Shown here: in pieces, positions 1-64,000 of the stretch | How positions within the stretch are numbered: position 1 is the stretch's first letter | Layout of the letters: every line of letters begins with the position of its first letter | NCBI GenBank assembly: GCA_024280835.1 | Contig: JAJRPJ010000018.1 | Coordinates: forward strand, 69,537 to 133,536 | DNA: 64,000 bases | DNA from: Candidatus Zixiibacteriota bacterium | Lineage (GTDB): Bacteria > Zixibacteria > MSB-5A5 > GN15 > JACZUZ01 | Reading direction: 5' to 3' | Position numbers and translations under genes: made by a program | The notes under the pieces: model-generated | The model's database searches: none | The model's input: only the letters and a program-made list of their open reading frames with translations | Told to the model about the DNA's origin: nothing

Positions 1-774
1 GTCCATGCGACGATCAAGATTTGCATCAGCTGCAATCAATTCCGGTGTTTCGACAACGTAGGCGTGGGCTCGTTTCCGTCTGCGGAAAAACATCTCTTCC
101 AGTCTCGAATCGGAAGCGGCGCTCTTTAACTCGATATCGGCCAACAGGGCATAGCTCTTGTCTTCGGATAATTCGTAGATTGAAAAGCCATCAGCAGTCG
201 GAATGACTAGCTCAAAACCAGGCAGGCCATTTAGCTCCAAAACAAAGTCCAAGATCAACGCCCCGCGAAAGTCTGACGCGCGGTACATGGTTTCTTTGCG
301 AATAATTCTCTTGGGAGAAACAGGACTTGAGCCACTCAATTCAATAACTCGAACCCCATTGTTGTCCAAAAAGACTATTTCGTCGCTCTTATCATTATCG
401 ATATTGGCAACTTGGAACTGTGCGGCAGAGGACGGCAGGGGACTCACATAGGTTGGCGACGAATTGAAGCCGGTGGCTTTATCTTGCAGGAACCAACCTA
501 AGAATCGACGATGGTCACGTATTTTTGTCGGAAGATAGATAATCCCCACGTCGCCAAGACCATCACCGTTGAAATCACCGATCAGAGTTCCGAGTGTCCA
601 GCCCTCAACTGAAAGTTCGCGGACAACAAATTGTTCTTAATCCGCCGCTTCTGTCACAGATATAGCAGTCAACATCAGCCCGAGGAGAAGACAACCAATA
701 GCTCCTAGCTGTTTGTATAGGCGCCTCAAAGGTGGGCGCGAAGATTTGGAATGTGATTGTGATTGAAACAACAT
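1..774 (-). pseudogene. FG-GAP/VCBS-like repeat secreted protein (3' end off-window). The signal-peptide segment (774..640) and the repeat body (636..1) are separated by one in-frame TAA (639..637).
   Basis: The minus-strand frame is open from 636 to the window edge. Its translation EQFVVRELSVEGWTLGTLIGDFNGDGLGDVGIIYL...VANIDNDKSDEIVFLDNNG carries FG-GAP/VCBS-type loops. In the same frame upstream, ATG at 774 gives MLFQSQSHSKSSRPPLRRLYKQLGAIGCLLLGLMLTAISVTEAAD, a signal peptide with n/h/c regions, followed by TAA. Confidence 0.55.
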
Positions 775-980
775 AACTAAGAGAATATAATGTTTTGTAA
801 ACTTAATCAAAGAATTACACACTTAACTAAGTTCAAGGTCAATTTCCTGTTTTCTTCTAATTTCAGTAATCGTTTTCGATAACCATTTTCAATAAGCATC
901 GCTTGAACAACTACTATCTGGCGCTTCTTTTCATACGTCTTTATTGTCGCCATGGCGTCAATAAAACTTGTAATTAGGCC

Positions 981-2624
981 TTAATAAACTCTAGTTGGGC
1001 TATTCCACCAAAAACGGCTCAATCCTCTGTTTGTCCCTATCCAAAGATAATCACCGGCGAACTCAACCGCAGAGATATCATTCGACGCCAAACCATCAGT
1101 CTCGGTCAACCTCACATCGATGAATTTCTTTCTCTTGCCATCGCTATCACTATAGGGAATTAGCACAAGACCAGACCTAGTCCCGATGGCAACGAGTTCA
1201 TCGTTTATCGCCATTGAAGTATGATCGGTGAAGTAATTGATTTCGAGATAGGATTCACTCTCACCTGTTTGCAATCCGATTCTGACCAGACCTCCATCGG
1301 CCATTAACCAAATATCTGAGCCATGCACTCGTATTTCATAGACATATCCACTGAGAATCAACTCAGGGTCTGTCATCTTCTTCAATTTCAAAGTTTTGAC
1401 GTTTAAGCGATAGGCTCCATTCTCGGCGCCAATCCAGATATAGCGTGGTCTCGTTTTGCTAACTGTTCTTTTTTTGAGCTTGCTGGTGAAATACTCCGGC
1501 TCCAAAGCAAACACATGAAAGTTAGTCAGATAACTCCGTTGCAAAGAAACTGCTCCTGTTGTGTCGCTATATAATATGCCCAATCCTGATTCAGTGGCCA
1601 CAATGATAGTATCACCATAACCAATAGCGTCATTGACTTGTGTATTCGGTAGCCCGCTGGATTTGTCGTAATAGGCCAAAAGCGTGTGACTGTCTTTGCT
1701 GAACTCATGGAGCCCATATACTGAACCTGCAAATATCGACCTTTGAGATTCACTCAGAGAGGCAATATCAATTTCTGGGAAATTATAAGTGATGCCTTGT
1801 TCAATATAATCAAAGGCGCCTGTTCTTAGATCGAGTCTGGTTATACCATTTCGAACTAGTCCGCCACGTGTAATACCACCTTGCAATGAGGAGCCGAGAT
1901 ACCCGCCAACATAGAGGCTCTGATCCACTGCCAATAATGAGCTAACCTGGTCCTGCAATATACCAAAAGTCAAAAACTCTATATCACCACCATCGATTTC
2001 ACTACGCGCCAAGCCGAAACCTTGGATACTCATCCAGAGGTAGCCAAATTTGTCCCTATAGGGGGGATCGATAATAAATTGACGACCTACAGCATCCATC
2101 AGAATGCCGTCAGGAAAATATGTATAGCCATGTGGGGGATTGTGAATTGGTTCAAAATCTACATATGAGCCTGTAGCTCTAGGCATCGATTCTCTGGAGC
2201 TAGACACCCAATATCCAAAAACCCTTTCATAGAGAAAGACACCAAACTCTGTTTCCGCCCACAATTTTTCATCATCAAAAGATACAGCCATGCGGAGGAT
2301 AACTGTTCCGACTAGGCCGTTGTTCATGCTAAGTGGCTCAATAAATTCACGGTTGATAATGTCGTAGCGCAAGATGCCAGAAGGTCCACCGAAATAGGCA
2401 AAGAACTCAGTAGTCGTAATTGCAGTCGTATTGTTGTATGAACCAATAGTCAGAAAGTCTTTGGGATAAGTATCTAGTGATCTCCACTGCGCGTGGCTAA
2501 CCTTTGGAATCAACCAACAGCCCGCAGTAATAACTAGAGCTATTAACGCCACACGCAGATGTCGTAACTCTCTCACAGAATCGGACCAAAGCTTCTTCTG
2601 AAGATTTTTTCTATTGAAAACCAT
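981..2624 (-). CDS. Membrane-anchored beta-propeller protein with Reg_prop (two-component regulator propeller)-like blades
   Basis: 547-aa ORF starting at ATG 2624. N-terminal anchor LRVALIALVITAGCWLI. Recurrent blade motifs YLWIGTNRGLSRFW, IWLMADGGLVRI, IWIGAENGAYRL and ATESGLGILY. Confidence 0.6.
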   Translation of the reverse strand: MVFNRKNLQKKLWSDSVRELRHLRVALIALVITAGCWLIPKVSHAQWRSLDTYPKDFLTIGSYNNTTAITTTEFFAYFGGPSGILRYDIINREFIEPLSMNNGLVGTVILRMAVSFDDEKLWAETEFGVFLYERVFGYWVSSSRESMPRATGSYVDFEPIHNPPHGYTYFPDGILMDAVGRQFIIDPPYRDKFGYLWMSIQGFGLARSEIDGGDIEFLTFGILQDQVSSLLAVDQSLYVGGYLGSSLQGGITRGGLVRNGITRLDLRTGAFDYIEQGITYNFPEIDIASLSESQRSIFAGSVYGLHEFSKDSHTLLAYYDKSSGLPNTQVNDAIGYGDTIIVATESGLGILYSDTTGAVSLQRSYLTNFHVFALEPEYFTSKLKKRTVSKTRPRYIWIGAENGAYRLNVKTLKLKKMTDPELILSGYVYEIRVHGSDIWLMADGGLVRIGLQTGESESYLEINYFTDHTSMAINDELVAIGTRSGLVLIPYSDSDGKRKKFIDVRLTETDGLASNDISAVEFAGDYLWIGTNRGLSRFWWNSPTRVY

Positions 2625-2728
2625 GGATGCTAACGCTTCTGATTATTCCGCTCTGGTAAATTTGATTTGTTTATTTCTTGTGGCTTTTTCTTCGGTGGGT
2701 TGCTCTTTGGCGAGTTTCTCTTTGAAGA

Positions 2729-4009
2729 CTAAGCGTAAGACTCCAGCGCCACCAAAACTGTTTTCGTCATCAGAGCGACACCATAATATATAGCCTCTTC
2801 GTCCACAACGAAACGATCAGAATGCCAGCCTTCGGTAGCTCCGATTGATGGATTTCGAATTCCCAAACGCACTTGGGCGCCTGGAACATGCTCAAGATAA
2901 CAGGCAAAATCTTCCCCCCCGAGAACTTGATCGGTTTCTACAACACGGCCTTTACCAAATAGCGCCGTAAAAGATTCGGCGAAACACTGATTGACATGGG
3001 GTGTATTTGAAAGTGATGGATATTCTGCAATCACATCCACCGACCCTGTGGCGCCATAGGATTTACATATCCCGCTAACACAGCGTTTGATAGACTTCAG
3101 CGCGTTCTTGGCGTCAGCGTCATGCATCGCCCGCAAAGTCAAAGTCAGTTTGGCGTTGGCGGCAATGACGTTTCTAGCTGTTCCTGCCTCAATTTTTCCA
3201 ACTGTCACTGCAACTGGATGAAGCGGATCTATTTCGCGACTGACTATTCGCTGCAGGGTAGTGATTACTTCTGCTGCCACGACAATAGCGTCAACTCCTT
3301 CATAGGCCCGCGCCGCATGAGCCGAACTGCCAGTAATTGTGACGTCAATATCGGTTACCGAGGCCATCGTTGCGCCATCACGTAGACCAATCTTCCCAGT
3401 TTTGACCCGTGGGTCAACATGCAATCCAAGTATGCAACAAACAGTTGGGTTGATAAGCGCTCCCTCCTCAATTAGAGGTCTAGCGCCACCAGGCGGAGTT
3501 TCTTCGGCGGGCTGGAACAGAAAACGGACATTGCCAGAGATATGTTCATTTATTCCAGAAAGTAACTTTGCAGTTCCCAGAACTGTTGCCATGTGGGTGT
3601 CATGTCCACAGGCGTGCATTTTACCTGGCTTAGTTGACGCAAACGGCAAACCTGTTTTCTCCAGAATCGGCAGAGCGTCAATATCGGTGCGCACTGCAAT
3701 CGTTGGGCCTGATTTTGCGCCTGTCAGTTCGGTCAAAATTCCTGTGGGAGCTTTCAGAGAAAAAGGCTTCAGTCCAAACTTGGAGAGTTCTTTTTTGAGA
3801 TATTTTGTCGTCTCAAATTCATAATTGGATAATTCGGGATTGCGATGCAGATGCCGACGCACATCTACCAAATACGGATGTAGCGCCTTGGCCTCTTTGA
3901 GAATGAGTGAGTCCAGTTCGGCTGGGCTGAGAGATGTTTGCTTAGCTGATACTTGTTTTGCAGATATTTGTTTTACAGATACTTTGTTTCTTTTGGCCAC
4001 TCTCATCAT
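2729..4009 (-). CDS. M20D-family amidohydrolase (N-acyl-L-amino acid amidohydrolase / hippurate hydrolase-like)
   Basis: Family motifs HLHRNPELSNYEFETTKYL, MHACGHDTHMA and RFLFQPAEE, plus the C-terminal GGEDFA. Confidence 0.85.
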   Translation of the reverse strand: MMRVAKRNKVSVKQISAKQVSAKQTSLSPAELDSLILKEAKALHPYLVDVRRHLHRNPELSNYEFETTKYLKKELSKFGLKPFSLKAPTGILTELTGAKSGPTIAVRTDIDALPILEKTGLPFASTKPGKMHACGHDTHMATVLGTAKLLSGINEHISGNVRFLFQPAEETPPGGARPLIEEGALINPTVCCILGLHVDPRVKTGKIGLRDGATMASVTDIDVTITGSSAHAARAYEGVDAIVVAAEVITTLQRIVSREIDPLHPVAVTVGKIEAGTARNVIAANAKLTLTLRAMHDADAKNALKSIKRCVSGICKSYGATGSVDVIAEYPSLSNTPHVNQCFAESFTALFGKGRVVETDQVLGGEDFACYLEHVPGAQVRLGIRNPSIGATEGWHSDRFVVDEEAIYYGVALMTKTVLVALESYA

Positions 4010-4152
4010 CCTCTTTAGTCTTGCTACACTCTTGCGTCTTAGTTAGGTCTCGTTTTCTTTGCGCTCTCGCTCAGATTGAGAGCGAAATCTTGTAGCCAGC
4101 AAATGAGCGATACGTATTGGCTCTGGTGTGCGGAACCCACGTAGCATCCGAA

Positions 4153-4749
4153 TCACCAATTGTGTTGAATCATCCAAACCGATCTTGTATCCAGGAGATA
4201 TATATATATCGATTTGACACCCTCTTTGGCGCGTAGCGCAACGCCAATCTCTCGACTATCTCGCACAACTTTAGACTGCGAATGCTTCTGCCGCCTCACT
4301 CTCGGTTTCTCAGCTGGCGGAATCTTCCGTGAACAGCCGATTGTTGGTATATCATACATAATTCCAAGATGAGTTGCGATACCAATTCCGTTAATGCCGC
4401 TAATTCCTTCACCATGTACCATTATCAAATCTGGATGCGCTTCAATCTTATCCAGCGCCTGAGTGATAACCTGTCCCTCTCGAAAAGAGGATATCTCTGG
4501 ATTACGTGGGAAAGGAATCTCCGCTGATACCAAGCTACGCTCAATTTCAGTTAGAACTGGATAACGAAAAAGAACCGCGGCGCAGTAAACCCTGTGAGAA
4601 GATTCTCTAAAAGCACATTCTATCCCCAAAACTAGACCACTATCGGAAACGGAGCCATATAGGTCCGCTTTCGGCGCCAAAAAGCTCTCTTGAATCTGGA
4701 CGATTTCAGAATATCGTCTTGGCCATTTATGAATGTTTGCAGGTTTCAT
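4153..4749 (-). CDS. Endonuclease V-like protein, divergent
   Basis: The block IPFPRNPEISSFREGQVITQALDKIEAHPDLIMVHGEGISGINGIGIATHLGIMYDIPTIGCSRK is colinear with the EndoV core as I recall it (PYIPGFLSFRE...[24 protein letters not shown]...PTIGVAKK). Confidence 0.65.
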   Translation of the reverse strand: MKPANIHKWPRRYSEIVQIQESFLAPKADLYGSVSDSGLVLGIECAFRESSHRVYCAAVLFRYPVLTEIERSLVSAEIPFPRNPEISSFREGQVITQALDKIEAHPDLIMVHGEGISGINGIGIATHLGIMYDIPTIGCSRKIPPAEKPRVRRQKHSQSKVVRDSREIGVALRAKEGVKSIYIYLLDTRSVWMIQHNW

Positions 4750-4981
4750 ATGTATTTATTCTAAAGAGTTATTCTATGTGTATCATGTTCGATTGAGATT
4801 TGAAAGGACATCGCATTCTTCAATACCATAAACCTCATAAATTTGATTCTGTTTCCATTTCTGTGAAATCAATTTCTTGAAATCCTACGGTCTCACAGTT
4901 TATACACCTTTGGGAGAGAACATCGCCAATTCAAAACTGCGGTTATTCTACATTGAAATCTGCTAGCGATATAGGTTGACC

Positions 4982-5010
4982 TTGACAATTCAAACCAGAT
5001 GGGCTATCAT
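4982..5010 (+). promoter_or_regulatory. Sigma70-type promoter candidate upstream of mntH
   Basis: TTGACA (4982-4987), a 17-nt spacer, then TATCAT (5005-5010), about 100 nt upstream of ATG 5107. Confidence 0.45.
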
Positions 5011-5018
5011 CTTGCAAA

Positions 5019-5038
5019 TTGTTACCCTAAGGTAACAA
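5019..5038 (+). promoter_or_regulatory. Perfect 8-4-8 palindrome, candidate metalloregulator operator
   Basis: TTGTTACC-ctaa-GGTAACAA lies immediately downstream of the -10 element, placed to block transcription of the Mn/Fe transporter gene. Confidence 0.4.
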
Positions 5039-5106
5039 ACAGAGCGTGTCTGGCCCAGATATGCTGGGCTAACAATAAACGAGATTAGAGATGATAGATA
5101 TCAATA

Positions 5107-7002
5107 ATGAGTAGCGATGTACGCGGACAGGTGCCTGTTAAGAAGGGCAGTTGGTTTCGTCGCCTTTTTTCATTCCTTGGCCCAGCTTACCTTGTAAGTA
5201 TTGGCTATATGGACCCTGGCAACTGGGCGACTTCTATCGAAGGCGGCGCCAAGTTTGGCTATGCCTTGCTGTGGATAATCCTGATGTCCAACTTGATGGC
5301 TTTGGTCTTGCAGACACTCTCGGCTCGGTTGGGAATTGTCACTGGCTTCGACCTTGCACAAGGCTGTCGTCGTGAGTATCCAAAATCAGTTAACCTCTTC
5401 TTGTGGGTTCTGGCGGAAATCGCGATTGCCGCGACAGATCTTGCGGAGGTAATCGGAACAATAATCGGCCTCAACCTCCTTTTCGGTATGCCACTACTCT
5501 GGGGCGCAGCAATCACGGCATTCGATACATTCTTGTTGTTAGCTATTCTGCGTTTGGGAGTTCGGCGCATGGAGGCCTTTATTGTAATGCTAGTAGCGAC
5601 AATTGGGGGTTGCTTTGTGATAGAGATATTTTTTGCCGAGCCGAGCTGGCGGGGAATCGCCAGCGGCTTCATTCCTCACATTGACAGTTCGTCCCTGTAT
5701 ATCGCTATCGGAATCATCGGCGCAACAGTCATGCCCCACAACCTATACCTGCATTCGTCATTGGTGCAATCGCGTAAGATTTCCAAAACTTTTTCGGCAA
5801 GACTCGCGGCGTGTAAGTTTAACCTGATTGATACGACAATCGCTCTAAATGCCGCTTTCTTCGTCAACGCTTCTATTCTAGTGATGGCGGCGGCGGTGTT
5901 CTTCAGTCGTGGCATCGAAGTGACAGAGATTCAACAGGCGCATGAGCTATTGGCTCCGATACTGGGCAATAAAATAGCGCCTATCGCTTTTGCCATCGCT
6001 CTTCTTGCCGCTGGACAAAGCTCAACATTGACAGGAACCCTCAGCGGCCAAATTGTCATGGAAGGTTTTCTGAATATCAGACTCCGCCCTTGGCTGAGGC
6101 GTCTGCTAACACGCAGTATGGCTCTAATCCCAGCGGTGATCGTCATCGCACTTTATGGTAACGAGGGCATTTACGAAATGTTGATTCTTTCACAAGTTGT
6201 ACTCAGTCTGCAATTGCCCTTTGCGATTATTCCATTGATCCACTTCACATCTGACAAGAACAAAATGGGCCAATTCGCCAGCAAGCTCTGGCTCAAAATA
6301 GTGGCTTGGACTATCGCGGCGATTATCATCGCTCTTAACCTCAAGCTCGTTTTTGATGAACTAACTGGCTGGCTTTCCGATGAACCTCTCTGGGTCTGGT
6401 TTAGCACGATTCCAGTGACAGTGTTACTTCTCGCTGGCTTGTCATATATCACGTATCGTTCTTTCTCAAGAACCTCCACCAACTGGGTAGAAGCAGACCG
6501 CAAGACATTCGCGATCGAAAGTATCGCTAGCGAAATAAGGCCAGTCAAATACAGGCATATCGGCGTGGCGCTGGAGCATAGCGATGGTGACGCGGAAATC
6601 ATCTCTGCGGCTGTCTCTGTTATTTCCATGGCTAAACAACAATCTGTTTCCTTGACACTGATTCATGTTGTTGAAACTCCAGGCGCTCTTGTCCTTGGGT
6701 CTGAAAGCGACAGTTTACACTCGCGCGAGGATGAAGAGTATTTAGAGAGTTTGGCTGCTGAGATAGAAGAGCGCGATATTCTGGTGGACATAAGTATTAG
6801 CCAAGGAAATCCTGCCGAGGAAATCATCAAAGTAGTTGGTGAACTGAATATTGACTTCATGGTCTTCGGCGCACATGGTCATCAGGGATTAGGAGATATT
6901 GTCTTTGGTGAGACATCTTCACGAGTACGTCATGAGGTAGACATTCCCGTGCTTACAGTTCAGTTGAGCGCGCCAAAAATGGAACCGCCACAAAAATCCT
7001 AA
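5107..7002 (+). CDS. mntH: NRAMP-family divalent metal/H+ transporter fused to a C-terminal universal stress protein (USP) domain
   Basis: NRAMP signatures GYMDPGNWATSIEGGAKFGY and ATVMPHNLYLHSS, with multiple TM segments. The C-terminal ~140 aa (from ~6556) is USP-like: YRHIGVALEHSDGD...LTLIHVVE...FMVFGAHGHQGLGDIVFGETSSRVRHEVDIPVLTV. Confidence 0.9.
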   Translation: MSSDVRGQVPVKKGSWFRRLFSFLGPAYLVSIGYMDPGNWATSIEGGAKFGYALLWIILMSNLMALVLQTLSARLGIVTGFDLAQGCRREYPKSVNLFLWVLAEIAIAATDLAEVIGTIIGLNLLFGMPLLWGAAITAFDTFLLLAILRLGVRRMEAFIVMLVATIGGCFVIEIFFAEPSWRGIASGFIPHIDSSSLYIAIGIIGATVMPHNLYLHSSLVQSRKISKTFSARLAACKFNLIDTTIALNAAFFVNASILVMAAAVFFSRGIEVTEIQQAHELLAPILGNKIAPIAFAIALLAAGQSSTLTGTLSGQIVMEGFLNIRLRPWLRRLLTRSMALIPAVIVIALYGNEGIYEMLILSQVVLSLQLPFAIIPLIHFTSDKNKMGQFASKLWLKIVAWTIAAIIIALNLKLVFDELTGWLSDEPLWVWFSTIPVTVLLLAGLSYITYRSFSRTSTNWVEADRKTFAIESIASEIRPVKYRHIGVALEHSDGDAEIISAAVSVISMAKQQSVSLTLIHVVETPGALVLGSESDSLHSREDEEYLESLAAEIEERDILVDISISQGNPAEEIIKVVGELNIDFMVFGAHGHQGLGDIVFGETSSRVRHEVDIPVLTVQLSAPKMEPPQKS

Positions 7003-7015
7003 GCCTGTCACCCAA

Positions 7016-8155
7016 ATGCAACACATCGCTATCATCAATTCCAGGCAAGCTCTACGCCCGACAGGCGCCAGCGGATGGCTTCAAGCTACATCCGATGCAA
7101 TCAGAACACTTGCCACCGATAGCAATTGTGTATTTATCGCTTCACTTGATGAGATGACATATGAAATGACTCTGTACCAATTGGCTCAGGCCGGTGTCAC
7201 TATTGAAATCATTTTGACTAAGAATCAAATGAAAAAATGCGCAGAAGATGAAGAGTCACTCAATCGCTACCTTGCTTCTGAATTCAAATTGCAGACAAAG
7301 CGAACACGAATTCTGATTATCGAAGATGATGAAACACAGAAAAGTAATTCATCACATATCAGAGATAAAGCCATACTCCAGAGAGCCGATATGATAATCC
7401 CAATCTCGATTCGCTCGAAAGGTTTCTGGGAGGCTGAACTTAGTGGCGCCGCACACCGATCTACAAAAGTTGACCAACGTTTTCGAGTCCCCTACAAAAA
7501 AATCCAAACGACAATAAAACAGAATTACGAGAATCATCAAATCGATTTAGATACTGCAGCTTATCTAGAAAACTATTTGATTCATTGGACTCGGACTTCC
7601 AATCATCCTTGGCCGAGTGAAAAACGCTGGGAGTTTTATCGTGATTTATCCAACGCTCAAACATCCTATCCACGCTCAGCATTCTTCACACTACAGCGCA
7701 TCTTAAGTGAAAAACGAATCCGCGGCTCTGCCAGACACATGCCAAACTCTACCGCGATGGTCTCGCTAACAGCGGCCTCACTCTTTGAATCCGTGAGTCT
7801 GATGAAATACCGCGCCCGCTATCGAGAGATGACAATTGAACCTTTTGCAATCGCGATTCCACATGAATTCGCTGTATCCGTTGGCGCGCGAAGAATCAAA
7901 TACTGCTCAACCACTGAAATGAAATCATTCTCTAGAGAAGAAAAATTGTTTACTCACTCCAACGGCAGAACTAAACTCTCAGACTCAGAAAAATCGAAAG
8001 TTGCAGCATGGGAAAAAGAGCAAGAATGGAGGGTCTTGGGAGATATTGATTTGAAGAGTGTTTGGAGTGAGATTGTAGTATTGACAGAAAGTCAAACTCA
8101 GGCAGATGAAATTGAAAAGGTGTTTGGACTTAAAACACTTACAGTATTTGCTTAG
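7016..8155 (+). CDS. Hypothetical two-part protein (function unknown)
   Basis: 379-aa ORF 13 nt downstream of mntH on the same strand. No family is recognised with confidence; see the finding for this gene. Confidence 0.5.
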   Translation: MQHIAIINSRQALRPTGASGWLQATSDAIRTLATDSNCVFIASLDEMTYEMTLYQLAQAGVTIEIILTKNQMKKCAEDEESLNRYLASEFKLQTKRTRILIIEDDETQKSNSSHIRDKAILQRADMIIPISIRSKGFWEAELSGAAHRSTKVDQRFRVPYKKIQTTIKQNYENHQIDLDTAAYLENYLIHWTRTSNHPWPSEKRWEFYRDLSNAQTSYPRSAFFTLQRILSEKRIRGSARHMPNSTAMVSLTAASLFESVSLMKYRARYREMTIEPFAIAIPHEFAVSVGARRIKYCSTTEMKSFSREEKLFTHSNGRTKLSDSEKSKVAAWEKEQEWRVLGDIDLKSVWSEIVVLTESQTQADEIEKVFGLKTLTVFA

Positions 8156-8172
8156 CTTTTCAGGGCATGCAA

Positions 8173-9399
8173 CTATAACTCGTCGATTACCTCAAGGTAC
8201 CGACTTGCCCAGCGATTTCTCGAATGGTTATCACGAATATATTCGTGGTATCCCTGACCCAAACGATCGCCATCAATCTTGCCCGAACGTAATCTAAGAA
8301 TCAACTCACTCAAAGCGTCTGAATCACACGATTCGTATGTTAGCGCTCCACCAGCGCTGTCCAGCATGGCGCTAGCTTCACCATCGGGACAACCCAAGAT
8401 AATCGGTCGCCCAGAAGCCATATATTCGAACATCTTCGAAGGGACAGCCATGCGCGCTACGTCCACATCCTTGAGACATTCGACCAACACATCACTAGCG
8501 CGCAAGAAAAATGGAATATCATCAAGCGGCTGAATACCCGCGAATGAAACATTCGCTAATTTGTAGCGCTCGGTTAGTTCTTCAAGTTCGGCCTTCTTTT
8601 GGCCGTCACCAACGAAAACAAAATGGATATCTTTCTCATGCGCCAATTTCTTGGCGGTTTCAATGATTGTCTCCAGTGGCCTGACCAGTCCAAGTGTTCC
8701 AGAGTATGTGACTAGGAACTTATCCTTCCAGCCAAATCTCTTACGCACACCATTGGAGTGTCCAAAAATAAAGTCTTCGCCAACACCAGATTTCACAGTG
8801 ACGACACGCTTAGGCGATATCCCATATTCGTGCAGAAATTCACTGATTCCATCTGTGACAGAAACAATCTTGTCAGCACGTTTGTAGAGGAAACTCATCA
8901 CTCTACGAATAGATTTTGTGAATAGCGACTCATCAAGATTACCGAACTGAACGCCTGACTCTGGTTGCAAATCTCTTAACTCCAAAACGAAACGAGCTCT
9001 TTTTAAGCGGCTGATGAGATAACCAGCTACAGGAGTTGTCACGGGGGGGGAAGAGGCTATGACCAAATCAAATTTGCCTTTGAGGCGGAATGAATTGATC
9101 ACCGATGAAATCAAGAATGTTATGAAGCCTACCATCCTCCGTCTGGGATGGGCGTTTGAGGCTGGGAGAACGTATGAGCGCAACACATCAAGACCGTCGA
9201 GCTTTTCACGCACCAAGAACTTCCCTTTATAGCGCTCAGGGAGTATTCCATCAGGATAGTTAGGCATAGCCGTCAAGATAGTAACTTGATGACCGTGCTC
9301 CTGAAAGATTTTTGCAAATTCGAATAGGCGCCGAACAGCGCCTCTCTCTGGAGGAAAATATTGTGTTATTATTAGTATTCTCATATCATAAACGCCCAA
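8173..9399 (-). CDS. GT4-family glycosyltransferase (WbuB/WcaI-like); probable start ATG at 9384
   Basis: MRILIITQYFPPERGAVRRLFEFAKIFQEHGHQVTILT is a typical GT4 N-terminus. The C-terminal motif is PSKMFEYMASGRPIILG. Position 9399 is a TTG, whereas ATG 9384 begins MRILII. Confidence 0.85.
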   Translation of the reverse strand: MGVYDMRILIITQYFPPERGAVRRLFEFAKIFQEHGHQVTILTAMPNYPDGILPERYKGKFLVREKLDGLDVLRSYVLPASNAHPRRRMVGFITFLISSVINSFRLKGKFDLVIASSPPVTTPVAGYLISRLKRARFVLELRDLQPESGVQFGNLDESLFTKSIRRVMSFLYKRADKIVSVTDGISEFLHEYGISPKRVVTVKSGVGEDFIFGHSNGVRKRFGWKDKFLVTYSGTLGLVRPLETIIETAKKLAHEKDIHFVFVGDGQKKAELEELTERYKLANVSFAGIQPLDDIPFFLRASDVLVECLKDVDVARMAVPSKMFEYMASGRPIILGCPDGEASAMLDSAGGALTYESCDSDALSELILRLRSGKIDGDRLGQGYHEYIRDNHSRNRWASRYLEVIDEL

Positions 9400-9660
9400 C
9401 GATTGGCAAAGGTACCATCGAAGGCACTCAAAAGCAAGCCAATTCGTTTCTGGCGTAACCTATTTCCCTATAAAATGTTACAGAGCAACTTATGGCCCAA
9501 TATTGATGGATTCTATGTCCTTTGCAAAACAATCCGAATCGGACAATAAACCATGACTATAATCCGTCCATATATCCAGTTTATTGAAAGAGATTTTTTG
9601 AAGTGTAGCTTCAAAGGTTGAATTCAGCTTGGCGGCTAGAAGCGTAATTATGGTGGATAT

Positions 9661-9690
9661 CTGATTGCAACTGATTGCAACTGATTGCAA
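9661..9690. repeat. Perfect 3 x 10-bp direct tandem repeat (CTGATTGCAA)3
   Basis: Read directly from the sequence. It lies between the OmpA-family gene stop (9777) and the GT4 start. Confidence 0.95.
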
Positions 9691-9776
9691 TTTCACATTA
9701 TCATCGCAATAACTCTTTCTACACATAATAGACCAATTAATCAATAAAATTGTCGATTCTATCACCCTCTTGTGTA

Positions 9777-11267
9777 TTATTTCCTCTGGAAAAGAATTTC
9801 GATCCTTCGATTTTTCTGTCGGCCTTTCGAAGTAGCATTATCAGCAATAAAATTCGTTTCACCGCGTCCCCTAACGGTCATTCGCTTTGTTGAAATCCCC
9901 AATCCCTTGAGGTAATCTCGGACTCGGCGAGCGCGCTTCTCAGATAGGGTTCGGTTGACCTTTGCCGCGCCGATATTGTCGGTGTAACCAATAATTTCCA
10001 AGTGAACATTCGGCGCCGCTTTTAACATTAATGCCAGTTGCTTCAATTTCAACTTACTTTTCTTATCAACTTCAAATGACCCAGAGGCATAGTTGATATT
10101 GAGAATCATAGCCTGCGCGAATAGTGAAACATCCACACAGCCACGCTCATCTACTAACAAACCTGACGCAGTTTGAGGACAGTCATCCAAGCCATCCGCA
10201 ACACCGTCATCGTCGCTGTCTATCAAACATCCTTTATCATCGACATGAGCGCCCACTGGACTAGCTGGGCAGGCGTCCATGAAATCCGCAATGCCATCAA
10301 AATCACTATCAATAGGACAACCGTAAATATCAACTGCTCCAAGAGCCCCCGGTGGAGTTTGCGGACAATCATCAAGCCCGTCAAAAACTCCATCACCATC
10401 TGTGTCCATTGCGCAACCAAGCGAATTGACAATCGCTCCAACTACAGTAGACGGGCACTTGTCCAAATCGTCATCAACACCATCACCGTCGGAATCCCGA
10501 GCCGCACGACCTGACCTACTTGTCAAAGTCGGGGCTGTCTGTGACCATGTCTTATCACTATTCCAATGTTCCTTTTTTGTGGTTGAGCCGAAACTAACCT
10601 GCAGGCGAGTTGCCAAAGAAAGCGCCAAGCGCGGTCGTGAGCTATTGACGATATCAGCAAATTCAGCTCCTAGACTTGAGAGATAGTCAGCTCGTCCTTC
10701 CAGAGTCAGAGCCACTCGCGAACCCAAAGCAACTTCCAGCCCAGCGAATGTTGTCAAGACCAACTCCTGCGCGTCAAATTTTGTGGGTACGTTCTTGTCA
10801 CTTAGAGTGTCCAAGGTTATGCCAGTCTGAGGGTCTTGGAACTTCCAAAAATCAATTCCCACTCCAAATCCAATCAAGGGATTTATTCTATGTCGACCGT
10901 AAAGCGGGAAGTATTGCAAAGCGGCGCTTACCCTTTGTGAACTAAAGCCACTGACACGAAAAGGTTTTTCGGAATTGAATTGAAAAATTGAGGTGGCGCT
11001 TGAATCACTGTAGATTGTGGCTTTCAAATAGTCCATACGAAAACGCACTCGCTGACCGAGACGACGACCTAGGCTTATGATGAATCCTGGACTAGCTACA
11101 AAGTAAGGCTCGGTCGTACCACTCTCACCACCTGAGAGAGTTTGGGGCGCGTAACCCGCTCCAAAAGTGTAATTGTATTCCTCAGCTTGAGCTGGCGTAG
11201 CTAACGCTAGGCAAAGAACAAGAAGAGTTGCAGTAAATTTTTTATTGAATTTGTTTGGTGTAAACAT
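9777..11267 (-). CDS. OmpA-family outer-membrane protein with thrombospondin type-3-like Ca-binding repeats
   Basis: Signal peptide ...ALATPAQA. TSP3-like repeats DSDGDGVDDDLDKCP, DTDGDGVFDGLDDCPQT, DSDFDGIADFMDACP and DSDDDGVADGLDDCPQT. OmpA_C motifs LEIIGYTDNIGAAKVNRTLSEKRARRV and GRQKNRRIEI. Confidence 0.9.
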   Translation of the reverse strand: MFTPNKFNKKFTATLLVLCLALATPAQAEEYNYTFGAGYAPQTLSGGESGTTEPYFVASPGFIISLGRRLGQRVRFRMDYLKATIYSDSSATSIFQFNSEKPFRVSGFSSQRVSAALQYFPLYGRHRINPLIGFGVGIDFWKFQDPQTGITLDTLSDKNVPTKFDAQELVLTTFAGLEVALGSRVALTLEGRADYLSSLGAEFADIVNSSRPRLALSLATRLQVSFGSTTKKEHWNSDKTWSQTAPTLTSRSGRAARDSDGDGVDDDLDKCPSTVVGAIVNSLGCAMDTDGDGVFDGLDDCPQTPPGALGAVDIYGCPIDSDFDGIADFMDACPASPVGAHVDDKGCLIDSDDDGVADGLDDCPQTASGLLVDERGCVDVSLFAQAMILNINYASGSFEVDKKSKLKLKQLALMLKAAPNVHLEIIGYTDNIGAAKVNRTLSEKRARRVRDYLKGLGISTKRMTVRGRGETNFIADNATSKGRQKNRRIEILFQRK

Positions 11268-11318
11268 TGTTATGGGTTCTCAAAGATTTTGGAGAGTCTA
11301 TTTTGGGAGAGTCTTTTC

Positions 11319-12608
11319 TCAATTGTCTGTCTCAGCGCTTGGGCGATCTGGTCGAGGGGGAGCGCTGGACACTGCTTTACTAACAACAACGTTGCTAACA
11401 ACGACTTTGGGAGACATGGCTCCGATGATGAAGGAACCAAAACCGAGCATGCCCGCCAATAGGTATATCACAACACCCAGATATGGAATCGAAGTCAATA
11501 GAAGTAGTATGAAGAGACCAATGAATAGTCGAACGAGGATGACCCCAATACCTGCGCCGTTCTTTGACGAAACAATCAACGCTCCGATACCGCCAGCGGT
11601 ATAAATCGGCCCCAAAAGAGCTACGATGAAAACGATAATGATGAACAAAATTGCCGCAGTCAAAATCCCAACGAGAGTAATTGCCAATACCATAGTGGCA
11701 ACGATTCCAGCTGTTAGAGCTATTAATCCAAAGGCAAAACTGCGCAATGTTTCTTTTGTTACGGCTCTTGTACTGCGTTCAAAATGGCTCCGTGAAACTG
11801 TCAATGTCACTCCAGCTAAAGTGAAGAGCATGCTAAGAGTGAAGAAAAACTTAAATATGGTACCAAATGAAAATCCATCCGATGCGACCTCTTCATCGTC
11901 AAGTCGGACTACCTCGCCAACAATCACAGCGCCATCTTCTATCTCTAGCTCGACAGTTCCATGGACAATGAGATCACCGCCAATGTGTGCGGTTTTCAAA
12001 ATGCGTAAAGTCTTGTCTGCTTCTATTTCCAAGTCTTCAACTACGCTTCCTGATATTTCTGCTATTGATCCAACAAAGCACCGCAAACCACCAGAAACAC
12101 TGCCCTCCATAAATAGGCTATCACAGAAAACTGTCACATCACGAGAAAACAGAGCCTCTTCGTCTATTTCTACTTTTTGAGCAAACAGGTAACTTGAACC
12201 ACGTACGGTTCCACTCAAGAGAATCCTTCGACTAAATGAGAGTAATGAATGGGAGATATCCCCGTTGAGTGTGGCGCGTTCCGAGAAGAAGACTCCGACA
12301 CCCGAAATAGTTCCACTCATGCGGTAGACTCTGGAAAAGGCGAGAACATCACCATCGACATAACTATCAATTTCGCAAACACCTGCCGAAAGCAACAAGT
12401 CATCATCAATTCGTTCATCTTCAGCGAAAATCACCTTGTCGCCGCCACGAATAATTGTGGCCGAAACTGGCTGAACAACAATCAATCCAAGCAACAGGGC
12501 CACAGCAATTTTGGAGAAGTTGCTCAAAAAAACGAGAATCCTAGGGGACTGTGGTTTTCTATCTTTTAAGATTGTTGATTGCTGTCTCATTTGGATGGCT
12601 CTGCTCAA
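11319..12608 (-). CDS. Membrane protein with a bactofilin-like (polymer-forming cytoskeletal) beta-helical region and a polytopic C-terminal TM domain
   Basis: Repetitive segments such as GDVLAFSRVYRMSGTISGVGVFFSERATLNGDISHSLLSF...GSVSGGLRCFVGSIAEISGSVVEDLEIEA. These are followed by about 5 hydrophobic helices (LFTLAGVTLTV..., LIALTAGIVATMVLAITLVGILTAAILFIIIVFIVALL...). Confidence 0.5.
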   Translation of the reverse strand: MSRAIQMRQQSTILKDRKPQSPRILVFLSNFSKIAVALLLGLIVVQPVSATIIRGGDKVIFAEDERIDDDLLLSAGVCEIDSYVDGDVLAFSRVYRMSGTISGVGVFFSERATLNGDISHSLLSFSRRILLSGTVRGSSYLFAQKVEIDEEALFSRDVTVFCDSLFMEGSVSGGLRCFVGSIAEISGSVVEDLEIEADKTLRILKTAHIGGDLIVHGTVELEIEDGAVIVGEVVRLDDEEVASDGFSFGTIFKFFFTLSMLFTLAGVTLTVSRSHFERSTRAVTKETLRSFAFGLIALTAGIVATMVLAITLVGILTAAILFIIIVFIVALLGPIYTAGGIGALIVSSKNGAGIGVILVRLFIGLFILLLLTSIPYLGVVIYLLAGMLGFGSFIIGAMSPKVVVSNVVVSKAVSSAPPRPDRPSAETDN

Positions 12609-13144
12609 TTCTTCTCTGTCTCAATTCTAATGTACGATGGCCACATCAACCGAAGATATGTGAATCAGGCCAAGAAGTTCAATCTAAAATACACGCGTTC
12701 TTTTGGATTCACTGGTTATTCGGTACTCTCATCCCCAACGCTTTCTACAGCGGGCAATTCCAAGCTGTTTCAGAAAGCTGGTAGATATTTATTTACGTCT
12801 AAAGAAGACCGATAGTTGCCTCAGACAATCTGTCTTTGTTGAAGCTATCTAGGAAAAAATCAAAAAAATAGCCTCGGTCCAGTTGGCTATGTTTTCACAA
12901 TGAAACAGCCTTAGCCCCTAATCAAATTGTCCATGTGGGTAGTCATTTGAAACGACTCTTCAACAGCTATTCTCATTCAATTAAATCCGCAATAAAATCG
13001 TTGTCTCGCCGATATAAAGCATAGCAACAGTACATGTTAACCATTGAGGTTAGGGCGCTGAACTACGCGGTAGATTTTGCTCAAAATGGCTAAAACGTTC
13101 ACACCACTTTTCGCAGCGAGTACAATGCCTTCGGCAACGAAAAT

Positions 13145-14713
13145 ATGAATATCTTCTTTAACAGCTCGAAAACATTTCTGCCAAGAATAGACGCCATCTA
13201 CCTGCAAACGCGGGCTTTGGCGCTGACCACACTCCTTGGCTGGCTTGTGCTTGGTTTTGTTCCTGACGAAAAAACATTCTTGGCGGAGGTCATCCTGGCG
13301 GCCTTTGCACTCCACTTCCTTACGCTACTAACACTTAGTCGCCGCAAAACAAACCACATCAACAAACTCTATCTCACAGCCATCATTCTAGATACTATCG
13401 CTACATTGGTTTGGATAAGTTTTGACTCTGGTCTTTCCTCACCTTTCTACTTAGGGCTATATCTTATTGTTTCGTTTGCATCATACCTACTAACTCGTAG
13501 AGCGGCCCTCGTCACAACTGGCTTGATTAGTATCGCCTTTGTTGCTGTCCTGTGGCCAGAGATGCACTCGTTGCGTGATTGGTTAAGCGTTGCCCTGCGG
13601 CTTAGTCCTTGCTGGATTTTCGTCGCAGTGATTTCTCATGTCGCCGAGCATCTTCGTCGTTCAGAGACACGTATGCTCAACCTTTTCGACACACTCAATA
13701 AGCGCACATCCGAGTTAGAGAAAATTCAAGCCCAACTAGAGTCAATCTATGATAACTCTCGCATTTTGGCTGGTATTCTCGATGTCGATGAAGTCATTAA
13801 AGCGGTCATGCAAATTGTCAATAGTGTCTTAAAATACCCAGCTGCGGCTCTCTTGATGCGTCAAGGAGAAACCGGATTTCTCTTCCGTGGACGTGTTGTC
13901 GACGAAGAGATAAACCTTCTCTTGAAAACTGCGCCTGAGGACTCTGTCGATTTTCTGCAACGCGTTTGCAAACTCGGGTCGACTGTCTGCATTCCAGATA
14001 TTTTGAACCGTGATGACTACACGGCTCTGCGGCCAGATACACGTTCGGTGATGATGGCTCCAATGACAGTTCGTCGCAAGACATTGGGAATTCTTGTAGC
14101 CGAATCGACTGTCAAAGGCGCATTCTCTGAGCGCGATGAGAAAATGTTCTGGGTAGTTGCTCGCTCTGCGGCGATGGCCATCGACAATTCTTTGGTTCAT
14201 CAAGAAATGGAAGAATTAACCATTACAGATGATCTAACAGGGGCTTTCAACTATCGCTACTTCACAGACAAACTCGCCGAAGAGCAACGCCGAGCGGCCC
14301 GCTACGACCAACCACTATCGTTGATAATGCTTGATATCGATCATTTCAAAAAAATTAATGATACTTTTGGGCATGAAGCGGGAAATCTGATTCTCAAAGA
14401 ACTCTCCAGAGTGGCCTACAGTTGTGTGCGTGACACGGATGTTTTTGCTCGCTATGGAGGTGAGGAATTCAGTATTATCTTACCGCAGACAACGTTATCC
14501 GAGGCACAGCAAATTGCCAGTCGTATTCGTGAGTCAATTGAAAGAACACGGTTTCATGTCGGAGAGGGACTCGCGCGTCAAATGGTTACAGTCTCAGTTG
14601 GGCTAACAAGTTTCCCAGAAAACGGCAAATCGCAAGATGATTTGATCCAATTGGCCGACCAAGCGCTCTATCGCGCGAAAGGAAGTGGCCGTAATATAGT
14701 TCAGAGCATTTAG
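13145..14713 (+). CDS. Membrane-bound GAF-GGDEF diguanylate cyclase
   Basis: N-terminal TM helices; a GAF-like middle region (LAGILDVDEVIKAVMQIV...LGILVAES); a GGDEF domain with RYGGEEFSIILP; and an RxxD I-site (RDTD) five residues upstream of GGEEF. Confidence 0.9.
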   Translation: MNIFFNSSKTFLPRIDAIYLQTRALALTTLLGWLVLGFVPDEKTFLAEVILAAFALHFLTLLTLSRRKTNHINKLYLTAIILDTIATLVWISFDSGLSSPFYLGLYLIVSFASYLLTRRAALVTTGLISIAFVAVLWPEMHSLRDWLSVALRLSPCWIFVAVISHVAEHLRRSETRMLNLFDTLNKRTSELEKIQAQLESIYDNSRILAGILDVDEVIKAVMQIVNSVLKYPAAALLMRQGETGFLFRGRVVDEEINLLLKTAPEDSVDFLQRVCKLGSTVCIPDILNRDDYTALRPDTRSVMMAPMTVRRKTLGILVAESTVKGAFSERDEKMFWVVARSAAMAIDNSLVHQEMEELTITDDLTGAFNYRYFTDKLAEEQRRAARYDQPLSLIMLDIDHFKKINDTFGHEAGNLILKELSRVAYSCVRDTDVFARYGGEEFSIILPQTTLSEAQQIASRIRESIERTRFHVGEGLARQMVTVSVGLTSFPENGKSQDDLIQLADQALYRAKGSGRNIVQSI

Positions 14714-14769
14714 TTTGCTTACGCCCTCTTTATATAGACTTCTCACATAATAAACATAGATTTGTTGCT

Positions 14770-15804
14770 ATGCGCTTATCCAAAGACAGAGTCGGAGAAC
14801 TTTTCATCTCTGGTTATTTCGGCGAAACGCCGCCAAAGGAGCTACTCTTTCAAATTGAAAAACAGGCCCTAGGCGGAATTATTCTCTTTGCTGAAAACTG
14901 CACCAATCATGAAAAGCTACGTCGCTCAATTGAACAACTTCAAGCCCTGTCTGACAAACCTCTCTTTATCGCAATTGATCAAGAAGGTGGACGAGTCTGT
15001 CGCCTGAAAGGTCCTCCAATTGAATATTTGTCAGCCGAAAGCTATGGCGAAAACTCAACTCAGAACTTACAGGACTCATACGAGTTAAAGTCAGCTTTGG
15101 AACGCTATCGAGTTGATTTTGGTTTGGCCGCCGCCTACATGTCGGAGTTGGGAATAAATTTACTCTTGGGACCAGTTTGCGATTTACGACCACAATTCGA
15201 CAACCTCAAAGAATCATCAGCGCTTAGCGAAAGAACTTTCAGCGCCGACCCAGATATTGTTGGAGCTTTCGCCAAAGTAACTATCGAGGTAGGAAAGGAA
15301 AATAATCTTCTTTGCTGTCTCAAACACGCTCCAGGTCTTGGCTCAGTTCAAGCCGATCCACACTTCACACTAGGAGCCAGTCCGTTGTCCGCTCAAGAAT
15401 TCAGCCAACGAGATTTTTTGCCGTTCCGCACTGGTTGCTCTGCTGGAGCGAGCATGATTATGACATCGCACTTTCTAATTCGGGAGCATAGCTCTTTGCC
15501 AGTTACTTTCTCCAAAGAGATTGTCTCAACAGTAATTCGAAAAGAATTACCCAAGGATGTGACGCTCATTACTGACGACTTGAATATGGGCGCTCTCAAA
15601 ACATTTGGCAGCGCCGATGATGTTTGCCTGACAGCTTTCAATTGTGGGCATGACCTACTGCTAGCACGTTCCAACACAACTATCGACAAAGGTATTTCTG
15701 CCTTGTCTCTCGGACTTGATTCTGGAACGGTTTCCGATGAGAGATTTTCTGAGGCCTTAGGCAGGATAGACGCACTGCGAAATACTTTGGAGCCTGTGGC
15801 ATGA
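14770..15804 (+). CDS. nagZ: Beta-N-acetylhexosaminidase (GH3, NagZ-type)
   Basis: Motifs IAIDQEGGRVCRL and KHAPGLG. No signal peptide. Confidence 0.8.
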   Translation: MRLSKDRVGELFISGYFGETPPKELLFQIEKQALGGIILFAENCTNHEKLRRSIEQLQALSDKPLFIAIDQEGGRVCRLKGPPIEYLSAESYGENSTQNLQDSYELKSALERYRVDFGLAAAYMSELGINLLLGPVCDLRPQFDNLKESSALSERTFSADPDIVGAFAKVTIEVGKENNLLCCLKHAPGLGSVQADPHFTLGASPLSAQEFSQRDFLPFRTGCSAGASMIMTSHFLIREHSSLPVTFSKEIVSTVIRKELPKDVTLITDDLNMGALKTFGSADDVCLTAFNCGHDLLLARSNTTIDKGISALSLGLDSGTVSDERFSEALGRIDALRNTLEPVA

Positions 15805-17063
15805 CCAACCTTGAGACGCTATTGCGCCGCAAAACAGTAACAGTCCTCGGAATCAATACTGGTACATCTATCGATGGACTTGATCTTTCAATTGTGCGCA
15901 TTAGTCAAAAAGGTAACTCACAGATTACCCCACTGAAACACCGATCAGTTTCGTTTCCTGTAAAATTGCGCACCGAGCTAATGGACATAGCATCCCAGCC
16001 AACAACATCCTTGGAGCGCTTCTCTCTGCTCGACGAAGCTCTTGGAGAATTCATTGGGCGAGCGGCTGTCTCGTTCATCAAACTCTGCCACAAACATAGT
16101 ATTAAAGTTGATTTTATTGCCTCTCACGGGCAAACAGTGCGTCATCATCCCCAATTTACAAAGATTGCCGACATATCTGTCCGGTCAACACTACAAATCG
16201 GCTCTCCAGAGAGAATTGCGGCTGCAACACAGCGTCTTGTTGTTTCTCATTTTCGCCAAGCCGACACAGCTCTTGGAGGCGAAGGGGCTCCAATCACCAC
16301 TGAAGCGGTCCACCGTAGCCTAGGCACAGAGAAACAAAGTCGCCTGATAGTTAACATTGGCGGGATTGCGAATTTCTTCTATCTGCCAGCGAGAAAACAA
16401 ACAGAGGCTCCCCTTGCCGAAGATATTGGTCCAGGAAATTTACTTTTAGATCAGGTCACACAAACCCTCTTCGACAAGCCATTCGACAAATCTGGTTCCC
16501 TAGCAAAATCAGGAGTAGTTCATCAGCGTTTGCTGAAAAAGCTATTAGAGGGCAATTATTTTATTGGCAATCATACTCACAAAAACCAATCAACAGGCAG
16601 AGAGCAATATGGCGCCGAGGCAATCAAGAAGATTCTCAAATGCGCAAAAACGCTTAGAGTCGACAATAATTCTATTCTGACGACTCTCACTGAGTTAACC
16701 GCATTGAAGATATATCAACGACTGGCTCCCCTGTTGAGCGCTGACAAAAGCCTGCAAGGGATATACCTTACTGGTGGCGGCGCAAAGAACACTTTTCTAG
16801 TTAGGCGATTGCGTAATATCTTTTCTAAAACAGAGGCAAATGATTCTTGGAACGTTAGTTCTATTTCAACTCTTGGAATGAATCCTGATTCTTTTGAAGC
16901 AACCTGTTTTGCCGTCTTGGGCTGGATGTGTCTGTACGGCATTCCGACACAACTAACAACAAACACACTTAAGACTTCATCAACATCTAAGAGGTTGGCA
17001 AAAAGAAGCTATCAACTATCTCCAATACTTGGGCGAATTGTTCAGGCTCCAGTAGTCAAGTAA
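15801..17063 (+). CDS. anmK: Anhydro-N-acetylmuramic acid kinase
   Basis: Motifs LGINTGTSIDGLDLSIV, ASHGQTVRH and IYLTGGGAKN. The start overlaps the nagZ stop by 4 nt (ATGA). Confidence 0.8.
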   Translation: MTNLETLLRRKTVTVLGINTGTSIDGLDLSIVRISQKGNSQITPLKHRSVSFPVKLRTELMDIASQPTTSLERFSLLDEALGEFIGRAAVSFIKLCHKHSIKVDFIASHGQTVRHHPQFTKIADISVRSTLQIGSPERIAAATQRLVVSHFRQADTALGGEGAPITTEAVHRSLGTEKQSRLIVNIGGIANFFYLPARKQTEAPLAEDIGPGNLLLDQVTQTLFDKPFDKSGSLAKSGVVHQRLLKKLLEGNYFIGNHTHKNQSTGREQYGAEAIKKILKCAKTLRVDNNSILTTLTELTALKIYQRLAPLLSADKSLQGIYLTGGGAKNTFLVRRLRNIFSKTEANDSWNVSSISTLGMNPDSFEATCFAVLGWMCLYGIPTQLTTNTLKTSSTSKRLAKRSYQLSPILGRIVQAPVVK

Positions 17064-17077
17064 ATAGTACCAAACCA

Positions 17078-18418
17078 GTGAGCAAAGCTAGAATTATGAC
17101 TTTATCAGATTTTCGACATAAATTACGTGGTGAATTCGCACGACGCGCACGCTTAACAGCGCTGACATTGCTAGGCGCAGTTTTCATCACACAATTTGTT
17201 ACGCAATGCGCTCCAGGAGGAGTCAGCGTAGGTAATCGTGAAGCAGCTCATATACAGTTGCCGTTTGTGCGAGTCCTGCTTAGCGATGATGCGCAATCAG
17301 TTACTATCGGCGGTTTGCATTCCATCGCAATTGAATGTGTTCGAGGTGATGAGAAATTCGTCTACTATTCGCCACGTAGCATTCATGCGAAGTTCGCCCA
17401 CTCATCATTGTCATTGCTAAACTCAAGCGGTGAAGAAATCGAGTCAGGACTGGATGTTATCACTATTTCTTCTCGTAGCCAAAGACAACCATTACTGATA
17501 GACGGTAACAGCTACCGTGGCATGGCGCGACTGACCGCTGGAGACAAGGCTATCATCATCACAAATATATTGAATATTGACAAATATTTGATGGGAGTGG
17601 TTCCCCCTGAAATAGGCCCAGTCAAACTCAGAGACGTGGAGGCAATTAAAGCTCAGGCGATTTCGGCTCGGACATACACTATGGCGCACTTTGGCCAGTA
17701 TGGTGGTAGGAGCTATGATGTGACTGCCGAAGTTTCCGATCAACTTTACCGTGGGATGAGAGTTGAGAAAGACTTTATATCAGAAGCTGTGCTAGCCACT
17801 GCTGGCGAAGTGATTCGCTATAACGGTAATTTTATCAAAGCTTATTACCATTCAACTTGCGGCGGTCGAACAGACAATATAGAAAATGTTTGGCCAAAAG
17901 CGCCGGCGCCATATCTAAAGGGCGTTGATTGCCATGAATCATGTTCTCCATCAAAATACTACAACTGGCAGGAAACATTTACCGGTAAGCAACTCGCCAA
18001 GAGGCTATCCGACTTTGAAACCGCCTCTGGAGAAATCGTCACTATTGGACGAATTGACAGCATCTATATCGACAATAGCCAACCAGCCTCGCCAAGCAAG
18101 GGTCTCCGCACCCAAAAACTGATATTCCTGACAGACGCAGGTCGCTTCGTCTATGTACGAGATCGTATTCGATGGGTTGTACGACGTAGTTCAGACAAAA
18201 GTAAGATACTGCAGTCAGCCTATTTCACGCTTAGCGCGATTCAACAAAGTCCACGTGATGGAGTGACATCTGTAACCTTTAGCGGACACGGTTACGGACA
18301 CGGAGTTGGTCTGTGTCAAATGGGAGCTTTAGGTATGGCGCGCTCTAAGACTAACTACACTTATCAGGATATCATCAAACGCTATTACACCGCAGTCACA
18401 ATTGATAAACTCTACTAG
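17078..18418 (+). CDS. SpoIID/LytB-domain protein (lytic transglycosylase / amidase-enhancer family)
   Basis: Motifs YLMGVVPPEIGP...EAIKAQAISARTYT, YHSTCGGRTDNIENVW and GHGYGHGVGLCQMGALGMA. Confidence 0.85.
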   Translation: MSKARIMTLSDFRHKLRGEFARRARLTALTLLGAVFITQFVTQCAPGGVSVGNREAAHIQLPFVRVLLSDDAQSVTIGGLHSIAIECVRGDEKFVYYSPRSIHAKFAHSSLSLLNSSGEEIESGLDVITISSRSQRQPLLIDGNSYRGMARLTAGDKAIIITNILNIDKYLMGVVPPEIGPVKLRDVEAIKAQAISARTYTMAHFGQYGGRSYDVTAEVSDQLYRGMRVEKDFISEAVLATAGEVIRYNGNFIKAYYHSTCGGRTDNIENVWPKAPAPYLKGVDCHESCSPSKYYNWQETFTGKQLAKRLSDFETASGEIVTIGRIDSIYIDNSQPASPSKGLRTQKLIFLTDAGRFVYVRDRIRWVVRRSSDKSKILQSAYFTLSAIQQSPRDGVTSVTFSGHGYGHGVGLCQMGALGMARSKTNYTYQDIIKRYYTAVTIDKLY

Positions 18419-18473
18419 CTGGATTTGCTAGTAGAGTTTATCGGTGATAACTGCTTGTTACAAAATCTCTCAA

Positions 18474-19166
18474 TTAACGACGCTCAATATAGAACACTTT
18501 TCCGTCTGGATAATTAAGACGCAAGTGTAATCCAACAGCCAAGGCAGCTGATGTGAGTTTCAGAGGCGGTGTTTCTTCAGGCTCAAACAAGTCGACCATA
18601 GTGATGCTTGGAGCTTTGAAACCGATTCTCTTGAGATCAACCTTGATGAAAAATTCTCTTTCCTGAGTTTCTACTCTATCACCAAGTTCACCAGCAGGCG
18701 GGGCCATCAGGAAGATGACAACTTTCTTGGCTGAGCTATGCACAGTTACATCAATCATCGGATCACTGCAATAAACCGCAGACTTGATATCCTCTTCAGC
18801 TAGGAATGACTCTAAGAAAGTCAATTTGTTATGGTCAAACCCACTGGCAATATCAAATCCAAAGAAATTGAGAGTAGCGTTTTGCTTGTTGGTAGCAACA
18901 CCAACCAGTGAGTTACCAGCATTCGCAAGTTTCTTGATGCGAGTGTCTGTCGACTTCAAAACGCCAAAGACATGAGCGGGAAATTCGACAGTCTTGGTTT
19001 TGATAGTGTCAATCGAATTCAAAAGTGTCGATTTCGTTTTAAGAAAATTCGCCAATACCGAACAAGCAGCCATGTTCTCATCGAGCCGTGGAAGAATACC
19101 AACGACAGCCACCGAAACACCTGCTTTGTAGAGATCAATAATAGCTTGCTGCTCAGACTCAGGCAT
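18474..19166 (-). CDS. C-terminal fragment of a GH35/GH42-like beta-galactosidase (GH42 'domain M'-like); in frame with 19218..20660
   Basis: It shares a reading frame with the upstream ORF. The sequence across the stop reads KIDYDVRDSS*IEGLTNYKLVIIPSAEFMPESEQQAIIDLYKAGVSVAVVGILPRLDEN, which resembles the start of the GH42 trimerisation-domain pattern. Confidence 0.55.
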   Translation of the reverse strand: MPESEQQAIIDLYKAGVSVAVVGILPRLDENMAACSVLANFLKTKSTLLNSIDTIKTKTVEFPAHVFGVLKSTDTRIKKLANAGNSLVGVATNKQNATLNFFGFDIASGFDHNKLTFLESFLAEEDIKSAVYCSDPMIDVTVHSSAKKVVIFLMAPPAGELGDRVETQEREFFIKVDLKRIGFKAPSITMVDLFEPEETPPLKLTSAALAVGLHLRLNYPDGKVFYIERR

Positions 19167-19217
19167 GAACTCAGCTGATGGTATGATTACCAGTTTGTAA
19201 TTTGTGAGTCCCTCTAT

Positions 19218-20660
19218 TTAACTAGAGTCACGAACATCGTAGTCAATTTTTAGGCGGGACAAATCACGACAGATACCTGGAGCCGTTTCGTTGACCAAGC
19301 GCTGTATATACTCAAAGTCCTTTGGATTCGGCAATTGTGCAAACCACTGGTAGAGTCGATTGCCAACAACAGCTATTTTACTATCTGAAACTAATTCATC
19401 AAGGCCCATCTTTTGTGAGGACTCAACAATTCGTTTGACGAATTCGTAGCCTGGAGTGACTGAACCATCTCGCTTCAGCGGGGCTCCAAACCAATGATCA
19501 TGATCAGCAAACATTTTCATGTCAATGCCCTTGAATCCGGATCCGAGAGCCGAAGCCAACATGAAACGTCTCTCGCCATCACTAATTGGAGCCAGAGTTT
19601 CGCTTTGTTTAGGATCTTCAATAGCTCGACCAAATGGATAGGCCGAACTCCATGGCAATGAAGTCTCGCCACGCAAATAGCGACCACGGCGAACAACTTC
19701 GTTGTAACTGTCCTGATATGATATTTCACAACCAGAGAGATTCTGACTATCTGAGTAGCCAACATCATAGAACGGCACCAACCCCTTTTGCGTGAAAAAC
19801 TTCGAACGTGAATAAAGTGGCTGAACTGTGTATTGCTCGTAAATAGAACTTAGAGACTCAAAGTAACGCTTGATGAGATGCTCTTTGAAACGATACCAAT
19901 CGAACATTCTCGGAAGATTCTTGTGGTCGGCATGCTCAAATTCGCGCAGTGGCTCAACTTCATCAAAATCCTTGAATTTCGTTTTGTACGAGCTATTGAG
20001 GGACTTGAGGTCATCGTAACGTCCCATCAAGAATGGAGCAAACTCACGAGCCAACATATCTTCATTGTAATCAGATGCAGCGGGGTCAATCAATCCACCG
20101 AAACTAGGGCTATCATCAAGTTCAATTATCACTACGGGCCCGCGAGGATGGATGTAGTTGCGAGTCGCATCGACGAAAGTCTTGAAATAGTGCTTGAGTG
20201 AATTCTGGAAAGCAGGACTCATATAGCTGGCCAAATATCCAGCCTTTTTGATTCCAGGCGCTCCTTTGAGAGGAATCTCATCACCATTATGGTCACGGGC
20301 AAGTGAGCGTAAATCACTGGTGACAAACTCAGGAGTTCCGCCATTGGGCCAGTCATTTCCAATATATGGCCCAGGGCGCAAAATCACTTTGAATCCCAGT
20401 TCGCGAGCCAATTCAAGAAAGACTGTCAGATCCTTGCGTGAATCATCATAGCCAAGAAAGTCTATTTCTCGAGACTTATCCTGATGAAGATTCCAAGGCA
20501 CTGGTGTTGAAATGAGACGGATTCCTGCGCGCTTTAGGCGCTCGAAGCATATCGACCAATAGCGTTTTTCGAGTCTAAAATAATGTAGCTCAGCGGCAAA
20601 AGCATAGATATCCTCTTTGCCCAAGGATATTTTATTTTCAGAGATTTCAAACATATACAA
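19218..20660 (-). CDS. GH35/GH42-like (clan GH-A) beta-galactosidase-like TIM-barrel fragment, ended by an in-frame TAA; probable start ATG 20654
   Basis: AAELHYFRLEKRYW, TPVPWNLHQ and ILRPGPYIGNDWPNGGTPEF parallel the GH35 pattern as I recall it (HYfR...W, WN.HE, RPGPYIcAEWe.GG.P.W). Confidence 0.6.
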   Translation of the reverse strand: MYMFEISENKISLGKEDIYAFAAELHYFRLEKRYWSICFERLKRAGIRLISTPVPWNLHQDKSREIDFLGYDDSRKDLTVFLELARELGFKVILRPGPYIGNDWPNGGTPEFVTSDLRSLARDHNGDEIPLKGAPGIKKAGYLASYMSPAFQNSLKHYFKTFVDATRNYIHPRGPVVIIELDDSPSFGGLIDPAASDYNEDMLAREFAPFLMGRYDDLKSLNSSYKTKFKDFDEVEPLREFEHADHKNLPRMFDWYRFKEHLIKRYFESLSSIYEQYTVQPLYSRSKFFTQKGLVPFYDVGYSDSQNLSGCEISYQDSYNEVVRRGRYLRGETSLPWSSAYPFGRAIEDPKQSETLAPISDGERRFMLASALGSGFKGIDMKMFADHDHWFGAPLKRDGSVTPGYEFVKRIVESSQKMGLDELVSDSKIAVVGNRLYQWFAQLPNPKDFEYIQRLVNETAPGICRDLSRLKIDYDVRDSS

Positions 20661-20821
20661 CTCAGTCTTTCACTGGCTTTTGATGAATCATGTGAAACAG
20701 TCTTCTGCTGTTTGATATAAATTACACTATTTTGGCGCTAAAGTCAAATCGTCGCCCGTAACCCGCTGCCATCCAACACGTTACTGGCTCAGCGGCCTGT
20801 TCTTGGCATTCTTGGGGACGT

Positions 20822-20859
20822 AGACAAGAGAAGCCCTCGGCCATAAGGCCAAGGGCTTC
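20822..20859 (-). terminator. Candidate intrinsic terminator after the 296-aa gene (weak U-tract)
   Basis: On the minus strand: GAAGCCCTTGGCC-TTAT-GGCCGAGGGCTTC (13-bp stem with one G-U pair) followed by TCTTGTCT. Confidence 0.4.
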
Positions 20860-20906
20860 TAAAAGTACATTCTCTTGTTATTAAGCTTCTCTAATTGACA
20901 GTAGAG

Positions 20907-21797
20907 TTACTTCATCAAGAGCATCTTACGAGTCTGGACAAAATCACCGGCTGTCAACTTATAGAAGTACATGCCGCTAGCAACTTGTGAACCATTGTCA
21001 CTGTCGCCATCCCAAGTAACCTCCCAGGCGCCAGCTTCACGAGCGCCGTTGACCAAGGTCTTGACCGTCTGGCCAAGCACATTATAGACCTCAAGTGTCA
21101 CAAGTGACTTACTCGCCAATGTGTAATTGATTTTTGTGCTCGGGTTGAATGGGTTCGGATAGTTTTGAGATAATTCGAACGAAGTTGGCAAAACACTGCC
21201 ATCGTCGATTCTAATATCGGTAAATGTAACAACCTTGGTTCCTAAGAATGTGGGAATTACACTTCCTCCTAAAGCGTCGCCAATAACAAAATCACCTGCA
21301 GGTGGGATAAACGTCGAATCAAGTGTCACTGTGCTTCCTTCCACCCATGAATTACCAGCGGCCAAGCTCAGGTATATTCTCGCCATCAATCGATTCGAAC
21401 CAGCTGGAACACCGCCAGTAAATGAGAACCCACCAACGATTACCGCGCCGACACTATCTGCGGTGGCATCTGACGTTGGAAGAGTAGTCCAGGCTCCACC
21501 GGGTGCGAAAACGCCTTGATAGACTAATGAATCGAATTGCCAGTCAGAGGTCGAGCGTGGTGGAGCGGCTGAGCTGGTAAAGTGACGATCCCAGGTAATG
21601 CCAAACGTGGATCCAGTCATGTTTGCACCGCTGTTTGTAAGAAAAACATTAACAACAAAACTCTGAATTCCAGACGGGTTTGGGGTAACATCAATGGTTA
21701 AGTAGACACTGTCCGCCAAGCTTGGCTGAGCTTTCACACTAGAGCCAAACCCCAGCGTCAAAACCAATACAGATACAATCATTAAAATACGTTTCAT
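20907..21797 (-). CDS. Secreted protein with a cohesin-like(?) beta-sandwich and a T9SS (Por) C-terminal sorting domain
   Basis: Signal peptide MKRILMIVSVLVLTLGFGSSVKA. Cohesin-like motif VYLTIDVTPNPSGIQSFVVNVFLTNSGANMTGSTFGITWD. CTD motif FELSQNYPNPFNPSTKINY...GMYFYKLTAGDFVQTRKMLLMK-stop. SD sequence AAGGAAGGA. Confidence 0.8.
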   Translation of the reverse strand: MKRILMIVSVLVLTLGFGSSVKAQPSLADSVYLTIDVTPNPSGIQSFVVNVFLTNSGANMTGSTFGITWDRHFTSSAAPPRSTSDWQFDSLVYQGVFAPGGAWTTLPTSDATADSVGAVIVGGFSFTGGVPAGSNRLMARIYLSLAAGNSWVEGSTVTLDSTFIPPAGDFVIGDALGGSVIPTFLGTKVVTFTDIRIDDGSVLPTSFELSQNYPNPFNPSTKINYTLASKSLVTLEVYNVLGQTVKTLVNGAREAGAWEVTWDGDSDNGSQVASGMYFYKLTAGDFVQTRKMLLMK

Positions 21798-22270
21798 TCG
21801 TTTGATCCTTCCTTTGTTCTTTGCTACAAAATAGACTTAATCATTATTTATATTTTCACAGTACTATAACAGAATCCGATGGATCCCACTCCGCCAAAAT
21901 TATTCGACGCAATATCAGGAAAGTACGCATCAATTATCGTTGAGTCAATACACCCTCCGCACTCATTTTGACAAATCGATATGGTGGATTGTCATTATCG
22001 ATCTTTCAATTTTCTTTATCAAACCGTAAGTATGGCGTGAGGACATGTAACATAGTGGCGACTATAGTTTCTTGGGGAACATCCGCCGCCAGAGACAATC
22101 GCTTAAGAATAGTCAACATGCGGTTGTTTCGTCAAGCAAAAAAGATTATTTGCCAAGATTTCTATGATTTCTTGTAGTTTTCCTAGCGATTTCGACTAAT
22201 TTCCACTTGCTGAATCGATCATGGCAATAGAACCAGTTTTCCTCATCAAACTTACCTGACTCATCAGAAT

Positions 22271-22315
22271 ACAACAAAAAGGAAGGCCGATTTGATTAAA
22301 TCAAATCGGCCTTCC
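22271..22315 (-). terminator. Rho-independent terminator after the BNR-dockerin gene
   Basis: On the minus strand: GGAAGGCCGATTTGA-TTTAA-TCAAATCGGCCTTCC (perfect 15-bp stem) followed by TTTTTGTTGT, 87 nt after the stop at 22402. Confidence 0.8.
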
Positions 22316-22401
22316 CACTGTAATGTATTACAGTCTAGCTCATAACATTGAGCGTCAACTGAATGGGTATCATTGCTACAATACCCTTTTTGTAATTCCT
22401 A

Positions 22402-25203
22402 CTAAATCCCTGCATTTCCACAAGCTGGCGCTGGGCCAGGAGGAGAGGCAAAAATACGCGCTATTCCAGCGGTTACATCAGCGATGTTAAAGGTGTTATC
22501 GCTGTTGAAATCGGCCTCATCCTGACAGGATGGAGCTGGTCCAGGCGGGGAAGCGAAGATACGAGCAATACCAGCGGTAACATCAGCGATGTTGAAAGTA
22601 TTGTCGTGGTTGAAATCACCAGGAGTAACACAACAGCCAAGAGTAAAGGCTGGAGTTACTGGTGGCTCAAGGGTCTTCGCAGTAGCGACACAAGCGTCAA
22701 AGGCAGCTTGATCACCAATACCTGTGACCATAATGAACCACATGTAGAGTGAATCATCGCTGTCGATTGTGTACGCGCCGCTATTAAGCACCATGTGCAA
22801 ATCGACTTCTGCGCTATCTGGAGCTGGGCTGGAGAACTTAGAGAAGCCACTAAGATCGTGCAGGGCTGTATCCAGTTTCGCATGATCCCAGTCGGCGCTA
22901 ACATATGTGGCATTGTCACGAGTGTACATACCATAGAAGCCAACACCCATTCCACCACTTCCACCAACTGTATAATCAGGCAAACCGTTGGTAGATGTTG
23001 GAATATAGATGGACGCCGCATAGCGCTCATCATTCGGCAAGATTGCTGTATTACCTGTATCCTGACCCCATTCTCCACCCTGTAAAGAGATGAGGAAGTT
23101 GCTGGCGTCTATGTTCGATGTGTTACGTGAACCTGAATCAGATGGTACATCCCAATCCCAGCCATAGGCACAAAAGACACTGTCAAGCGAAGAGGCTGAG
23201 TTGTTGTAATAACAAACACGAGCCAAAACGATTTTCCAGTTAGGATCATTGAAGAGTGATGCTTTCGGAGCAAAATAGTCAACTTGGAAGCAGAGAGTAG
23301 AATCCTGCGTCGTGAATTGACCTGAATTTCCGAGAGACCAGTCTACATTGGAAATGTCGTCGCTTGACGGAGATGTCAAAGGACGGAACTGGAAGCTATC
23401 AACAATGCTCGTGCTGAACATTGAAGAAACAACGATGTTGTTACCAGCTACTGGATACGAAACGATAGGTGAACCATCAAACAAGTAGTTGTCGGCGTTT
23501 CCAGTCGTATCAACTTCAGATGAAGCGGGAACATTCTGGAAGTCCATGGTCAAACCACCAGCTCCACCATTGTTCTGCAAAGCAGTACCACCAGTATTCG
23601 CAAATACTAGGCAGTTAGCCAAGGTATCAGTTTTGCGAAGCTCAAGATTAGCAATTGTATAGTCAATTGCGAGGTTGAGTGGTGAGTTGGCAAAGTTACC
23701 AGTCACTTCAATGTCAGCGTGAGCGTGCTGAACGGTCGTCTCAAGGAGAGCATTCAAAGTCAAAGATAGACCGATAAAGTTCGGGTCACCCTCAGAAATC
23801 GATCCAGAGGCGACGCCTGTTAGGGCAACGTTACCAGGAGGAGTCTGATTGGTGATGGTAATGGTGTAGGTCGCAGCAGCGTTACCAACATTAGTTAATG
23901 TCCAAGCAAGGGTTGAATCTGTGCCTGGAGGAGTAAATGCTGGATCTTCTACTGCTTGGCCAACAGGAATTGAGCTAGCCAAGAGCGGATTCGAAATTTT
24001 CTCAACACAACCAAAACGGAAGACTTTGAGTGAACTGTTTGTCCACGCACCTTCAGCTTGGATAGCTGAACCCGGATCGGAATCATTAACATACTGCACA
24101 AAGATATAGTTAGGACCAACGTAGCCACCGATGTTGCCACTCAAATCCGCAATAGCGTCGAAAGTGTCACCATTGAAATCGATATCAATACCATAGCGAA
24201 TCGCGCTATGCCACATATCTGAATCACAATCAGGATTAAGACCACCTGGAATTGTGTCACAGTTAGGTGTATATGTATCGGTTAGATTACGTTTCTGATC
24301 CCAGTTTAAACCAGCGTTATCAGAAACAGTGACGTAGATATCACCGTTCGATGCGCCTGCTGTTGCACCAGTTGAAGCTCTCTCAGCACAATCATCCTCA
24401 AGACCTGCCGGGACGTCGTTGAACTGAGTAAATGTGACATACAACTTGCTGTCACACTCTGAAATCTGAGGGTTGGTAGCGTTCAAGTTGAAGGCGCCAA
24501 CACCACACTCGGTCTGATCCCAAACAAAGTCATGGACAACACGAATCTTGTCACTGATAGGATCATAATGGAAGAGACGACCCGCAGCGCTGAATTGGCC
24601 ATCATAGCCTTCCCACTTTATCGCCTGCCAGACGACATGGAAGTTGTCAGCTTGATCATAAAGAACATCAAGCTTGGCTCCCGCAGAAAAGTCGAATACT
24701 GGGTGACCTTCATGAACCAATGAATCAGGACGCATGGTGACGTTTGTCAACTGTCCCCATGTAGCGCCCGCATCGGTTGACTCCATGTAATACAAGTCAT
24801 TGTCATTCTGACCAATGCCCCCATTAGGGCGCGAAATGACCCCACCAAATTGTGTTCCATCACCACGTCCAAAAGAAGCGGCGATAACTACTTTTTGTGA
24901 ACCAACTTTACGAGAGGCGGTCATTGCTGGGCTGAGGTTGAATCCACCAAAGCCAACCAATATCGGAGTCTCCCATACACCAGAAGCTGCAGTACTGTCT
25001 ATTGACGCCGCTCTAACCTTACGGACATAAAAAGCTTCGCCGTCTGCGTCAGTACGATCACTATGAATCAACAAATGTGTGACTTCAAGTCCGGTGCCAT
25101 CGTTTGTATAAGCAACACGAGGCCACAAAACCGCAGTCGCGTTACCTGCCAAAAGAGGAAGGGTGATTAGGGTATCGACAATCACACCAGTAAAGTCAGC
25201 CAA
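22402..25203 (-). CDS. BNR/Asp-box beta-propeller protein with a C-terminal twin dockerin (3' part of a frameshifted gene)
   Basis: Asp-boxes STDAGATW and SDNAGLNW. C-terminal GDFNHDNTFNIADVTAGIARIFASPPGPAPSC...DFNSDNTFNIADVTAGIARIFASPPGPAPAC. There is no signal peptide, the annotated start is only a TTG, and the frame stays open upstream of it. Confidence 0.75.
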   Translation of the reverse strand: MADFTGVIVDTLITLPLLAGNATAVLWPRVAYTNDGTGLEVTHLLIHSDRTDADGEAFYVRKVRAASIDSTAASGVWETPILVGFGGFNLSPAMTASRKVGSQKVVIAASFGRGDGTQFGGVISRPNGGIGQNDNDLYYMESTDAGATWGQLTNVTMRPDSLVHEGHPVFDFSAGAKLDVLYDQADNFHVVWQAIKWEGYDGQFSAAGRLFHYDPISDKIRVVHDFVWDQTECGVGAFNLNATNPQISECDSKLYVTFTQFNDVPAGLEDDCAERASTGATAGASNGDIYVTVSDNAGLNWDQKRNLTDTYTPNCDTIPGGLNPDCDSDMWHSAIRYGIDIDFNGDTFDAIADLSGNIGGYVGPNYIFVQYVNDSDPGSAIQAEGAWTNSSLKVFRFGCVEKISNPLLASSIPVGQAVEDPAFTPPGTDSTLAWTLTNVGNAAATYTITITNQTPPGNVALTGVASGSISEGDPNFIGLSLTLNALLETTVQHAHADIEVTGNFANSPLNLAIDYTIANLELRKTDTLANCLVFANTGGTALQNNGGAGGLTMDFQNVPASSEVDTTGNADNYLFDGSPIVSYPVAGNNIVVSSMFSTSIVDSFQFRPLTSPSSDDISNVDWSLGNSGQFTTQDSTLCFQVDYFAPKASLFNDPNWKIVLARVCYYNNSASSLDSVFCAYGWDWDVPSDSGSRNTSNIDASNFLISLQGGEWGQDTGNTAILPNDERYAASIYIPTSTNGLPDYTVGGSGGMGVGFYGMYTRDNATYVSADWDHAKLDTALHDLSGFSKFSSPAPDSAEVDLHMVLNSGAYTIDSDDSLYMWFIMVTGIGDQAAFDACVATAKTLEPPVTPAFTLGCCVTPGDFNHDNTFNIADVTAGIARIFASPPGPAPSCQDEADFNSDNTFNIADVTAGIARIFASPPGPAPACGNAGI

Positions 25204-25829
25204 TATTGGAGTGAAGTTATAGAAAGCCCAAGAATCGAACCTTCCGCCAGCTCCAAAGCTGGATCCCAGTGATGTGCATTGACCACTAGGCCAGTAGCGC
25301 CGCGGGAAGCAATAGATGTGTAACCAGAACGGTTCGGTGGAATAAGGTCACCACCAATATCAACACCACCTGTACCGTCAGTAAGGCCACCAGTGATTGG
25401 GTCATAACCCTCATACTTGACATTACGACCGCCTGTAGCGGAGTTGTTGTCCTGATTCATCCAAGTAAAGTTTAGACCATGATCTGGCTCACTAGTAGCA
25501 ATGAGCCTGTTCATCGAACCATTACGTTGGTAATCATAGAATGTACAGCCAATCGTCAAACCTCTAACCGCATCTTCGATTCCAGGCGTACAACCAAGAC
25601 TTGAAGAGCTAGAGGTTGCGCCGATGTACGAACCCTGAGTGCGGTCTGCGCCCATAAAGCCACCGGCTTGTACTTGACCGTCAGAAGGCAAGGCATACTT
25701 CACCGTATTAATTGCTTTCAAACGAATTTTTTCTTTTGTGTCGTTGTCGATGCCGTACGATGACTGCACTCCGACGAGGGCCACAAGCGATAACGTAAGG
25801 GAAATCTTAGTTAAGATATTCCTATTCAT
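25182..25829 (-). CDS. 5' part of the same gene: signal peptide plus the start of the propeller (probable start ATG 25829)
   Basis: MNRNILTKISLTLSLVALVGVQSSYG is preceded by a GGAG SD. The ORF ends 22 nt inside the next ORF in another frame. Confidence 0.6.
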   Translation of the reverse strand: MNRNILTKISLTLSLVALVGVQSSYGIDNDTKEKIRLKAINTVKYALPSDGQVQAGGFMGADRTQGSYIGATSSSSSLGCTPGIEDAVRGLTIGCTFYDYQRNGSMNRLIATSEPDHGLNFTWMNQDNNSATGGRNVKYEGYDPITGGLTDGTGGVDIGGDLIPPNRSGYTSIASRGATGLVVNAHHWDPALELAEGSILGLSITSLQYWLTLLV

Positions 25830-27110
25830 TAACTCGCTCCTTTCATTAAGATTTAAAAACGATCTACTTATTTCCTGAACTTTTTTCTTAATTCGACACA
25901 TTCTTTTATAACAAAAACGAAACCTATTACACGTACCTGTTGTATCATCTTTGTTTGAAGCTCTGACTTCACTGAGCTACTCGAGCGCTACGCCTGTCCG
26001 TACCGACAAACCGAATGTGATTGATAGCGATCGAAGACTTAGATTTCGTGTGCTTCCCTTTTCTCCTCCCTCCTACACTGCTAGCGTAGGGAAATCGGCC
26101 CTATAAGGGGGCCAGTCCAAAAACTCTTAGATAATTTACTGTTTCTTAATTTTTTTTCGATCAGTTGTTACTGTGCATTTACGAGAGGTAATTCTACACT
26201 TACAGCAAACTTAGATGGTATCTCACAATAGTTATAGAAAGTTTCTTCGGTTTGCAACATAATGAGCTCGCAACCCAAGCCCGCCTCTATTGTAAGGCGA
26301 ATAACAAATCCCACCATCTTTCTAAGTATTAACTCACGTTGAACTTGATGTCCATACACGAGCTATATTACAGATGTGCAAAAAAATAGGTAGTTTTGGC
26401 TGGTCTCAATGGTTAATCGGCCCAAAGAAACCCGCACTTAGAAAGTAGAACTCTAGGACGGCGATGTCAAGAAGTATTGAGGCAAACCTGGCGCAAAATC
26501 TGCGACAAACTGCTAAAAAGGCGCTTTTATCGCCCCTGATGAGATGGAGCAATAGACAATTGCCTGTTTTGAAACAAATAGTCCCGATTGCCGAGTTCAC
26601 CGTGCATATGAATATATGTAACCTCTAGGCAACAAAGACAAAAAATGCTTCCCCGCTACGCTGATGGGTTCAAATACAATGCTTGAACAGTTATCTATCT
26701 AATGCAATTAGCCAAAGACTTAGATGAAAATATCGATTCAACAGCATTAAACCTACAAGACTAATACTAATGTGCGTTGAAACTCACTGGCAGAATCAAA
26801 GCCCAGAGCCAATACTTTTCGTTGGCGCCTGAAGAAAGACAACGCCTTACGCATTAGCGCTTTAGTAGAAATCTCAATTCAATTCGTGGGCTAACTGCGC
26901 TATCACATAGAAGTAGATTGTAATATTCACAACTGGAGAGGCCGCTCGCGAAACAAATGACATTCAAGACAATGACATTCGAAGCAATGCCACTCACAAT
27001 CACTAATGGGCCGCACTACTCTGATAGACTCGTGGCTACATATAATCTAGCTTTTTTTGCAACAATATCACTAGTCGATAGACCACTAATCATGGCAATC
27101 GCTCTAACAC

Positions 27111-27153
27111 AAGAAAAAGCGTCGATCTCGTTATGAATCAACGAGATCGACGC
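27111..27153 (-). terminator. Rho-independent terminator closing the 28-kb operon
   Basis: On the minus strand: GCGTCGATCTCGTT-GATTCAT-AACGAGATCGACGC (perfect 14-bp stem) followed by TTTTTCTT, 75 nt after the stop at 27228. Confidence 0.85.
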
Positions 27154-27227
27154 TTTGTGAAGACTTTATAAGGGCTCTTTAGGTGACATCAGCCCCTCCT
27201 ACAATTGATCGGCTATTGCCTTCTAGA

Positions 27228-30200
27228 TCAATTTGGTGGAGGCGGGCCACTCTTGAACAGATAGTTTATTAAGAACGATATATCTGTGACATTAACCTTG
27301 CCATTGAAATCGACATCAGCTGCATCAGGTGAAGCTGGGAATCTTCCAGAACGGAAGATAAAGTCGATTAGGAACACCGCATCGGTCAGATCTACTCTAG
27401 TATCACTATTTGAATCACCGCGTAAGAAGCCTTGAATCTGGAAAACTGTCCTAATTGTATCAGCGGCCCCTGCTGGATCGGTGACATAGAACTCCATAAA
27501 TGTTGTCGTTCCAGTATCTGACGGGAAGGGGTTGTAGATAAATGTACCCGCTCCATTTCCAGAGTCTATTAACGCCGCGCCAGATGGTGTCGGTGTTGAG
27601 GTTATTGCCAGCAAATCGAGATCTGCATCTGTCGCTTGCAAAGGAAGCACAAGTGGGGTTCCAGCAACAATCAGAGTTGTATCTGTCAAAGTCGTCAACC
27701 AAATTGGATTTTGGTTACCTGCTTCTATGACATCAATCTGTACCAATGTCGTTTCTGGTAGTATTCCATCTGTAGCGATAAAGCGAACGATATAACTCCC
27801 CGACTGAGTGAAATCAGGAGTGAAAGTAAACTGTAATTGATTGCTTGAACCACCGATGTTTGTAAAGGAGGCATTGAGCGGTAGGTTTTCACCAGTAACA
27901 ATCGGGAAAGTCAATGTAGTCGCCGCATCAGGATCATTGGCCTGGACAACAAAGCTAACAGTGTCACCTTCAAGAACCGTAACCGGCGAAGGTAACGCAT
28001 CAAATACTGGAGCGAGATTGATATCCATAACTATGAACTGCTTGTTATTTAATTGATCACTAAGAGTCGTATCAATCGCATCAACTGCAGTGAAGCTAAC
28101 CACATAGAAACTTCCAGGATTCGGGGCTCCTTGAGTAAAGTCTGGAGCAAATGTCATCACACCAACACCATTTCCAGAGTCCACAAATGTAAGATTCGGG
28201 ACGAAGCTCAATGTGTCCATTGTTAATGTGGCGAACGTGGCGTCGCCATCGAAGGCACGAATTACATATTGCAACACCTGACCTTCGTCGACTGTCTGAT
28301 TTTGCACAAACGGATCAGGTAAGAGAATAGGTACGACATTACTGTCGGTGACAGTAAAGATTATCAACATTGAATCCCTCAGCGCTGGGTCGAATTGATC
28401 GGTAGCAAAGAAGAGGACGTCATAGACCCCAGCTTCAAGATTCTGGGTCAACCAATTGATAGTACCTGATCCATCACCATTATCTGCAAATGTTACTTGG
28501 GCAGGTAGCGGAGTCAGCGGAACCATCGAAATGATTGGAATTGTTGAATCTGGATCTGTGGCCACTATTGTAAGATTGATTAGTTCTGTTTCAATAACTG
28601 GTTGCACCATGAATGTATCAAGTGGTAATTGTGGCGCTTGATTACCAGCGTCAATTACTGTAATCACCAAAGAGACTGAAGTAGTCAGGAATCCATCATC
28701 GACTGTCAGGAAGATAATAAATGCGCCTGATTGTACAAAGTTTGGTGCGAACGTCAGCGAACCTGTGCCGTCACCATTATCTACAAATGACGCACCAAGT
28801 GGCAACAATGAATCAACCGTCAAGGTCGGAATCGAACCATCAGGATCGGAGGCAACAATTGTATAATCTAGAATCTGACCTTCGACAACATTTGTATCAA
28901 CCGCCACATCAAAGACTGGGGCTTGATTACCAGCGTCATTAACTTGTATCAGCAATAATTTACGATCATTATCGACACCATCGAAGGCGATGAAGGCCAC
29001 GGCATATAACTGCGCAGCGCCACCAGAGCCGCCTTGGGTGAAACTAGGAGTGAAAGTCAATGCTCCAGCTCCATTGCCACTATCGATAAAGACAGCGTTC
29101 TCTGGCAAGTCCCGGGCAGACAAACTAGGGAATCCTCCATCAGGATCACTAGCGGCAACACGAACAGTAATTGTATTACCTTCAAGAACAGTCACTGGAC
29201 TTGGAGTGATTGAGTCAATCACCGGTGGAATATTATCAGGCACAATCGTGATAATAACATCCATCGTCGACGACAATGGCGGTATACCTTCATCAACAGC
29301 AAAGAAGCGAATCGTATCAACACCAGCTTGCAGACTATCTGGAGTCCAAGAGAAGGATCCAGTGTTATCCAAGTTGTCAGTGAAACTTGAATTCTGAGGC
29401 GGATTGGCGACAGACATTGTAATTCTGTTTCCTATATTTTGATCCGTGGAATCCACAGCGCTAACACTAAAAGAAACAGTACGGCCAATGAGAACACCTA
29501 CTGGATCAACCTGAGCTATTATCGGCGGCTGGTTGGATTCTAGGGTAGCAACTTGCACGCTCAACTGGGTTGTTACTGAAGGTATCCCATCGTCTGTGGC
29601 AAAGACTGTGAATGAACCAATACCAGCGTGCAAGAATGACGGACTGTAAGTCAAAACACCAACTCCATTGCCGCTATCTACAAAAACACTATTTGGTAAG
29701 CTGGTTGTCACCGTCAATGTCGGTGGCAAAATCCCGTCTGGATCTACCGCTGTAATGACCAAGGTCAAAACACTACCCTCAGCAATTGAGGTATCAGCTA
29801 TCTGCGTGATAACTGGCCCTTGATTACCTGTTTCGGTAACAGTGATTGAAATCGTTTGACTGTCGATAGCCAAGGCCGCGTCAGTGACTGTAAATGTAAC
29901 ACTGTAAACTCCAGCTTGAATGAAGTCTGGTGTCCAATCGAATTGACCAGTTCCATCGAGATTGTCGATGAATGTAGCGCCAGTCGGCAGGAGTGAAGTC
30001 GTCAGCGTTGGAATACCTTCTGGGTCAGAGCCGAAAACCAAGAAACTCAGCGAAGCGCCTTCACTTATAGCTTGATCTGTCAGAGTGGCAAGAACTGGTG
30101 GCTGGTTGCCGGCGTCAACGACTGTCAGAACCACAATCTCACTGTCTATTGCTAGGCCAGCATCTGTCGCAAAGAACGTAATGTTATAGACACCGTTATC

Positions 30201-33200
30201 AGCAAATCCTGGAGTCCAATCAAACGATCCCGCGCCATTTCCGCTATCGATGAAGGTAGCGCCTGTTGGCAGGGTAGAGGTTGACAGCGCTGGAATCGAT
30301 TCAGCGTCGGTAGCTATAACACCAAAATTGAGATTTGCATTCTCAACTACTGATTGCGGACCAATCAGCGCCAGAACTGGCGGCTGGTTTCCTACGTCAG
30401 TAACAGTAACGCTGATTATCTCAATAGCCACGGAACCAGAATCGTCAGTGGCGGTGAAAGTGACACTATAAACACCAGCGTCAGTAAAACTCGGCGTCCA
30501 ACTAAAGGCGCCAGTTCCATCAGCGTTATCTACAAACGATGCTCCTGATGGTAAAGCAGAAGTTGTTAGAGCTGGAATTGACTCACCGTCGGTAGCTACA
30601 ACTATGAAATTCAAGTTCACATTTTCGAAGACATTCTTGGCTCCAATAGCAGCCAGTACTGGGGTCTGATTTCCTGCTTCAGCGACAGTAATTGTGATAA
30701 GTTCACTATCGACCGCCAAAGCCGCATCAGTAGCGAAGAACGTAATTGATGCAACACCTGATTGACTAAAACCAGGAGTCCAATCAAAGACACCCGTTCC
30801 ATCGCCATTGTCGGTGAATATTGCGCCAGCTGGAAGTAAAGAAGTCGTCAATATAGGAATCGACTCAGCATCAGTAGCGCTAATTGGTAATGTTACAATG
30901 ACACCCTCGGGAGTTGTTTGTGAGCCAATCAAAGCCAAAACTGGTAATTGATTACCACCATCAATAACAGTGACTACCACAACCTCACTATCAACAGCGG
31001 CGCTGCCATCAGTGGCAAAGAACGTAATATTGAATGTGCCTGCGTCCGTAAAGCCCGGTGTCCAGCTAAAGGCTCCAGTTCCATCAGCATTATCAGTAAA
31101 AGTAGCGCCAGCAGGCAGAATCGAAGTTGTCAATGACGGAATTGATTCTGCATCAGTTGCGGAAACCGCAAAGCCCAAGAGAACATTTTCTGTGGTTGAT
31201 TGCGGGCCAATCGCGGCCAGCACAGGAAGTTGATTTCCAGCATCGGTAACCGTGATAGCCACAACTTCGCTATCTATCGCCAGTGAATCATCAGTTACAA
31301 AGAAAGTCACACTATAAACACCAGCGGCTGTGAAGACAGGAGTCCAGTTCAATGTTGCAGTTCCATTGCCATTATCTAGGAATGTGGCGCCAGTTGGTAG
31401 CGCCGATGAAGTTAACGCTAGTAATCCACCTTCGGCATCAGTAGCTGTTAGCGCAACAACTAGGGCTGCGCCCTCGGCGATGCTTTGCGCGCCAATTGCC
31501 GCCAGAACTGGAAGTTGGTTGCCAGCTTCGGTGACAGTGACGACAACGATTTCGCTATCAACCGCCAAAGCCGCATCGGTGGCAAAGAAAGTTATATTGT
31601 AAGAACCTGATTGAACGAAACTCGGCGTCCAACTTAGTGAACCAGTGCCATCAGCATTGTCAAGGAATGTCGCTCCCAACGGTAGCGCTGAGGTCGTCAA
31701 GACCGGAATTGATTCTGCGTCTGTCGCTGTTAGAGCAACATTCAGCGCTAATCCTTCAATTACATTTTGTGCGCCAATCGCCGCTAAGACTGGCAATTGA
31801 TTGCCGGACTCTGTAACCGTGATAGTGACTATTTCACTATCAACCGCCAAAGCCGCATCAGTCGCATAAAAAGTCACGCCATACACACCAGCTTGTACAA
31901 AGCTCGGGGTCCAAGTGAAGGCGCCTGTGCCATCACCATTGTCGGTGAATAGCGCGCCTGTCGGCAAAGCTGTTGTCGATAGAGCGGGTATTGATTCGGC
32001 GTCGGTCGCTGAGACACCAAATGCGATAATTGCGTTCTCGGCCGCTCCCTGCGCGCCGATTGCCGTCAAAACTGGCAATTGATTACCTGATTCAGTGACG
32101 GTGATTGAAACTACTTCACTGTCAACAGCCAAGACCACATCAGTGGCATAGAAAGTGACACTATAAACTCCCGCTTGCAAGAACGTTGGGGTCCAGGCCA
32201 AGGCGCCTGTGCCATCGGCGTTATCAAGGAATGTCGCTCCCAACGGTAGCGCTGAGGTCGTCAAGGTAGGAATTGATTCTGCGTCTGTGGCGGATACGGC
32301 CACATTGAGCGCCACGCCCTCAGCGACAGTTTGCGCTCCGATTGCCGCTAGAACTGGTAATTGGTTGCCAGCTTCAGTAACTGTTATCACCACGACCTCG
32401 CTATCAACAGCCAATGAATCGTCAGTAGCATAGAAGGTCACATTGAATAGACCAGCTTGAGTGAAGCTAGGTGTCCAGCTTAGTGTTCCTGTTCCATTGA
32501 GATTATCAACAAAAGTCGCCCCAGTTGGCAGAGCCGAAGTCGACAAAGCCGGAATTGATTCAACATCTGTCGCTGAGACAGGAACGTTCAATGCTGCGCC
32601 TTCGGTAATTGCCTGCGGACCAATTGCCGCCAAAACTGGAGGCAAGTTTGAAGTTTGATATGTATAGGCTCCAACCAAAGTATTTGAAGCCAGGCCCGAA
32701 CTGGTGTTGGTCATAGCCACATCAGCGAGACCAATTAATCCAGCTGGAGTCACGCCAGTCAAAGAGAATGGCGAAGTGACTGTGACACCGGTCAATGCTG
32801 AACCGGCAATTGTCGCCCCAGAGCCAGCGATATCAAAACCAGTTCCACTAATAGTAACAGTAGCCCCACCAGATGAGGCGCCATTGTTTGGAGTAATTCC
32901 GGTCAAAAGTGGCGCACTGATAATCGATGTATTAACTGTTGAAATCGCTGAGACTTGTGAAAAACTGCCCGAGCCATCTTCGGCGATAATCAAATAATTA
33001 TAGGAGTTCACACCATCAACTGTAGCGTCCACAAAGAAACTGTCAGCAACACCTGCATCAGTCAGTAAGCCAGCGGGATTGTCCAGACGGAAGAATGAAC
33101 CATTCGAGGTAGCGACCTGACGGTAAACGTGATAGGTGAGACTCGGTTGAGGTGTCCAAGTCACTACGACTGTCGATGCGGAAACGACACGGAGGTTCAA

Positions 33201-33647
33201 GCCCGTCGGTTGCGCTGGCCATGTGACTGGCGCCAGCAGGATATTCTCCTGCTGGAATGAGTTGTTCGGTATTAATTTACTCAGACGGAAGCCCTGATTA
33301 TTGGTAGTATTCAGGAAATAGTAATCATAGGGGTTTCCTGGTGCTTTAGTCAGGTAGTTCTGGAAGTCATCGAACCAATTACCAGCGTCATAACCAGCTC
33401 CAACTGAAGTTATGATTCTTAGTTCATCGTCTGTGCCATTGGTGAACCCGAAGAATGTCATTTGACCATTAGCGGGAACACTCAAGTCTGCGTTTTGCAC
33501 TGTGCCAAAAATTGAACCCTGCGCAAATGCTGAAAGCGGAGCAAACATCATCATCGCAAACACAAAGACAGAAGCTAACAAACAAAATCGTCTGCGCTCT
33601 GTGGGCTTAGTTCGTGTCATCTTTCTTCCTATAATTTCTTCCATCAT
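27228..33647 (-). CDS. Giant secreted adhesin-like protein: head domain + IPT/TIG + 18 cadherin-like/He_PIG repeats + C-terminal dockerin
   Basis: Signal peptide ...FAPLSAFA (alternative start ATG 33620 with AGGAAG SD). Head domain GSIFGTVQNADLSVPANG...NWFDDFQNYL...NNSFQQENI. IPT-like segment PLLTGITPNNGASSGGATVTISGTGF. 18 repeats carrying the (F/L)xWTPxFxQ(A/S)GxYxVTFxATD motif. C-terminal GDSNSDTRVDLTDAVFLIDFIF...DVDFNGKVNVTDISFLINYLFKSGPPPPN. Confidence 0.9.
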   Translation of the reverse strand: MMEEIIGRKMTRTKPTERRRFCLLASVFVFAMMMFAPLSAFAQGSIFGTVQNADLSVPANGQMTFFGFTNGTDDELRIITSVGAGYDAGNWFDDFQNYLTKAPGNPYDYYFLNTTNNQGFRLSKLIPNNSFQQENILLAPVTWPAQPTGLNLRVVSASTVVVTWTPQPSLTYHVYRQVATSNGSFFRLDNPAGLLTDAGVADSFFVDATVDGVNSYNYLIIAEDGSGSFSQVSAISTVNTSIISAPLLTGITPNNGASSGGATVTISGTGFDIAGSGATIAGSALTGVTVTSPFSLTGVTPAGLIGLADVAMTNTSSGLASNTLVGAYTYQTSNLPPVLAAIGPQAITEGAALNVPVSATDVESIPALSTSALPTGATFVDNLNGTGTLSWTPSFTQAGLFNVTFYATDDSLAVDSEVVVITVTEAGNQLPVLAAIGAQTVAEGVALNVAVSATDAESIPTLTTSALPLGATFLDNADGTGALAWTPTFLQAGVYSVTFYATDVVLAVDSEVVSITVTESGNQLPVLTAIGAQGAAENAIIAFGVSATDAESIPALSTTALPTGALFTDNGDGTGAFTWTPSFVQAGVYGVTFYATDAALAVDSEIVTITVTESGNQLPVLAAIGAQNVIEGLALNVALTATDAESIPVLTTSALPLGATFLDNADGTGSLSWTPSFVQSGSYNITFFATDAALAVDSEIVVVTVTEAGNQLPVLAAIGAQSIAEGAALVVALTATDAEGGLLALTSSALPTGATFLDNGNGTATLNWTPVFTAAGVYSVTFFVTDDSLAIDSEVVAITVTDAGNQLPVLAAIGPQSTTENVLLGFAVSATDAESIPSLTTSILPAGATFTDNADGTGAFSWTPGFTDAGTFNITFFATDGSAAVDSEVVVVTVIDGGNQLPVLALIGSQTTPEGVIVTLPISATDAESIPILTTSLLPAGAIFTDNGDGTGVFDWTPGFSQSGVASITFFATDAALAVDSELITITVAEAGNQTPVLAAIGAKNVFENVNLNFIVVATDGESIPALTTSALPSGASFVDNADGTGAFSWTPSFTDAGVYSVTFTATDDSGSVAIEIISVTVTDVGNQPPVLALIGPQSVVENANLNFGVIATDAESIPALSTSTLPTGATFIDSGNGAGSFDWTPGFADNGVYNITFFATDAGLAIDSEIVVLTVVDAGNQPPVLATLTDQAISEGASLSFLVFGSDPEGIPTLTTSLLPTGATFIDNLDGTGQFDWTPDFIQAGVYSVTFTVTDAALAIDSQTISITVTETGNQGPVITQIADTSIAEGSVLTLVITAVDPDGILPPTLTVTTSLPNSVFVDSGNGVGVLTYSPSFLHAGIGSFTVFATDDGIPSVTTQLSVQVATLESNQPPIIAQVDPVGVLIGRTVSFSVSAVDSTDQNIGNRITMSVANPPQNSSFTDNLDNTGSFSWTPDSLQAGVDTIRFFAVDEGIPPLSSTMDVIITIVPDNIPPVIDSITPSPVTVLEGNTITVRVAASDPDGGFPSLSARDLPENAVFIDSGNGAGALTFTPSFTQGGSGGAAQLYAVAFIAFDGVDNDRKLLLIQVNDAGNQAPVFDVAVDTNVVEGQILDYTIVASDPDGSIPTLTVDSLLPLGASFVDNGDGTGSLTFAPNFVQSGAFIIFLTVDDGFLTTSVSLVITVIDAGNQAPQLPLDTFMVQPVIETELINLTIVATDPDSTIPIISMVPLTPLPAQVTFADNGDGSGTINWLTQNLEAGVYDVLFFATDQFDPALRDSMLIIFTVTDSNVVPILLPDPFVQNQTVDEGQVLQYVIRAFDGDATFATLTMDTLSFVPNLTFVDSGNGVGVMTFAPDFTQGAPNPGSFYVVSFTAVDAIDTTLSDQLNNKQFIVMDINLAPVFDALPSPVTVLEGDTVSFVVQANDPDAATTLTFPIVTGENLPLNASFTNIGGSSNQLQFTFTPDFTQSGSYIVRFIATDGILPETTLVQIDVIEAGNQNPIWLTTLTDTTLIVAGTPLVLPLQATDADLDLLAITSTPTPSGAALIDSGNGAGTFIYNPFPSDTGTTTFMEFYVTDPAGAADTIRTVFQIQGFLRGDSNSDTRVDLTDAVFLIDFIFRSGRFPASPDAADVDFNGKVNVTDISFLINYLFKSGPPPPN
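27468..32648 (-). repeat. Array of 18 tandem ~94-110-aa cadherin-like/He_PIG coding repeats
   Basis: Counted from the recurring ...NQ(L/A/P)PV(L/I)...A(T/S)D...LPxGA(T/S)FxDNxDGTGxFxWTPxF...VTFxATD...DSExVxITV unit. The first ~10 repeats are well conserved and the last ~8 are divergent. Confidence 0.8.
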
Positions 33648-34729
33648 AAACTTCCTGTAAATGAACCGTTAGTATTAAATGTAGCTGAAGGGTTTATCGA
33701 TCCTGTTGTCCCGCATTCGGGCCATGAACCACCTGTAAATATCCATGAGACTAAATATGTCACATCGGCAATATTAACTTTGTTGTCGCCATTGGCATCG
33801 GCTTGATCACGACACTCAGGCGCAGAGCCGCCAGTGAAAATAAACGAAATTAGAAAAGTAATATCTGCAATATTGCTTTTTCCGTCCTTGTTTGCGTCTC
33901 CTGCAGTTTGACAGCATCCCGAACTCCCAAAAACAGAAATCTCGGAACGACTCGAATAAACGCCAGCCGCATTTTCTCCAATAATCAGATAATCAAATTC
34001 TGTGGAACCGTCGACTGCGGTATCAATATAGACACTATCAGCGATGCCCTGATCCGATAATGCGCCTGACGGGTTATCGATCCGGAAAAATGAACCAGCC
34101 GCTGTTTGGGCTCGTCTGTAAATGTGATATGTCAATGACGAGTCATAATCCCAGCGTAGATTTACTTGGCTGACGCTTACATTGGTGACGGTTAGTCCAG
34201 TTGGTTGTGACGGCCATAACACTGGAGTAAGTGTAATATTTTCTTGCTGAAAAGAATTATTCGGAATCATACCGCTGAGCTGCACACCTTCATTGCTTGT
34301 GGCGTGCAAAAAGTAATAAGCATATAGAGCCCCTGGTGATTCAGCGAGATAGTTTTGGAAATCATCGAACCAATTACCATTGTCATATCCTGCGCCGATT
34401 GAAATATCGGTACGAATTTCAGCGTCGGAGCCATTGATGAATCCGAAGAAAGAAACAGAGCCATTTACTGGAATAGATAAATCAGCTTTTTCTACATTGC
34501 CGAAAATAGATCCCTGAGCCAAAGCCCAAGACGGCACAACAGAAACAAGTAGCAAAGCGCAAATGCAATATTTTGCGCATAAACTCGCGCAATATGCACA
34601 TTTATTACTTAAGAGATGGTTGCTCAATAACTGATTGCCTTCAAGCTGACCGTTTGAACCAAACACAGCAATAGCCCTTGCCTGAGCAAGGACTTGAATT
34701 TCACTTATCTGTTGGTTTCTCTGTCTCAT
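33644..34729 (-). CDS. Secreted head-domain + dockerin protein (paralog of the 2139-aa N-terminus without the repeat array)
   Basis: Signal peptide CALLLVSVVPSWALA, then GSIFGNVEKADLSIPVNG...NWFDDFQNYL...NNSFQQENI, colinear with the 2139-aa head. Dockerin CCQTAGDANKDGKSNIADITFLISFIFTGGSAPEC..DANGDNKVNIADVTYLVSWIFTGGSWPEC. The stop overlaps the next ATG (ATGA). The true start is uncertain because the N-terminal extension is odd. Confidence 0.8.
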   Translation of the reverse strand: MRQRNQQISEIQVLAQARAIAVFGSNGQLEGNQLLSNHLLSNKCAYCASLCAKYCICALLLVSVVPSWALAQGSIFGNVEKADLSIPVNGSVSFFGFINGSDAEIRTDISIGAGYDNGNWFDDFQNYLAESPGALYAYYFLHATSNEGVQLSGMIPNNSFQQENITLTPVLWPSQPTGLTVTNVSVSQVNLRWDYDSSLTYHIYRRAQTAAGSFFRIDNPSGALSDQGIADSVYIDTAVDGSTEFDYLIIGENAAGVYSSRSEISVFGSSGCCQTAGDANKDGKSNIADITFLISFIFTGGSAPECRDQADANGDNKVNIADVTYLVSWIFTGGSWPECGTTGSINPSATFNTNGSFTGSL

Positions 34730-34774
34730 CTATCTTCTGTTATTTGCCTCTAATTGAGTCAATTCAGCTACCTG

Positions 34775-37700
34775 TTAAGGGCTGGGGAAACTCCCATTAG
34801 CGGCGGCATTCGCCTGATATGGTTTTCCTGGCGTGACTGGGAAGTTAGTTCCGAATCCAGCTGAGAAACGCGACTGATAGCTCTGCGAGCCAGCCACGAA
34901 ATTATTCACTGTATTGAGCGTTCCAGGGACATTATTGATAATGTCCTGAGCTACAGAGAAGTCCACTTGACGCTCAAATGGTATCATCAGGAAGTTGAAA
35001 TCGTTGGTCGCCGTCGTAATTATCGGATAGCTAACCGCGCCAGGAGCAGGAATCGCCCCAGCTATACTAAAGACAGTATTCACCGATGCATTTACCTGAT
35101 ATATACCGCCAACGCTTACTGCAAAATTCACTCCAAAACCAGCGGCAAAGCGAGATTCAAAGCTTTGCGAGGCCGCCACAAAATTGTTCAAAGTCAGCAC
35201 ATTGCTTGAACCGATGGCCGAAATTAGCTGGTCGGCGGTGGTGATACCTGTATTGGCAAATGGTATGGCAATCAAATTGAAGTTCGTAGTCGAAGTCACT
35301 ACTATTTGATAGTCAAATTCGCCAACACGATTTGAGAGCGCCGAACGTCTACCAAAACCATCAACAGCTTCAATCACATAGAAGTACTGAACTAATGTGT
35401 CACCGATGACATTACCCCCGCCGATATTGTTGTCTGTAAAGGTAATCGTGGCTGTTCCTGTAAAGCCAATCGAATCCAAAGCAGTCGGAGTGAAATAGGC
35501 GCTTGTGCCACGATAGATTACATAATGATCTACAGTTGTCGCCAAACCGCCTGTATCGAGCGTGATTGGTGACCAATCTAGTTGCATAGCATCCAAAGCA
35601 ATCAACGCGCTCAAATCAGCAACAGCTAATGGCGGCGCGGCATTGCCAGCCTCAACAACTGTGATACTCACAACTTCGCTGTCAACAGCTAGCGAATCAT
35701 CTGTAGCAAAGAAGGTCACCGAATAGATTCCAGCTTGCGTGAAATCAGGAGTCCAAGTCAATGAGCCAGTCCCGTTGAGATTGTCGGTGAAGACTGCTCC
35801 GATTGGAAGCGCAGTGGTCGTTAGAATCGGTGTCGACTCTTGATCAGTTGCCGAAACGGGGAAGTTCAAAGTAACATTTTCACTAACAGACTGAGAACCA
35901 ATGAAGGCCAATATCGGTAATTGATTGCCCACTTCCACAACAGTGATAGTAACAGTCTCACCGCTTGCCGCCAGTGAATCATCGGTGGCGAAGAAGTTGA
36001 TATTGTAAATTCCTGCTTGCGTAAATGTTGGCGTCCAGTTGAATGTCCCTGTGCCATCACCATTGTCATTGAATGTGGCGCCAGATGGTAGCGCCGAAGT
36101 TGTCAGGGCTGGGATTGATTCTGCGTCACTGGCGCTGACTATGAAACTCAGCAATGTATTCTCTGGTATTGATTGCGCTCCAATAGCAACCAAGACAGGC
36201 GACTGATTGCCAGCTTCAATAACTGTGATTGTGACAATTTCACTATCAACAGCAGTCGAGGCGTCAGTGGCAAAGAAAGTGACATTATAGACACCAGACT
36301 GTAAGAATGTCGGTGTCCAAGAAAGAGCTCCTGTTCCATCGGCATTATCGACGAATGTTGCTCCAGTCGGCAGAGCCGAAGTAGACAATGTTGGGGTTGA
36401 TTCTGCGTCCGTTGCGCTAATGGCAACATTCAAAGCATTATTCTCAAGAATTGATTGAGCGCCTATCGTCACTAACACTGGTAGTTGGTTGCCAGATTCG
36501 GTAACCGTGATTACAACAACTTCACTGTCAACGGCCAGAACTGCATCAGTGGCAAAGAAAGTCACAGAATAAATACCCGCTTGAGTGAATGTCGGTGTCC
36601 AACTAAAGGCGGCTGTACCATCGGCGTTATCTACGAACGTTGCTCCCAATGGCAATGCGCTAGAAGTCAACACTGGGATTGTTTCGGCGTCGGTGGCGCT
36701 GAGAGCCAAATTCAAAGCGACATTTTCAGAAACCGTTTGTGCGCCAATAGCCGCCAAAACTGGTAATTGGTTGCCCACTTCTGTAACAGTGATTGTAACA
36801 ATCTCACTGTCTACAGCTAGGGAAACATCGGTAGCATAGAAGGTTACTGAATAAACTCCTGATTGAGTAAAGGTTGGAGTCCAGTTGAAAGCTCCTGTGC
36901 CGTCGCCATTGTCAATGAAGCTTGCGCCAGTTGGCAGGGCAGTAGTAGTCAGCGTTGGAATTGATTCAGCGTCAGTTGCCGAAAGAGCAAAACCAAGAGC
37001 GACATTCTCAGCAACTGTTTGCGCGCCAATTGCAGCGAGAACCGGCAATTGGTTACCAGCTTCGATAACAGTGATTGCAACTACTTCAGAATCTGTCAGA
37101 ACACCATCAGATGCGCCAAAGGTCACTGAATAGACACCAGCTTGCACGAATGTAGGATTCCAGCTGAATGCACCTGTGCCATCACCATTGTCAATGAAAC
37201 TTGCTCCAGCGGGAAGAGCGCTGGTTGTCAGAGGTGGAATTGTGCCGTCCGCATCAGTAACGCTGACCACAAAATTCAAGGCCGCGCCTTCAGTTACGGA
37301 TTTCGCACCGATAAGCGCTATGACTGGCGCTTGGTTGCCAGCTTCACTGACACTAATAGTAACTATTTCACTGTCTGAGACGATTCCATCCGAGGCAAAG
37401 AATGTTACAACATAAGTTCCACTCTGCGTGAAATTCGGAGTCCAATCAAGGCCACCAGTTCCATCACCGTTGTCGGTGAAAGTTGCTCCTAGAGGAACAT
37501 TGGTAGCCGACAAAGTCGGGATTGTCGCATCAGCATCAGTGGCAGAAATCCCAAAGTTCAGATTCGCGCCCTCACTAACACCCTTAGGACCGATAGCCGC
37601 CAGAACAGGAGCTTGGTTGCCAGCCGAGTTGACAGTGATAGAAACTACTTCGCTGTCGATTAGTAATCCATCTGAGACAAAGAACGTAACTGAGTAAACT

Positions 37701-40700
37701 CCAGCTTGAACGAAACTTGGAGACCAATCAAATGTTCCAGAGCCAGTTCCGTTGTCAACAAAAGTTGCTCCAGTTGGTAGAGTCGATGTTGTCAGTGTTG
37801 GAATTGTCGCATCAGGGTCAACGGCGGTTATCGCAAAATTCAAGTTCGCGCCCTCATTGACACTCTGGGCGCCAATAGCGCTCAAGACTGGAATCTGATT
37901 TCCCGCTTCATTGACAGTGATAGAAACTGTTTCACTGTCGATCGCCACACCATCAGAAGCTGTGAAGATTACAAAATAGACTCCGTTCTGAGTGAAGTTT
38001 GGTATCCAAGCAAAGTTAGCGGTTCCGTTGCCATTGTCGGTTAGAATTGCACCGAGCGGCAAACCAGTGGCTCCAAAGAACGGTATTGTACCGTCAGCGT
38101 CTAACGCTGAGAGGCCAAAGGCTAAACTTATGTTTTCAGTTGTTGTGCGTGGACCGATTGTCGCCAGCACAGGAATCTGGTTGCCAGATTCGCTAATTGA
38201 GACAGTCACGATTTCACTATCAAGCGCCACGCCATCACTTGCAAAGAAGGTGATTGAATAAACGCCCGACTGAGTGAAATTCGGAGTCCAATTGAAAGTA
38301 CCAGTTCCATCTGCATTGTCGACAAAAGCCGCGCCAATCGGCAATGTGCCAACACTAAGCGCTGGGATTGTCGCATCTGGATCTGTTGCTGAGACTCCAA
38401 ATGTTAGATTCAGTCCCTCTGTCGATGACTGTGAGCCAATCGCCGCCAAAACAGGAGCCTGATTACCAGATTCAGCAACAGTGATTTGAACTACTTCGGA
38501 ATCAACTAAGACACCATCAGATGCGAAGAATGTCACTGAGTAGATACCCGCTTGTGTGAAGTCAGGTGTCCAAGCAAATGACGCTGTGCCATTATTATTG
38601 TCAGTGTATACAGCGCCAATTGGCAAGGCCGAGCTGGTTAGCGCTGGGAATGTGCCATCTGGGTCACTGGAGTTGACTGTGAAACTCAAGAGAGCGTTTT
38701 CTGCAATCGCCTGTGCGCCAATCGCCGCCAAGACTGGTGATTGATTACCTGATTCCAAGACAGTGATGTTGACAATCTCTACATCATCCAGTATGCCATC
38801 GGAGGCAACGAAGGTCACACTATAGACACCAGCTTGAGTAAAATCAGGAGTCCAACTAAACGTTCCTGTGCCGTCACCATTGTCAATGAATGTAGCTCCT
38901 GATGGTAATGAATTGGCTGTCAAAGCCGGAATCGTTGCATCAGGATCACTAGTAGAAATTATGAAACTAAGCAAATTGTTTTCAGTTATTGAACGTGGTC
39001 CAATACTTGCCAGAACTGGAGCCTGATTGCCAGCGTCACCAACTGAGATTGAAACGATTTCACTATCATTAACAATTCCGTCTGAGGCGCGGAAGACAAT
39101 ACTATATAGTCCCGCCTGTGTGAAATCTGGCGCCCAACTGAACGAACCTGTTCCGTCAAGATTATCTGTAAAGGTCGCCCCTAGAGGTAGCGCCGAAGTT
39201 GTCAATGCTGGAATTGTGCCATCGGCATCTGTGGCGCTAGCGCCAAAGCTTAGCAAAATACCTTCGGTAGTTGTCTGAGCGCCAATTGCCGCCAAGACTG
39301 GCGCTTGATTACCAGCGCTATTAACTGTGATTGTCACTTGTTCGCTGTCTATCACTAGACCATCAGATGCAAAGAAAGTTACGACATAGATTCCAGCTTG
39401 CGTAAAGTCTGGTGTCCAATCAAAAGCGCCTGTGCCGTTGGTGTTATCTGTGAATGTCGCACCACTCGGCAAAGCCGAGGTTGTCAGCGCTGGAATTGAA
39501 CCATCAGGATCCGAGGCAGAAACCGCAACTGCCAGCGCCACACCCTCATTGGTTGTCCGTGGGCCAATTGCCGCCAGAGTCGGCGCTTGGTTACCAGCTT
39601 CAAGAACTGTGATTGTGACCACTTCGCTATCGATTGCTACACCGTCAGAGGCCCGGAAGGTCACACTAAATCCACCTGCTTGAGTAAAGTCAGGAGTCCA
39701 GTTGAATGCACCTGTGCCATCGCCATTGTCCACAAAGGTGGCTCCAAGCGGTAAAGTTGTCGTATTCAATGATGGAATAGTTCCGTCGGCATCAGCGGCA
39801 TTGATAGAGAATGCCAACGTAGCGCCTTCTGTGACGTTTTGTGAGCCGATTAGCGTCAACACTGGCGCTTGATTGCCAGCGTCGTTAATTGTGATAGTCA
39901 CAACTTCACTGTCAATAGCCACGCCATCAGAAGCGGTGAAGACTACTATATAGCTACCCGCTTGTGTAAAGTCTGGCGTCCAATCGAAGGTGGCTGTACC
40001 GTTTAGATTATCTGTCAAACTTGCGCCAGTAGGTAACCCAACTGCAGCTAGCGCAGGAATTGTCGCATCGGCATCTGTTGCGCTAAGCGCAAAGTTAAGA
40101 TTGACACCCTCATTACTATTTTGTGGGCCAATGAGAGCCAAAATAGGAACTTGATTCCCTGCAGAGTTGATAGTGATAGAAACTACTTCACTATCGACAA
40201 CTACGCCGTCATTGGCGGCAAAAGTAACCAGATAGATTCCAGCTTGCGTAAAGTCTGGAGTCCAGCTAAATGTACCTGTTCCGTCAAGATTATCTGTGAA
40301 TGTGGCTCCGCTCGGTAGTGGTAAGCCACTAAGTGTCGGAATTGTGCCATCGAGATCGGAGCTAGAAATTCCAAAGCTCAACGTGACGCCCTCATTGGCG
40401 CTTTGCGAACCTATCGCTGCCAGAACTGGCGGCTGGTTACCTGCCTCATTGACAGTCACAGAAACTACTTCACTGTCAATCGCGACTCCATCCGAGGCAA
40501 ACACTGTCATTGAATAACTGCCACTTTGCGTGAATGTCGGCGTCCAATTCAATGAAGCTGTGCCATTAAGATTGTCTGTGAAACTCGCTCCTGCCGGAAC
40601 CCCAGTGGCAGTCAACGCAGGGATTGTTCCATCAGGGTCAGTGGCGCTCGCTCCGAAAGTCAGATTAGCGCCTTCAACTATGCTTTGCGGTCCGATAAGA

Positions 40701-43700
40701 GCCAAAACTGGATTCTGATTGCCAGCGTCGAAGACAGTGACAGTGACGATTTCGCTATCAACTGCCAAAGAATCATCGGTAGCAAAGAACGTGATATTGA
40801 ATGTTCCCGCTTGAGTGAAATCAGGAGTCCAAGACAGCGATCCTGTTCCGTCAAGATTATCTGTAAAAGTCGCCCCAAGTGGTAGGCCGATAGTTGTCAG
40901 AGTTGGCGCGATTCCGTCGGTGTCACTGGCTGAAACTGCGATTGCTAAGGCTAATCCTTCGGTAATACTTTGCGCGCCGATGCCTGCAAGAATCGGCAGT
41001 TGGTTACCCGCTTCAGTGACTGTAATAGTTACTATTTCACTGTCGATCAATGCTCCATCAGAAGCAAAGAAAGTGACCGCAAAAGAACCACTCTGAACGA
41101 ATGTCGGCGACCAACTGAAACTTCCTGTTCCGTCAAGATTGTCTGTAAAACTTGCTCCAAGCGGCAATAGTGAAGTCGAAAGAGCTGGTATTGTCAGGTC
41201 GACATCAGACGCCGAAACTGCAAAGCCAAGCGCTACGCCTTCGGTGACACTTTGCGCGCCAATCGTCGCAAGAATTGGGGCTTGGTTACCGAGTTCGTTG
41301 ACAGTGATGAGAACTATTTCGCTATCAAGTGTGACACCATCAGAAGCAAAAACTGTGACTGAGTAACTTCCACTCTGCGTAAAGTCTGGCGTCCAATTGA
41401 AGGCGCCCGTTCCGTCACCATTGTCTGTAAACGTTGCTCCAGTCGGAATCGGAGCTATACTCAATGCTGGGATTGTGCTATCTGGATCCAAGGCCGAAAC
41501 TGCGAAAGACAACAAGATTCCCTCATTGGTTCCCTGTGGGCCAACTGCGGCCAGAACAGGAATCTGATTGCCTGCGTCAATGACTGTAATTGAAACAATC
41601 TCACTATCAGTCACTAGACCGTCAGTCGCTCTAATAGTGACTGAATAGACTCCCGCCTGCGTAAAGAGCGGAGTCCAAGTCAAACTAGCTGTGCCGTCAA
41701 GATTATCTACGAACGCAGCGCCAAGCGGCAAACCAACTGCGCTCAAACCAGGGATTGTCGCGTCGGCGTCGATGGCAGTGATACTAACAGATAGTAAGGC
41801 GCCTTCTGTGATTGACTGAGCGCCAATGGCGGCCAGAACTGGAGGCTGGTTACCGGCTTCATTGACAACAACCGAAACAATTTCGCTGTCAGATATTAGG
41901 CCGTCACCAGCGAAGAAAGTAATCGAATATGCTCCGCTCTGGGTGAAGTCTGGAGTCCAGTCGAATGTTGCTGTTCCGTCGCCATTATCAATTAGAGTTG
42001 CGCCAAGTGGCAAAGCCGAAGATGTGAAGCTCGGAGTTGTGCCATCTGGGTCTGAAGCGGAAAGACCAAAGTTCAGCAGAGCGCCTTCATTGGTTGACCG
42101 AGCGCCAATCGCGGCTAGGACAGGTGTTTGATTACCTGATTCGAGTACGGTAATCGCAACAATCTGACTATCTTTGAGAATACCATCAGAAGCAAAGAAA
42201 GTTACAGTATAACTGCCACTTTGTGTGAAATCAGGCGACCAAGACAAAGTTCCTGTTCCATTACCATTGTCAACAAAACTTGCTCCACCTGGTAGTACGG
42301 TCGAAGTCAAAACTGGTGTTGTGCCATCAGGGTCAGATGCATTGATTCCGAAAGCCAGCGAAGCTCCTTCAGTGACTGATTGTGCGCCAATAGCCACCAT
42401 AATCGGAGATTGGTTGCCGGCTTCATTAATACTGATAGTGACAACTTCACTATCAACCAAAGCGCCATCAGAAGCGAAGAAAGTTATTGCATACGTTCCG
42501 CTTTGTGTGAAGTCCGGTGTCCAGTCGAATACACCTGTGCCATTTGCATTATCTATATAGGATGCTCCGATCGGTAAACCAGAGGCAGTTAGTGTCGGTG
42601 TTGTTGCATCTGGATCTGAAGCCGCAGTTGCGAAATTGAGATTGACACCTTCAAGAGTTGCCTTTGAGCCGATTGAAACCAGAATCGGCGCTTGGTTGCC
42701 AGACTCGTTGACACTGACAGTAACAATTTCACTGTCGGAACTAAGTCCGTCAGTAGCTATAAAGGTTACAAAGTAAGTACCACTTTGAACAAATGTCGGC
42801 GACCAATCAAAGACACCTGTTCCGTCGAGATTGTCGATGAATGTTGCGCCAGTCGGCAAAGAAGTGACACTCAATGTCGGAATCGTTACATCTGGATCTG
42901 ACGCGGATATTCCAAAGTTAAGATTGGCGCCTTCAAGAACACCTCGCGCGCCGATTGTCGCTAGAACTGGCGGTTGGTTGCCGGCTTCAAGAACCGTGAT
43001 GACAACTGTTTCACTATCGGTGATGACACCATCAGAGGCGCGGAAAACAATATTGTAAGTACCACCTTGAGCAAAATCTGGATTCCAGCTAAATGAACCA
43101 GTTCCATTGCCATTATCGGCAAAGATTGCGCCACTCGGCAACGCTGATGTTGTCAGCACTGGAGTTGTTCCGTCTGGATCAGTTGCGCCAACTCCGAAAG
43201 CCAAACTAAGTCCTTCGGTCGTTGACTGAGCGCCAATCGCCGACAGAACAGGCGCTTGGTTACCAACTTCAATTACTGTAATCGAAACAATTTCGCTATC
43301 CAAGAGAATTCCATCGGAGGCCTTAAAGGTAACCGAGTAGACACCCGCTTGAGTGAAGCCCGGAGTCCAAGACAAGGTTCCAGTTCCATCAAAATTGTCT
43401 GCGAAGGTTGCCCCTATTGGTAATGAGGTGACGCTCAAGCCCGGAATGGTCGCATCAGGATCTGAGGCAGTCACTACCAACGAAAGCAGAACCCCTTCTG
43501 TCGTAAATTGCGAACCAATGGTCGCCAACAATGGCGACTGATTGCCAACTTCATTGACTGTGATAGTGACAATTTCGCTATCGGAGAGGAGTCCGTCATT
43601 AGCGAAGAAAGTTATGTTGTAGATTCCGTTTTGCGTGAAGCTCGGTGTCCAATCAAAGGCTGCCGTGCCATCGCCGTTGTCTATATATATAGCGCCTGTC

Positions 43701-46700
43701 GGAAGAGGCCCTGTTGTTAGAGTTGGAGTGGTGGCGTCAGGGTCTGTAGCGCTAGTGACAAAAGATAGCGCAATTCCTTCATTAACATTTTGCGAACCGA
43801 TAACCGCCAAAACCGGTGACTGGTTACCAGACTCTGTCACAGTGATGATAATAATTTCACTATCAACTATGGCTCCATCACTTGCACGGAAAGTCACATT
43901 GTAACTTCCACCTTGAACAAAAGTCGGGGTCCAATCGAACGATCCTGTACCGTTGCCATTATCAACAAAGGTAGCGCCAGCCGGCAAACCAACAATACTC
44001 AAAGCTGGATTGATGTTATCAGGATCTGTCGCCGAAATCGCGACACTCAACAGGACGCCCTCAGAAACACTTTGTGAACCAATAGTCGCCAACACTGGTG
44101 GTTGATTACCCGCCTCGTTAATTGTAATCGAGACTATTTCACTGTCATTCAATAATCCATCAGAGGAGAAGAAAGTCACACTGTAAGTGCCACTCTGAGT
44201 AAAACTAGGAGTCCAATTAAATGCAGCAGTGCCGTCTCCGGTGTCTGTATAGACAGCGCCGATCGGTAGTGGAGTTGTGGTCATAGCAGGGAAGGTTCCA
44301 TCAGCGTCACTTGAGGTGACAACAAAGCTCATCGTCGCGCCTTCAAGAGCGCTCTTGGCGCCGATTGCCAATTGCACTGGCCGCTGATTACCTGCTTCAA
44401 GTACAGTAATCGAAACAGTCTCGCTATCCGAAACTGTTCCATCGGAGGCCACAAAAATAATCAAGAATGTACCAGACTGTGTGAAGTCTGGTGTCCAATC
44501 AAATACACCTGTTCCATCACTGTTGTCTGTATAACTGGCTCCAGTTGGTAAAGACAATGCGCTCAACAGCGGAATTGTTCCGTCAGGATCAGTCGCTGAG
44601 CTGGAGAAGTTTAGATTTACACCTTCGGTGGTTGACCGTGAACCAATCGTCGCCAATAGTGGAATTTGATTTCCAGCCTCTGTGACTGTTATCAATACAA
44701 CCTCACTATCATTCAAAACTCCATCGGAAGCAAAGAATGTCACACTATAAACGCCAGCTTGAACAAAACTTGGTGTCCAAGAGAACGACGCGGTTCCGTC
44801 AAGATTGTCTACAAATGTAGCGCCAGCTGGAAGCGAAGTAGCGCTAAGATTCGGCGTGGTCAAGTCTGGATCATTACCAGTGACGGTGAAGGCCAACACA
44901 ACATTTTCTGTTACGCTCTGCGCTCCGATTGCCGCCAAAACTGGAGCCTGGTTGCCAGCGCTATTTATTGTAATCGCCACAATTTCGCTATCATTGGCGA
45001 ATCCATCAGAGGCAAAGAAGGTGACATTGTATGTGCCACTCTGTGCGAAAGTTGGTGTCCAGTTAAATGTTCCAGTTCCATTGGCGTTGTCTGTGAAAGT
45101 TGCGCCAGCCGGCAATGAAGAAGCAGTTAACGCCGGGAAACCACCATCAGGGTCACTGGCTGAAGTTGCAAATGTTAGCAGAGCGCCCTCAGATCCGCTT
45201 TGCGGCCCGATAGCAGCTAGTACTGGAGCTTGATTTCCAGATTCAGTAACAGTGATGGTAACAACCTCAGAGTCAACTGCCAGAGAATCATCAGTTGAGA
45301 AGAAGGTGACACTGTATATGCCCGTTTGAACAAAGCTTGGCGTCCAGTCAAAGACTCCTGTGCCATTGCCATTGTCGACAAAAGTTGCGCCAGACGGCAA
45401 AGCAGTTGTAGTCAAAGCCGGCAAGCCGCCCTCGGGATCAGTTGCTGTGACAGGCACATTTAGATTTATTCCTTCGGCAACAGTCTGCGCGCCAATACTC
45501 GCTAGAATTGGCAACTGATTACCGGCTTCGATGACTGTGATTGCGACAACTTCACTGTCTGTAGCAATGCCGTCAGTTGCGCTAAAAGTCAGATTGACAA
45601 CACCACTTTGGGTCAAATCTGGGGTCCATGAGAATGTTCCAGTTCCGTCAAGATTGTCGACAAACGAAGCGCCAGTCGGTAAAGGCAAAGCGCTGAATGT
45701 CGGAATTGTCGCATCTAGGTCTGAAGCGGCAATACTGAAACTCAAGAGAGTTCCTTCAAGAATTGATTGTGCCCCAATCGCGGCCAAAACAGGCGTTTGA
45801 TTTCCCGCATCAGTGACTGTAATAGTGACGACCTCGGAATCAACAGCCAGCGAGTCATCAGTAGCAAAGAACGTGACAGTATAATTGCCACTCTGCGTAA
45901 AGTCTGGTATCCAACTAAATGTTCCTGTACCATTGGCATTATCGAGATACGATGCGCCAGCAGGAATTCCTGTAGCGCTCATAGTGGGTGAGGCGCCTTC
46001 AATATCTGTCGCGGAAGTTCCGAACGTCAGATTAATATTTTCTGTGACAATCTGCGCTCCAATACTTGCCAGGACAGGAAGCTGATTCCCCGCATCTACG
46101 ATTGTGACTGTTACAATTTCACTATCAGTTGCAAACCCATCAGCGGCAAAGAATGTAATATTAAACACACCGCTTTGAACGAAACCAGGTGTCCAGTCCA
46201 ATGTACCAGTTCCATCGAGGTTGTCTGTGAAGGCCGCTCCAGAAGGCAATGTCGAAACACTTAGCGCTGGAGTTGTCTGGTCGAGATCACTGGCTGACAC
46301 ATTCACCAACAATTGCAACCCTTCGGCGCCGGCTTGTGCCCCAATCACCGCCAAGACCGGTAATTGATTCCCAGCGTCATTAACAGTAATAGTGACTATT
46401 TCGCTATCTGATAGCGCACCATCATTGGCGAAGAAGGTCACATTGTATGCTCCCGCTTGAACAAAACTCGGAGTCCAGCTGAGTGTCCCTGTTCCATCAG
46501 TGTTATCAGTAAAGCTCGCTCCAAGCGGCAAACCAGTGACGCTAAGCGCTGGTATTGTTAGGTCAGGATCAGCGGCATTGATGCTCACAGACAGTAGAGC
46601 GCCCTCTATTACAGATTGGGCTCCAATTGCTGATAGAATCGGCGCCTGATTTCCGGCTTCATTAACTGTAATAGAAACAGTCTCACTATCGGCGGTCAAA

Positions 46701-49700
46701 GAATCATCTGTGGCGATGAATATCACCAAGTAACTTCCACTTTGTGTGAATGTCGGTGTCCAATCGAATGTGGCAGTGCCGTTGCCATTGTCGATAAAAG
46801 CAGCTCCCGTCGGCGCGTTTGAAACGCTGAGCGCTGGAACGGGACCGTCTAAATTCGTAGCCGTTAGCGGCAAATTCAAATTGATACCCTCAGTAACACT
46901 TTGCGGTCCAATAATCGCCAAAACTGGTAGCTGATTTCCCGCATCGACAACTGTGATTGAAACTATTTCGCTGTCGTTCAATAAACCATCGGAAGTAAAG
47001 AAGGTCACATTGTATACACCAGACTGAATGAAGTTCGGTGTCCAATTCAGTGAACCAGTACCGTTAAGATTGTCTGTATAAGTAGCGCCAGTTGGCAATC
47101 CAGTGGCGCTAAGCGTCGGAATCGTCGCATCAGGGTCTATTGCAGAAGTTGCGAATGACAGCGCTGCACCTTCAGTCACACTCTGTGAACCAATTGCAGT
47201 CAAGACAGGGGCTTGATTACCTGCTTCGGTAATTGTGATGGTGACGACTTCGCTATCGATGACTGTGCCGTCGCTTGCAGAGAAAGTAACTATATAGGCG
47301 CCTGCTTGTACGAATGTCGGTGACCAATCAAATGTTCCACTACCATCGGCATTGTCGATAAAGGTTGCTCCCGCAGGTAAAGGGGAGGCACTGACACTTG
47401 GAATTGTACCGTCTGGGTCGGTAGAGTTTATATTGAAATTCAGATTCAAACCCTCGGCCACTCCTTGTGCGCCAATAGCGCTCAAAACTGGCGACTGATT
47501 GCCAGCTTCAAGAACAGTGATTTCGACGATTTCTGAATCGGCCAGCACACCATCGGTGGATATGAACGTCACATTGAAAATTCCCGCCTGATTGAAAGCT
47601 GGCGTCCATGAGAATGATCCCGTGCCGTTCGTGTTATCTGTATAGCTGGCGCCAACTGGAAGGTTTGTTGCATTCAGTGTTGGGATTGTTCCATCTGGGT
47701 CGCTGGCTGATGTCGCAAAAGCCAAGACCGCTCCTTCAGATACAGACTTGATACCAATTGCAGCCTGAACTGGCGCCTGATTCCCTGATTCAAAAACATT
47801 GATACTTACGATTTCAGAATCCGTAGCCAGACCATCACCAGCAAAGAAAGTCACACTATAAGAGCCAGCTTGAGTAAAATCTGGTGTCCAACTGAATGAA
47901 CCAGTCCCATCAGCATTATCAATATATGTAGCGCCGCTTGGTAGCGCAGAGGTCGTCATAACTGCGATCGTAGAATCCGAATCGGTGGCCGCTGTCGCAA
48001 AGGAGAGGTTCACACCTTCTGTAACTGACTGACCGCCAATAAGCGACAGCGCTGGAGTATGATTGCCAAACTCAGTAACTGTAATAGAGACAATCTCTGA
48101 ATCTAATCCACCGGAACCATCTGCTGCAAAGAACGTGACTGAAAAAGCGCCAGACTGGTTGAATAGTGGCGTCCATGAGAAACTACCCGTTCCATCACCA
48201 TTATCAGTGAAACTTGCTACGCTCGGCAATGCGTTAGTTGTCAACACTGGTATTGGTCCATCTGCATCTGCCGCAGAAACGATAAATGCCAGATTGCTTC
48301 CCTCGACAATCGCTTGCGGGCCAATGGCCGTCAGAATTGGCGCTTGATTAACATTGGTAACGGTTATAGCAACTATCTCAGAATCAGTAGCGGCGCCATC
48401 AGTTGCAAAGAAAGTCACATTATAAAGGCCAGCTTGAGTAAAGTCTGGTGTCCAACTGAATGATCCTGTGCCATTCAAATTATCCGTGTAACTAGAACCA
48501 AGTGGCAATCCTGTTGCGCTCAATGTCGGTGTGGTGCCATCGGCATCACTTGCAGTTGTTCCAAATGATAGAAGCACATTCTCATTGACGGCTTGTGCGC
48601 CGATAGCCGCTTGTACTGGAGCTTGATTAACATTGGTAACGGTTATAGCAACTATCTCAGAATCAGTAGCGGCGCCATCAGTTGCAAAGAACGTCACATT
48701 ATAAAGTCCAGCTTGAGTGAAGTCTGGCGTCCAGCTGAATGAACCCGTGCCATTCAGATTATCTGTGTAACTAGAACCAAGTGGCAATCCTGTTGCGCTT
48801 AGTGTCGGTGTGGTGCCATCGGCATCACTAGCGGTTGTTCCAAAGGATAGAAGTACATTCTCATTAACTGCTTGTGCGCCAATCAAAGCCAATACCGGAG
48901 CTTGATTAACATTCGTAACTGTAATAGCAACAATCTCAGAATCGGTAGCGGCGCCATCACTAGCGAAGAAGGTCACATTGAAGATTCCAGCTTGAGTAAA
49001 GTCTGGCGTCCAGCTGAATGAACCAGTGCCATTCAGATTATCTGTATAACTAGAACCAAGTGGTAATCCTGTTGCGCTCAATGTCGGTGTGGTGCCATCG
49101 GCATCACTGGCGGTTGTTCCGAATGCTAGAAGTACATTCTCATTGACTGCCTGTGGGCCGATAGCCGCTTGTACTGGAGCTTGATTCACATTGGTAACTG
49201 TAATAGCTACCACTTCAGAATCAGTAGCGGCGCCATCAGTTGCAAAGAAAGTCACATTGAACACACCAGCTTGAGTAAAGTCTGGTGTCCAACTGAATGA
49301 TCCTGTGCCATTCAAATTATCCGTGTAACTAGAACCAAGTGGTAATCCTGTTGCGCTCAATGTCGGTGTGGTGCCATCGGCATCACTGGCTGTTGTGCCA
49401 AAGGATAATAGTACGTTTTCATTGACTGCCTGTGGGCCGATAGCCGCTTGTACTGGAGCTTGATTCACATTGGTAACTGTAATAGCTACCACTTCAGAAT
49501 CAGTAGCGGCGCCATCAGTTGCAAAGAAAGTCACATTGAAGATTCCAGCTTGAGTGAAGTCTGGTGTCCAGCTGAATGATCCTGTGCCATTCAGATTATC
49601 TGTATAACTAGAACCAAGTGGCAATCCTGTTGCGCTTAGAGTCGGTGTTGTGCCATCGGCATCACTAGCTGTTGTGACAAAGGATAATAGTACGTTTTCA

Positions 49701-50377
49701 TTGACTGCCTGTGGGCCGATAGCCGCTTGTACTGGAGCTTGATTCACATTGGTAACTGTAATAGCTACCACTTCAGAATCTGTAGCGGCGCCATCAGTTG
49801 CAAAGAAGGTCACATTGAACACACCAGCTTGAGTAAAGTCTGGTGTCCAACTGAATGATCCTGTGCCATTCAGATTATCTGTGTAACTAGAACCAAGCGG
49901 CAATCCTGTCGCGCTTAGAGTCGGTGTGGTTCCATCGGCATCACTAGCTGTTGTGCCAAAGGATAATAGTACGTTTTCGTTGACTGCTTGCGAACCAATC
50001 AAAGCCAAAATTGGAGCCTGATTGACATTGGTAACTGTAATAGCAACCACTTCACTATCGACAGCCAGCGAATCGTCAGTCGCGAAGAAAGTCACACTAT
50101 AAACACCTGATTGCAAGAACGTCGGTGTCCAAGACAACGAACCAGTGCCGTTAAGATTATCTGTAAAGACCGCCCCAGTCGGCAGGGCGGAAGTTGTCAG
50201 CGCTGGAATTGATTCGATATCACTAGCAGAGATTACAACCGAGAGCAGAACGTTCTCAGATGTAGCTTGTGCGCCAATCGGACTTAGCACGGGCAAATTG
50301 TTCGCCTGCGCTAAAGCCTTTGCCGAAATCAAACAAAACACCAGCCCTGTTAAAAGCGCTATTTTTTTGATAAACAT
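34775..50377 (-). CDS. Giant (5,200 aa) secreted protein: ~52 cadherin-like/He_PIG repeats + FN3-like domain + two unknown C-terminal modules. No dockerin and no T9SS CTD.
   Basis: One uninterrupted 15.6-kb ORF. Signal peptide MFIKKIALLTGLVFCLISAKALA. Repeat unit as in the 2139-aa protein. C-terminal tail (289 aa) LDWSPITLD...HYVIYRG...YFYVIEAVDGFGRRS (FN3-like) followed by duplicated modules. Confidence 0.9.
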   Translation of the reverse strand: MFIKKIALLTGLVFCLISAKALAQANNLPVLSPIGAQATSENVLLSVVISASDIESIPALTTSALPTGAVFTDNLNGTGSLSWTPTFLQSGVYSVTFFATDDSLAVDSEVVAITVTNVNQAPILALIGSQAVNENVLLSFGTTASDADGTTPTLSATGLPLGSSYTDNLNGTGSFSWTPDFTQAGVFNVTFFATDGAATDSEVVAITVTNVNQAPVQAAIGPQAVNENVLLSFVTTASDADGTTPTLSATGLPLGSSYTDNLNGTGSFSWTPDFTQAGIFNVTFFATDGAATDSEVVAITVTNVNQAPVQAAIGPQAVNENVLLSFGTTASDADGTTPTLSATGLPLGSSYTDNLNGTGSFSWTPDFTQAGVFNVTFFATDGAATDSEVVAITVTNVNQAPVQAAIGPQAVNENVLLAFGTTASDADGTTPTLSATGLPLGSSYTDNLNGTGSFSWTPDFTQAGIFNVTFFASDGAATDSEIVAITVTNVNQAPVLALIGAQAVNENVLLSFGTTASDADGTTPTLSATGLPLGSSYTDNLNGTGSFSWTPDFTQAGLYNVTFFATDGAATDSEIVAITVTNVNQAPVQAAIGAQAVNENVLLSFGTTASDADGTTPTLSATGLPLGSSYTDNLNGTGSFSWTPDFTQAGLYNVTFFATDGAATDSEIVAITVTNVNQAPILTAIGPQAIVEGSNLAFIVSAADADGPIPVLTTNALPSVASFTDNGDGTGSFSWTPLFNQSGAFSVTFFAADGSGGLDSEIVSITVTEFGNHTPALSLIGGQSVTEGVNLSFATAATDSDSTIAVMTTSALPSGATYIDNADGTGSFSWTPDFTQAGSYSVTFFAGDGLATDSEIVSINVFESGNQAPVQAAIGIKSVSEGAVLAFATSASDPDGTIPTLNATNLPVGASYTDNTNGTGSFSWTPAFNQAGIFNVTFISTDGVLADSEIVEITVLEAGNQSPVLSAIGAQGVAEGLNLNFNINSTDPDGTIPSVSASPLPAGATFIDNADGSGTFDWSPTFVQAGAYIVTFSASDGTVIDSEVVTITITEAGNQAPVLTAIGSQSVTEGAALSFATSAIDPDATIPTLSATGLPTGATYTDNLNGTGSLNWTPNFIQSGVYNVTFFTSDGLLNDSEIVSITVVDAGNQLPVLAIIGPQSVTEGINLNLPLTATNLDGPVPALSVSNAPTGAAFIDNGNGTATFDWTPTFTQSGSYLVIFIATDDSLTADSETVSITVNEAGNQAPILSAIGAQSVIEGALLSVSINAADPDLTIPALSVTGLPLGASFTDNTDGTGTLSWTPSFVQAGAYNVTFFANDGALSDSEIVTITVNDAGNQLPVLAVIGAQAGAEGLQLLVNVSASDLDQTTPALSVSTLPSGAAFTDNLDGTGTLDWTPGFVQSGVFNITFFAADGFATDSEIVTVTIVDAGNQLPVLASIGAQIVTENINLTFGTSATDIEGASPTMSATGIPAGASYLDNANGTGTFSWIPDFTQSGNYTVTFFATDDSLAVDSEVVTITVTDAGNQTPVLAAIGAQSILEGTLLSFSIAASDLDATIPTFSALPLPTGASFVDNLDGTGTFSWTPDLTQSGVVNLTFSATDGIATDSEVVAITVIEAGNQLPILASIGAQTVAEGINLNVPVTATDPEGGLPALTTTALPSGATFVDNGNGTGVFDWTPSFVQTGIYSVTFFSTDDSLAVDSEVVTITVTESGNQAPVLAAIGPQSGSEGALLTFATSASDPDGGFPALTASSLPAGATFTDNANGTGTFNWTPTFAQSGTYNVTFFASDGFANDSEIVAITINSAGNQAPVLAAIGAQSVTENVVLAFTVTGNDPDLTTPNLSATSLPAGATFVDNLDGTASFSWTPSFVQAGVYSVTFFASDGVLNDSEVVLITVTEAGNQIPLLATIGSRSTTEGVNLNFSSSATDPDGTIPLLSALSLPTGASYTDNSDGTGVFDWTPDFTQSGTFLIIFVASDGTVSDSETVSITVLEAGNQRPVQLAIGAKSALEGATMSFVVTSSDADGTFPAMTTTPLPIGAVYTDTGDGTAAFNWTPSFTQSGTYSVTFFSSDGLLNDSEIVSITINEAGNQPPVLATIGSQSVSEGVLLSVAISATDPDNINPALSIVGLPAGATFVDNGNGTGSFDWTPTFVQGGSYNVTFRASDGAIVDSEIIIITVTESGNQSPVLAVIGSQNVNEGIALSFVTSATDPDATTPTLTTGPLPTGAIYIDNGDGTAAFDWTPSFTQNGIYNITFFANDGLLSDSEIVTITVNEVGNQSPLLATIGSQFTTEGVLLSLVVTASDPDATIPGLSVTSLPIGATFADNFDGTGTLSWTPGFTQAGVYSVTFKASDGILLDSEIVSITVIEVGNQAPVLSAIGAQSTTEGLSLAFGVGATDPDGTTPVLTTSALPSGAIFADNGNGTGSFSWNPDFAQGGTYNIVFRASDGVITDSETVVITVLEAGNQPPVLATIGARGVLEGANLNFGISASDPDVTIPTLSVTSLPTGATFIDNLDGTGVFDWSPTFVQSGTYFVTFIATDGLSSDSEIVTVSVNESGNQAPILVSIGSKATLEGVNLNFATAASDPDATTPTLTASGLPIGASYIDNANGTGVFDWTPDFTQSGTYAITFFASDGALVDSEVVTISINEAGNQSPIMVAIGAQSVTEGASLAFGINASDPDGTTPVLTSTVLPGGASFVDNGNGTGTLSWSPDFTQSGSYTVTFFASDGILKDSQIVAITVLESGNQTPVLAAIGARSTNEGALLNFGLSASDPDGTTPSFTSSALPLGATLIDNGDGTATFDWTPDFTQSGAYSITFFAGDGLISDSEIVSVVVNEAGNQPPVLAAIGAQSITEGALLSVSITAIDADATIPGLSAVGLPLGAAFVDNLDGTASLTWTPLFTQAGVYSVTIRATDGLVTDSEIVSITVIDAGNQIPVLAAVGPQGTNEGILLSFAVSALDPDSTIPALSIAPIPTGATFTDNGDGTGAFNWTPDFTQSGSYSVTVFASDGVTLDSEIVLITVNELGNQAPILATIGAQSVTEGVALGFAVSASDVDLTIPALSTSLLPLGASFTDNLDGTGSFSWSPTFVQSGSFAVTFFASDGALIDSEIVTITVTEAGNQLPILAGIGAQSITEGLALAIAVSASDTDGIAPTLTTIGLPLGATFTDNLDGTGSLSWTPDFTQAGTFNITFFATDDSLAVDSEIVTVTVFDAGNQNPVLALIGPQSIVEGANLTFGASATDPDGTIPALTATGVPAGASFTDNLNGTASLNWTPTFTQSGSYSMTVFASDGVAIDSEVVSVTVNEAGNQPPVLAAIGSQSANEGVTLSFGISSSDLDGTIPTLSGLPLPSGATFTDNLDGTGTFSWTPDFTQAGIYLVTFAANDGVVVDSEVVSITINSAGNQVPILALIGPQNSNEGVNLNFALSATDADATIPALAAVGLPTGASLTDNLNGTATFDWTPDFTQAGSYIVVFTASDGVAIDSEVVTITINDAGNQAPVLTLIGSQNVTEGATLAFSINAADADGTIPSLNTTTLPLGATFVDNGDGTGAFNWTPDFTQAGGFSVTFRASDGVAIDSEVVTITVLEAGNQAPTLAAIGPRTTNEGVALAVAVSASDPDGSIPALTTSALPSGATFTDNTNGTGAFDWTPDFTQAGIYVVTFFASDGLVIDSEQVTITVNSAGNQAPVLAAIGAQTTTEGILLSFGASATDADGTIPALTTSALPLGATFTDNLDGTGSFSWAPDFTQAGLYSIVFRASDGIVNDSEIVSISVGDAGNQAPVLASIGPRSITENNLLSFIISTSDPDATIPALTANSLPSGATFIDNGDGTGTFSWTPDFTQAGVYSVTFVASDGILDDVEIVNITVLESGNQSPVLAAIGAQAIAENALLSFTVNSSDPDGTFPALTSSALPIGAVYTDNNNGTASFAWTPDFTQAGIYSVTFFASDGVLVDSEVVQITVAESGNQAPVLAAIGSQSSTEGLNLTFGVSATDPDATIPALSVGTLPIGAAFVDNADGTGTFNWTPNFTQSGVYSITFFASDGVALDSEIVTVSISESGNQIPVLATIGPRTTTENISLAFGLSALDADGTIPFFGATGLPLGAILTDNGNGTANFAWIPNFTQNGVYFVIFTASDGVAIDSETVSITVNEAGNQIPVLSAIGAQSVNEGANLNFAITAVDPDATIPTLTTSTLPTGATFVDNGTGSGTFDWSPSFVQAGVYSVTFFVSDGLLIDSEVVSITVNSAGNQAPVLAAIGPKGVSEGANLNFGISATDADATIPTLSATNVPLGATFTDNGDGTGGLDWTPNFTQSGTYVVTFFASDGIVSDSEIVTISVSEAGNQAPVIALIGAKSVTEGAALNFVVSVTDADGTIPPLTTSALPAGASFIDNGDGTGAFSWNPTFVQAGVYSVTFGASDGVLTDSEVVAITVIEAGNQLPVLAAIGAQTVAENVALGFALSATDAESIPTLTTTALPTGASFIDNGDGTGAFNWTPTFTQSGVYSVTFYATDVSLAVDSEIVTITVTEVGNQLPVLAAIGAQTVSENVALNLALSATDAETIPVLTSSALPLGATFVDNADGTAAFSWTPTFTQAGIYSVTFFATDAVLAVDSEVVVITVTESGNQLPVLVTIGAQSILENNALNVAISATDAESTPTLSTSALPTGATFVDNADGTGALSWTPTFLQSGVYNVTFFATDASTAVDSEIVTITVIEAGNQSPVLVAIGAQSIPENTLLSFIVSASDAESIPALTTSALPSGATFNDNGDGTGTFNWTPTFTQAGIYNINFFATDDSLAASGETVTITVVEVGNQLPILAFIGSQSVSENVTLNFPVSATDQESTPILTTTALPIGAVFTDNLNGTGSLTWTPDFTQAGIYSVTFFATDDSLAVDSEVVSITVVEAGNAAPPLAVADLSALIALDAMQLDWSPITLDTGGLATTVDHYVIYRGTSAYFTPTALDSIGFTGTATITFTDNNIGGGNVIGDTLVQYFYVIEAVDGFGRRSALSNRVGEFDYQIVVTSTTNFNLIAIPFANTGITTADQLISAIGSSNVLTLNNFVAASQSFESRFAAGFGVNFAVSVGGIYQVNASVNTVFSIAGAIPAPGAVSYPIITTATNDFNFLMIPFERQVDFSVAQDIINNVPGTLNTVNNFVAGSQSYQSRFSAGFGTNFPVTPGKPYQANAAANGSFPSP
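35645..50302 (-). repeat. Array of ~52 tandem 91-97-aa cadherin-like/He_PIG coding repeats (aa 26-4911)
   Basis: Periodicity was read from the protein. The count is estimated from length (4,886 aa at about 94 aa per unit). Confidence 0.85.
48356..50029 (-). repeat. Six near-identical 279-bp (93-aa) tandem copies at the 5' end of the giant gene (repeats 2-7)
   Basis: The unit NVNQAPVQAAIGPQAVNENVLLSFGTTASDADGTTPTLSATGLPLGSSYTDNLNGTGSFSWTPDFTQAG(V/I/L)(F/Y)NVTFFATDGAATDSE(V/I)VAITVT occurs six times. 49142-49260 is letter-identical to 49421-49539, and the first 81 nt recur at 49700. Confidence 0.95.
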
Positions 50378-50417
50378 ATGCTTGATATATCTCCCTGATG
50401 CCTCTCGACTATTGAAA

Positions 50418-53129
50418 CTACTTCAGCAGAATCATTTTCTTTGTATCACGTTTCGTAGCGCCGACCATTAGTCGATATAGATAAATGCCTGTCGCCACTG
50501 AACTACCATTTGAATCACGTCCGTTCCACTCCACTGTATATTCACCTGGAGCCTTAGGACTTTCAACTAAGGTATTAACCCTTTGGCCAAGAATATTGAA
50601 AATATCCAAACGTACGTCCTGAACCTTACCACCATCTGCATCAACACCAATCGAATACGAAATTGTGGTGGTGGGATTAAATGGATTCGGATAGTTTTGT
50701 TTCAAAGCGAACGTTTCCGGCAAAACAACTTCCGCCAGCGCTTCTGTTTCAATTCTAGCGCCATTCGGGCTCGCGAGCGTAACATTGCTCAGCGTAATAT
50801 CGTCTTCAACGGAATTCGCTGACATCAAAGCCGGAATCCGCAGTATCTCAGATAGACCTTGTGGAATCAGAGTCTCTGTGTTCCAAGGCGAACTATTGTA
50901 AATCACCACTCGCATTGTTCCTGCACGGTCATTGTTATAGCGCAAACGGTACTTACTAGATATGTCGGTCAATTCTGGCGGTAGTACAGAGACTGTGGAA
51001 GGATTATAGTCGATATGGAACTCTATTCCAGCGACATCCTCTGGGAAATCTCCGAACATTGAAACATTGCTCCATTCGCCAGTCTTAATATCAGCTGGGT
51101 CTAATTCAACACTAGCCAACTGCCCACCTGAAACTGGGGCTGGTCCTGGGATAATCGGTAATCCAAAAATGAGATTGTTGATACCGACAAGATCGATAAC
51201 ATCGACTGTATCGTTCAATGATACATCGGCTGTGGCGAACTGACGCGCTGGCAAACCGAAGTTTCCTATGATATAGGCCACGACATTAACAAGATCAGCA
51301 ACATCAACAAGCTTATCGAGGTTTACATCACCGAAACGATCGACATCAATAATTCCTGGAAGCGTCAGCAATTGCACAGAACCAATTGCAGGATTTGGAT
51401 CAATTGACTCTCTACCATTCAGAAGAATCATATCGTAAGTTCCTGGCAAAGCTGTCGAATCAATGCGTAGCACAATTTGCAGAACCGCAGAACTAGCATC
51501 AGGTATGATCGCTTCATTATTGAGACCAAGTGTCACAACACGAATCAAACTGTCATTCATCGCCAACCAATCGACAATGAAGGTTCCTGTTCTGGTGGTT
51601 GTGATAATTGAATCTATTTCGATTTGACGATGTGGATACATCAAGTCAAACTGCACACCAAAAACGCTGTCTTTCAAACTGATCAAATCAATCGGAAACA
51701 AAACTGGATTGAATCCTGGAATTCCACCTGCTGGTGACATTTCTCTCACCGAAGTGGTAAAGAGCTGATCAAACTCAAGCTTTTCGACTGTGATAGTAAC
51801 CGAAACAGTATTAGAAGCATTGCCACCAGGATTATCAGTCGCGTTAAAAGAGACTACAAACGAACCAGATTGATTCAAAGTCGGCGTCCAACTAAACGAC
51901 CCACTAGCGGCAGCCGCGCTGGGAGTTGAATTGAAAGTGGCCCCTGATGGCAGATTCGACGCTGTGATAGTGATAACATGTGAAGCGGTGTCGTCAGTTC
52001 CATTAACGCTAAACGACACCAGCTCACCTTGCTTGACTGTAATTACACTAGGTGTAACTTGAGAAATAACAGGCCCATGCCCAGCAGTCTGTATTGCTGT
52101 ATAAGTACAATTCCCATTTCCGTCACAAACTCCAGGGAGTTTGAAACCAGTTGGAGGAGAAGTACACTGAGTTGATGATGTACAAGTCGGGATGGCTGTA
52201 TAAACACATTTGTTACCCACACATGCCACCGTAAAACCACTAATTGGCGCACAATTGCTAGCTCCTGTACACTCTACATTATCAAGCAGCGTATCTATCT
52301 TGAAAAATCCACTCGCCAATACTGGCACCTGCGAAAGAGACAAAACCTCTTGCGTGGTATCAAATGTAACCACCCAGTTTTGAGCGGTAGCAACCAGAGC
52401 GCAAGAAAGTTGAACAGGAGGAAACACTGTTGTATCTATTACTGGTAAATGAAGCAATGTCACTGGGCTGAGTGTCCCGACTGGTAAGTTCGTAGGTCTG
52501 ACCACAAACTTGACGCGCGCGATTTCACTGTTTCCGCCAAGAATAGAATCCAGAGCAACTGTTTCACCAGCAATTTTCGAGAGCCATTGAATCTTCAGAA
52601 TACTACTATCACGAACCTTTACCGAATTTGAACGAAACAAATCAATCGTATCAATGACTTGGAAACCGTTAACAAAGATGGTTCGAGTCAAAGCTCCACG
52701 ACCCGTTTCACGAATATCCAACCTGTCGACTATGACCGTGTCAACTGTGGTATCTGGTGGGATGACAGTATTATTTATGCTAGTGTCAATTACGGTATCT
52801 GAAAAAAGAAGCGGAATCAGTAAAGTTGAGTCATACCGAACATTCGCAGTCAGCCCCAAGAATGTAGAATCAGCCTTCAAGAATAGCGGCATCTCAACAG
52901 TGTCACCTGGCATACCTTGAAAACTAAGAATTCGCATCGTATCTGGCACGAAGGTGTTATAATTGACGCCTTCGACACATTCGAATATCTGCGCATTCGA
53001 CACTCGCGGCATAAATAGGGCAAGTAGGATTACTAATAGGGGTAACAGCGTTTGTCGCAGTCTCATTTTATACCTCAAAGTATCAGTCATGGTGTCTTCG
53101 TATTTATTGTTTCCGTTGATGACAGTCAT
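50418..53129 (-). CDS. Scaffoldin-like protein: cohesin-like 1, Cys-rich linker, He_PIG, cohesin-like 2, dockerin, cohesin-like 3, T9SS CTD (probable start ATG 53066)
   Basis: Signal peptide MRLRQTLLPLLVILLALFMPRVSNA. Cohesin-like motifs GMPGDTVEMPLFLKADSTFLGLTANVRYDSTLL, VLFPIDLISLKDSVFGVQFDLMYPHRQIEI and FPEDVAGIEFHIDYNPSTVSV. Dockerin GDVNLDKLVDVADLVNVVAYIIG...ADVSLNDTVDVIDLVGINNLIFG. CTD FALKQNYPNPFNPTTTISY...GIYLYRLMVGATKRDTKKMILLK-stop. Confidence 0.85.
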   Translation of the reverse strand: MTVINGNNKYEDTMTDTLRYKMRLRQTLLPLLVILLALFMPRVSNAQIFECVEGVNYNTFVPDTMRILSFQGMPGDTVEMPLFLKADSTFLGLTANVRYDSTLLIPLLFSDTVIDTSINNTVIPPDTTVDTVIVDRLDIRETGRGALTRTIFVNGFQVIDTIDLFRSNSVKVRDSSILKIQWLSKIAGETVALDSILGGNSEIARVKFVVRPTNLPVGTLSPVTLLHLPVIDTTVFPPVQLSCALVATAQNWVVTFDTTQEVLSLSQVPVLASGFFKIDTLLDNVECTGASNCAPISGFTVACVGNKCVYTAIPTCTSSTQCTSPPTGFKLPGVCDGNGNCTYTAIQTAGHGPVISQVTPSVITVKQGELVSFSVNGTDDTASHVITITASNLPSGATFNSTPSAAAASGSFSWTPTLNQSGSFVVSFNATDNPGGNASNTVSVTITVEKLEFDQLFTTSVREMSPAGGIPGFNPVLFPIDLISLKDSVFGVQFDLMYPHRQIEIDSIITTTRTGTFIVDWLAMNDSLIRVVTLGLNNEAIIPDASSAVLQIVLRIDSTALPGTYDMILLNGRESIDPNPAIGSVQLLTLPGIIDVDRFGDVNLDKLVDVADLVNVVAYIIGNFGLPARQFATADVSLNDTVDVIDLVGINNLIFGLPIIPGPAPVSGGQLASVELDPADIKTGEWSNVSMFGDFPEDVAGIEFHIDYNPSTVSVLPPELTDISSKYRLRYNNDRAGTMRVVIYNSSPWNTETLIPQGLSEILRIPALMSANSVEDDITLSNVTLASPNGARIETEALAEVVLPETFALKQNYPNPFNPTTTISYSIGVDADGGKVQDVRLDIFNILGQRVNTLVESPKAPGEYTVEWNGRDSNGSSVATGIYLYRLMVGATKRDTKKMILLK

Positions 53130-53177
53130 CAGTTTAACGGCTTACGTATTTGAGTGTCAATCTTCATCATATTCATA

Positions 53178-55280
53178 TTACTTCAAAAGCGTCATTTTTC
53201 TTGATTGTGCATATCCGTTGGCAGTCAAACGATAAAAGTACATTCCGCTAGCAACTGTCGAACCCTGTTCATCAGCTCCATCCCAGCGTGCGACATAGTC
53301 GCCAGACTCAAATGTTCCTTGAGCCAATGTCCGGACAGTTCTACCGAGGATATCATAAATGACCAATTTGACATTGGCCTGATTCGACAACGAATAACGT
53401 ATCTCAGTTGTCGGGTTAAACGGATTAGGATAGTTTTGCTCAAGCTCAAATGCTGTTGGCAAAACCACTGAGCCAGACTTCACCAAATTCGCTTGAAGGG
53501 TAGCGCCTTGTGCGCTCGCTAACTCTACAGCGACAAGCTCTAGCTTTTCAAAATCAACGCTGCTATTCGTCGAAACGAACAGAGCCTCGGAAAGACTCGC
53601 CGAGTTTTCATTTGAAGATCGATCGTAAGTAACGCTCTTATAGATCAAGGCCCTAAGAGTATCACCACTCTGATGTAATTTGACCTCATAACCATTCGGC
53701 AGACCGCCTTCATCAAACTTCAGTGACCGAAGAACACCATCAGCTTGAGCGACAAACGTCAACAATGCGCCGCCAACAGTGGTAGCGCTCGTTTCATACT
53801 CATTATTAGAGCTGAAACGGACAACGGCTTGATTTTCTTGACGTTCAAAAAGCACATTAATTTCGGTTGAGTATCCAGGTGCAATTCTTGGATTTGCAGC
53901 GCCATCGCCAAGAACTATCGAGAGCAATGTCACAAGATCAGCAATGGATGCCACAATACCGTCAGAGTTGACATCCGAATTGGCAAATTGCTCCGCGTTG
54001 AATCCAGACCTCACTGGATCAATAAAGTAATTTGTGAATCGAAGAGCATCGGCGACCTCAAAAGGCACGCCATTGAGATTGATGTCGCCACGTGTAATAT
54101 CTGACTGATTGACTATTTTAACACCACCGCTAGTGAACACTATGGAGTCTGAGACAATTACGCTGCCCGCCGTATCTATTAGTGTATTTGAGGCTGGTGG
54201 AGCAAAAGGACCAAAGCCAAAAATTACTGGCAGAAATAGACCCGCCAAATTGTTTTCAGAAGACACAAAGAAATTGATGGTGAATAAAATCCCGTCGCCT
54301 GGAGGGATAACTCCCGCTCCATTTGGACTTGATGTATTTGCGATGCCTACAACTTTCAAATCACCAGGGGACGGAGATCCCAACTGAAAGGTTAGTGACT
54401 CGAAATCTGAGGTCCTGGCAGTCTCATTGAAAATAGATATGAATGCCATCACACTTGGGTCATAATGCAATTCAAACTCGAACCCAGAAATCGACTTACG
54501 GTTTGTTAGTAAAACTGGGATTGAAACGACTTCACCTGGAAACGCTGTGTCAACTGCAATAGTAACCGAAAACGGAGCCCCAATCGAAACTACTACTGTA
54601 GCGCTAGCGCTAACAGAAAGCCCCCACTGGTCTGTGGCCGTTAGCACAATTGTATTCGAACCACTATCTGCTTGCTCTGGCGCCCACTTCAAATCTGCTG
54701 GGGCAGGACCGTCTGCGTTGCGCAACAAAAGTCCAGTTGGAGCTGCAGCCATTGACCACGTTATCTTGTCTTGATCAGGATCAAAAACTGTCGGCTGGAT
54801 GTTCACTGTATCCCCAACCTCGACAAAAACAGAATCAACTAATGTAATAATTGGAGCGCGGTTCCTGTTTTGAACGTGGACTACCAGAGCTTCTGAACTT
54901 TGCGATGTTCCGTCGGAGGCGACAAACATCACCGTAAAAGGTGAACCAGCTGAAGAAAGAGGCCCAAGATATTCGGAGGTCCATGAGAAATTCGCTGTGC
55001 CATCACCGTTATCGCTAAAGATCGAACCAATCGGACGCTCAATAGTTGCTAATGACAGAGGATCGCCATCGGCGTCCGCAACACGGACAGTCACTGAGAC
55101 TGTCTGGCCTTCGCTGAGATATACATCCCCCAACGGTTCAATTACTGGCGGACTGGCAGCGCTTACCTGATTTGTAACTAGTAACGAACCCACAGACAAG
55201 AATACCAAAACAACCGCAAGCATAGCCGCAAACCTAGTCAGCCCAGAAAACTTCATCTCACAGATATGAGATGAGGTCAA
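53178..55280 (-). CDS. Scaffoldin-like protein: 2 He_PIG repeats, cohesin, dockerin, X module, T9SS CTD (probable start ATG 55256)
   Basis: Signal peptide MKFSGLTRFAAMLAVVLVFLSVGSLLVTNQVSA. Cohesin FSVTIAVDTAFPGEVVSIPVLLTNRKSISGFEFELHYDPSVMAFISI...GDGILFTINFFV...FTSGGVKIV. Dockerin GDINLNGVPFEVADALRFTNYFI...SDVNSDGIVASIADLVTLLSIVLG. CTD FELEQNYPNPFNPTTEIRY...GMYFYRLTANGYAQSRKMTLLK-stop. Confidence 0.85.
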   Translation of the reverse strand: MTSSHICEMKFSGLTRFAAMLAVVLVFLSVGSLLVTNQVSAASPPVIEPLGDVYLSEGQTVSVTVRVADADGDPLSLATIERPIGSIFSDNGDGTANFSWTSEYLGPLSSAGSPFTVMFVASDGTSQSSEALVVHVQNRNRAPIITLVDSVFVEVGDTVNIQPTVFDPDQDKITWSMAAAPTGLLLRNADGPAPADLKWAPEQADSGSNTIVLTATDQWGLSVSASATVVVSIGAPFSVTIAVDTAFPGEVVSIPVLLTNRKSISGFEFELHYDPSVMAFISIFNETARTSDFESLTFQLGSPSPGDLKVVGIANTSSPNGAGVIPPGDGILFTINFFVSSENNLAGLFLPVIFGFGPFAPPASNTLIDTAGSVIVSDSIVFTSGGVKIVNQSDITRGDINLNGVPFEVADALRFTNYFIDPVRSGFNAEQFANSDVNSDGIVASIADLVTLLSIVLGDGAANPRIAPGYSTEINVLFERQENQAVVRFSSNNEYETSATTVGGALLTFVAQADGVLRSLKFDEGGLPNGYEVKLHQSGDTLRALIYKSVTYDRSSNENSASLSEALFVSTNSSVDFEKLELVAVELASAQGATLQANLVKSGSVVLPTAFELEQNYPNPFNPTTEIRYSLSNQANVKLVIYDILGRTVRTLAQGTFESGDYVARWDGADEQGSTVASGMYFYRLTANGYAQSRKMTLLK

Positions 55281-56390
55281 TCCAGTCAGCTGTCCAGTTG
55301 GACGCAGATTGTTTGATTTGTTCGATAGGAGTTGTTCGATTCGAGTTTTCAGCGCAATCGCTCTTTTCTATTCTTTCGTTACTACTCTTGCTTTGTAAGC
55401 AGTAGCTGCGTAATCAATAACATTGTAATCACTTGGCGATAACTATCAGGGTCAGTGCAGCTTCGCCAGCTTCTATTCTCTTTGCTATAATCTCTATTTT
55501 GGACTCCTGCCAGAGAGAACCTTCGTACGACAAACGCTCTGGTTAGCAATAATCAAATCCAGAGCGACTTACGGCAAATCCTCCAATTCCGTTTGAGCAA
55601 TAAGCAGACCAATCTGCCATACTATCGAAGGTGGAAGAGTATCCTGTTCAATTGTCGCACAACCATTTCGGATCATGGGTAGGTTCAAAACCCGAAATAC
55701 GATTATAAACGGAAAATCCTTGTCCAATAATCGCTTAAGTCAGAAAAACGGCCTTTCCCACTGATAAACGATGGCCGATAATGGCCAAACAACAGGTTGA
55801 AGCTCGTTTCCTCGTTAGCTGAGTCCTTCTGACGACATTAGGTATACGTGAGGCGGTAAGGTATGAAACGCAAGTAATACAGATTATTACACTGTCATAC
55901 GCAAGACACGCAAACAATTGCGCGTTTAGCTAACGTCTATGCTGCATTGCTTTACTCCATTTGCAATCTTCGACGTTGCTTCGGCGCCTAAACTTCCAGT
56001 CTCGGTTACGATACACATCAATATCACCCTCAGGTGGTGGCCTATTCCCTACTTATTGTGACACTAGAACCAGGATTCCTGATAGGATCTTGCTGACGGA
56101 TGTGCGAGGGAAATCGTATCCAACTGACCTGCGAATAATATACTACTTATCCACATTTTCGTCAAAGGTTTTCGCGCCTCTTTCAGGACTAAATTGACTC
56201 ATTTATCCATTTGACACTGTAGGTCTTAACTATATTTCACCAACCTCTTTTTCACAGACAATGTCAGTCGACATTTGTCAATAAACCAGCAGGTTCGCTC
56301 TTAGCTATTTCTTAGCTATTAAGGAGTTAATCTTCAGATGGGGGAAAACGACGGTAAGGCAGTGATACTATGAATCATCGTGAGACGCTT

Positions 56391-56434
56391 AAAATAAAAG
56401 TCCCAACCGAGGGAGGAAATCCTCCCTCGGACGG
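56391..56434 (-). terminator. Rho-independent terminator after the 893-aa gene
   Basis: On the minus strand: TCCCGTCCGAGGGAGG-ATTT-CCTCCCTCGGTTGGGA (10-bp perfect core plus outer pairs) followed by CTTTTATTTT, 20 nt after the stop at 56454. Confidence 0.75.
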
Positions 56435-56453
56435 GAAATAAAGCAAGAAATGA

Positions 56454-59135
56454 CTATTTTACAAGAGCCAATTTCCGTGTTGCTGTGTACTTGCCACCAG
56501 CAGCAGAAACCTTATAGAAATAGATTCCTGTTGACTGACTAGCAAGATCAACATCAATACTTACCAAACCGGCTTCATGCTCACCAGTGATATCACGTAC
56601 GAGCTGACCAGCGACGTTATAAATACGAACTGAGTATTTAGCGGCTTCTGGGAGATCGAAAGTGATCTTGGTGTTAGGATTGAATGGGTTCGGGTAATTC
56701 TGGTAAACGGCAAAACTGGTAGGAATGACGACGTCGAGACCAGGTGACAAAGCGACACCATTGTAGTCTGCGGCTTCGACAGAAACCAATGTACCTTCGG
56801 AAGAGACGACATTACCAGCGGCAATGACTTCTGAACCAACGTTGAATACCAGTGCGTGGGTGTTGCCATCGACAACACCAACTTCGATGTCCATATTGGT
56901 GGCAAGAAGAGTTACATCAACTTCACCCTCAAATACGAACAACGCAGCGCCCATCTCAACGCTTGAAGAAACAACACCACTCTTAGAAGTGATGGAGATA
57001 GCTTCGGCGTTATGAGCGAGTTTCGGTAAAGGAAGAGCATCACCGACGATGACACGGATCAAATACACCAAGTCAGCGACAGTTAACGGAATTCCATCAC
57101 CATTAACTTCAGATGCGGCAATCGAACCCTCAATGTGGGTACCGAAAGCTGAGAGACCAGAAACAAAATAGTTGGTCAACATTGTCGCATCCGCGATCTC
57201 GTTTGAGAGACCGTTCAAGTTGATATCACCGCGTGCATCAATTTCTTCCGCACAGATAATTCTGATACCACCGTTTTTGTAATCAACAAAACGGATCGGA
57301 GCGCCTTTAGGCGTAGCAACATCACAATCATCCGGTGCGCCTGTGAAGGTCGGGAATGACTGATCAGCGCCAGTGATATTCGAACGGAAACCACTGACGA
57401 CGTTATTCATGTCTGTACCGATGTAGTCAAAGACGTTACGGCTGACATAAAGGGTGTCACCACCAGATGACGACAGTGAGTTATCACCGCAGTCAATCCA
57501 GCACCAGCGAATCGCTGCAAACTGACATTCGAGATTACGATCGTTTGAGACCAAGAATGTCAAACAAGCAAAGTCATCACCAACGACCAACAAATTGTTG
57601 TTCGGGTGAGCCATGCCATCATTCTGCTCAGCAAGACCGATTACACGAAGCTTACCTGAAGGACAACCACCTGTGCAGTTACCATTCGGGCCGAAGCGAT
57701 AGGTAAAGTACTCCCACGCGTAATCCGCGAAAATATTACCTTCCGTCGCGCCAACAAATGAAAGCGCGCTGTTATCATAAGAAATCAAGAAATCAAAACC
57801 ACCAAGTTCATTCGAACCGCCGTCATAGTTAAGGCAAACCTCAACCTGATGGCCCTGCAAAGAACCACCCAATGGGTCGGTCTTGTCAGTCTGGTCAATG
57901 CTGACACAGAAAGGCTCGGTGAACAATACAGTGATTGTCATGGTGCACTCGACTGTTTCAATACCATCTGTAACTGAGAGGGTAATGTCATAGTCAGTAT
58001 CAGCGCCAGCAGCGTCGGAATTGTCAGCAGCAAATGTGACAGCGCCTGTTGTAGGATCAACAGACACGGTACCAACTGGAACTGGTGCAACACTTACGAG
58101 TGAGTAAACCAAAGCATCACAAGCGTCAGCATCGGAACCGTTAGCGGCCGGAGAAGTACCAGAGTTGCCTTTGGCAACTGCGATATTCGGTGGGCAAACG
58201 AGAGCCGGAGTGCTATTTGTGACTTCAACATTAACAACACAGTCAGCGTTCGGGCCATCTGGCTCGGCGCCATTGACTGTAATTGTGATAGAACCATTCT
58301 CACCAGCGCCTGGAACGTATGAAACGTTACCAGAACCGTCAACAGAAACAGTACCTGTACCGGTAGTTGTCGCTGAATAGGTAATTGGCTGATTTTCTGG
58401 ATCTGGATCGGTGAGCGTAATCGAGAAATTCAAAGCATCACAATGATTGGTGCTTTCTGATGTTGTATTGCCAGCATCACAAACCGGATCTTGATCCGGA
58501 ATTACAAAAGCAGTGACACAAAGAGCGTTGTCGCGTGAACCGCCAACACTAAGATCACCACCACCACCTGACCAGCCAGTTGCGGCGGCAGGTGACATCA
58601 ACCACTCACCACTTGGTGGGAAGAAAGCGGAGTCAATACAAAGAATACCGCCGTCAATACCAGGAAGAGTGAATGAGAATTTAAGACCATCGGATAAGGC
58701 AATTGGGCCATAACCGGTTCCAGCCGCTCCAGAGGATACACCACCGGAGAGCCATGTGCTTGGCAATGAGCCACTGAAAGCATCAGCGCCCAATGTCAAT
58801 TTAGCGCCACCAAAATCCCATGTGGCATTGTTACCCCAGACACCAACGCCTATAGCAGGCGGTGTTACCCATGTGATGTTAGTAAGTGAGCCATCTGGGC
58901 TATAGATAATAAAGCCCATCGTGGCGCCAGTTACATTAACATCAGACTCAAACTGCACTGTGTACTCATAGGTACTGGCATGTCCGACTTGGAAATCAAG
59001 TCCGTTTCCAGATATATCTGGGAAAGTTGGCCCGTTTGTTATTGACACCGCAGCGCCAGTCTGAGCCAAAGCATTTGACCCAAGAGCAAATAACATACAA
59101 GAAGCCAATACAAGAGTAAGTAATTTACGACTCAT
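56454..59135 (-). CDS. Scaffoldin-like protein: N-terminal domain, Ig/cadherin-like modules, cohesin-like, dockerin, X module, T9SS CTD
   Basis: AGGAG SD. Signal peptide MSRKLLTLVLASCMLFALGSNALA. Cohesin-like HQVEVCLNYDGGSNELGGFDFLISYDNSALSFVGATEG...FVDYKNGGIRII. Dockerin GDINLNGLSNEIADATMLTNYFVSG...SEVNGDGIPLTVADLVYLIRVIVG. CTD FAVYQNYPNPFNPNTKITF...GIYFYKVSAAGGKYTATRKLALVK-stop. Confidence 0.85.
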   Translation of the reverse strand: MSRKLLTLVLASCMLFALGSNALAQTGAAVSITNGPTFPDISGNGLDFQVGHASTYEYTVQFESDVNVTGATMGFIIYSPDGSLTNITWVTPPAIGVGVWGNNATWDFGGAKLTLGADAFSGSLPSTWLSGGVSSGAAGTGYGPIALSDGLKFSFTLPGIDGGILCIDSAFFPPSGEWLMSPAAATGWSGGGGDLSVGGSRDNALCVTAFVIPDQDPVCDAGNTTSESTNHCDALNFSITLTDPDPENQPITYSATTTGTGTVSVDGSGNVSYVPGAGENGSITITVNGAEPDGPNADCVVNVEVTNSTPALVCPPNIAVAKGNSGTSPAANGSDADACDALVYSLVSVAPVPVGTVSVDPTTGAVTFAADNSDAAGADTDYDITLSVTDGIETVECTMTITVLFTEPFCVSIDQTDKTDPLGGSLQGHQVEVCLNYDGGSNELGGFDFLISYDNSALSFVGATEGNIFADYAWEYFTYRFGPNGNCTGGCPSGKLRVIGLAEQNDGMAHPNNNLLVVGDDFACLTFLVSNDRNLECQFAAIRWCWIDCGDNSLSSSGGDTLYVSRNVFDYIGTDMNNVVSGFRSNITGADQSFPTFTGAPDDCDVATPKGAPIRFVDYKNGGIRIICAEEIDARGDINLNGLSNEIADATMLTNYFVSGLSAFGTHIEGSIAASEVNGDGIPLTVADLVYLIRVIVGDALPLPKLAHNAEAISITSKSGVVSSSVEMGAALFVFEGEVDVTLLATNMDIEVGVVDGNTHALVFNVGSEVIAAGNVVSSEGTLVSVEAADYNGVALSPGLDVVIPTSFAVYQNYPNPFNPNTKITFDLPEAAKYSVRIYNVAGQLVRDITGEHEAGLVSIDVDLASQSTGIYFYKVSAAGGKYTATRKLALVK

Positions 59136-59721
59136 CTCGTACTCCTACTTTTAAGTGTATGGATTATTTGACTATTTGATTTCATTCGCAAGAATGCACG
59201 CATGCATACTGACGAATCAGCCATGTATGAGAAGACAGTGAGAGCCACAAACCGCCCTTGCCCAACATGATTGGTGATTTCAAATTGTCGCATAATCATT
59301 ATTAAGTTTCTCTTGAGTGCGTATTACAGTTCACAAATAAATCAAAAGATATAATCTCATGTTTTATTTGCAATTGTTTGTCTTCTGCAGATTTGTAAGA
59401 AATCTTTCAGAAGGAAATCTCGTGTTTGATAATACAGAGAGCCACCGATTATCAAACAGTAAGACAAAACCTACCTCTTCTTAAGCGTTTCCTCCTCTTT
59501 TTTCAAACGTGTTAGCGATTGAATGTCGGAAATGAAGCGAGAGGAAAACTCCCTGCAGTTGAATAGAAGACATACTATCCATGGAAAACATCCCACAAAT
59601 AGAAGCCATATTCTTCCGCTGACGTACACCCCGACGTTTCTTATTCATTTTTCTTTTTCTTTTCGCTTAAATCGTAATGCTTAACTATCACTTTGTTGTT
59701 TGCTTTTAGACAGTCACCAAG

Positions 59722-60927
59722 CTATTGGAGGCAACATCCATTTGGCCCAGACCCACCTGTAAATATCCAAGCAATCATATATGTGATGTCTGCAATGTTG
59801 AATTTGCAATCACCATTGGGATCCGCCCCCAGATTGCTTTCAACTCCACCACAAGTTGGAGCAGCCCCGCCAGTAAATACCCGAGCAATCATAAACGTTA
59901 CATCCGCGATATTTTTCTTATTGTCATCATTGACATCACCGCAAATACACTGAGGTTGTGCAAGAATCGTCAACGAACCGTCTGACAAAAACACTTTCGT
60001 AGTATCCAAATGACCGACAAGAATAGTGTCAATAGAGGTTGAATCAAACGGTGGGGTCGGTACGCGAATATAACTCAAGCAATTAAATGGAGAGAAAGGA
60101 TTCCATTGTTCGCAAAACCAGAAGGCGGTATCCTCAACTGAATCGGTCACAATACCAATTGAGTTTCCCAGCTCATCAGAGAATGAGAAATTATTCAAAG
60201 TAGAGGAAACAATCCGCATTGTCACTGTACGGTCTGTCGCTGTATCATCTAGGATAACATCAGCTAACAGCTTGATAAGCACACCGTCCGTCTGCGGTCC
60301 AAAACCAGGAGTTTGTGGCAAAGCCGCCTGATTTGCCAAGGCTGATATCTTAATATCAAAACCCTGACCTCCAAGTGAACGAGCGTCAACAAACTCCCAA
60401 CCCGACATTAGCGTCCCAGAGGTATCGAAACTACCGAGAATAATTTCCAAATCCGCAACATGCAGAAAATCATAGGGATTAGTTGTAAACCAATCGTATC
60501 CCAAAGTAGTGTCGGCAACTTCTATAGAGTCCAAACAATTTGGTGGCACAGCGCCAATCGGATTCTGACATGACCAATAACGAATAGTATCGAAAACTTG
60601 AATCGAGTCAGTGCAGGCCGGAAAAGCCCCCGCCAAACAGAGCCAGAGAGTGGTATCGGGAATAGTGTCTATATTGGTTTTGAAAACGATCACGTCAGGT
60701 CTGTCAAGCTGTATCCAGAGCTCAACACCTGCGACCGTATCAGAGAAGTTGTCGACAAAGATGGATATGACAGCGTTTTGGGTGTTCGGCAATGCAACAG
60801 TGTCAATCACATCCACAACTAAAGCTGGCTGCGCCTCAACTCGGGTGACTCCCAAAGTGAACGTTAGCCCTAAGGTCGCCAATAAGGCGCAAAACCCTGC
60901 GGATAGTGAGTGGTTCATTCGTCTCAT
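59722..60927 (-). CDS. Secreted adaptor-like protein: cohesin-like module + C-terminal Cys-bracketed dockerin
   Basis: AGGAGA SD. Signal peptide ...LGLTFTLGVTRVEA. Cohesin-like VVDVIDTVALPNTQNAVISIFVDNFSDTVAGVELWIQLDRPDVIVF...GVLIKLLADV...VFLSDGSLTIL. Dockerin CICGDVNDDNKKNIADVTFMIARVFTGGAAPTC...DPNGDCKFNIADITYMIAWIFTGGSGPNGCC. Confidence 0.75.
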   Translation of the reverse strand: MRRMNHSLSAGFCALLATLGLTFTLGVTRVEAQPALVVDVIDTVALPNTQNAVISIFVDNFSDTVAGVELWIQLDRPDVIVFKTNIDTIPDTTLWLCLAGAFPACTDSIQVFDTIRYWSCQNPIGAVPPNCLDSIEVADTTLGYDWFTTNPYDFLHVADLEIILGSFDTSGTLMSGWEFVDARSLGGQGFDIKISALANQAALPQTPGFGPQTDGVLIKLLADVILDDTATDRTVTMRIVSSTLNNFSFSDELGNSIGIVTDSVEDTAFWFCEQWNPFSPFNCLSYIRVPTPPFDSTSIDTILVGHLDTTKVFLSDGSLTILAQPQCICGDVNDDNKKNIADVTFMIARVFTGGAAPTCGGVESNLGADPNGDCKFNIADITYMIAWIFTGGSGPNGCCLQ

Positions 60928-61898
60928 TGTTATCAGTTCTCCTAATTAAACTTCACTGTGATTTGCAACAAGTCAGTGAAACAGGTCATGACAAGTCGAC
61001 AGACAACTATTGCTAGTATCGACAATTGTCACTTCCACTCGAGAAGGCAGAATTACCTGCCATTTTTTATTCTAAAATAATAGAAATGTTTCTCGCAGTT
61101 TCAACATTTCAGGCTATGCGCTACTTGCTGACAACGCCACTACACATCGTCAATACACATTTACCGCCTCGAGACACCACTCGCTTCAGCGTCTCTAGCG
61201 GATGAGCAACAAATCTCATGCCACAAAAACAAGCGCAAGCCAATGAACCCGAAGAGGGTTGGGTTAAAATGCAGCTACTACCGTCTGTTGCAATCTGCAA
61301 CTACAATACCGAATATCGCAGTCGCCAGTAAAGAAGTAATTAGAGTTTAGATAAAACTTAGATAATTCAATGAATCGGAATGATACTTACAACCAATAAT
61401 TGCGTAAACTGAGTTTCTTTTAATGTCCTGTCGCAAATTGAATGTAAGGTCTACTTCTGAGGGTTATTTGTACCAATCGTCCAAAGGAGAATATAGAGCC
61501 GTTTAACCGAATTGTCAACAGTTGTCTGTCCTGACTGCTTGGCAGAACATACTATTGGTATAGAACTCCTCACGGCAAGCGCCATAAACTCTATGTTGAA
61601 CTTGAATCAAAGCCTTGTTGCATCACGCTATATTGCAGCTAACACTCAATCGTTCATTGAGTTTCACTCACTGCTCCTACATCAAGTTTCTTGTGTATGC
61701 CTCACTTTACCTTTCCACTAATGCAAGAGGCAGAACTATTCGCTTTGCTCATAGTTTGTTAAGTGTATATGTGGTCCGAGAAAGAATGTGATTATCTGAT
61801 TATGGTTTTGAAGTCCGATCAAAACCTTTCCAATAAGCGAGCCTTTTCATGAACAGCGCTATTTATATCTTCTACTCCCGCTCAACTGCCACCGAGTC

Positions 61899-62873
61899 TT
61901 GTCGATATACCTTATAGAAGGGGATTCCCCTGCAAACAACTGGACTATACAACTATTTAGCTACACCGAGACATTCGGAAAGGGCAAAAGTATGCAATCG
62001 GTTTCACAGTCTGAAATCACAGCCAACCGGCAAATGGATCAAATTATTAACTCATTGGGTGAGTTGCCGTCCTCGCCAGCAGTAATTAATCTCGTCTTGA
62101 AAATGACTTCTGACTTCAACTCTGATATAAAAGCGCTTTCAAAAGCGCTTTCGGCAGATCAAACTCTAACTGCCAAGATACTGAAACTCTCGAATTCCTC
62201 GTTTTACGGTAGGGCGCAAGGTGTAGCGACTCTTGAGGAAGCTGTTATGATTCTCGGCTTCTTCACTTTACGATCTTTGGTTATCGCGACTTCAACACAT
62301 GCGCTTTTCAAAGATGACATTCCAAACAGCCCTGAGAGACAACTCTGGGTGCATTCTTTGGCAACTGGAATTGCTTCTAGAATAATTGCCCAAAAGACTC
62401 CAGGCGCTAATGTAGAAGAGGCATTTATTGGCGGCCTAATGCATGATATAGGGAAATTGATATTCTTGCAGAAGATGCCAGAAATGTACCTCGAAATCGT
62501 AAATAAAGTCGAATCTGGAAGCTCTACATTTAGTGAAACCGAGCTAGAATCCTTTGGCTTTACTCATTCCTCTCTCGGTTCAATCTTGATGATTAAATGG
62601 TCGTTTCCCCAAGAACTGATTGATGGAGTCGCCGATCACCACAAACCAGAGAAGTCTTGCTCTATCGAATCAGATTCATCACTGGCGGCGATAATTAACC
62701 TAGCCAATGCCATGGCAAAGAGCATTGGGGCCGATTTTGGTCAGGCTCCCCCTGAGAGTCTAACCGAGCTACAATCCGCCAAATTTTTGGAGATTGACGA
62801 CGAAGCGATTGTGGCTATACTTGCAGAATTGCAGGATTCTTTTGAAGAGGAAAAGTCCATTTTCGAGAGCTAA
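61899..62873 (+). CDS. HDOD-domain signalling protein (probable start ATG 61992)
   Basis: LPSSPAVINLVLKMTSDFNSDIKALSKALSADQTLTAKILKLSNSSFYG...TLEEAVMILGF...WVHSLATGIASRIIA...AFIGGLMHDIGKLIFL. Position 61899 is a TTG, whereas ATG 61992 follows GGAAAGGG. Confidence 0.85.
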   Translation: MSIYLIEGDSPANNWTIQLFSYTETFGKGKSMQSVSQSEITANRQMDQIINSLGELPSSPAVINLVLKMTSDFNSDIKALSKALSADQTLTAKILKLSNSSFYGRAQGVATLEEAVMILGFFTLRSLVIATSTHALFKDDIPNSPERQLWVHSLATGIASRIIAQKTPGANVEEAFIGGLMHDIGKLIFLQKMPEMYLEIVNKVESGSSTFSETELESFGFTHSSLGSILMIKWSFPQELIDGVADHHKPEKSCSIESDSSLAAIINLANAMAKSIGADFGQAPPESLTELQSAKFLEIDDEAIVAILAELQDSFEEEKSIFES

Positions 62874-63172
62874 TCTCCGGCGCATGATTCTGTCTACACT
62901 ATTTCACTCGCAATATCGCCTTTTGATTGCCAGATGATGAAAATGCGCCTCAGAATCTACCCGTAACACCATACAACATAGATATAAACAGTAGTTTTCC
63001 TATTTACGAGAAGGAAGCAAATTCCTATAAATTATCACGTTTTCTTGCAATAATTCTGGACATTACGGTCTAAATATCCGTAATATGCTCGTGGAATGAA
63101 GTTTTATAGCATATCCATAGTCAAATGGGCCGATAATTCTGTTGGCTGCGAGTTAAACTAGGAGGAAATGGA

Positions 63173-64000
63173 ATGAGAAAATCTCTAACAATGCGTTTAC
63201 CAATCTTGGCGCTAATTGCGGTTTCATTGCTTATTGGAGGAGTCGCAAGCGCTCAAACGAAAGTGGATGTTAGTGGCCAAGTTCGCTTTCGCAAGGAAGT
63301 TGACCGTCGAAATTTTAATTCGTTCTACAAGGCGGAGACATATTCTTTTCTTCGCACCCGTATCAATATTAACGCTGAAGTGAATGAGAACGCTCATGCT
63401 TTCATTCAATTTCAGGACAGCCGTATTATTGGCGATAAGACTGTTTTTGGAGGCAACCAAAGTGGTGGTCTCAATGATGGTAAGAACGTTGATATTCACC
63501 AAGCCTATCTCAAGCTCGACAATATCTTTGGTGAGGGTTGGGGAGCTCAATTAGGACGCTTTGAGGTTAACTTCGGTAATCAACGCGTATTCGGCGCAGT
63601 TGGTTGGGATAACGTCGGTCGGTCATGGGAAGGCGCGAGCCATTGGTATACCAATTCATCGGTGAAAATCACTGGTTGGGCGCTGAAGGCTGTTGAAGCG
63701 ATGAATATGACTGGTAATCGTGATTTTGATTTGTATGGTTATAGTGTTGATCTCAAGAAAGCCAACGCTAGTTTCTTTGCAATTCTTGAACGTAACGCCA
63801 AACGTGATGTTGCAGGCAAGAAGATGTTGAATCGTTTCAACCTTGGTGGTTTTGTTAAGCACACTAAGAATCAACTCGACTTTATGGCCAATGCTGTTTA
63901 TCAGGGTGGAACTATTTCTGTTGGCGCTTTGGAGTTGCTGGACATCAAAGCCTATATGGTGACAGGTGAAGTCGGATTCACTTTCTCAGGCAAGAGCAAA
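63173..64000 (+). CDS. Alginate-export-family (AlgE-like) outer-membrane beta-barrel, 5' partial (runs off the window; absent from the ORF track)
   Basis: AGGAGG SD at 63160-63165, then ATG 63173. Open frame to the window end: MRKSLTMRLPILALIAVSLLIGGVASAQTKVDVSGQVRFRKE...FLRTRININAEVNENAHAFIQFQDSRIIG...DIHQAYLKLDNIFGEGWGAQLGRFEVNFGNQRVFGAVGWDNVGRSWEGA. This matches the Alginate_exp pattern as I recall it (RlR...vq.qdsr.wG...lhqAyl...lGRqel.yG.qRl.g...W.N.gRsfdG). Confidence 0.7.
   Translation, partial: MRKSLTMRLPILALIAVSLLIGGVASAQTKVDVSGQVRFRKEVDRRNFNSFYKAETYSFLRTRININAEVNENAHAFIQFQDSRIIGDKTVFGGNQSGGLNDGKNVDIHQAYLKLDNIFGEGWGAQLGRFEVNFGNQRVFGAVGWDNVGRSWEGASHWYTNSSVKITGWALKAVEAMNMTGNRDFDLYGYSVDLKKANASFFAILERNAKRDVAGKKMLNRFNLGGFVKHTKNQLDFMANAVYQGGTISVGALELLDIKAYMVTGEVGFTFSGKSK

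Follow-up and report, generated by a model that had tools for sequence, protein, structure and literature searches.

Organization of the locus

Between positions 20,907 and 60,927 of the 64,000-nt stretch of DNA analysed here (the window), ten open reading frames lie on the minus strand, at the positions and with the lengths that a first-pass annotation had given them. Starting from the first gene of the conserved cluster, these are p401 (59722..60927), p893 (56454..59135), p700 (53178..55280), p903 (50418..53129), p5200 (34775..50377), p361 (33644..34729), p2139 (27228..33647), p239 with p933 (22402..25901) and p296 (20907..21797). All proteins begin with a Sec signal peptide, in which inspection of the N-termini shows a hydrophobic core and then an A-x-A-like site. 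Coordinates below are positions in the window, and every feature is on the minus strand.

Reading frames p239 and p933 are parts of one gene, interrupted by a frameshift near 25185-25347, where both frames are open; unsplit orthologs of 1037-1046 aa occur on four metagenome contigs (L088, L089, L092 and L094). Its large domain matches no family model. Two Asp-box-like motifs in this domain and a weak BNR_4 match (E 0.0064) in one of five family members are the basis for the BNR/Asp-box propeller noted on first reading.

The intergenic gaps along p700-p903-p5200-p361-p2139 measure 48, 40, 45 and -4 nt and, together with a conserved promoter and a terminator, count in favour of an operon. A consensus scan placed the promoter, of sigma-70 type (TTGACG-17-TATATT, 56137..56165), about 860 nt upstream of the p700 start. 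It sits in a near-invariant block that aligns three ways with loci L002 and L003 (99 nt at 94% identity to L002), and no Rfam family was found for this conserved leader upstream of p700. Presumably transcription starts here and runs, behind a long conserved leader, from p700 through p903, p5200 and p361 to p2139. Directly 3' of the p893 stop codon, a hairpin with a T-run (56391..56430) is likely an intrinsic terminator; its stem is retained through compensatory changes in L002 and L003. The same scan found a second sigma-70-type promoter (TTGACA-17-TATATT, 61490..61518) about 560 nt upstream of p401, within a stretch conserved with these two loci.

The window comes from a member of the uncultured phylum Zixibacteria, throughout which the order of the five core genes is conserved. 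When the same arrangement was sought in related genomes, as the first-pass annotation had advised, p401>p893>p700>p903>giant repeat protein recurred in essentially every locus reaching far enough, among 80 species-level genome loci, and on one metagenome contig. In nearly all related loci the gene next after the p903 ortholog encodes a giant repeat protein, and in L066 a protein with a p361-type N-terminal domain comes after the giant. The module joining a cohesin to a dockerin (Coh-Doc) is encoded in 287 species-level genomes, almost all of them Zixibacteria.

Cohesin modules

Three proteins carrying a sorting domain, p893, p700 and p903, have a common core of cohesin, dockerin, a second cohesin-like domain (Coh') and a C-terminal sorting domain (CTD). 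The clearest cohesin is that of p700, already singled out on first reading. This protein comprises two He_PIG/Big_9 repeats (54585-55154), the cohesin (54096-54584), a class-A dockerin (53895-54095), Coh' (53460-53894) and a type IX secretion system (T9SS) type A CTD (53181-53459). Pfam Cohesin (PF00963) scores 38.3 bits on it, against a cut-off of 24.1 bits. An AF2 model of the four domains (pLDDT 87.2, pTM 0.75) superposes on type I cohesins in Foldseek (TMt 0.80-0.85, E 1e-9 to 1e-11); among its structural matches are 1g1k, 5nrm, 6kgc, 1aoh, the Archaeoglobus fulgidus cohesin 2xdh and the C. perfringens GH84 cohesin-like 2jh2. The comparison with the cohesin fold, a nine-stranded jelly-roll beta-sandwich, applies to p700, whose model also shows three helices at model residues 180-228 in the dockerin part. 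Profile matches in the PDB are cohesins and the dockerin 3ul4_B.

For the other modules, ortholog profiles were aligned with that of the p700 cohesin in hhalign. In p893, an unknown N-domain (58491-59063) and an Ig/cadherin-like region (57921-58490) precede a cohesin with Cys-rich inserts (57240-57920), a class-A dockerin (57036-57239), Coh' (56730-57035) and a T9SS type A CTD (56457-56729). Pfam Cohesin stays below the cut-off here (18.2 bits), and the ortholog profile matches that of p700 at 99.7%. The pre-anchor domains of p893 and p700 match each other at 99.4%, and that of p700 matches the C-terminal cohesin profile of p903 at 97.9%. The shorter p401 consists of a cohesin with a Cys-rich insertion (59953-60831) and a class-B dockerin (59725-59952), and Pfam/NCBIfam scans found no sorting domain on it. 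The profile of its orthologs reaches 97.8% (E 1e-12) against that of the p700 cohesin, and the short RBG-1 ortholog gives an end-to-end alignment with the Coh-Doc profile (6.7e-12); Pfam Cohesin was undetected in 15 of 15 p401 orthologs.

Three cohesin-like modules are found in p903: an N-terminal one with a large insertion (52260-52991), a middle one (51336-51773) separated from it by a Cys-rich linker and He_PIG (51774-52259), and a C-terminal Coh' (50715-51143) between a class-C dockerin (51144-51335) and a T9SS type A CTD (50421-50714). The middle and C-terminal modules match the p700 cohesin profile at 93% and 95%, and the N-terminal module matches Coh-Doc profile A2 at 77%. All ten PDB profile matches of the N-terminal module are cohesins (best E 0.004), as are those of the other modules. 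Pfam Cohesin was detected in 16 of 21 p903 orthologs (best 4.7e-12) and undetected in the window's own p903.

Finally, p296 combines a weakly cohesin-like N-domain (21186-21728) with a T9SS type A CTD (20910-21185). The N-domain resembles an additional cohesin-like domain that p700 orthologs from other genomes have at their N-terminus (E 1e-4 to 2e-3) in a region overlapping Coh-Doc profile matches, a weak and transitive link to cohesins; direct comparison of the domain with cohesins was not significant. The cohesin-like modules listed on first reading hold for p700 and, through ortholog profiles, for p893, p401 and p903 with its three copies, and p296 is linked weakly.

Dockerins and their possible partners

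Dockerins were recognized as two repeats of about 22 residues, each with an EF-hand-like Ca loop (D-x-N/D-x-D/N with D at position 12) and a helix. There are seven, internal in p700, p893 and p903 and C-terminal in p361, p401, p933 and p2139, exactly where they had first been placed. Canonical 12-residue loops are paired, at a spacing of 33-38 residues, in p933, p2139, p361, p401 and p903, and the dockerins of p700 and p893 have a variant pair of 13-residue loops (one extra residue each). Pfam Dockerin_1 (PF00404, cut-off 22.9 bits) exceeds its cut-off only in p2139 (40.2 bits) and p361 (30.9 bits), falls below it in p401 (18.9 bits) and p903 (16.9 bits), and was not reported by the scan for p933, p700 and p893; among orthologs it is found in 12 of 21 p903-type and 4 of 4 p933-type proteins. 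A profile of p401-ortholog dockerins from other genomes, with the window excluded, matches p361 (6e-28), p401 (2e-24), p2139 (3e-24), p933 (7e-18), p903 (9e-10), p893 (1e-5) and p700 (2.5e-4). The p933 family profile also matches the solved dockerin 4dh2_B (5.8e-6).

The seven fall into three classes. Class B is that of p401, p361 (33710-33916), p2139 (27231-27431) and p239/p933 (22405-22641), none of which has a sorting domain; the anchored proteins carry the other two, class A in p893 and p700 and class C in p903. Cohesins are present on all sorting-domain proteins (weakly so in p296), whereas p361, p2139 and p239/p933 have a signal peptide and a C-terminal dockerin only, and this split fits assembly in trans.

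In p401, p893, p700 and p903, the dockerin always comes directly after a cohesin, so that an adaptor role, self-assembly or binding in cis is as likely for each of them as the recruitment of cargo. Were binding in cis, these would be independent T9SS surface adhesins whose Coh-Doc-Coh' unit is an intramolecular cassette: the dockerin, clasped by neighbouring cohesins, would stiffen or orient the anchor-proximal stalk, and dockerin-only proteins would use theirs for Ca-dependent folding or another partner, with no assembly in trans. Besides the fixed domain order, this account draws on the pTM of the p700 model, which hints that the dockerin may pack against its own neighbours and would then favour cis binding. 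It also draws on a mirror-tree test in which positive residual correlation appeared within proteins only (Doc893-Coh893 0.48, Doc700-Coh700 0.28), and on the internal dockerins being the slowest-evolving modules, with a mean distance of 0.38-0.68 against 0.94-1.42 for cohesins. However, p903 has three cohesin-like modules for one dockerin and therefore free sites; p361, p2139 and p933 have a dockerin with neither a cohesin nor an anchor of their own; and the 109 further proteins ending in a class-B dockerin that are described below would bear a widespread tag without a receptor, which is hard to explain. We consider this account unlikely.

Because each subunit has both partners, the dockerin of one molecule might also bind the cohesin of the next, giving chains or a lattice on the cell comparable to an S-layer or sheath; the anchored proteins would form its base and the free p401 subunit would extend it. 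Such a self-polymerising coat would suit a cluster of four Coh-Doc proteins, one of them without an anchor, that is conserved phylum-wide and has strong consensus promoters, and it would suit the similar numbers of the two partners (about 9 cohesin-like modules, 7 dockerins). Yet no inter-protein cohesin-dockerin pair stood out in the mirror-tree test, and many cargo-like dockerin proteins would be left unexplained; we hold it to be very unlikely.

Type IX sorting domains and export

Type A sorting domains had been proposed for p296, p903, p700 and p893, and all four pass the TIGR04183 cut-off of 23 bits at their extreme C-terminus (p893 45.7, p296 45.5, p700 41.2 and p903 26.2 bits). Por_Secre_tail (PF18962) and FlgD_ig from Pfam concur on the same proteins, each of which has a K-x-x-L-x-K motif and ends with the domain at its last residues. 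No T9SS core gene (sprA, porV, porU, gldK/L/M/N) lies within the 64-kb window, and no paper in the literature searched links Zixibacteria to T9SS. For p401, p5200, p361, p2139 and p933, Pfam/NCBIfam scans matched no known outer-membrane export signal; since the host is diderm, every subunit that lacks a sorting domain still has an outer membrane to cross.

Giant repeat proteins and the range of dockerin cargo

The locus encodes 73 He_PIG-type repeats (52 + 18 + 2 + 1), in line with the roughly 70 cadherin-like/He_PIG repeats first estimated. Most belong to p5200, in which 52 He_PIG/Big_9/cadherin-like repeats (35648-50302) are followed by a C-terminal FN3 domain and two alpha/beta repeats of about 90 aa (34778-35647). 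Pfam/NCBIfam scans and a Ca-loop search found neither a dockerin nor a sorting domain on p5200, and its C-terminus matched no Pfam or NCBIfam family, including type B CTD TIGR04131 / CHU_C. AF2 models this C-terminal unit with a pLDDT of 97.2 and a pTM of 0.93; only its FN3 part has a PDB match. A SprB-type CTD was considered and rejected, as the model consists of FN3 and two alpha/beta domains and not of an Ig-like CTD. The unit is carried by 750 representative clusters.

An N-terminal domain common to p361 and p2139 is followed by FN3 in both (33944-34516 and 32952-33521), and p2139 continues with TIG and 18 He_PIG repeats (27438-32912; Pfam He_PIG, Big_9 and TIG) before its dockerin. In protein P0155 the same N-terminal domain is joined to the p5200 C-terminal unit, which implies that the C-terminal position is taken now by this unit, now by the dockerin.

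The class-B dockerin serves a broad range of cargo. We counted 109 ORFs with a C-terminal class-B dockerin on 80 metagenome contigs of unassigned taxonomic origin, and 27 of 63 scanned proteins pass Dockerin_1 at E<=1e-5; only some of the entries are clear p401 or p933 orthologs. The dockerin ends proteins with M1, M43, M28 and C1 peptidases, and also GDSL lipases, Laminin_G_3, FG-GAP and SBBP propellers, and He_PIG. No GH family occurs among the 25 Pfam families listed of the 50 matched.

These results bear on the model of the first-pass annotation, a cellulosome-like machine for adhesins only, whose T9SS-anchored scaffoldins display dockerin-tagged giant adhesins. Its components are sound: cohesins, dockerins and T9SS type A domains do occur in one locus, a giant repeat protein belongs to the conserved operon, p2139 is a 2139-aa repeat protein with a terminal dockerin, and within the window no glycoside hydrolase, CBM, protease or other enzyme is attached to a dockerin, as had been noted. 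Its scope and its recruitment step fare worse, as the giant that is both largest and conserved, p5200 with its orthologs, lacks a dockerin, p2139 is the sole tagged giant, and elsewhere the class-B dockerin is found on peptidases, lipases and lectin-like modules. The class-B dockerin is not adhesin-specific, which makes an adhesin-displaying analogue too narrow a description, and we judge that model quite unlikely.

Comparison with known systems

With clostridial cellulosomes (C. thermocellum CipA/OlpB/SdbA; A. cellulolyticus ScaA-ScaB-ScaC) the zixibacterial locus shares a type I-like cohesin fold, duplicated Ca-loop dockerins, multi-cohesin proteins and clustered scaffoldin genes, and, with their adaptor scaffoldins, cohesin and dockerin on one protein. 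It differs from them in its diderm host, in relying for its anchor on a T9SS type A domain rather than on SLH or sortase, in a cohesin-dockerin-cohesin' unit fixed beside the anchor, in an operon that includes a giant He_PIG protein without dockerin, and in the 13-residue loops of the p700 and p893 dockerins. It also lacks a CBM and a dockerin-borne glycoside hydrolase; with no GH or CBM in the window on any dockerin or cohesin protein, it is not a cellulosome in the strict sense.

A similar scaffold has already been proposed in silico for Cloacimonadota, as a cellulosome-like complex of 'Ca. Stygibacter': one 3755-aa scaffoldin has tandem cohesins, CBM2/CBM3 and a T9SS CTD, the cargo consists of enzymes, and signal-peptide proteins with C-terminal dockerins include peptidases (PMC8542988). 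The first-pass view of the zixibacterial locus as a candidate novel system must be revised, as a T9SS-anchored cohesin scaffoldin with dockerin cargo was put forward there earlier (PMC8542988). Both systems, known from sequence, belong to FCB-group diderms and combine a T9SS-CTD cohesin protein with dockerin-ended signal-peptide proteins; the zixibacterial one differs by its four smaller Coh-Doc proteins, phylum-conserved operon, giant repeat proteins and absence of CBM.

Non-cellulosomal cohesin and dockerin modules (Peer et al. 2009, as cited in PMC8542988) likewise occur outside plant cell-wall degradation and can share one protein. Such examples, with the Archaeoglobus fulgidus cohesin 2xdh and C. 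perfringens GH84 cohesin-like 2jh2/2w1n among the modules for comparison, are isolated modules or toxin-complex pairs, whereas here a conserved multi-gene cluster is tied to T9SS anchoring. T9SS-anchored proteins (P. gingivalis CTD proteins; F. johnsoniae SprB) resemble ours in having a Sec signal and a TIGR04183 domain, and T9SS giant adhesins resemble our very large, repetitive, predicted surface proteins. Unlike SprB, the zixibacterial giants have neither a type A nor a type B sorting domain, and their attachment would be indirect. For F. succinogenes CTD cellulases, cleavage and covalent outer-membrane attachment have been proposed (PMC6851124); by analogy, the same may be expected of the zixibacterial sorting-domain proteins.

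A proposed surface assembly

We now propose, with a probability of roughly 0.55, that the locus encodes a platform of cohesins, anchored through T9SS, for a wide secretome of dockerin-tagged proteins, the zixibacterial version of cohesin-dockerin surface assembly. Proteins p893, p700, p903 and probably p296 would enter the periplasm by Sec and, to judge from their domain family, be handled by T9SS. Once anchored, p893, p700 and p903 would hold a cohesin, a dockerin, the divergent Coh' and the sorting domain beside the anchor, with p903 adding two cohesins. Ca-dependent binding in trans would link their cohesins to dockerins, among them the class-B dockerins of p401, p361, p2139 and p239/p933, with p401 acting as a cohesin-dockerin adaptor. 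Further partners, suggested by the metagenome contigs, may be the class-B dockerins of peptidases, lipases, lectin-like modules and propellers encoded elsewhere. As a fibril-like partner in the conserved operon, p5200 would attach other than by a dockerin, probably through its C-terminal unit of FN3 and two alpha/beta domains. The locus is probably a general docking platform and not an adhesin-only device. If so, its net function would be to build a cell-bound multi-protein layer in which long repeat fibrils stand together with tagged cargo.

Architecture of the locus

The ten minus-strand open reading frames (ORFs) of 20907-60927 have exactly the coordinates and lengths assigned to them in the first-pass annotation; their products are named here by length in amino acids. 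All were described as signal-peptide proteins and, on inspection, every N-terminus indeed shows a hydrophobic stretch resembling a signal peptide and, after it, an A-x-A-type site. The genes of p700, p903, p5200, p361 and p2139 are tightly packed, with intergenic gaps of 48, 40, 45 and -4 nt. Those of p401 and p893 lie upstream of these five, while p239/p933 and p296 are placed downstream, past non-coding gaps of 0.6-1.3 kb.

Three proteins, p893, p700 and p903, are anchored: each has a variable N-terminal part followed by a cohesin, a dockerin, a cohesin-like domain (Coh') and a sorting domain (CTD); in p903 the N-terminal part contributes two more cohesins before this core. p401 consists of a cohesin and a dockerin only, without anchor. 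p361, p2139 and p933 all end with a dockerin of one class (class B). In p361 (33944-34516) and p2139 (32952-33521) it is preceded by a common N-terminal domain, AQGSIFG.V...DLS.P.NG...FFGF.NG...GAGYD.GNWFDDFQNYL, with no family model, and by an FN3 domain.

p239 and p933 are one gene with a frameshift, both frames being open over 25185-25347. Orthologs on metagenome contigs L088, L089, L092 and L094 are one-piece proteins of 1037-1046 aa with the dockerin likewise at the end; the window copy is therefore frameshifted, and represents either a pseudogene or an assembly error.

Sorting domains, cohesins and dockerins

T9SS type A CTDs were found on all four proteins proposed to have them: at the extreme C-terminus, TIGR04183 (cut-off 23 bits) matches p296, p893, p700 and p903 with 45.5, 45.7, 41.2 and 26.2 bits, respectively, and Pfam agrees.

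Of the cohesins claimed in p700, p893, p401, p903 and possibly p296, that of p700 is recognized directly by Pfam (38.3 bits, cut-off 24.1). An AlphaFold2 model of its residues 230-700, built on 131 homologs, has a pLDDT of 87.2 and a pTM of 0.75; the first domain of the model superposes on solved type I cohesins with TM-scores of 0.80-0.85 (E 1e-9 to 1e-11), a non-cellulosomal Archaeoglobus cohesin being among the structural matches. The remaining cohesin-like segments of the window are too divergent for Pfam, and profiles were built from their orthologs in other genomes. Compared with the p700 cohesin profile, these gave 99.7% for p893, 97.8% for p401, 95% for the C-terminal and 93% for the middle module of p903; the N-terminal module of p903 matched a Coh-Doc profile (A2) at 77%. 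Moreover, 16 of 21 p903 orthologs match Pfam Cohesin directly, and the 260-aa p401 ortholog of Zixibacteria RBG-1 matches a cohesin-dockerin profile end to end (6.7e-12). Homology also links the Coh' domains of p700 and p893 with each other (99.4%) and with the last cohesin-like module of p903 (97.9% for the p700 domain).

Only for p296 does the assignment stay weak. In single-sequence profile comparison, neither its N-terminal domain nor that of p903 significantly matches the cohesin profile; the ortholog profile settled the assignment for p903, and the p296 domain weakly resembles (E 1e-4 to 2e-3) an extra N-terminal cohesin-like domain of most p700 orthologs. The latter are 800-900 aa long (L012-L015, L020, L035, L042, L066 and other related loci). 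In the window lineage, which includes L002-L005, p700 is devoid of this domain and p296 (20907-21797) carries a similar one as a stand-alone module with its own sorting domain, which looks, from the sequences, like domain fission.

Paired canonical calcium loops are present, as proposed, in the dockerins of p933, p2139, p361, p401 and p903. Those of p700 and p893 belong to a variant whose loops are longer by one residue (RGDINLNG..E.AD...FTNYF / SDVN.DGI..S.ADLV.L). Profiles made without the window sequences divide the seven dockerins into three classes: A (p700, p893), B (p401, p361, p2139, p933) and C (p903); the dockerin family profiles match solved dockerins. Altogether, the modules of the locus are members of the cohesin, type I dockerin and T9SS type A CTD families.

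The estimate of about 70 cadherin-like/He_PIG repeats held as well: a repeat profile counts 52 in p5200, 18 in p2139, two in p700 and one in p903, or 73, which Pfam calls He_PIG, Big_9 or Cadherin_5. Of the BNR propeller there remain two Asp-box-like motifs and one weak BNR_4 match in one ortholog (E 0.0064).

The giant protein and its C-terminal unit

p5200 possesses neither a dockerin nor a sorting domain. Its residues 4911-5200 (34778-35647) form an FN3 domain and two alpha/beta repeats of about 90 aa, modelled by AlphaFold2 as one rigid compact body (pLDDT 97.2, pTM 0.93). No Pfam or NCBIfam family matches this unit, and a PDB search returned matches for the FN3 part only. A T1SS adhesin is ruled out by the N-terminal Sec signal peptide, and a SprB-like protein by the lack of a type B CTD.

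In all, 750 representative protein clusters contain the FN3 + 2x alpha/beta unit. Among the best 150 of these, it is C-terminal in 55, and in 63 it is followed, 120-150 residues downstream, by a type A sorting domain, in proteins with GH2, GH88, metallophosphatase, FG-GAP/ASPIC and other domains; the Coh' profiles do not match the spacer domain of the proteins that carry the unit. One representative protein (P0155) joins the N-terminal domain of p361/p2139 to a C-terminal unit of the p5200 type, which shows this unit and the class-B dockerin to be interchangeable as C-termini. In the related locus L066, a giant of 1911 aa ends in the same unit, and the p361-like gene that follows also starts with the p361/p2139 N-terminal domain.

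Conservation of the cluster

The cohesin-dockerin module occurs in 287 genomes, nearly all labelled Zixibacteria, in a scan of one genome per species; they include RBG-1 and four closed genomes. Over all 287, identity reaches 67% in the closest. No window protein appears in the public protein collection, where an exact-sequence look-up of a flanking protein gave no record; for the p700 module, the best homolog has 42% identity. When the ORFs of 80 retrieved loci were scanned with profiles of the window modules, the order p401-like > p893-like > p700-like > p903-like > giant repeat protein was found in essentially every locus reaching far enough, and one JGI metagenome contig has an identical order. 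This makes the core cluster a trait of the phylum and no strain-specific island. In public annotation its products are 'hypothetical' or 'T9SS type A sorting domain-containing', their cohesins and dockerins rarely being detected by precomputed Pfam.

The full cluster is also found, in the same order, in many third-party MAGs labelled 'uncultured Ignavibacteriales/Ignavibacteria' (L002, L011, L012, L023, L033 and others); these labels are probably taxonomically wrong.

Leaders and flanking genes

The 1.17-kb spacer between p893 and p700 (55281-56453, minus strand) is conserved at the DNA level with loci L002 and L003. It holds a likely terminator after p893 (56391-56430, minus), a hairpin and T-run with compensatory changes, then a near-invariant block with a sigma-70-type promoter, TTGACG-17-TATATT (56137-56165, minus), about 860 nt upstream of p700. 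The long leader thus defined has several conserved blocks. Rfam matched no family in the whole window at gathering score, nor in the leader at E<=1, so this leader may be an undescribed cis-regulatory RNA. The region upstream of p401 (60928-61898) is a second long leader, with a promoter-like TTGACA-17-TATATT (61490-61518, minus) about 560 nt from the gene, in a stretch conserved with L002 and L003. The window has no tRNA genes.

Divergent from p401 is a gene for an HDOD-domain protein (61899-62873, plus), kept there in 11 related loci (40-69% identity); 6 kb past the other end of the locus lies a GAF-GGDEF diguanylate cyclase gene (13145-14713, plus). The two may place the cluster under second-messenger control. 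The flank at 14770-20660 encodes a NagZ-like GH3, AnmK, a SpoIID-domain protein and a GH35/GH42-like beta-galactosidase: it is a peptidoglycan-recycling and glycan set with no evidence of a tie to the cluster. An OmpA-family protein with TSP_3 repeats is encoded at 9777-11267.

A general-purpose dockerin tag

Within the window no dockerin is attached to an enzyme, as first noticed; an adhesin-specific system is made unlikely by metagenome contigs, where class-B dockerins also tag peptidases and lipases. A census of such contigs with a narrow class-B alignment confirmed 312 places; 80 loci were kept, and on them 109 ORFs carry a dockerin. Pfam Dockerin_1 is found at E<=1e-5 in 27 of the 63 longest. 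The dockerin is nearly always at the extreme C-terminus, and such genes often come several in tandem. The enzymes include M1, M43, M28 and C1 peptidases, GDSL lipases and a beta-lactamase-fold protein; other proteins carry FG-GAP and SBBP propellers, TSP_3, Laminin_G_3 or He_PIG domains. Given this variety, the tag is general-purpose. With two orthologs of p401 and several of p933 among the 109, at least some of these ORFs come from Zixibacteria.

In RBG-1 (locus L006, 1-2244), the p401 ortholog is preceded, at a distance of about 3 kb, by three small tandem ORFs, each with a class-B dockerin at its C-terminus. Comparable arrays of dockerin genes occur on metagenome contigs L100, L111 and L138.

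Proposed assembly

Best supported, on the strength of protein architecture, is a T9SS-anchored cohesin platform that would bind dockerin-tagged proteins in trans, with p401 as a putative adaptor and the giant repeat protein presumably held through its own C-terminal unit. This is suggested by the placement of cohesins on anchored proteins versus tags on unanchored ones, by the surplus of cohesins in p903, by the one dockerin class common to the unanchored proteins and by the many further proteins that bear this tag. The observation behind the first-pass annotation is confirmed, and its interpretation, scaffoldins recruiting dockerin-tagged giant adhesins, is supported in part.

Three observations weaken this reading, being equally compatible with dockerins that bind their own neighbours in cis or with head-to-tail polymerisation. 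In a mirror-tree comparison of four dockerins with seven cohesin-like modules over 23 genomes, residual co-variation after background removal was intra-protein only, which assigns no pairing; conservation is highest in the internal dockerins (mean distance 0.38-0.68, versus 0.94-1.42 for cohesins); and the p700 model, with its pTM of 0.75, is compact.

The proteins p401, p5200, p361, p2139 and p933 have Sec signals, without a recognised outer-membrane export signal. No T9SS genes were found within the window, nor any T9SS components among unannotated flanking ORFs in an NCBIfam scan. We consider it unlikely that Coh-Doc-Coh' is a self-assembly and export device, in which the subunits without a sorting domain, dockerin-tagged ones as well as the giant fibril protein, would attach in the periplasm to cohesins of proteins that have one, cross the T9SS translocon together with them and then daisy-chain through cohesin-dockerin contacts into an ordered surface coat characteristic of Zixibacteria. 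If true, such piggy-back secretion would be a new outer-membrane export route for cargo without a signal, and the coat a new kind of cell-surface polymer.

Relation to known systems and significance

A true cellulosome is ruled out: unlike a strict cellulosome, the locus has no GH and no CBM, and its anchor differs. The closest precedent in print is the 'cellulosome-like' complex proposed in silico for 'Ca. Stygibacter' (Cloacimonadota), with a 3755-aa cohesin/CBM scaffoldin ending in a T9SS C-terminal domain and dockerins on a chitinase, an amylase and peptidases (PMC8542988). Beyond Bacteroidetes, a case for T9SS anchoring has been made in Fibrobacter (PMC6851124). In the literature searched, we found no relevant paper linking Zixibacteria to cohesins, dockerins, a cellulosome, gliding or T9SS, and none on Latescibacteria with cohesin and dockerin. 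The concept is not new; what is new here is the conserved multi-gene cluster, the Coh-Doc-Coh'-CTD cassette, the link with giant repeat proteins without dockerin, and the three dockerin classes.

More than 15 years after non-cellulosomal cohesins and dockerins became known, hardly any is known to have an assigned function. With about nine cohesin-like modules and seven dockerins of three classes, the cluster provides a defined set that is conserved across the phylum. Every module is amenable to recombinant expression and pairwise testing, so no culturing is needed and the function of non-cellulosomal cohesin-dockerin pairs becomes directly testable. It also brings to light two widespread domains absent from family libraries: the FN3 + 2x alpha/beta unit and the N-terminal domain common to p361 and p2139. 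For T9SS biology, it raises the question of how partners without a sorting domain reach the surface. Finally, for Zixibacteria, an uncultured phylum of sediment and groundwater, the cluster suggests how the cell surface is built and how peptidases, lipases and binding proteins are tethered to it, which bears on particle attachment and organic-matter turnover.

Follow-up and report, generated by a model that had tools for sequence, protein, structure and literature searches.

Several bacterial systems resemble the locus described here in part. Scaffoldins such as CipA of C. thermocellum end in an XDoc dyad (X-module-dockerin), and cohesin scaffoldins of this type classically carry a carbohydrate-binding module (CBM) as well. 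Anchoring scaffoldins bear SLH-type modules, in which a repeated C-terminal module mediates non-covalent attachment to the envelope. The giant RTX adhesins of type I secretion systems (T1SS), such as SiiE, LapA and MpIBP, are half-megadalton acidic rods made of about 50 or more Ig-like repeats. In Cloacimonadota, a cohesin scaffoldin with the C-terminal domain (CTD) of type IX secretion (T9SS) has been proposed together with dockerin enzymes (PMC8542988). Our literature search found no paper in which Zixibacteria appear together with cohesins, dockerins or type IX secretion, and the surface-assembly locus that we describe here, conserved in Zixibacteria and with cohesin, dockerin and T9SS-CTD proteins, is out of the ordinary. 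It lies in a stretch of 64,000 nucleotides, hereafter the window, and includes a giant Ig-repeat protein whose C-terminal unit is our best candidate for a missing attachment device. The features are collected in Table 1.

Table 1. Features of the giant gene and of its neighbours (positions in the window; aa, residues of the giant protein)
Feature	Position	Strand	aa	Content and basis
Giant ORF	34775..50377	minus	1-5200	5,200 aa; ATG start, internal stops: 0
Signal peptide	50306..50377	minus	1-24	Sec-type, ...AKALA followed by QA; sequence reading and hydropathy
Repeat array	35648..50305	minus	25-4910	52 He_PIG/Big_9 Ig-like 'tandem-95' repeats; HMM and unit spacing
Young sub-array	48353..50026	minus	118-675	Units 2-7, 93-aa units; 87-95% DNA identity
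FN3*	35297..35641	minus	~4913-5027	FN3-like domain; last strand SNRVGEFDYQ conserved
DM module 1	35039..35302	minus	5026-5113	alpha/beta, ~85 aa
DM module 2	34778..35038	minus	5114-5200	Homologous to module 1; ends ...GSFPSP at the C-terminus
w903	50418..53129	minus		Upstream neighbour; He_PIG + T9SS type-A CTD; ortholog L012_817
w700	53178..55280	minus		Big_9 + cohesin + T9SS CTD; ortholog L012_666
w893	56454..59135	minus		Big_9 + weak cohesin + T9SS CTD; ortholog L012_864
w401	59722..60927	minus		Dockerin-ending (weak Pfam match); ortholog is dockerin protein L012_395
w361	33644..34729	minus		Partial copy of w2139 N-terminus fused to dockerin
w2139	27228..33647	minus		TIG/Big_9/He_PIG repeats, dockerin end; ortholog L012_1936
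w239 + w933	22402..25901	minus		Two ORFs vs a single L012 gene (>=1,220 aa)
w296	20907..21797	minus		Small protein with T9SS CTD

The giant ORF has both the size and the signal peptide assigned to it by the original prediction, which had been made from the sequence alone. Its N-terminus, MFIKKIALLTGLVFCLISAKALA followed by QA, reads directly as a Sec signal peptide and is the sole strongly hydrophobic segment of the protein, four repeat windows rising barely over the hydropathy threshold. The predicted product (~526 kDa) is very acidic, with a net charge of about -465 and 0.6% Lys+Arg, and contains no Cys beyond the signal peptide. Rfam gave 0 matches in the window.

An ORF of this kind could be an assembly artefact, either a chimera (a possibility raised with the original prediction) or a collapsed or expanded repeat. 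In fact, units 2-7 are so alike in DNA, with exact repeats of up to 122 nt, the longest in the array, that short-read assemblers could miscount them, but the remaining 46 units share just ~60% DNA identity. Moreover, a contig from an independent MAG (L003) is colinear with the last 3,628 aa of the giant, without gaps and at 82% identity, up to the edge of the L003 locus; a complete homologue of 3,408 aa has the same tail, and in several further assemblies this tail and these downstream genes go with ORFs that reach 2,500-3,600 aa or more. Because of the gap-free copy and the complete homologue, the array is not a chimera, and the copy number of units 2-7 is the only part exposed to short-read error. 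We therefore regard an artefact as extremely improbable.

Repeat spacing is 93, 94 or 95 residues throughout, with zero exceptions over the 52 units, in agreement with the predicted count (~52) and register. Mean pairwise identity among units is 59% in protein and 60% in DNA, and TRF detects the young sub-array alone (48338-50054, period 279). Each repeat has invariant acidic or amide positions (D29, D49, N50, D77, D83 and E85). Over the first 1,000 aa of the giant, the best-scoring models were NF012211 (tandem-95; 226.3 bits, cutoff 90), He_PIG (PF05345; 180.8 bits, cutoff 24) and Big_9 (PF17963; 166 bits, cutoff 23.6); the cadherin-type models Cadherin_5 (107.5 bits) and Cadherin_4 (98.1 bits) scored below He_PIG and Big_9. 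The repeats had been called cadherin-like, a name that the bacterial Cadherin_5 match justifies in a secondary sense, the best label being He_PIG/Big_9 'tandem-95'. Among solved structures they come closest to filamin repeats and to the Ig-like domains at the C-terminus of endofucoidanase 6DMS, and a PDB sequence search with a single repeat pair gave no match. By these profile scores the array is of the ordinary bacterial Ig-like tandem-95 type, and giant Ig-repeat surface proteins are common.

A second Zixibacteria locus (L012) shows gene-for-gene synteny with this one. Besides the giant, the proteins of our locus end as predicted, either in a dockerin (w2139, w361, w401, w933) or in a T9SS CTD (w903, w700, w893, w296), the latter with the canonical motif NYPNPFNP...KMxLLK. 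The start of w361 lies 45 nt past the end of the giant gene, and w361 overlaps w2139 by 4 nt. The dockerin of w933 was missed by Pfam and recognised by BLAST to w361, and the split between w239 and w933 is probably a frameshift near 25,200. Judged by this synteny, the locus is kept in Zixibacteria as a set made up of the giant, Ig-repeat proteins with a dockerin end and three proteins with T9SS CTDs, of which two or more have cohesin-like modules. It resembles the setting of T9SS type-A cargo in its FCB-group lineage, in the canonical CTDs of the neighbours and in having cohesin-CTD anchors beside dockerin cargo, but the giant itself is without a CTD.

What the giant has instead is a tail of 290 aa (aa 4911-5200), in which an FN3-like domain (FN3*) is followed by two homologous modules (together DM; HHalign of module 1 against module 2, probability 99.9%, E 7e-31). 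We define the FN3*-DM family by an FN3 ending NRVGEFD(Y/F), then two homologous ~85-aa modules; the giant tail matches the family profiles at 1.8e-50 (FN3*) and 3.5e-84 (DM). The structure model of the fused unit is compact and confident (pLDDT 93.3, pTM 0.89). The tail matched nothing in Pfam and NCBIfam at E<=1; for DM, Foldseek against PDB and BFVD found no match, and a PDB sequence search with the profile found nothing meaningful. The tail is thus absent from all libraries searched, where a known sorting or anchor domain would have contradicted the original prediction. In this it differs from the giant tandem-95/He_PIG-Big_9 adhesins, which share with it a ~94-aa Ig-like unit repeated dozens of times, acidity and secretion but usually close with catalogued sorting signals. 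The search for homologues that had been suggested found the tail conserved, at 50-85% identity, in over 50 proteins of the Zixibacteria type, and each of them ends ...FPxP or within 1-2 residues of FPxP. The bodies that carry it differ: those of P0061 and L008 are ~31% identical to the window's repeats, and the six other proteins that are the nearest profile matches (595-1,445 aa, Zixibacteria-type tails) have Big_9/PKD, TIG/PKD or F5/8-type-C bodies, or bodies with no Pfam match. Over the window, the DM profile found a single copy, the giant's own, and no binding partner was identified, which counts against the docking role proposed below.

The known export and anchor classes leave this tail as the candidate. 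Neither a type-A (PF18962/TIGR04183) nor a type-B (PF13585) T9SS CTD was found in it at E<=1, and Pfam found no Dockerin_1; as predicted, it is neither of the neighbours' devices, since HHalign probabilities were 0.1-0.2% for DM against the locus's seven CTDs and likewise 0.1-0.2% against its dockerins. The giant recalls T1SS RTX adhesins in size, repeat number, acidity and specialised domains at one end, but differs by its N-terminal Sec signal peptide and by the lack of GGxGxD motifs (0), and the window showed no T1SS genes. We rejected T5SS export (autotransporter, two-partner or inverse autotransporter): Pfam found no barrel or TPS domain in the first 1,000 and last 316 aa, the repeats begin at aa 25, and the tail is modelled as FN3 plus two alpha/beta modules with no barrel. 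A sortase or exosortase signal (LPXTG, PEP-CTERM) was rejected on the end itself (...AAANGSFPSP), on a tail without a hydrophobic window and on NCBIfam, which gave nothing. A lipoprotein was rejected as well, there being no lipobox; the only Cys, at position 15 (...GLVFC), has Phe at -1. Since the repeats begin directly after the signal peptide, the tail is the only non-repeat module, and elimination (no CTD, dockerin, RTX, TM, TPS or barrel) makes it the candidate for an attachment role. Both export and retention had been called unexplained. The export puzzle is real, but it is common to the dockerin neighbours: a dockerin retains and does not export, and these neighbours have no outer membrane (OM) export signal either. 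Retention is less of a puzzle, FN3*-DM being a candidate for it.

The FN3-like domain and two unknown modules of the original prediction describe the architecture correctly, but the modules are not orphans. They form a widespread portable pair that matches 1,083 cluster representatives at E<=1e-3 and 523 at the stricter E<=1e-10, the phylum range of this wider family being that of one named Chloroflexota protein and of CTD-bearing FCB-like members. A complete DM lies at the extreme C-terminus in 83 of 146 representatives, 46 of these 83 ending exactly Trp-Pro, while in 53 of the 146 it lies upstream of ~190-240 further residues that, in the members scanned, include a genuine T9SS CTD. The terminal position, together with portability over many cargo types and with a giant whose Sec signal is accompanied by no recognised OM export determinant, could mean that FN3*-DM is itself a new C-terminal secretion or sorting signal, by which a translocon or sorting enzyme moves CTD-less proteins over the OM. 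We think this very unlikely. Where DM precedes a canonical CTD, it does not replace it and is a passenger there; the stand-alone DM proteins (~230 aa, consisting of a signal or TM segment and DM only) have nothing to sort; and DM, which shows no homology to CTDs, is present in a Chloroflexota MAG, from a phylum whose envelope type makes T9SS unexpected. In addition, the locus's own dockerin proteins get out of the cell although they carry no DM.

DM also co-occurs with enzymes (GH88, GH2, fucosidase, RGL11, and peptidases C1, S8, S9 and C25), as carbohydrate-binding modules do, which speaks against docking. Here DM would be a carbohydrate- or substrate-binding module (CBM or lectin), and the giant an adhesin, shed or part of the matrix, that binds an external polymer with the tip of its C-terminus; the producer would then not need to retain it, or would do so non-specifically, through the acidic and possibly Ca2+-bridged repeats. 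The internal copies ahead of a CTD-carrying tail have the usual position of an accessory binding module, and they also weaken docking, since a further anchor to the cell seems redundant in such proteins. The CBM of classical CipA-type scaffoldins counts on the same side, as does a CBM96-like TM-anchored protein that follows the DM genes in six of six non-Zixibacteria loci. Homologues of the latter are missing from the window and from the Zixibacteria loci L002-L009, an absence that also tells against docking; w361 and the N-terminus of w2139 were rejected as its counterpart (HHalign probability 0.8%, no HMM match in the window). We nevertheless hold a CBM role to be unlikely, because most copies of DM are at the extreme C-terminus, many with the Trp-Pro end, which is unusual for CBMs, and because fused members always have the same specialised FN3* before DM. 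In Zixibacteria-type proteins, moreover, the tail is portable over unrelated bodies that are not enzymes, and neither sequence searches nor Foldseek showed DM to be similar to any CBM.

The associations of the pair point in another direction. By Pfam, a cohesin domain is present in 10 of 62 complete DM members, ~13 clusters are built as signal peptide-cohesin-FN3*-DM, and the Chloroflexota examples adjoin other cohesin and dockerin genes. With the synteny of the Zixibacteria locus, this links the pair to cohesin systems in two phyla. FN3*-DM is repeatedly tied to cohesins, as it is to T9SS cargo and secreted enzymes. The unit also exists in a split form (L013 and L014), in which two to four genes near a stand-alone DM protein of ~230-260 aa end 2-5 residues past FN3*; such neighbours fit poorly with a mere CBM. 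This split form and the compact, confidently predicted structure of the fused unit are together Rosetta-stone evidence that FN3* and DM contact each other. Proteins with FN3* only do not always lie near a DM, as we had supposed: L016 has none within the ~17 kb flank examined, and such FN3*-terminated proteins count against docking.

A close parallel is the XDoc dyad, in which, as in our model, an Ig/FN3-like domain would be packed tightly on an internally duplicated C-terminal module; FN3*-DM is likewise present in proteins that have cohesins and in loci with cohesin and dockerin genes. The duplicated parts differ, DM being 2 x ~85 aa of alpha/beta structure and a dockerin 2 x ~22-aa Ca2+-binding EF-hand-like helices, and DM has no homology to dockerins. 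With SLH modules the likeness lies in the proposed role alone, there being no sequence or fold similarity.

To explain these results we propose a role for FN3*-DM as a portable module for docking or attachment, a reading to which we give an even chance and which is helped by the portability of the tail over differing bodies, a parallel with dockerins and CTDs. The giant would be a Sec-exported, very acidic extracellular fibre of 52 Ig-like 'tandem-95' domains, with an estimated length of about 0.2 um at roughly 4 nm per Ig domain. In the same locus, cohesin-bearing proteins would be fixed to the OM via their T9SS CTDs, and the other large Ig-repeat proteins would plug into them via dockerins. 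The giant has neither device, and its only specialised part is FN3* presumably packed against the tandem DM pair, which may serve as a third, portable and non-covalent module by which the fibre is held at its C-terminus to a surface partner, protein or glycan. The repeat array, with its recently expanded N-terminal units, would then project outward as an adhesive or spacer filament. The sequences directly show the ORF, the repeats, the conserved locus, the lack of known anchors and a portable FN3*-DM family with its fused, split and cohesin-linked forms; we infer the binding, the ligand, the proximal end and the OM route of the giant.

We envision, more tentatively, that FN3* and DM form an undescribed non-covalent docking system, fused or split, in several phyla and functionally parallel to cohesin-dockerin, and that CTD-less giants of T9SS diderms attach through it to CTD-anchored partners, possibly leaving the periplasm piggy-backed on them. 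This wider scheme is doubtful as it stands; if true, piggy-back docking would also explain how dockerin proteins get out. In any case, the C-terminal unit of the giant is confidently folded and uncatalogued in Pfam and NCBIfam, yet occurs in more than 1,000 protein clusters. If it is a docking or anchoring device, it would be a new entry on the short list of bacterial surface-attachment modes and an annotation handle for many 'hypothetical' C-termini, and the passage of CTD-less proteins over the OM in T9SS phyla would become a sharper question.

Two smaller observations concern DM itself. Used in a word-indexed search, a diverse DM alignment retrieved 14 proteins, all of them stand-alone. At two positions, one ahead of module 2 and one in the last strand, many members outside the Zixibacteria type have Cys residues (8 of 20 aligned sequences), a pair that would fit an extracellular disulphide and that we count on the side of docking; neither position is a Cys in the giant's tail or in those of its close relatives.

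The giant protein is encoded by an uninterrupted 15.6-kb ORF, just as the original prediction held, and begins with a typical Sec signal peptide (MFIKKIALLTGLVFCLISAKALA/QA), its sole strongly hydrophobic segment. The predicted continuous array of about 52 repeats stands as well: 52 units of 93-95 aa run head to tail in perfect register from aa 25 to 4910, with mean pairwise identities of 59% in protein and 60% in DNA. Units 2-7 (87-95% DNA identity) are a young sub-array and the only part picked up by TRF; the longest exact repeat in the array is 122 nt. At ~526 kDa, the protein is extremely acidic (net charge about -465; Asp+Glu 9.6%, Lys+Arg 0.6%), rich in Thr+Ser+Ala+Gly (45%) and nearly free of His (0.0% when rounded), and its only Cys lies in the signal peptide, leaving none in the mature protein. 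Calling the units cadherin-like proved only partly apt: the bacterial Cadherin_5 and Cadherin_4 models do match, but they are outscored by Pfam He_PIG and Big_9 and by NCBIfam NF012211 "tandem-95 repeat", which reaches 226 bits (its cutoff is 90). Searched against the PDB, a profile from 47 units retrieved filamin repeats and, at E 5e-6, the C-terminal Ig-like domains of endofucoidanase 6DMS. Thus, the units are ordinary bacterial Ig-like adhesin repeats, and the protein is a further member of the already known tandem-95/Ig-like kind. Conserved acidic positions and the extreme charge suggest that the units could bind Ca2+.

Could such an ORF be an assembly artefact? This is ruled out by three findings. 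Contig L003, which comes from an independent MAG, matches 3,628 aa of the giant with zero gaps and 82% identity, the alignment running to the end of the L003 sequence, which speaks against a chimera; ORFs of 2,500-3,600 aa and above that share the tail are present in other assemblies; and an 83-kb contig carries a complete homologue of 3,408 aa. The copy number of the near-identical units 2-7 is the only point where the assembly could be wrong.

As predicted, the tail contains neither a dockerin nor a T9SS C-terminal domain (CTD): the last 316 aa matched nothing in Pfam or NCBIfam at E<=1, and RTX motif, TM helix, barrel and sortase-type signal are all absent. An AlphaFold2 model built with 33 homologues is confident and compact (pLDDT 93.3, pTM 0.89), consisting of an FN3 domain (FN3*) followed by two alpha/beta modules, each roughly strand-helix-strand-strand-strand. 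Foldseek matched the FN3 part to the chitinase A1 FN3 domain 1K85 (TM 0.77, rmsd 2.8 A) and to pectate lyase FN3 domains. The two ~85-aa modules are homologous (HHalign probability 99.9%, E 7e-31, 47% identity), and this pair, hereafter DM, keeps its confidence when modelled without FN3 (pLDDT 92.7). Foldseek found no match to DM in the PDB (best E 0.31, TM <=0.24) or BFVD, its profile hit nothing meaningful among PDB sequences, and HHalign, comparing profiles, gave it a probability <=0.2% against the CTDs and dockerins of the locus. In most Zixibacteria homologues (P0001-P0039, P0061), FN3* is separated from the final repeat by a K319L-like PKD domain (PF22352); the giant has none at the corresponding aa ~4905-4915.

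The predicted FN3-like domain and two uncatalogued modules are therefore real, but they are no orphan. Among 1.84 billion cluster representatives, a DM-only profile matched 1,083 proteins with an E-value cutoff of 1e-3, of which 523 remain at 1e-10, and the tail recurs in Zixibacteria-type homologues across several assemblies, showing the conservation that the original prediction had asked to be checked. DM lies at the extreme C-terminus in 83 of the 146 representatives with a complete DM, 46 of these 83 ending exactly in Trp-Pro (Zixibacteria-type tails end in FPxP); 53 have ~190-240 residues beyond it, with a canonical T9SS CTD among them in the members scanned, and 10 are arranged otherwise. 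The bodies joined to DM include peptidases (C1, S8, S9, C25), GH88, GH2, fucosidase, RGL11 and Ig-repeat proteins. Six further proteins with Zixibacteria-type FN3*-DM tails, scanned from the closest profile matches (595-1,445 aa), comprise one small Big_9/PKD protein, one with TIG/PKD, one with F5/8-type-C, two with Big_9/PKD repeats and one lacking any Pfam match. Cohesin occurs in 10/62 complete DM members. About 13 clusters show a signal peptide-cohesin-FN3*-DM architecture, and one such protein, named Chloroflexota, has as neighbours cohesin proteins with TM anchors and a protein with a faint dockerin. In about 20 more clusters, DM stands alone (roughly 215-255 aa) after an N-terminal signal or anchor and an Ala/Pro-rich linker. 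The tail is a conserved, portable module, and its distribution is what a docking or anchoring device would be expected to show. The main rival, a CBM-like substrate-binding tip, fits DM in enzymes and within CTD-bearing cargo, and we consider it unlikely. We strongly doubt that DM is a new sorting signal, because proteins with real CTDs carry it upstream of them as a passenger, and stand-alone DM proteins exist as well. Class B members (e.g. P0086 aa 741-954, P0098 aa 896-1105) share a ~120-aa stretch between DM and the CTD that bears the motif APH(L/V)V(W/Y)G...SPGC; it is conserved, lacks a Pfam match and may be another uncatalogued domain.

In two loci with stand-alone DM (L013, L014), 2-4 adjoining genes, among them some for CAP-domain proteins and for proteins without Pfam match, stop 2-5 residues past FN3* (...NRVG.F.F.LTPG, then stop), exactly where DM starts in fused proteins; an L014 alkaline-phosphatase neighbour matches FN3* only partially and extends about 40 residues beyond. 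Taken with the confidently modelled packing in the fused form, such a split is classic domain-fusion evidence for a physical FN3*-DM interaction. Directly 3' of the DM gene, all six non-Zixibacteria loci examined, which are unrelated to one another, encode a homologous CBM96-like protein with a conserved PTAVTL..F.A motif. In four (L001, L010, L013, L014), its C-terminal hydrophobic segment and Arg/Lys cluster resemble a sorting signal or membrane anchor, making it a possible partner of DM; the window yielded no counterpart. FN3*-ending proteins can also occur without a nearby DM: in L016, a radical SAM/SPASM gene is closely followed by four tandem paralogues of this type (189-273 aa), each preceded by an 86-106-aa ORF, and the ~17 kb of flank examined contain no DM.

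We see an even chance that FN3*-DM fastens the giant to a surface partner, with the Ig array facing outward. The Sec pathway would export the protein, which would get to the surface by some route across the outer membrane; FN3*-DM would then tie it to the partner, and the array would project ~0.2 um (estimated at ~4 nm per Ig domain). Judged only by architecture and context, FN3*-DM offers a concrete candidate, open to testing, for a surface-attachment module of a new kind. Export and retention were originally presented as a puzzle of this protein. In fact, its tail holds no known device, but portable FN3*-DM is a candidate for retention. Dockerins do not serve as export signals, and since the locus's dockerin-ending proteins face the same outer-membrane passage, the export puzzle is one of the whole locus rather than of the giant gene.

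Features of the window and of loci from other assemblies (L numbers). Window ORFs (w plus length in aa) follow (-) strand order; L012 counterparts are given by length in aa or protein handle.
Feature	Position	Content	L012
w401	first (-)	dockerin	395
w893	after w401 (-)	Big_9, weak cohesin, T9SS CTD	864
w700	after w893 (-)	Big_9, cohesin, CTD	666
w903	after w700, before giant (-)	He_PIG, CTD	817
giant	34775-50377 (-)	5,200 aa	P0061
units 2-7 (TRF)	48338-50054	period 279	
w361	33644-34729 (-), directly after giant	dockerin	
w2139	after w361 (-)	TIG/Big_9/He_PIG repeats, dockerin	1936
w239 + w933	22402-25901 (-), after w2139		1220
w239	25182-25901	signal peptide	
w933	22402-25203	TTG start, no signal peptide	
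w296	after w239 + w933 across 604-nt gap (-)	CTD	
ORF-poor stretches	55281-56453; 25902-27227		
L013	7246-7812; 9859-11334	FN3*-ending	
L014	6924-7697; 9867-11387; 11421-12554	FN3*-ending	
L016	9551-15264	FN3*-ending paralogues	
L001	11389-12129	CBM96-like	
L010	8786-9541	CBM96-like	
L011	4213-5283	CBM96-like	
L013	8761-9495	CBM96-like	
L014	8855-9550	CBM96-like	
L015	10726-11742	CBM96-like	

Spacers of 40 and 45 nt flank the giant gene and w361 overlaps w2139 by 4 nt, consistent with co-transcription. The Zixibacteria-type contig L012 keeps the locus gene for gene, and L002-L008 keep its downstream part as well; named homologues are mostly labelled Zixibacteria, with some MAGs labelled Ignavibacteriales or FCB group. 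The locus CTDs are canonical type A (NYPNPFNP...KMxLLK). In Cloacimonadota, a cohesin scaffoldin with T9SS CTD and dockerin enzymes have been proposed (PMC8542988). Our literature search found no paper pairing Zixibacteria with cohesin, dockerin or type IX secretion, and both the FN3*-DM unit and the Zixibacteria cohesin/dockerin/CTD locus are absent from the libraries and papers searched.

The two ORF-poor stretches (1.2-1.3 kb each, longest ORF 78 aa, no Rfam match) are probably promoter or regulatory spacers splitting the locus into transcription units. w239 and w933 overlap by 22 nt and jointly align to one L012 gene of at least 1,220 aa (residues 1-133 and 232-1036), a split that probably reflects a frameshift, by sequencing error or in a pseudogene. 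Residues 55-264 of w361 align with the N-termini of w2139 and of its L012 ortholog (49% identity to the latter) and are followed by the dockerin; w361 thus duplicates part of the gene that follows it. Because ~45 residues precede the signal peptide in its ATG-defined ORF, translation probably starts farther downstream. Pfam missed the dockerin at the w933 C-terminus, which shares 50% identity with that of w361. In the dockerins of w361 (aa 268-345), w933 (aa 853-933) and w401 (aa 325-401), conserved Cys flank the pair of repeat segments on both sides and also lie between them (e.g. GCCQTAGD...APECRD...WPECG), which suggests disulphide stabilisation, a feature that would be unusual compared with clostridial-type dockerins.

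Follow-up and report, generated by a model that had tools for sequence, protein, structure and literature searches.

Among the closest described counterparts of the protein end analyzed here are the type I dockerins and the C-terminal sorting domains (CTDs) of T9SS cargo proteins. Solved T9SS CTDs are all-β sandwiches of about 7 strands, whereas a dockerin is about 60 aa long, internally duplicated, and contains Ca-binding D-x-N-x-D-G repeats. Both kinds of ends are represented in the 64,000-nucleotide stretch of Candidatus Zixiibacteriota DNA that was analyzed (hereinafter, the window): T9SS CTDs in proteins of 903, 700, 893, and 296 aa, and dockerins or dockerin-like ends in proteins of 2139, 361, 401, and 933 aa. 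These locus domain scans bear out the earlier note on this DNA, which had placed a duplicated segment of a giant protein in the position where the sister proteins carry a dockerin or CTD. The giant (5200 aa; 34775..50377, minus strand) ends in this segment, a twin module that spans its last 180 residues.

According to the ORF list and Pfam matches, the giant consists of dozens of He_PIG/Big_9/cadherin-like Ig repeats followed by an FN3-like domain and the twin module. For the two halves of the protein, the E-values are 6e-134 and 3e-125 with He_PIG, and 6e-112 and 9e-111 with Big_9. The translation begins with a signal peptide (MFIKKIALLTGLVFCLISAKALA, followed by Q; 50306..50377, minus strand) with an SPase I-type A-x-A site, the cleavage position being read from the sequence pattern rather than taken from predictor output. 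Apart from this Sec signal peptide, no recognized export tag was detected in Pfam and NCBIfam scans or in the translation. The protein is an ortholog of those named 'Ig-like domain-containing protein' or 'tandem-95 repeat protein' by NCBI in Zixibacteria and other FCB-group bacteria; the existing annotation of these orthologs covers the repeats only, and the C-terminal FN3-plus-pair is unannotated in every source.

The duplication itself is robust. The two copies, encoded on the minus strand, align in BLASTP with 35/82 identities (43%; E = 3e-19), and hhalign comparison of the first-copy profile with the second-copy profile gives a probability of 100% (E = 1e-40). Both segments delineated in the earlier note are present, but the repeat start was misplaced: the true start lies ~11 residues earlier, with FDYQIVVTSTTNFN aligned to VSYPIITTATNDFN. 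Based on the BLASTP alignment and the AlphaFold model, module 1 comprises 95 aa (aa 5021-5115; 35033..35317, minus strand; HMM score 131 bits), and module 2 comprises 85 aa (aa 5116-5200; 34778..35032, minus strand). Module 2 lacks the last strand and the linker of module 1 and ends with GSFPSP, immediately followed by the stop codon (34775-34777). N, S, T, Q, G, and F are abundant in the pair, which is nearly uncharged and devoid of Cys; such a composition is in line with an extracellular binding domain.

The domain preceding the pair (aa ~4919-5017; 35327..35623, minus strand), previously described as FN3-like, indeed belongs to the FN3 fold: its AlphaFold model (pLDDT 92.3) matches solved FN3 structures in a Foldseek search of the PDB, including 1k85 (TM 0.76, target-normalised; probability 1.00), 3mpc (TM 0.63; probability 1.00), and others. 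The Pfam fn3 HMM falls below its threshold on this domain in the window and matches the equivalent domain in relatives. The domain ends with a family-wide motif, YFY.(I/V).AVD..G..S..SN.VGEFD, which runs directly into module 1, and the same FN3-to-pair junction is present in distant relatives.

The twin module is a previously undescribed domain family. Searching Pfam and NCBIfam with the C-terminal 186 and 374 aa produced only noise, with no CBM family among the Pfam matches at E ≤ 10, and a PDB sequence search with profiles A1 and A2 yielded nothing better than E ≈ 1. A Foldseek search of the PDB with a 289-aa model returned mostly FN3 matches that were uninformative on the pair, which was therefore re-modelled alone. 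The resulting AlphaFold model is of high confidence (pLDDT 94.1, pTM 0.87; all five models at least 89.8), which indicates a fixed mutual orientation of the two modules. The secondary structure of each module is predicted to be β-β-α-β-β-β-β, and in the model, module 1 contains a single 8-residue helix and module 2 contains two. The best PDB match of this model in Foldseek had E = 0.022, a probability of 0.15, and a TM of about 0.2; weak matches to aspartate decarboxylase, HA70, vicilin, and the PM2 capsid were rejected as chance similarities. Thus, the initial statement that the module could not be assigned to a family holds for Pfam, NCBIfam, and PDB sequences as well as for PDB folds and, judging from the predicted structure, the module likely adopts a new fold. 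A cluster look-up gave no informative names, and a literature search for Zixibacteria with cohesin and dockerin recovered nothing relevant.

The conservation of the module in homologs, on which the proposal of the earlier note depended, proved to be strong. Pairs in orthologs (43 metagenome proteins and 17 MAG loci) show 57-88% identity, and about 20 syntenic loci, most of them from Zixibacteria-labelled MAGs, have the pair as the last part of this giant gene. Nearly all untruncated orthologs share the same end point: F-P is invariant, and no more than a few residues come after it. Two small homologs, P0026 and P0027, were rejected as independent genes and are pieces of frameshifted giant genes. 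In module 1, the orthologs conserve the segment SQSFESRFAAGFGVNF (35123..35170, minus strand), which covers β4 and the β4-β5 loop and is mirrored in module 2 by SQSYQSRFSAGFGTNF (34841..34888, minus strand), as identified by ortholog comparison. Among 32 orthologs, the Q, S, R, A, A, G, G, N, and F of SQSFESRFAAGFGVNF are invariant, and it is exactly at these positions that the group consensus departs from the other classes of the family. This lineage-specific segment is, from the alignments, a candidate functional patch.

Beyond the orthologs, a profile search identified 487 cluster representatives at E ≤ 1e-3, including 137 at E ≤ 1e-10. The family was defined by profiles A2 and A4, and its consensus is TT..T..N.I.LP(L/F) ... 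A..L...I ... Q.Y ... NF.V..G..Y.V ... (W/F)P. Exactly two adjacent copies are found in every untruncated representative among the 150 listed, and the window protein likewise matches the twin-module profile with two domains (247 bits). The pair occurs in three settings: alone behind a signal peptide, in many secreted proteins of 193-230 aa; at the extreme C-terminus of adhesin-like proteins; and between varied heads and a genuine T9SS sorting domain. The heads include GH88, GH31, GH2, RGL11-like, DUF5060, GDSL, S8, and FG-GAP/ASPIC as well as the adhesin-like SdrD_B, CarboxypepD_reg, VWA, and Cleaved_Adhesin, and in head-bearing relatives, the pair is always preceded by FN3. Several head-less T9SS cargoes (P0070, P0152, P0168, P0181) consist only of the pair, one unknown domain, and a CTD. 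A homolog search with the pair of a pre-CTD relative returned only 2 proteins and yielded no taxonomic information. The distribution of the pair across sequences resembles that of a mobile accessory module carried by secreted proteins, and the existence of stand-alone pairs and head-less cargoes implies that it is an autonomous unit.

The same architectures bear on the idea that the pair is a C-terminal signal. A tail of about 205-220 aa follows the pair in 69 of 133 distant representatives, and FlgD_ig or Por_Secre_tail was detected after it in 37 of the 48 distant relatives that were scanned, the genuine T9SS type-A CTD lying about 125 residues downstream of the pair. The position of the pair ahead of a genuine T9SS sorting domain in these relatives argues against its being a sorting signal itself, and the sorting role suggested in the earlier note is not supported. 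The pair does resemble a T9SS CTD in that it ends a large secreted protein from a T9SS-bearing lineage and in module size (about 85 aa), but this terminal position, which holds in the window, fails across the family, and the modules are predicted to be α/β with helices, in contrast to the all-β CTD. Neither the type-A CTD (TIGR04183 / PF18962; E ≤ 10) nor the type-B CTD (TIGR04131 / PF13585 CHU_C) was matched in Pfam and NCBIfam scans, and a divergent CTD was rejected on the basis of an hhalign comparison with 21 CTDs, including the three of the window (probability 0.2%). The C-terminus (GKPYQANAAANGSFPSP) lacks the hydrophobic stretch of sortase, exosortase, or rhombosortase-type signals (LPXTG, PEP-CTERM, GlyGly-CTERM), in which a short motif precedes a hydrophobic helix and a basic tail, and no hydrophobic or basic sorting motif is apparent in the tail of the giant; the sole NCBIfam match, sorting_LPXTATN (E = 0.49-1.9), is far under its cut-off and represents noise. 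A novel secretion or sorting signal, replacing the T9SS CTD in directing the protein across or onto the outer membrane, would accommodate the extreme C-terminal location of the pair in the giant, the invariant F-P end of the orthologs, and the Sec signal peptide as the only recognized export tag. Nevertheless, given the canonical CTDs downstream of the pair, the lack of any profile relationship to CTDs or match to NCBIfam sorting-domain models, the α/β structure, and the stand-alone forms, one of which comes from a MAG labelled Candidatus Polarisedimenticolaceae, we consider this explanation highly improbable.

With type I dockerins, the pair shares the C-terminal location after Ig-like repeats in the same locus and internal duplication, but it lacks the Ca-binding repeats and is three times as long, at 180 aa. 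Dockerin_1 (PF00404) was not matched at E ≤ 10 in the last 374 aa by the same scan that detected the true dockerins of the neighbors, and hhalign comparison of the module profile with the dockerins of the window (probability 0.3%) led us to reject a divergent dockerin. The pair could still be a functional analog of the dockerin that binds a protein encoded nearby, either one of the T9SS-anchored proteins (700, 893, and 903 aa), through its cohesin or a different module, or some further member of the locus, and so fixes the fiber to a cell-surface scaffold. All other large proteins of the locus end in a CTD or a dockerin(-like) domain where the giant has the pair, and the synteny of the locus is maintained in related MAGs; furthermore, the stand-alone subfamily has a conserved neighbor gene, which makes a protein partner conceivable. 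However, the family extends far beyond the cohesin-dockerin context: cohesin and dockerin are absent from the 25 most common Pfam families of the 48 relatives and from the 9 proteins with a C-terminal pair. Together with the profile comparison, this distribution makes locus-specific docking an unlikely explanation.

Several features of the family suggest a recognition or partner-binding role for the pair, which we regard as plausible. Within a protein, module 1 and module 2 share a mean of 51% identity, compared with 35% and 33% to the modules of other proteins; the within-protein identity exceeds the between-protein one in 92% of 151 proteins, and the position identity of the modules is still kept in 95% of the proteins. 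As judged from these values, the two halves co-evolve. Positions that are conserved within lineages and variable between them cluster at β3-β4-loop-β5 in both halves, and the residues invariant across the family (T, N, P, A, L, I, G, Y, and F) look like core or turn positions. The latter observation, along with the rigidly conserved FN3-to-pair junction (VGEFDY) and the spacer-like placement of the pair between head and CTD in T9SS cargoes, would also be expected if the pair bound nothing and served as a rigid cap at the C-terminus, a stalk, or a folding nucleus, stabilizing or spacing the FN3 and Ig repeats. Such a purely structural role appears doubtful, given that secreted proteins consisting of the pair only are common, which would be odd for a spacer, that the lineage-conserved polar residues mirrored in both halves exceed what a spacer needs, and that the pair is attached to only some neighboring T9SS cargoes (in one locus, 2 of about 7).

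Tentatively, and with slightly less than even confidence, we propose that the pair is an autonomous, non-catalytic, pseudo-dimeric binding module with two mirrored sites; we infer the binding, the sites, and the ligand alike. In the confident compact model, the 180 C-terminal residues are one folded unit of two pseudo-symmetric tandem copies of the α/β module. Under our proposal, β3, β4, the β4-β5 loop, and β5 would make up the two putative sites, with the residues S-Q-S-x-x-S-R-F-x-A-G-F-G-x-N-F ... Y-Q-x-N involved. In the Zixibacteria giant, the pair would be the recognition or attachment end of the Ig-repeat fiber. As its ligand, we envisage a repetitive polymer. A glycan, on either a substrate or a cell surface, seems more probable than a specific protein and somewhat more probable than a locus-encoded partner. 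Like CBMs and other non-catalytic accessory modules of secreted multi-domain enzymes, the pair follows FN3 in proteins with diverse heads (glycoside hydrolases, lyases, esterases, and proteases), is optional among paralogs, and is an extracellular domain with many aromatic and polar residues. It matches no CBM or lectin of Pfam or the PDB in sequence or fold and further differs from CBMs in that its two copies, each with an α-helix, invariably occur in tandem; its carbohydrate binding is only putative. The Pfam, PDB sequence, and Foldseek searches revealed no likeness to a known lectin, CBM, or adhesin tip and therefore offer no positive pointer to the ligand. Several considerations weigh against the binding proposal: the polar residues that are conserved may be purely structural and lie buried between the two modules, and the heterogeneity of the heads (proteases, FG-GAP, phosphatase-like) implies no single substrate class. 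The conserved neighbor gene of the stand-alone subfamily hints at a protein partner, and because a T9SS anchor of their own is present in half of the relatives, the pair may play different roles in different architectures.

A more far-reaching possibility, to which we assign little weight, is that the pair represents a third, unrecognized C-terminal device for surface attachment beside the dockerin and the T9SS CTD, that is, a pseudo-dimer of a new fold that docks non-covalently. Ig-repeat giant fibers and secreted enzymes of FCB-group and other diderm bacteria would then be docked to a defined envelope component or scaffold protein, and the free stand-alone forms of ~200 aa would act as competitors or adaptors. 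If an attachment or recognition role is correct, it would explain how a 5,200-residue fiber with neither dockerin nor CTD joins the surrounding cohesin-dockerin and T9SS surface system, and would provide a new building block for surface display; should the pair turn out to be no more than a binding module or a spacer, the finding amounts to a new domain of unknown function. In either case, this widespread bacterial family comprises hundreds of sequence clusters; its members are without exception secreted and are 'hypothetical' in every source. Defining the family would annotate C-terminal cassettes both in many enzymes exported as T9SS cargo and in the giant surface proteins that uncultured Zixibacteria encode. 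The confident model combined with the lack of a PDB analog makes the pair a good target for structure determination.

No relatives of the pair were found in IMG/VR contigs. A Foldseek search of BFVD produced one credible match, A0A8D9C8P8 (587 aa; TM 0.57, query-normalised), a 'putative hemin binding protein' of an uncultured marine phage. We rejected this name as a functional clue and interpret the protein as a distant member of the family with a pair-X-CTD architecture.

Positions 34778-35305, to which the earlier note had assigned a duplicated module pair at the C-terminus of a giant protein, give no meaningful translation on the plus strand; read from the minus strand, they make up the final 176 codons of a 5200-aa ORF (34775..50377, −). 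Both quoted segments are present in this translation, but the gene lies on the minus strand and the repeat begins earlier than written. In the alignment, FDYQIVVTSTTNFNLIAIPF pairs with VSYPIITTATNDFNFLMIPF, and therefore the unit boundaries are aa 5021-5115 for module 1 (95 aa; 35033-35317, −) and aa 5116-5200 for module 2 (85 aa; 34778-35032, −). The halves share 43% identity over 82 columns (BLASTP, E = 3e-19), and the family profiles of the first and second copies match with an hhalign probability of 100% (E = 1e-40); thus, the duplication is real. N, S, T, Q, G and F abound in the 180-residue pair, which has 4 basic and 7 acidic residues and contains neither Cys nor Trp. A profile scan of the window detected no further copy.

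The giant protein carries an N-terminal Sec-type signal peptide (MFIKKIALLTGLVFCLISAKALA/Q), and Pfam resolves the body into dozens of Ig repeats of the He_PIG, Big_9, and cadherin-like kinds. High-scoring, fragmentary Pfam matches to Golvesin_C, DUF807, DHDPS, InlK_D3, Rax2_3, and DUF3707 across 34778-50377 (−) include no stretch that passes individually and hence look like summed noise of the ~50 Ig-like repeats rather than real domains. In an AlphaFold2 model of the C-terminal 289 aa (pLDDT 92.3, pTM 0.87), the first ~105 residues adopt an FN3 fold, matching solved FN3 domains at a Foldseek probability of 1.00. The pair modelled by itself reached pLDDT 94.1 and pTM 0.87 (all five models at least 89.8), with a predicted β-β-α-β-β-β-β arrangement in each module. 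The high pTM of the two-module model points to a single compact pseudo-dimeric unit, as opposed to beads on a string.

The earlier note could not assign the module to a family, and neither could we: no Pfam or NCBIfam model fits it, in the window protein or in any scanned relative, and the best match of the module profiles among PDB sequences has E ≈ 1. A Foldseek search with the pair model, a check that the note had suggested, retrieved nothing from PDB at E ≤ 1e-3 (top match: E = 0.022, probability 0.15, TM about 0.2). The sole BFVD match (E = 2e-5, TM 0.57) comes from a contig of an uncultured marine phage and is annotated as a 'putative hemin binding protein' (587 aa); this protein, similar in size to the group c proteins described below, is most simply a member of the same family. 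No relatives were found in IMG/VR. The module profile is unrelated to the dockerins of the window (hhalign probability 0.3%). The family is undescribed in Pfam-A (2025 copy), NCBIfam 20.0, and PDB; the module is named in no source, and a limited literature search also yielded nothing. It is most aptly classed as a new domain family, of a fold that, judging from the comparison of the model with PDB structures, is probably new as well, within the known kind of accessory modules of secreted surface proteins.

An exhaustive HMM search of 1.84 billion cluster representatives with the single-module profile A2 identified 487 proteins at E ≤ 1e-3, including 137 at E ≤ 1e-10. Among the 150 matches listed, every untruncated protein contains exactly two adjacent copies. 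The 133 distant representatives were sorted by architecture into stand-alone pairs preceded by a signal peptide, about 195-240 aa long (group a, 20 proteins); proteins with the pair at the extreme C-terminus, mostly ending in W-P (group b, 37); proteins in which a 205-220-aa tail follows the pair (group c, 69); and other arrangements (7). A profile search of a 5.8-billion-protein set added 469 proteins; the 120 listed are mostly of group a, none is named, and one belongs to a MAG labelled Candidatus Polarisedimenticolaceae. The heads in 48 Pfam-scanned relatives include FG-GAP/ASPIC, RGL11-like, GH88, GH31, GH2, DUF5060, GDSL, S8 with Fib_succ_major and LRR, and PKD; those of group b are adhesin-like or uncharacterized (CarboxypepD_reg, SdrD_B, SBBP, Cleaved_Adhesin, VWA, LTD, and MG2). 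In multi-domain members, FN3 directly precedes the pair and ends in YFY.V.AVD..G..S..S..(V/I)GEFD. These architectures show an autonomous extracellular domain that is obligately paired and occurs alone or, together with FN3, as a mobile cassette attached to numerous secreted enzymes and adhesin-like fibres.

The group c tail comprises a ~125-aa domain and a T9SS type-A CTD (FlgD_ig in 37 and Por_Secre_tail in 21 of the 48 relatives). Some minimal T9SS cargoes consist solely of the pair, this domain, and the CTD, and on one 72-kb contig, 2 of ~7 adjacent T9SS cargo genes encode the pair. The sorting role that the earlier note had entertained is contradicted by these genuine CTDs downstream of the pair; furthermore, the C-terminal tail of the giant protein contains no hydrophobic or basic sorting motif, and comparison of the module profile with 21 T9SS CTDs (hhalign probability 0.2%) rejects a divergent CTD. 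We consider a sorting signal highly improbable.

The ~125-aa domain, with the consensus APH.V.G.I...F.A...P..LT..S.GC...G.W.VQC..F.S.W..G..L.V., has no Pfam or NCBIfam match. In relatives P0059-P0111 (for example, P0059 aa 380-511), it always lies between the twin module and the CTD; P0066 and P0067 terminate directly after it, without a CTD. At three loci (L021 8001-9537, L022 8001-9988, and L023 929-2816), a stand-alone pair protein (193-222 aa) is followed by a conserved uncharacterized secreted protein (42% identity, E = 1e-40, between L022 8600-9985 and L023 1542-2813; L021 8692-9534 matches more weakly). In L021, from the MAG labelled Candidatus Polarisedimenticolaceae, an ECF sigma factor gene and a 145-aa ORF are located immediately upstream. 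This arrangement looks like a small operon in other lineages.

In 151 proteins, the two modules of one protein average 51% identity, compared with 35% (first copies) and 33% (second copies) to modules of other proteins; the within-protein identity is the higher in 92% of the cases, yet in 95% module 1 resembles the first copies of other proteins more closely than their second copies. This combination of higher identity within proteins and retained positional identity fits a single old duplication, after which the halves underwent concerted evolution or co-evolved. Residues invariant across the family (T, N, P, A, L, I, Q, N-F, G, and Y) seem to be chiefly structural. The positions that each lineage conserves, but that vary from one lineage to another, are concentrated in β3, β4, the β4-β5 loop, and β5 in the two halves alike, as in SQS(F/Y)xSRFxAGFGxNF...YQxNA of the Zixibacteria group and CNSVAxW..QGYxQY.P....TNF...YYVNVT of group c. 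In the reading that we tentatively prefer, the pair is a non-catalytic module that would bind through two mirrored sites tuned to each lineage, and on the giant protein it would form the recognition or attachment end of the fibre. Binding of a glycan or polymer is our tentative choice of ligand, plausible because carbohydrate-active heads are frequent and the composition is polar and aromatic. That the pair is purely a structural cap or spacer appears unlikely, given the stand-alone forms and the polar conservation mirrored in both halves.

A word-indexed protein search returned 43 relatives, all metagenomic and all 'hypothetical'; only for the weakest, partial match is a Pfam domain recorded. 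Scanning species-representative genomes revealed 17 loci (64-88% identity), whose MAGs bear the labels Candidatus Zixiibacteriota, 'uncultured Ignavibacteriales/Ignavibacteriaceae', FCB group, or plain 'bacterium'. The module is thus conserved in homologues: each locus has a single pair, located at the extreme end of a giant ORF, and in nearly all untruncated orthologues the C-terminal end position is identical, with an invariant F-P. Gene order is also conserved: after the giant gene comes, in many cases, one for a ~350-aa dockerin or TIG protein, and next one for a 1500-2200-aa Ig-repeat protein. In two ENA assemblies (L001 1866-10840 and L003 1271-7402), apparent frameshifts split the giant orthologue into numerous short gene calls, and therefore P0026, P0027, P0033, P0039, and P0040 are fragments or frameshifted versions; P0026, P0027, and P0032, small matches on long contigs, were rejected as separate genes, being pieces of frameshifted giant genes. 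P0041 (156 aa; C-terminal half of the module at its end) and P0043 (143 aa; ~35-aa module fragment near the N-terminus), each joined to unrelated sequence on contigs of ~0.7 kb, are probably assembly or gene-call chimeras rather than new architectures.

As the earlier note had observed, the pair occupies the place where sister proteins carry a dockerin or CTD. A T9SS type-A CTD terminates the 903-aa (Ig repeats), 700-aa and 893-aa (both with Ig repeats and cohesin), and 296-aa proteins; a dockerin terminates the 2139-aa (Ig repeats), 361-aa, and 401-aa proteins; and no large protein of the locus except the giant lacks both. The cohesin-dockerin set of this T9SS-bearing Zixibacteria-like genome (50418-59135, 59722-60927, 27228-34729, and 20907-21797, all −) suggests a T9SS-anchored surface scaffold recruiting dockerin proteins. 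The position of the pair in the locus speaks for locus-specific protein docking, as first proposed, but the family has no general link to cohesin-dockerin systems, and we regard docking as doubtful.

The 933-aa ORF (22402-25203, −) and the 239-aa ORF (25182-25901, −) have no Pfam match. Of these, the 933-aa protein is conserved as a member of the locus, aligning along its entire length with L002 15941-19294 at 30% identity (E = 3e-97); its SxDxGxTW-like motifs, by eye, resemble BNR/Asp-box repeats, and its C-terminus is formed by dockerin-like GDFNHDNTFNIADVTAGIARIF segments in duplicate. Unrelated neighbours encode an OmpA-family protein with thrombospondin type-3 repeats (9777-11267, −), a bactofilin-like protein (11319-12608, −), and a GAF-GGDEF diguanylate cyclase (13145-14713, +). 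Farther away lie NagZ-like GH3, AnmK, and SpoIID-like genes, suggestive of a cluster for cell-wall recycling.

Follow-up and report, generated by a model that had tools for sequence, protein, structure and literature searches.

How a protein built from dozens of related domains comes to hold a few that look almost alike, and how old that likeness is, are the questions raised by one giant gene in the DNA analysed here. The whole stretch, in the following the window, is 64 kb long, and the gene encodes an array of 52 tandem domains in which those at positions 2–7 stand out. The original prediction described them as near-identical DNA copies that had arisen by a recent unequal-crossover expansion or are subject to ongoing gene conversion, and as a segment prone to copy-number variation and to errors of short-read assembly. 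Our analysis of the copies, of their relatives in other genomes and of the repeated k-mers in the window separates these claims.

Layout of the giant gene and its repeat block

From the N- to the C-terminus the protein consists of a probable signal peptide, 52 tandem He_PIG/tandem-95 Ig-like domains and a C-terminal module of 286 aa (Table 1). Domain borders were set by anchoring on the conserved W-x-P motif, and this parsing of the 5,200-aa protein gave a length of 93–95 aa for each of the 52 domains. From their profile matches the repeats can be assigned to the tandem-95/He_PIG Ig-like family: NCBIfam NF012211 (tandem-95) reached 204.8 bits with a cut-off of 90 and matched eight stretches in the first 775 aa, Pfam PF05345 (He_PIG) reached 139.6 bits with a cut-off of 24, and PF17963 (Big_9) was above its cut-off with 124.7 bits. 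A PDB sequence search with the repeat gave no match. The AF2 model of R03–R04, with the 51 consecutive domain pairs as input alignment, predicts two seven-stranded Ig-like sandwiches that are arranged end to end in an extended form (pLDDT 95.9), and the best PDB match of this model in Foldseek was to the cadherin-like stem modules of the staphylococcal adhesin SraP (4m00, TM 0.71, 26% identity).

Table 1. Features of the giant gene and its surroundings (positions in the window)
Feature	Position	Strand	Basis or remark
Giant gene, 5,200 aa, intact ORF	34775..50377	minus	ORF list and translation
Probable Sec signal peptide, MFIKKIALLTGLVFCLISAKALA	50309..50377	minus	read off the translation
R01, 94 aa, D-I-E-S-I-P subtype	50012..50293	minus	domain parsing
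Unit R02, 93 aa	49733..50011	minus	
Unit R03	49454..49732	minus	
Unit R04	49175..49453	minus	
Unit R05	48896..49174	minus	
Unit R06	48617..48895	minus	
Unit R07	48338..48616	minus	
R08–R52, diverged part of the array, 45 domains of 93–95 aa	35636..48337	minus	adjacent domains 47–78% aa identity
C-terminal module, 286 aa: FN3-like domain, then two ~85-aa alpha/beta repeats	34778..35635	minus	
Upstream neighbour, 903 aa, He_PIG domain and T9SS C-terminal sorting domain	50418..53129	minus	
Longest exact tract, 122 nt	49140..49261		identical to 49419–49540; spans the R04|R05 and R03|R04 junctions
Exact tract, 103 nt	49399..49501		identical to 49678–49780
R07/R04 tract, 173 nt, non-adjacent copies	48378..48550		2 mismatches to 49215–49387

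The acidic motifs D24, D45-N46-x-x-G49, D73 and D78-S79-E80 are invariant and are conserved as SxSDxDG, DNxDGTG and DGxxxDSE, which by analogy suggests linkers that would be stiffened by calcium. The units of the block are six paralogous copies of one cadherin-like Ig stalk-domain subtype of 93 aa with the linker TNVNQAP, one residue shorter than the x-E-A-G-N-Q-x-P of most other domains, and the giant protein as a whole probably serves as a stalk.

The C-terminal module is conserved in 57 homologous protein clusters, mostly from Zixibacteria, and may serve to anchor the protein. It had no match in Pfam and none in a PDB sequence search; its AF2 model (pLDDT 95.2, pTM 0.90) matches FN3 folds only in the first ~105 aa. 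A T9SS sorting domain (Por_Secre_tail or CHU_C) is absent from the last 381 and the last 286 aa of the giant protein, and no recognised anchor, separate tip domain or adhesive head domain was found in it. T9SS sorting domains are present in four neighbouring genes, and cohesin and dockerin domains also occur in the neighbourhood. The gene order around the giant gene recurs at four loci of other genomes (L001, L161, L162 and L163).

A single large tandem array was detected by TRF in the 64-kb window (48338–50054, period 279, 6.2 copies, 90% matches, 0% indels, score 2489). Since this array extends to 50054, the final ~14 codons of R01 are already part of the homogenised DNA, while the block itself comprises the domains R02–R07 (48338–50011), six in-frame units of exactly 93 aa or 279 nt each. 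The original prediction had delimited the same six units as 48356–50029, shifted in phase by 18 nt. What it had read from the letters was otherwise reproduced: 49142–49260 equals 49421–49539 exactly and lies within a maximal match of 122 nt, at 49700 the first 81 nt occur once more without a change, and the residue differences SFGTT/SFVTT, AGVF/AGIF/AGLY, ATDG/ASDG, SEVV/SEIV and those in the first ~10 aa are all present, together with a further one, LLSF/LLAF in R05. The 46 domains outside the block are diverged as described, with a mean identity to one another of 59% (aa) and 60% (nt) and a maximum of 78% (aa).

Within the block the first 83 nt of the longest exact tract return at 49698–49780, the R02|R03 junction, and one 83-nt junction sequence is thus common to R02|R03, R03|R04 and R04|R05. 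In the 173-nt tract common to R07 and R04, which are not adjacent, the exact pieces measure 44, 77 and 44 nt. When the exact repeats of the gene are ranked by length, the first twelve (44–122 nt) are all located in the block; since exact repeats elsewhere in the gene do not exceed 27 nt, the block is far beyond chance.

Three other interpretations of the block were rejected: a foreign insertion, because the GC content is uniform across it (46–49%), a feature of the opposite strand, because no plus-strand ORF of at least 50 aa lies inside it, and a higher-order repeat of 558 or 837 nt, because the identity matrix has no regular pattern.

Homogenised blocks in related genomes

The upstream neighbour (Table 1) was used as a unique anchor in a search for orthologous loci among reference genomes. 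One orthologous locus, L001 from a Candidatus Zixiibacteriota MAG, has an anchor gene with 78% aa identity and the start of a giant gene with signal peptide, R01 and at least four 93-aa units before the contig ends inside the block. Among themselves these units share 91–95% aa and 83–90% nt identity (dS 0.4–0.9), while compared to the units of the window they share 75–82% aa identity, with dN ~0.125 and saturated silent sites. The single-copy R01 and its orthologue in L001 are 86% identical (aa), again with saturated silent sites. By dN, the copies in the window are estimated to coalesce at ~10–45% of the depth at which the L001 lineage branches off.

Whole arrays are spanned at L161 and L162, two loci of one ENA/NCBI assembly that was presumably made from long reads, since both loci are broken by many frameshifts. 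L161 agrees with the window in synteny and N-terminus, and its array is built from R01, 7 units of 279 nt (84–98% nt identity), 17 units of 282 nt (81–96%) and diverged units. At L162 a LamG-type N-terminal domain is followed by 12 units (82–98%) and then by ~24 units (63–82%). Over four genomes, copies of the 93-aa unit type are 94–95% (aa) and 86–93% (nt) identical within a genome, the upper DNA value being that of L161, but only 61–88% (aa) and 60–74% (nt) identical between genomes. The combination of ~95% protein and 86–88% DNA identity recurs in three lineages, namely the window, L001 and L162. The number of copies is 6 in the window and at least 4, 7 and 12 in the relatives.

Since identity is higher within than between genomes, the blocks look as expected for concerted evolution in which the copy number changes. 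The same picture would result if each lineage had expanded its block independently after the split, and one truncated close orthologue cannot separate the two. These comparisons cover distant relatives, as in searches with the flanking gene no relative exceeded 81% aa identity. When the first 775 aa of the giant protein served as query, nothing surpassed 63% identity and most matches were partial; a metagenome scan with the upstream gene, in which matches to the generic T9SS tail prevailed, yielded no orthologue. In L162 and L166 a non-repeat domain lies directly ahead of the homogenised block, which suggests that the N-terminus of the giant protein is the distal end and that the block adjoins the tip.

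We consider it probable that the six copies at positions 2–7 form a mosaic of intermediate age, shaped by exchange between tandem units together with purifying selection. Homologous exchange would have given rise to the copies and would have re-homogenised them intermittently, with unequal crossing-over adding or removing units and short-tract gene conversion patching one unit from another, non-adjacent units included. Between such exchanges silent sites would drift, while the amino-acid sequence would be held by purifying selection (dN/dS ~0.05). The outcome would be the present state of ~95% protein and ~88% DNA identity, in which exact tracts of 64–122 nt may mark the latest exchanges. These tracts should be long enough for further RecA-type exchange, so that the copy number could still change, although more slowly than with truly identical repeats; as DNA identity is only 82–95%, exchange is expected to be rarer than in classic identical-repeat proteins. 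The recombination mechanism we infer from the sequences of the copies, and present-day variability in copy number is a plausible expectation, to which the differing counts of the lineages lend indirect support.

A more far-reaching proposal, to us unlikely, is that the 93-aa unit with the NVNQ linker constitutes a dedicated tip-proximal zone of growth and homogenisation in giant Zixibacteria stalks. Each genome would maintain a uniform multi-copy block by continuing intragenic conversion because identical domains are needed, for instance to let the length be tuned or filaments zipper homotypically. If this holds true, ~95% protein and ~87% DNA identity represent a steady state and not ageing duplicates.

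Mosaicism, assembly and age of the copies

The exchange on which our preferred reading depends would be dispensable if the copies were left over from a single old burst of duplication and resembled each other only due to strong purifying selection on this domain subtype. The copies have indeed long been under ordinary purifying selection. At four-fold degenerate sites they differ by 9–41% (mean 26%), compared to a mean of 65% for the other repeats and 73% at saturation, and a divergence of 0.26 in the block versus 0.65 elsewhere points to a more recent shared ancestry of the silent sites and not to protein constraint alone. An old burst does not account for the uneven distribution of differences. 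R03 and R04 differ at 15 sites, all of them within the central ~140 nt, and their identical flanks run across the unit boundaries. When the order of polymorphic sites was permuted, concordant runs proved over-long for R03–R04 and R03–R07 (p = 0.002 each) and for R03–R05 and R04–R05 (0 of 5,000 permutations). The nearest copy changes along the unit, being R03, R05, R02 and R03 for the successive quarters of R04 and R07, R04, R03 and R06 for those of R05, no single tree fits the copies, and R04 and R07 share 173 nt with only 2 mismatches despite not being adjacent. The four-gamete test failed for 300 of 561 site pairs (34 biallelic informative sites), a count that is inflated by homoplasy at silent sites with dS up to 1, and a PHI-like neighbour test was marginal (p = 0.049). 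The copies are mosaics, which probably go back to gene conversion in patches or to out-of-register (unequal) exchange, and the single burst is an unlikely origin. The exchange between copies that had been predicted is thus supported by the four-gamete failures, the long concordant runs (p ≤ 0.002), the switching of the nearest copy and the genome-specific homogenised blocks.

The order of the mosaic segments may in part be an artefact, since an assembler working at k < 123 may mis-thread segments at shared tracts. The long exact tracts, which sit in copies that are otherwise 10–18% diverged, would persist despite such mis-threading. In favour of a more general artefact, in which collapse, expansion or mis-threading left a wrong number or order of segments, all k-mers that occur more than once in the 64-kb window fall within 48300–50100 at k = 55, 77, 99 and 119, which makes the block the sole assembly-ambiguous spot in the window and the one place where annotators and MAG users have to reckon with a failure of short-read assembly. 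Moreover, the contigs of six short-read relatives (L001, L163–L167) end 0.2–1.5 kb into the giant gene, and most database homologues come as incomplete proteins from contigs of 2–4 kb; the ambiguity of the repeat block explains why members of this gene family are hardly ever complete there. In the window, on the other hand, no k-mer is repeated at k ≥ 123, so that the six copies can be told apart with 150-nt reads or at k = 127/141. The reading frame is unbroken across the six units and the entire 15.6-kb gene, the GC content does not change across the block, and the relatives presumed to be long-read assemblies also have blocks in which 7, 12 and 17 units resemble each other. We regard an assembly artefact as quite unlikely and the count of six copies as credible. 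The expected collapse or mis-count by short-read assemblers is therefore a justified concern for the family, in which six contigs break inside the gene; in the window, 150-nt reads can suffice.

A recent unequal-crossover expansion would imply six nearly identical DNA copies that now act as a hot spot of copy-number change. The exact spacing of 279 nt without indels, the exact tracts of up to 122 nt and the breakage of the relatives' contigs in this region are in line with such an event, as is the identity of the proteins, which ranges from 91.4 to 97.8% over the pairs of R02–R07 (mean 94.6%). For the proteins "near-identical" is an apt description, whereas for the DNA it is not: pairwise identity is 81.7–94.6% (mean 88.1%), and 65 of the 279 positions in the unit vary. 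Of these, 50 are third, 10 first and 5 second codon positions. Pairwise Nei–Gojobori estimates gave a dS of 0.20–1.09, a dN of 0.012–0.051 and a dN/dS of 0.04–0.11. Since R03 and R04, the two most similar copies, still have 15 differences over 279 nt and since dS amounts to 0.2–1.1, the shared ancestry of the copies is not recent. The predicted recency is contradicted by these values and by the divergence at four-fold sites, and we consider a recent expansion very doubtful. They also call for caution, as high protein identity of repeats alone does not signify recent expansion and silent sites need to be checked.

Least credible of all, and rejected by us, is selection for an identical protein (e.g. 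to allow homotypic zippering or to build a uniform rod close to the tip) combined with a silent recoding against recombination that keeps the copy number stable, for although ~95% protein and 86–88% DNA identity recur in the window, L001 and L162, the silent differences are clustered and spaced no more evenly than at random, they leave exact tracts of 64–122 nt and so do the opposite of minimising recombination substrates, the ratio of protein to DNA identity is that expected from an ordinary dN/dS of ~0.05, and L161 has 93% DNA identity.

Likeness to known repeat proteins

Adjacent domains usually share less than 50% identity, a rule that is broken by the repeats of Periscope Proteins such as SasG, Rib/Alpha C and Sgo_0707 (Whelan et al. 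2021, PMC8201768; review PMC9704523). They are defined by repeats of more than 50 aa with at least 80% identity (PMC8201768). The classic members have near-identical DNA repeats, which favour frequent recombination within the gene, and a documented length variation between closely related strains, their stalk lies between an anchor and a functional distal domain, and intragenic homologous recombination was proposed as the driver (PMC8201768; PMC9704523). With six 93-aa units of 91.4–97.8% identity the block falls within this definition. Like Periscope Proteins, the giant protein is a single secreted chain that forms a tandem globular rod, in which similar repeats adjoin far more diverged domains, and its repeat number differs between related genomes (6 in the window; at least 4, 7 and 12 in relatives). 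In contrast to the classic members, DNA identity in the block is only 81.7–94.6%, though its exact tracts of up to 122 nt would still be substrates for recombination; only 6 of the 52 domains are homogenised, and neither a distinct tip domain nor a recognised anchor is found. The window comes from an uncultured Zixibacteria-like bacterium and not from a host-associated pathogen.

A second resemblance is to fibrillar adhesins with tandem-95 repeats and to the stem of SraP (4m00, 4m03), with which the giant protein shares the family match, the predicted extended Ig pair and the acidic motifs. No adhesive head is recognised in the window protein, unlike in fibrillar adhesins, and both calcium binding and adhesion are presumptive. 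L162 and L166 differ from the window protein in having N-terminal non-repeat domains.

The block is best classed as a partially homogenised repeat block of a periscope-like, fibrillar-adhesin-like stalk protein, and it probably evolves in concert. Look-alike domains in a block are nothing unusual in repeat proteins of this type and by themselves raise no new question. The giant stalk proteins of an uncultured phylum appear to evolve as the surface proteins of pathogens do, with domain copies that are gained, lost and kept alike. If the copy number varies in populations, this would point to a tuning of the length of surface filaments in Zixibacteria. A literature search returned nothing useful on Zixibacteria with cohesin and dockerin domains, nor on the concerted evolution of adhesins with regard to synonymous divergence.

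Concerted evolution by unequal crossing-over and gene conversion is well known from rDNA arrays and from other genes for repeat-bearing surface proteins. The block has in common with such arrays that similarity is higher within than between genomes, that mosaic tracts run over unit boundaries and that the copy number is lineage-specific. It differs from typical concerted arrays since its homogenisation is incomplete and old (dS 0.2–1.1), hence the process would be slow or episodic. As in such arrays, R01 as the first domain, and the last domains, which R01 resembles, are not homogenised with the block.

Array ends and homogenised units in related loci

The homogenised blocks of L161 and L162, two loci of relatives with giant genes, are much larger than that of the window, where six look-alike 93-aa units (domains R02-R07) form the block. 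Given the abundance of frameshifts, both loci presumably derive from long-read assemblies. Frequent frameshifts of 1-2 nt break each of the two giant genes into several called proteins, as with P0001, P0060, and P0098, which all come from a single gene split in this way.

The orthologous giant gene is cut short by the contig end, 222-1,511 nt past its start codon, in six relatives assembled independently from short reads (L001, a Candidatus Zixiibacteriota MAG, and L163, L164, L165, L166, and L167). The second domain in L163-L165 and L167 belongs to the R01-like 'D-x-E-S' subtype and is not a 93-aa unit, and thus the unit type following R01 varies by lineage. In L166 and L162 a non-repeat N-terminal domain immediately precedes the homogenised 93-aa units, while the giant protein of the window passes from its signal peptide directly into R01 without an intervening domain.

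R01 itself is closer to the last five domains, R48-R52 (66-71% amino acid identity), than to its own neighbours, and has in common with them a 'D-x-E-S/T-x-P' loop that is one residue shorter. Both ends of the array thus belong to one subtype, with the remaining domains between them.

Features of the giant gene, its neighbourhood and related loci
Feature	Locus	Position	Strand	Description
Secreted multi-Ig protein cluster around giant gene	window	20907-21797, 27228-34729, 50418-60927	all -	
R01, first domain	window	50012-50293		
R48-R52, last five domains	window	35636-37045		
C-terminal module	window	34778-35635	-	last 286 aa of giant protein, conserved
Homogenised block	L161	12509-17314		17 units of 282 nt, 81-96% identity
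Homogenised block	L162	9249-12598		12 units of 279 nt, 82-98% identity
N-terminal non-repeat domain	L162	7938-8800		Laminin_G_3
N-terminal non-repeat domain	L166	5061-5800		~250 aa

C-terminal module

Sequence searches of Pfam and PDB returned no match for the C-terminal module, and its homologues (∼57 clusters) occur chiefly in Zixibacteria, most of them encoded at the 3' end of a fragmentary gene. AF2 predicts a compact structure with high confidence (pLDDT 95.2, pTM 0.90). A match to the FN3 fold is confined to the first ∼105 aa, and the two alpha/beta repeats of ∼85 aa that follow this FN3-like part had no Foldseek match in PDB. The module may represent an uncharacterised anchoring or docking module.

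Gene neighbourhood

The cluster neighbours of the giant gene carry type IX secretion (T9SS) sorting tails as well as cohesin and dockerin domains; one of these neighbours is itself large, with 2,139 aa and a dockerin. Four loci from related Zixibacteria (L001, L161, L162, and L163) share this arrangement of genes. No paper naming Zixibacteria together with cohesin and dockerin was retrieved by a full-text literature search.

Elsewhere in the window, neither the ORF at 22402-25203 (minus strand, 933 aa) nor the adjoining ORF of 239 aa at 25182-25901 matched Pfam; the former contains a 105-nt tandem repeat (22426-22617) of 1.8 copies with 80% matches.
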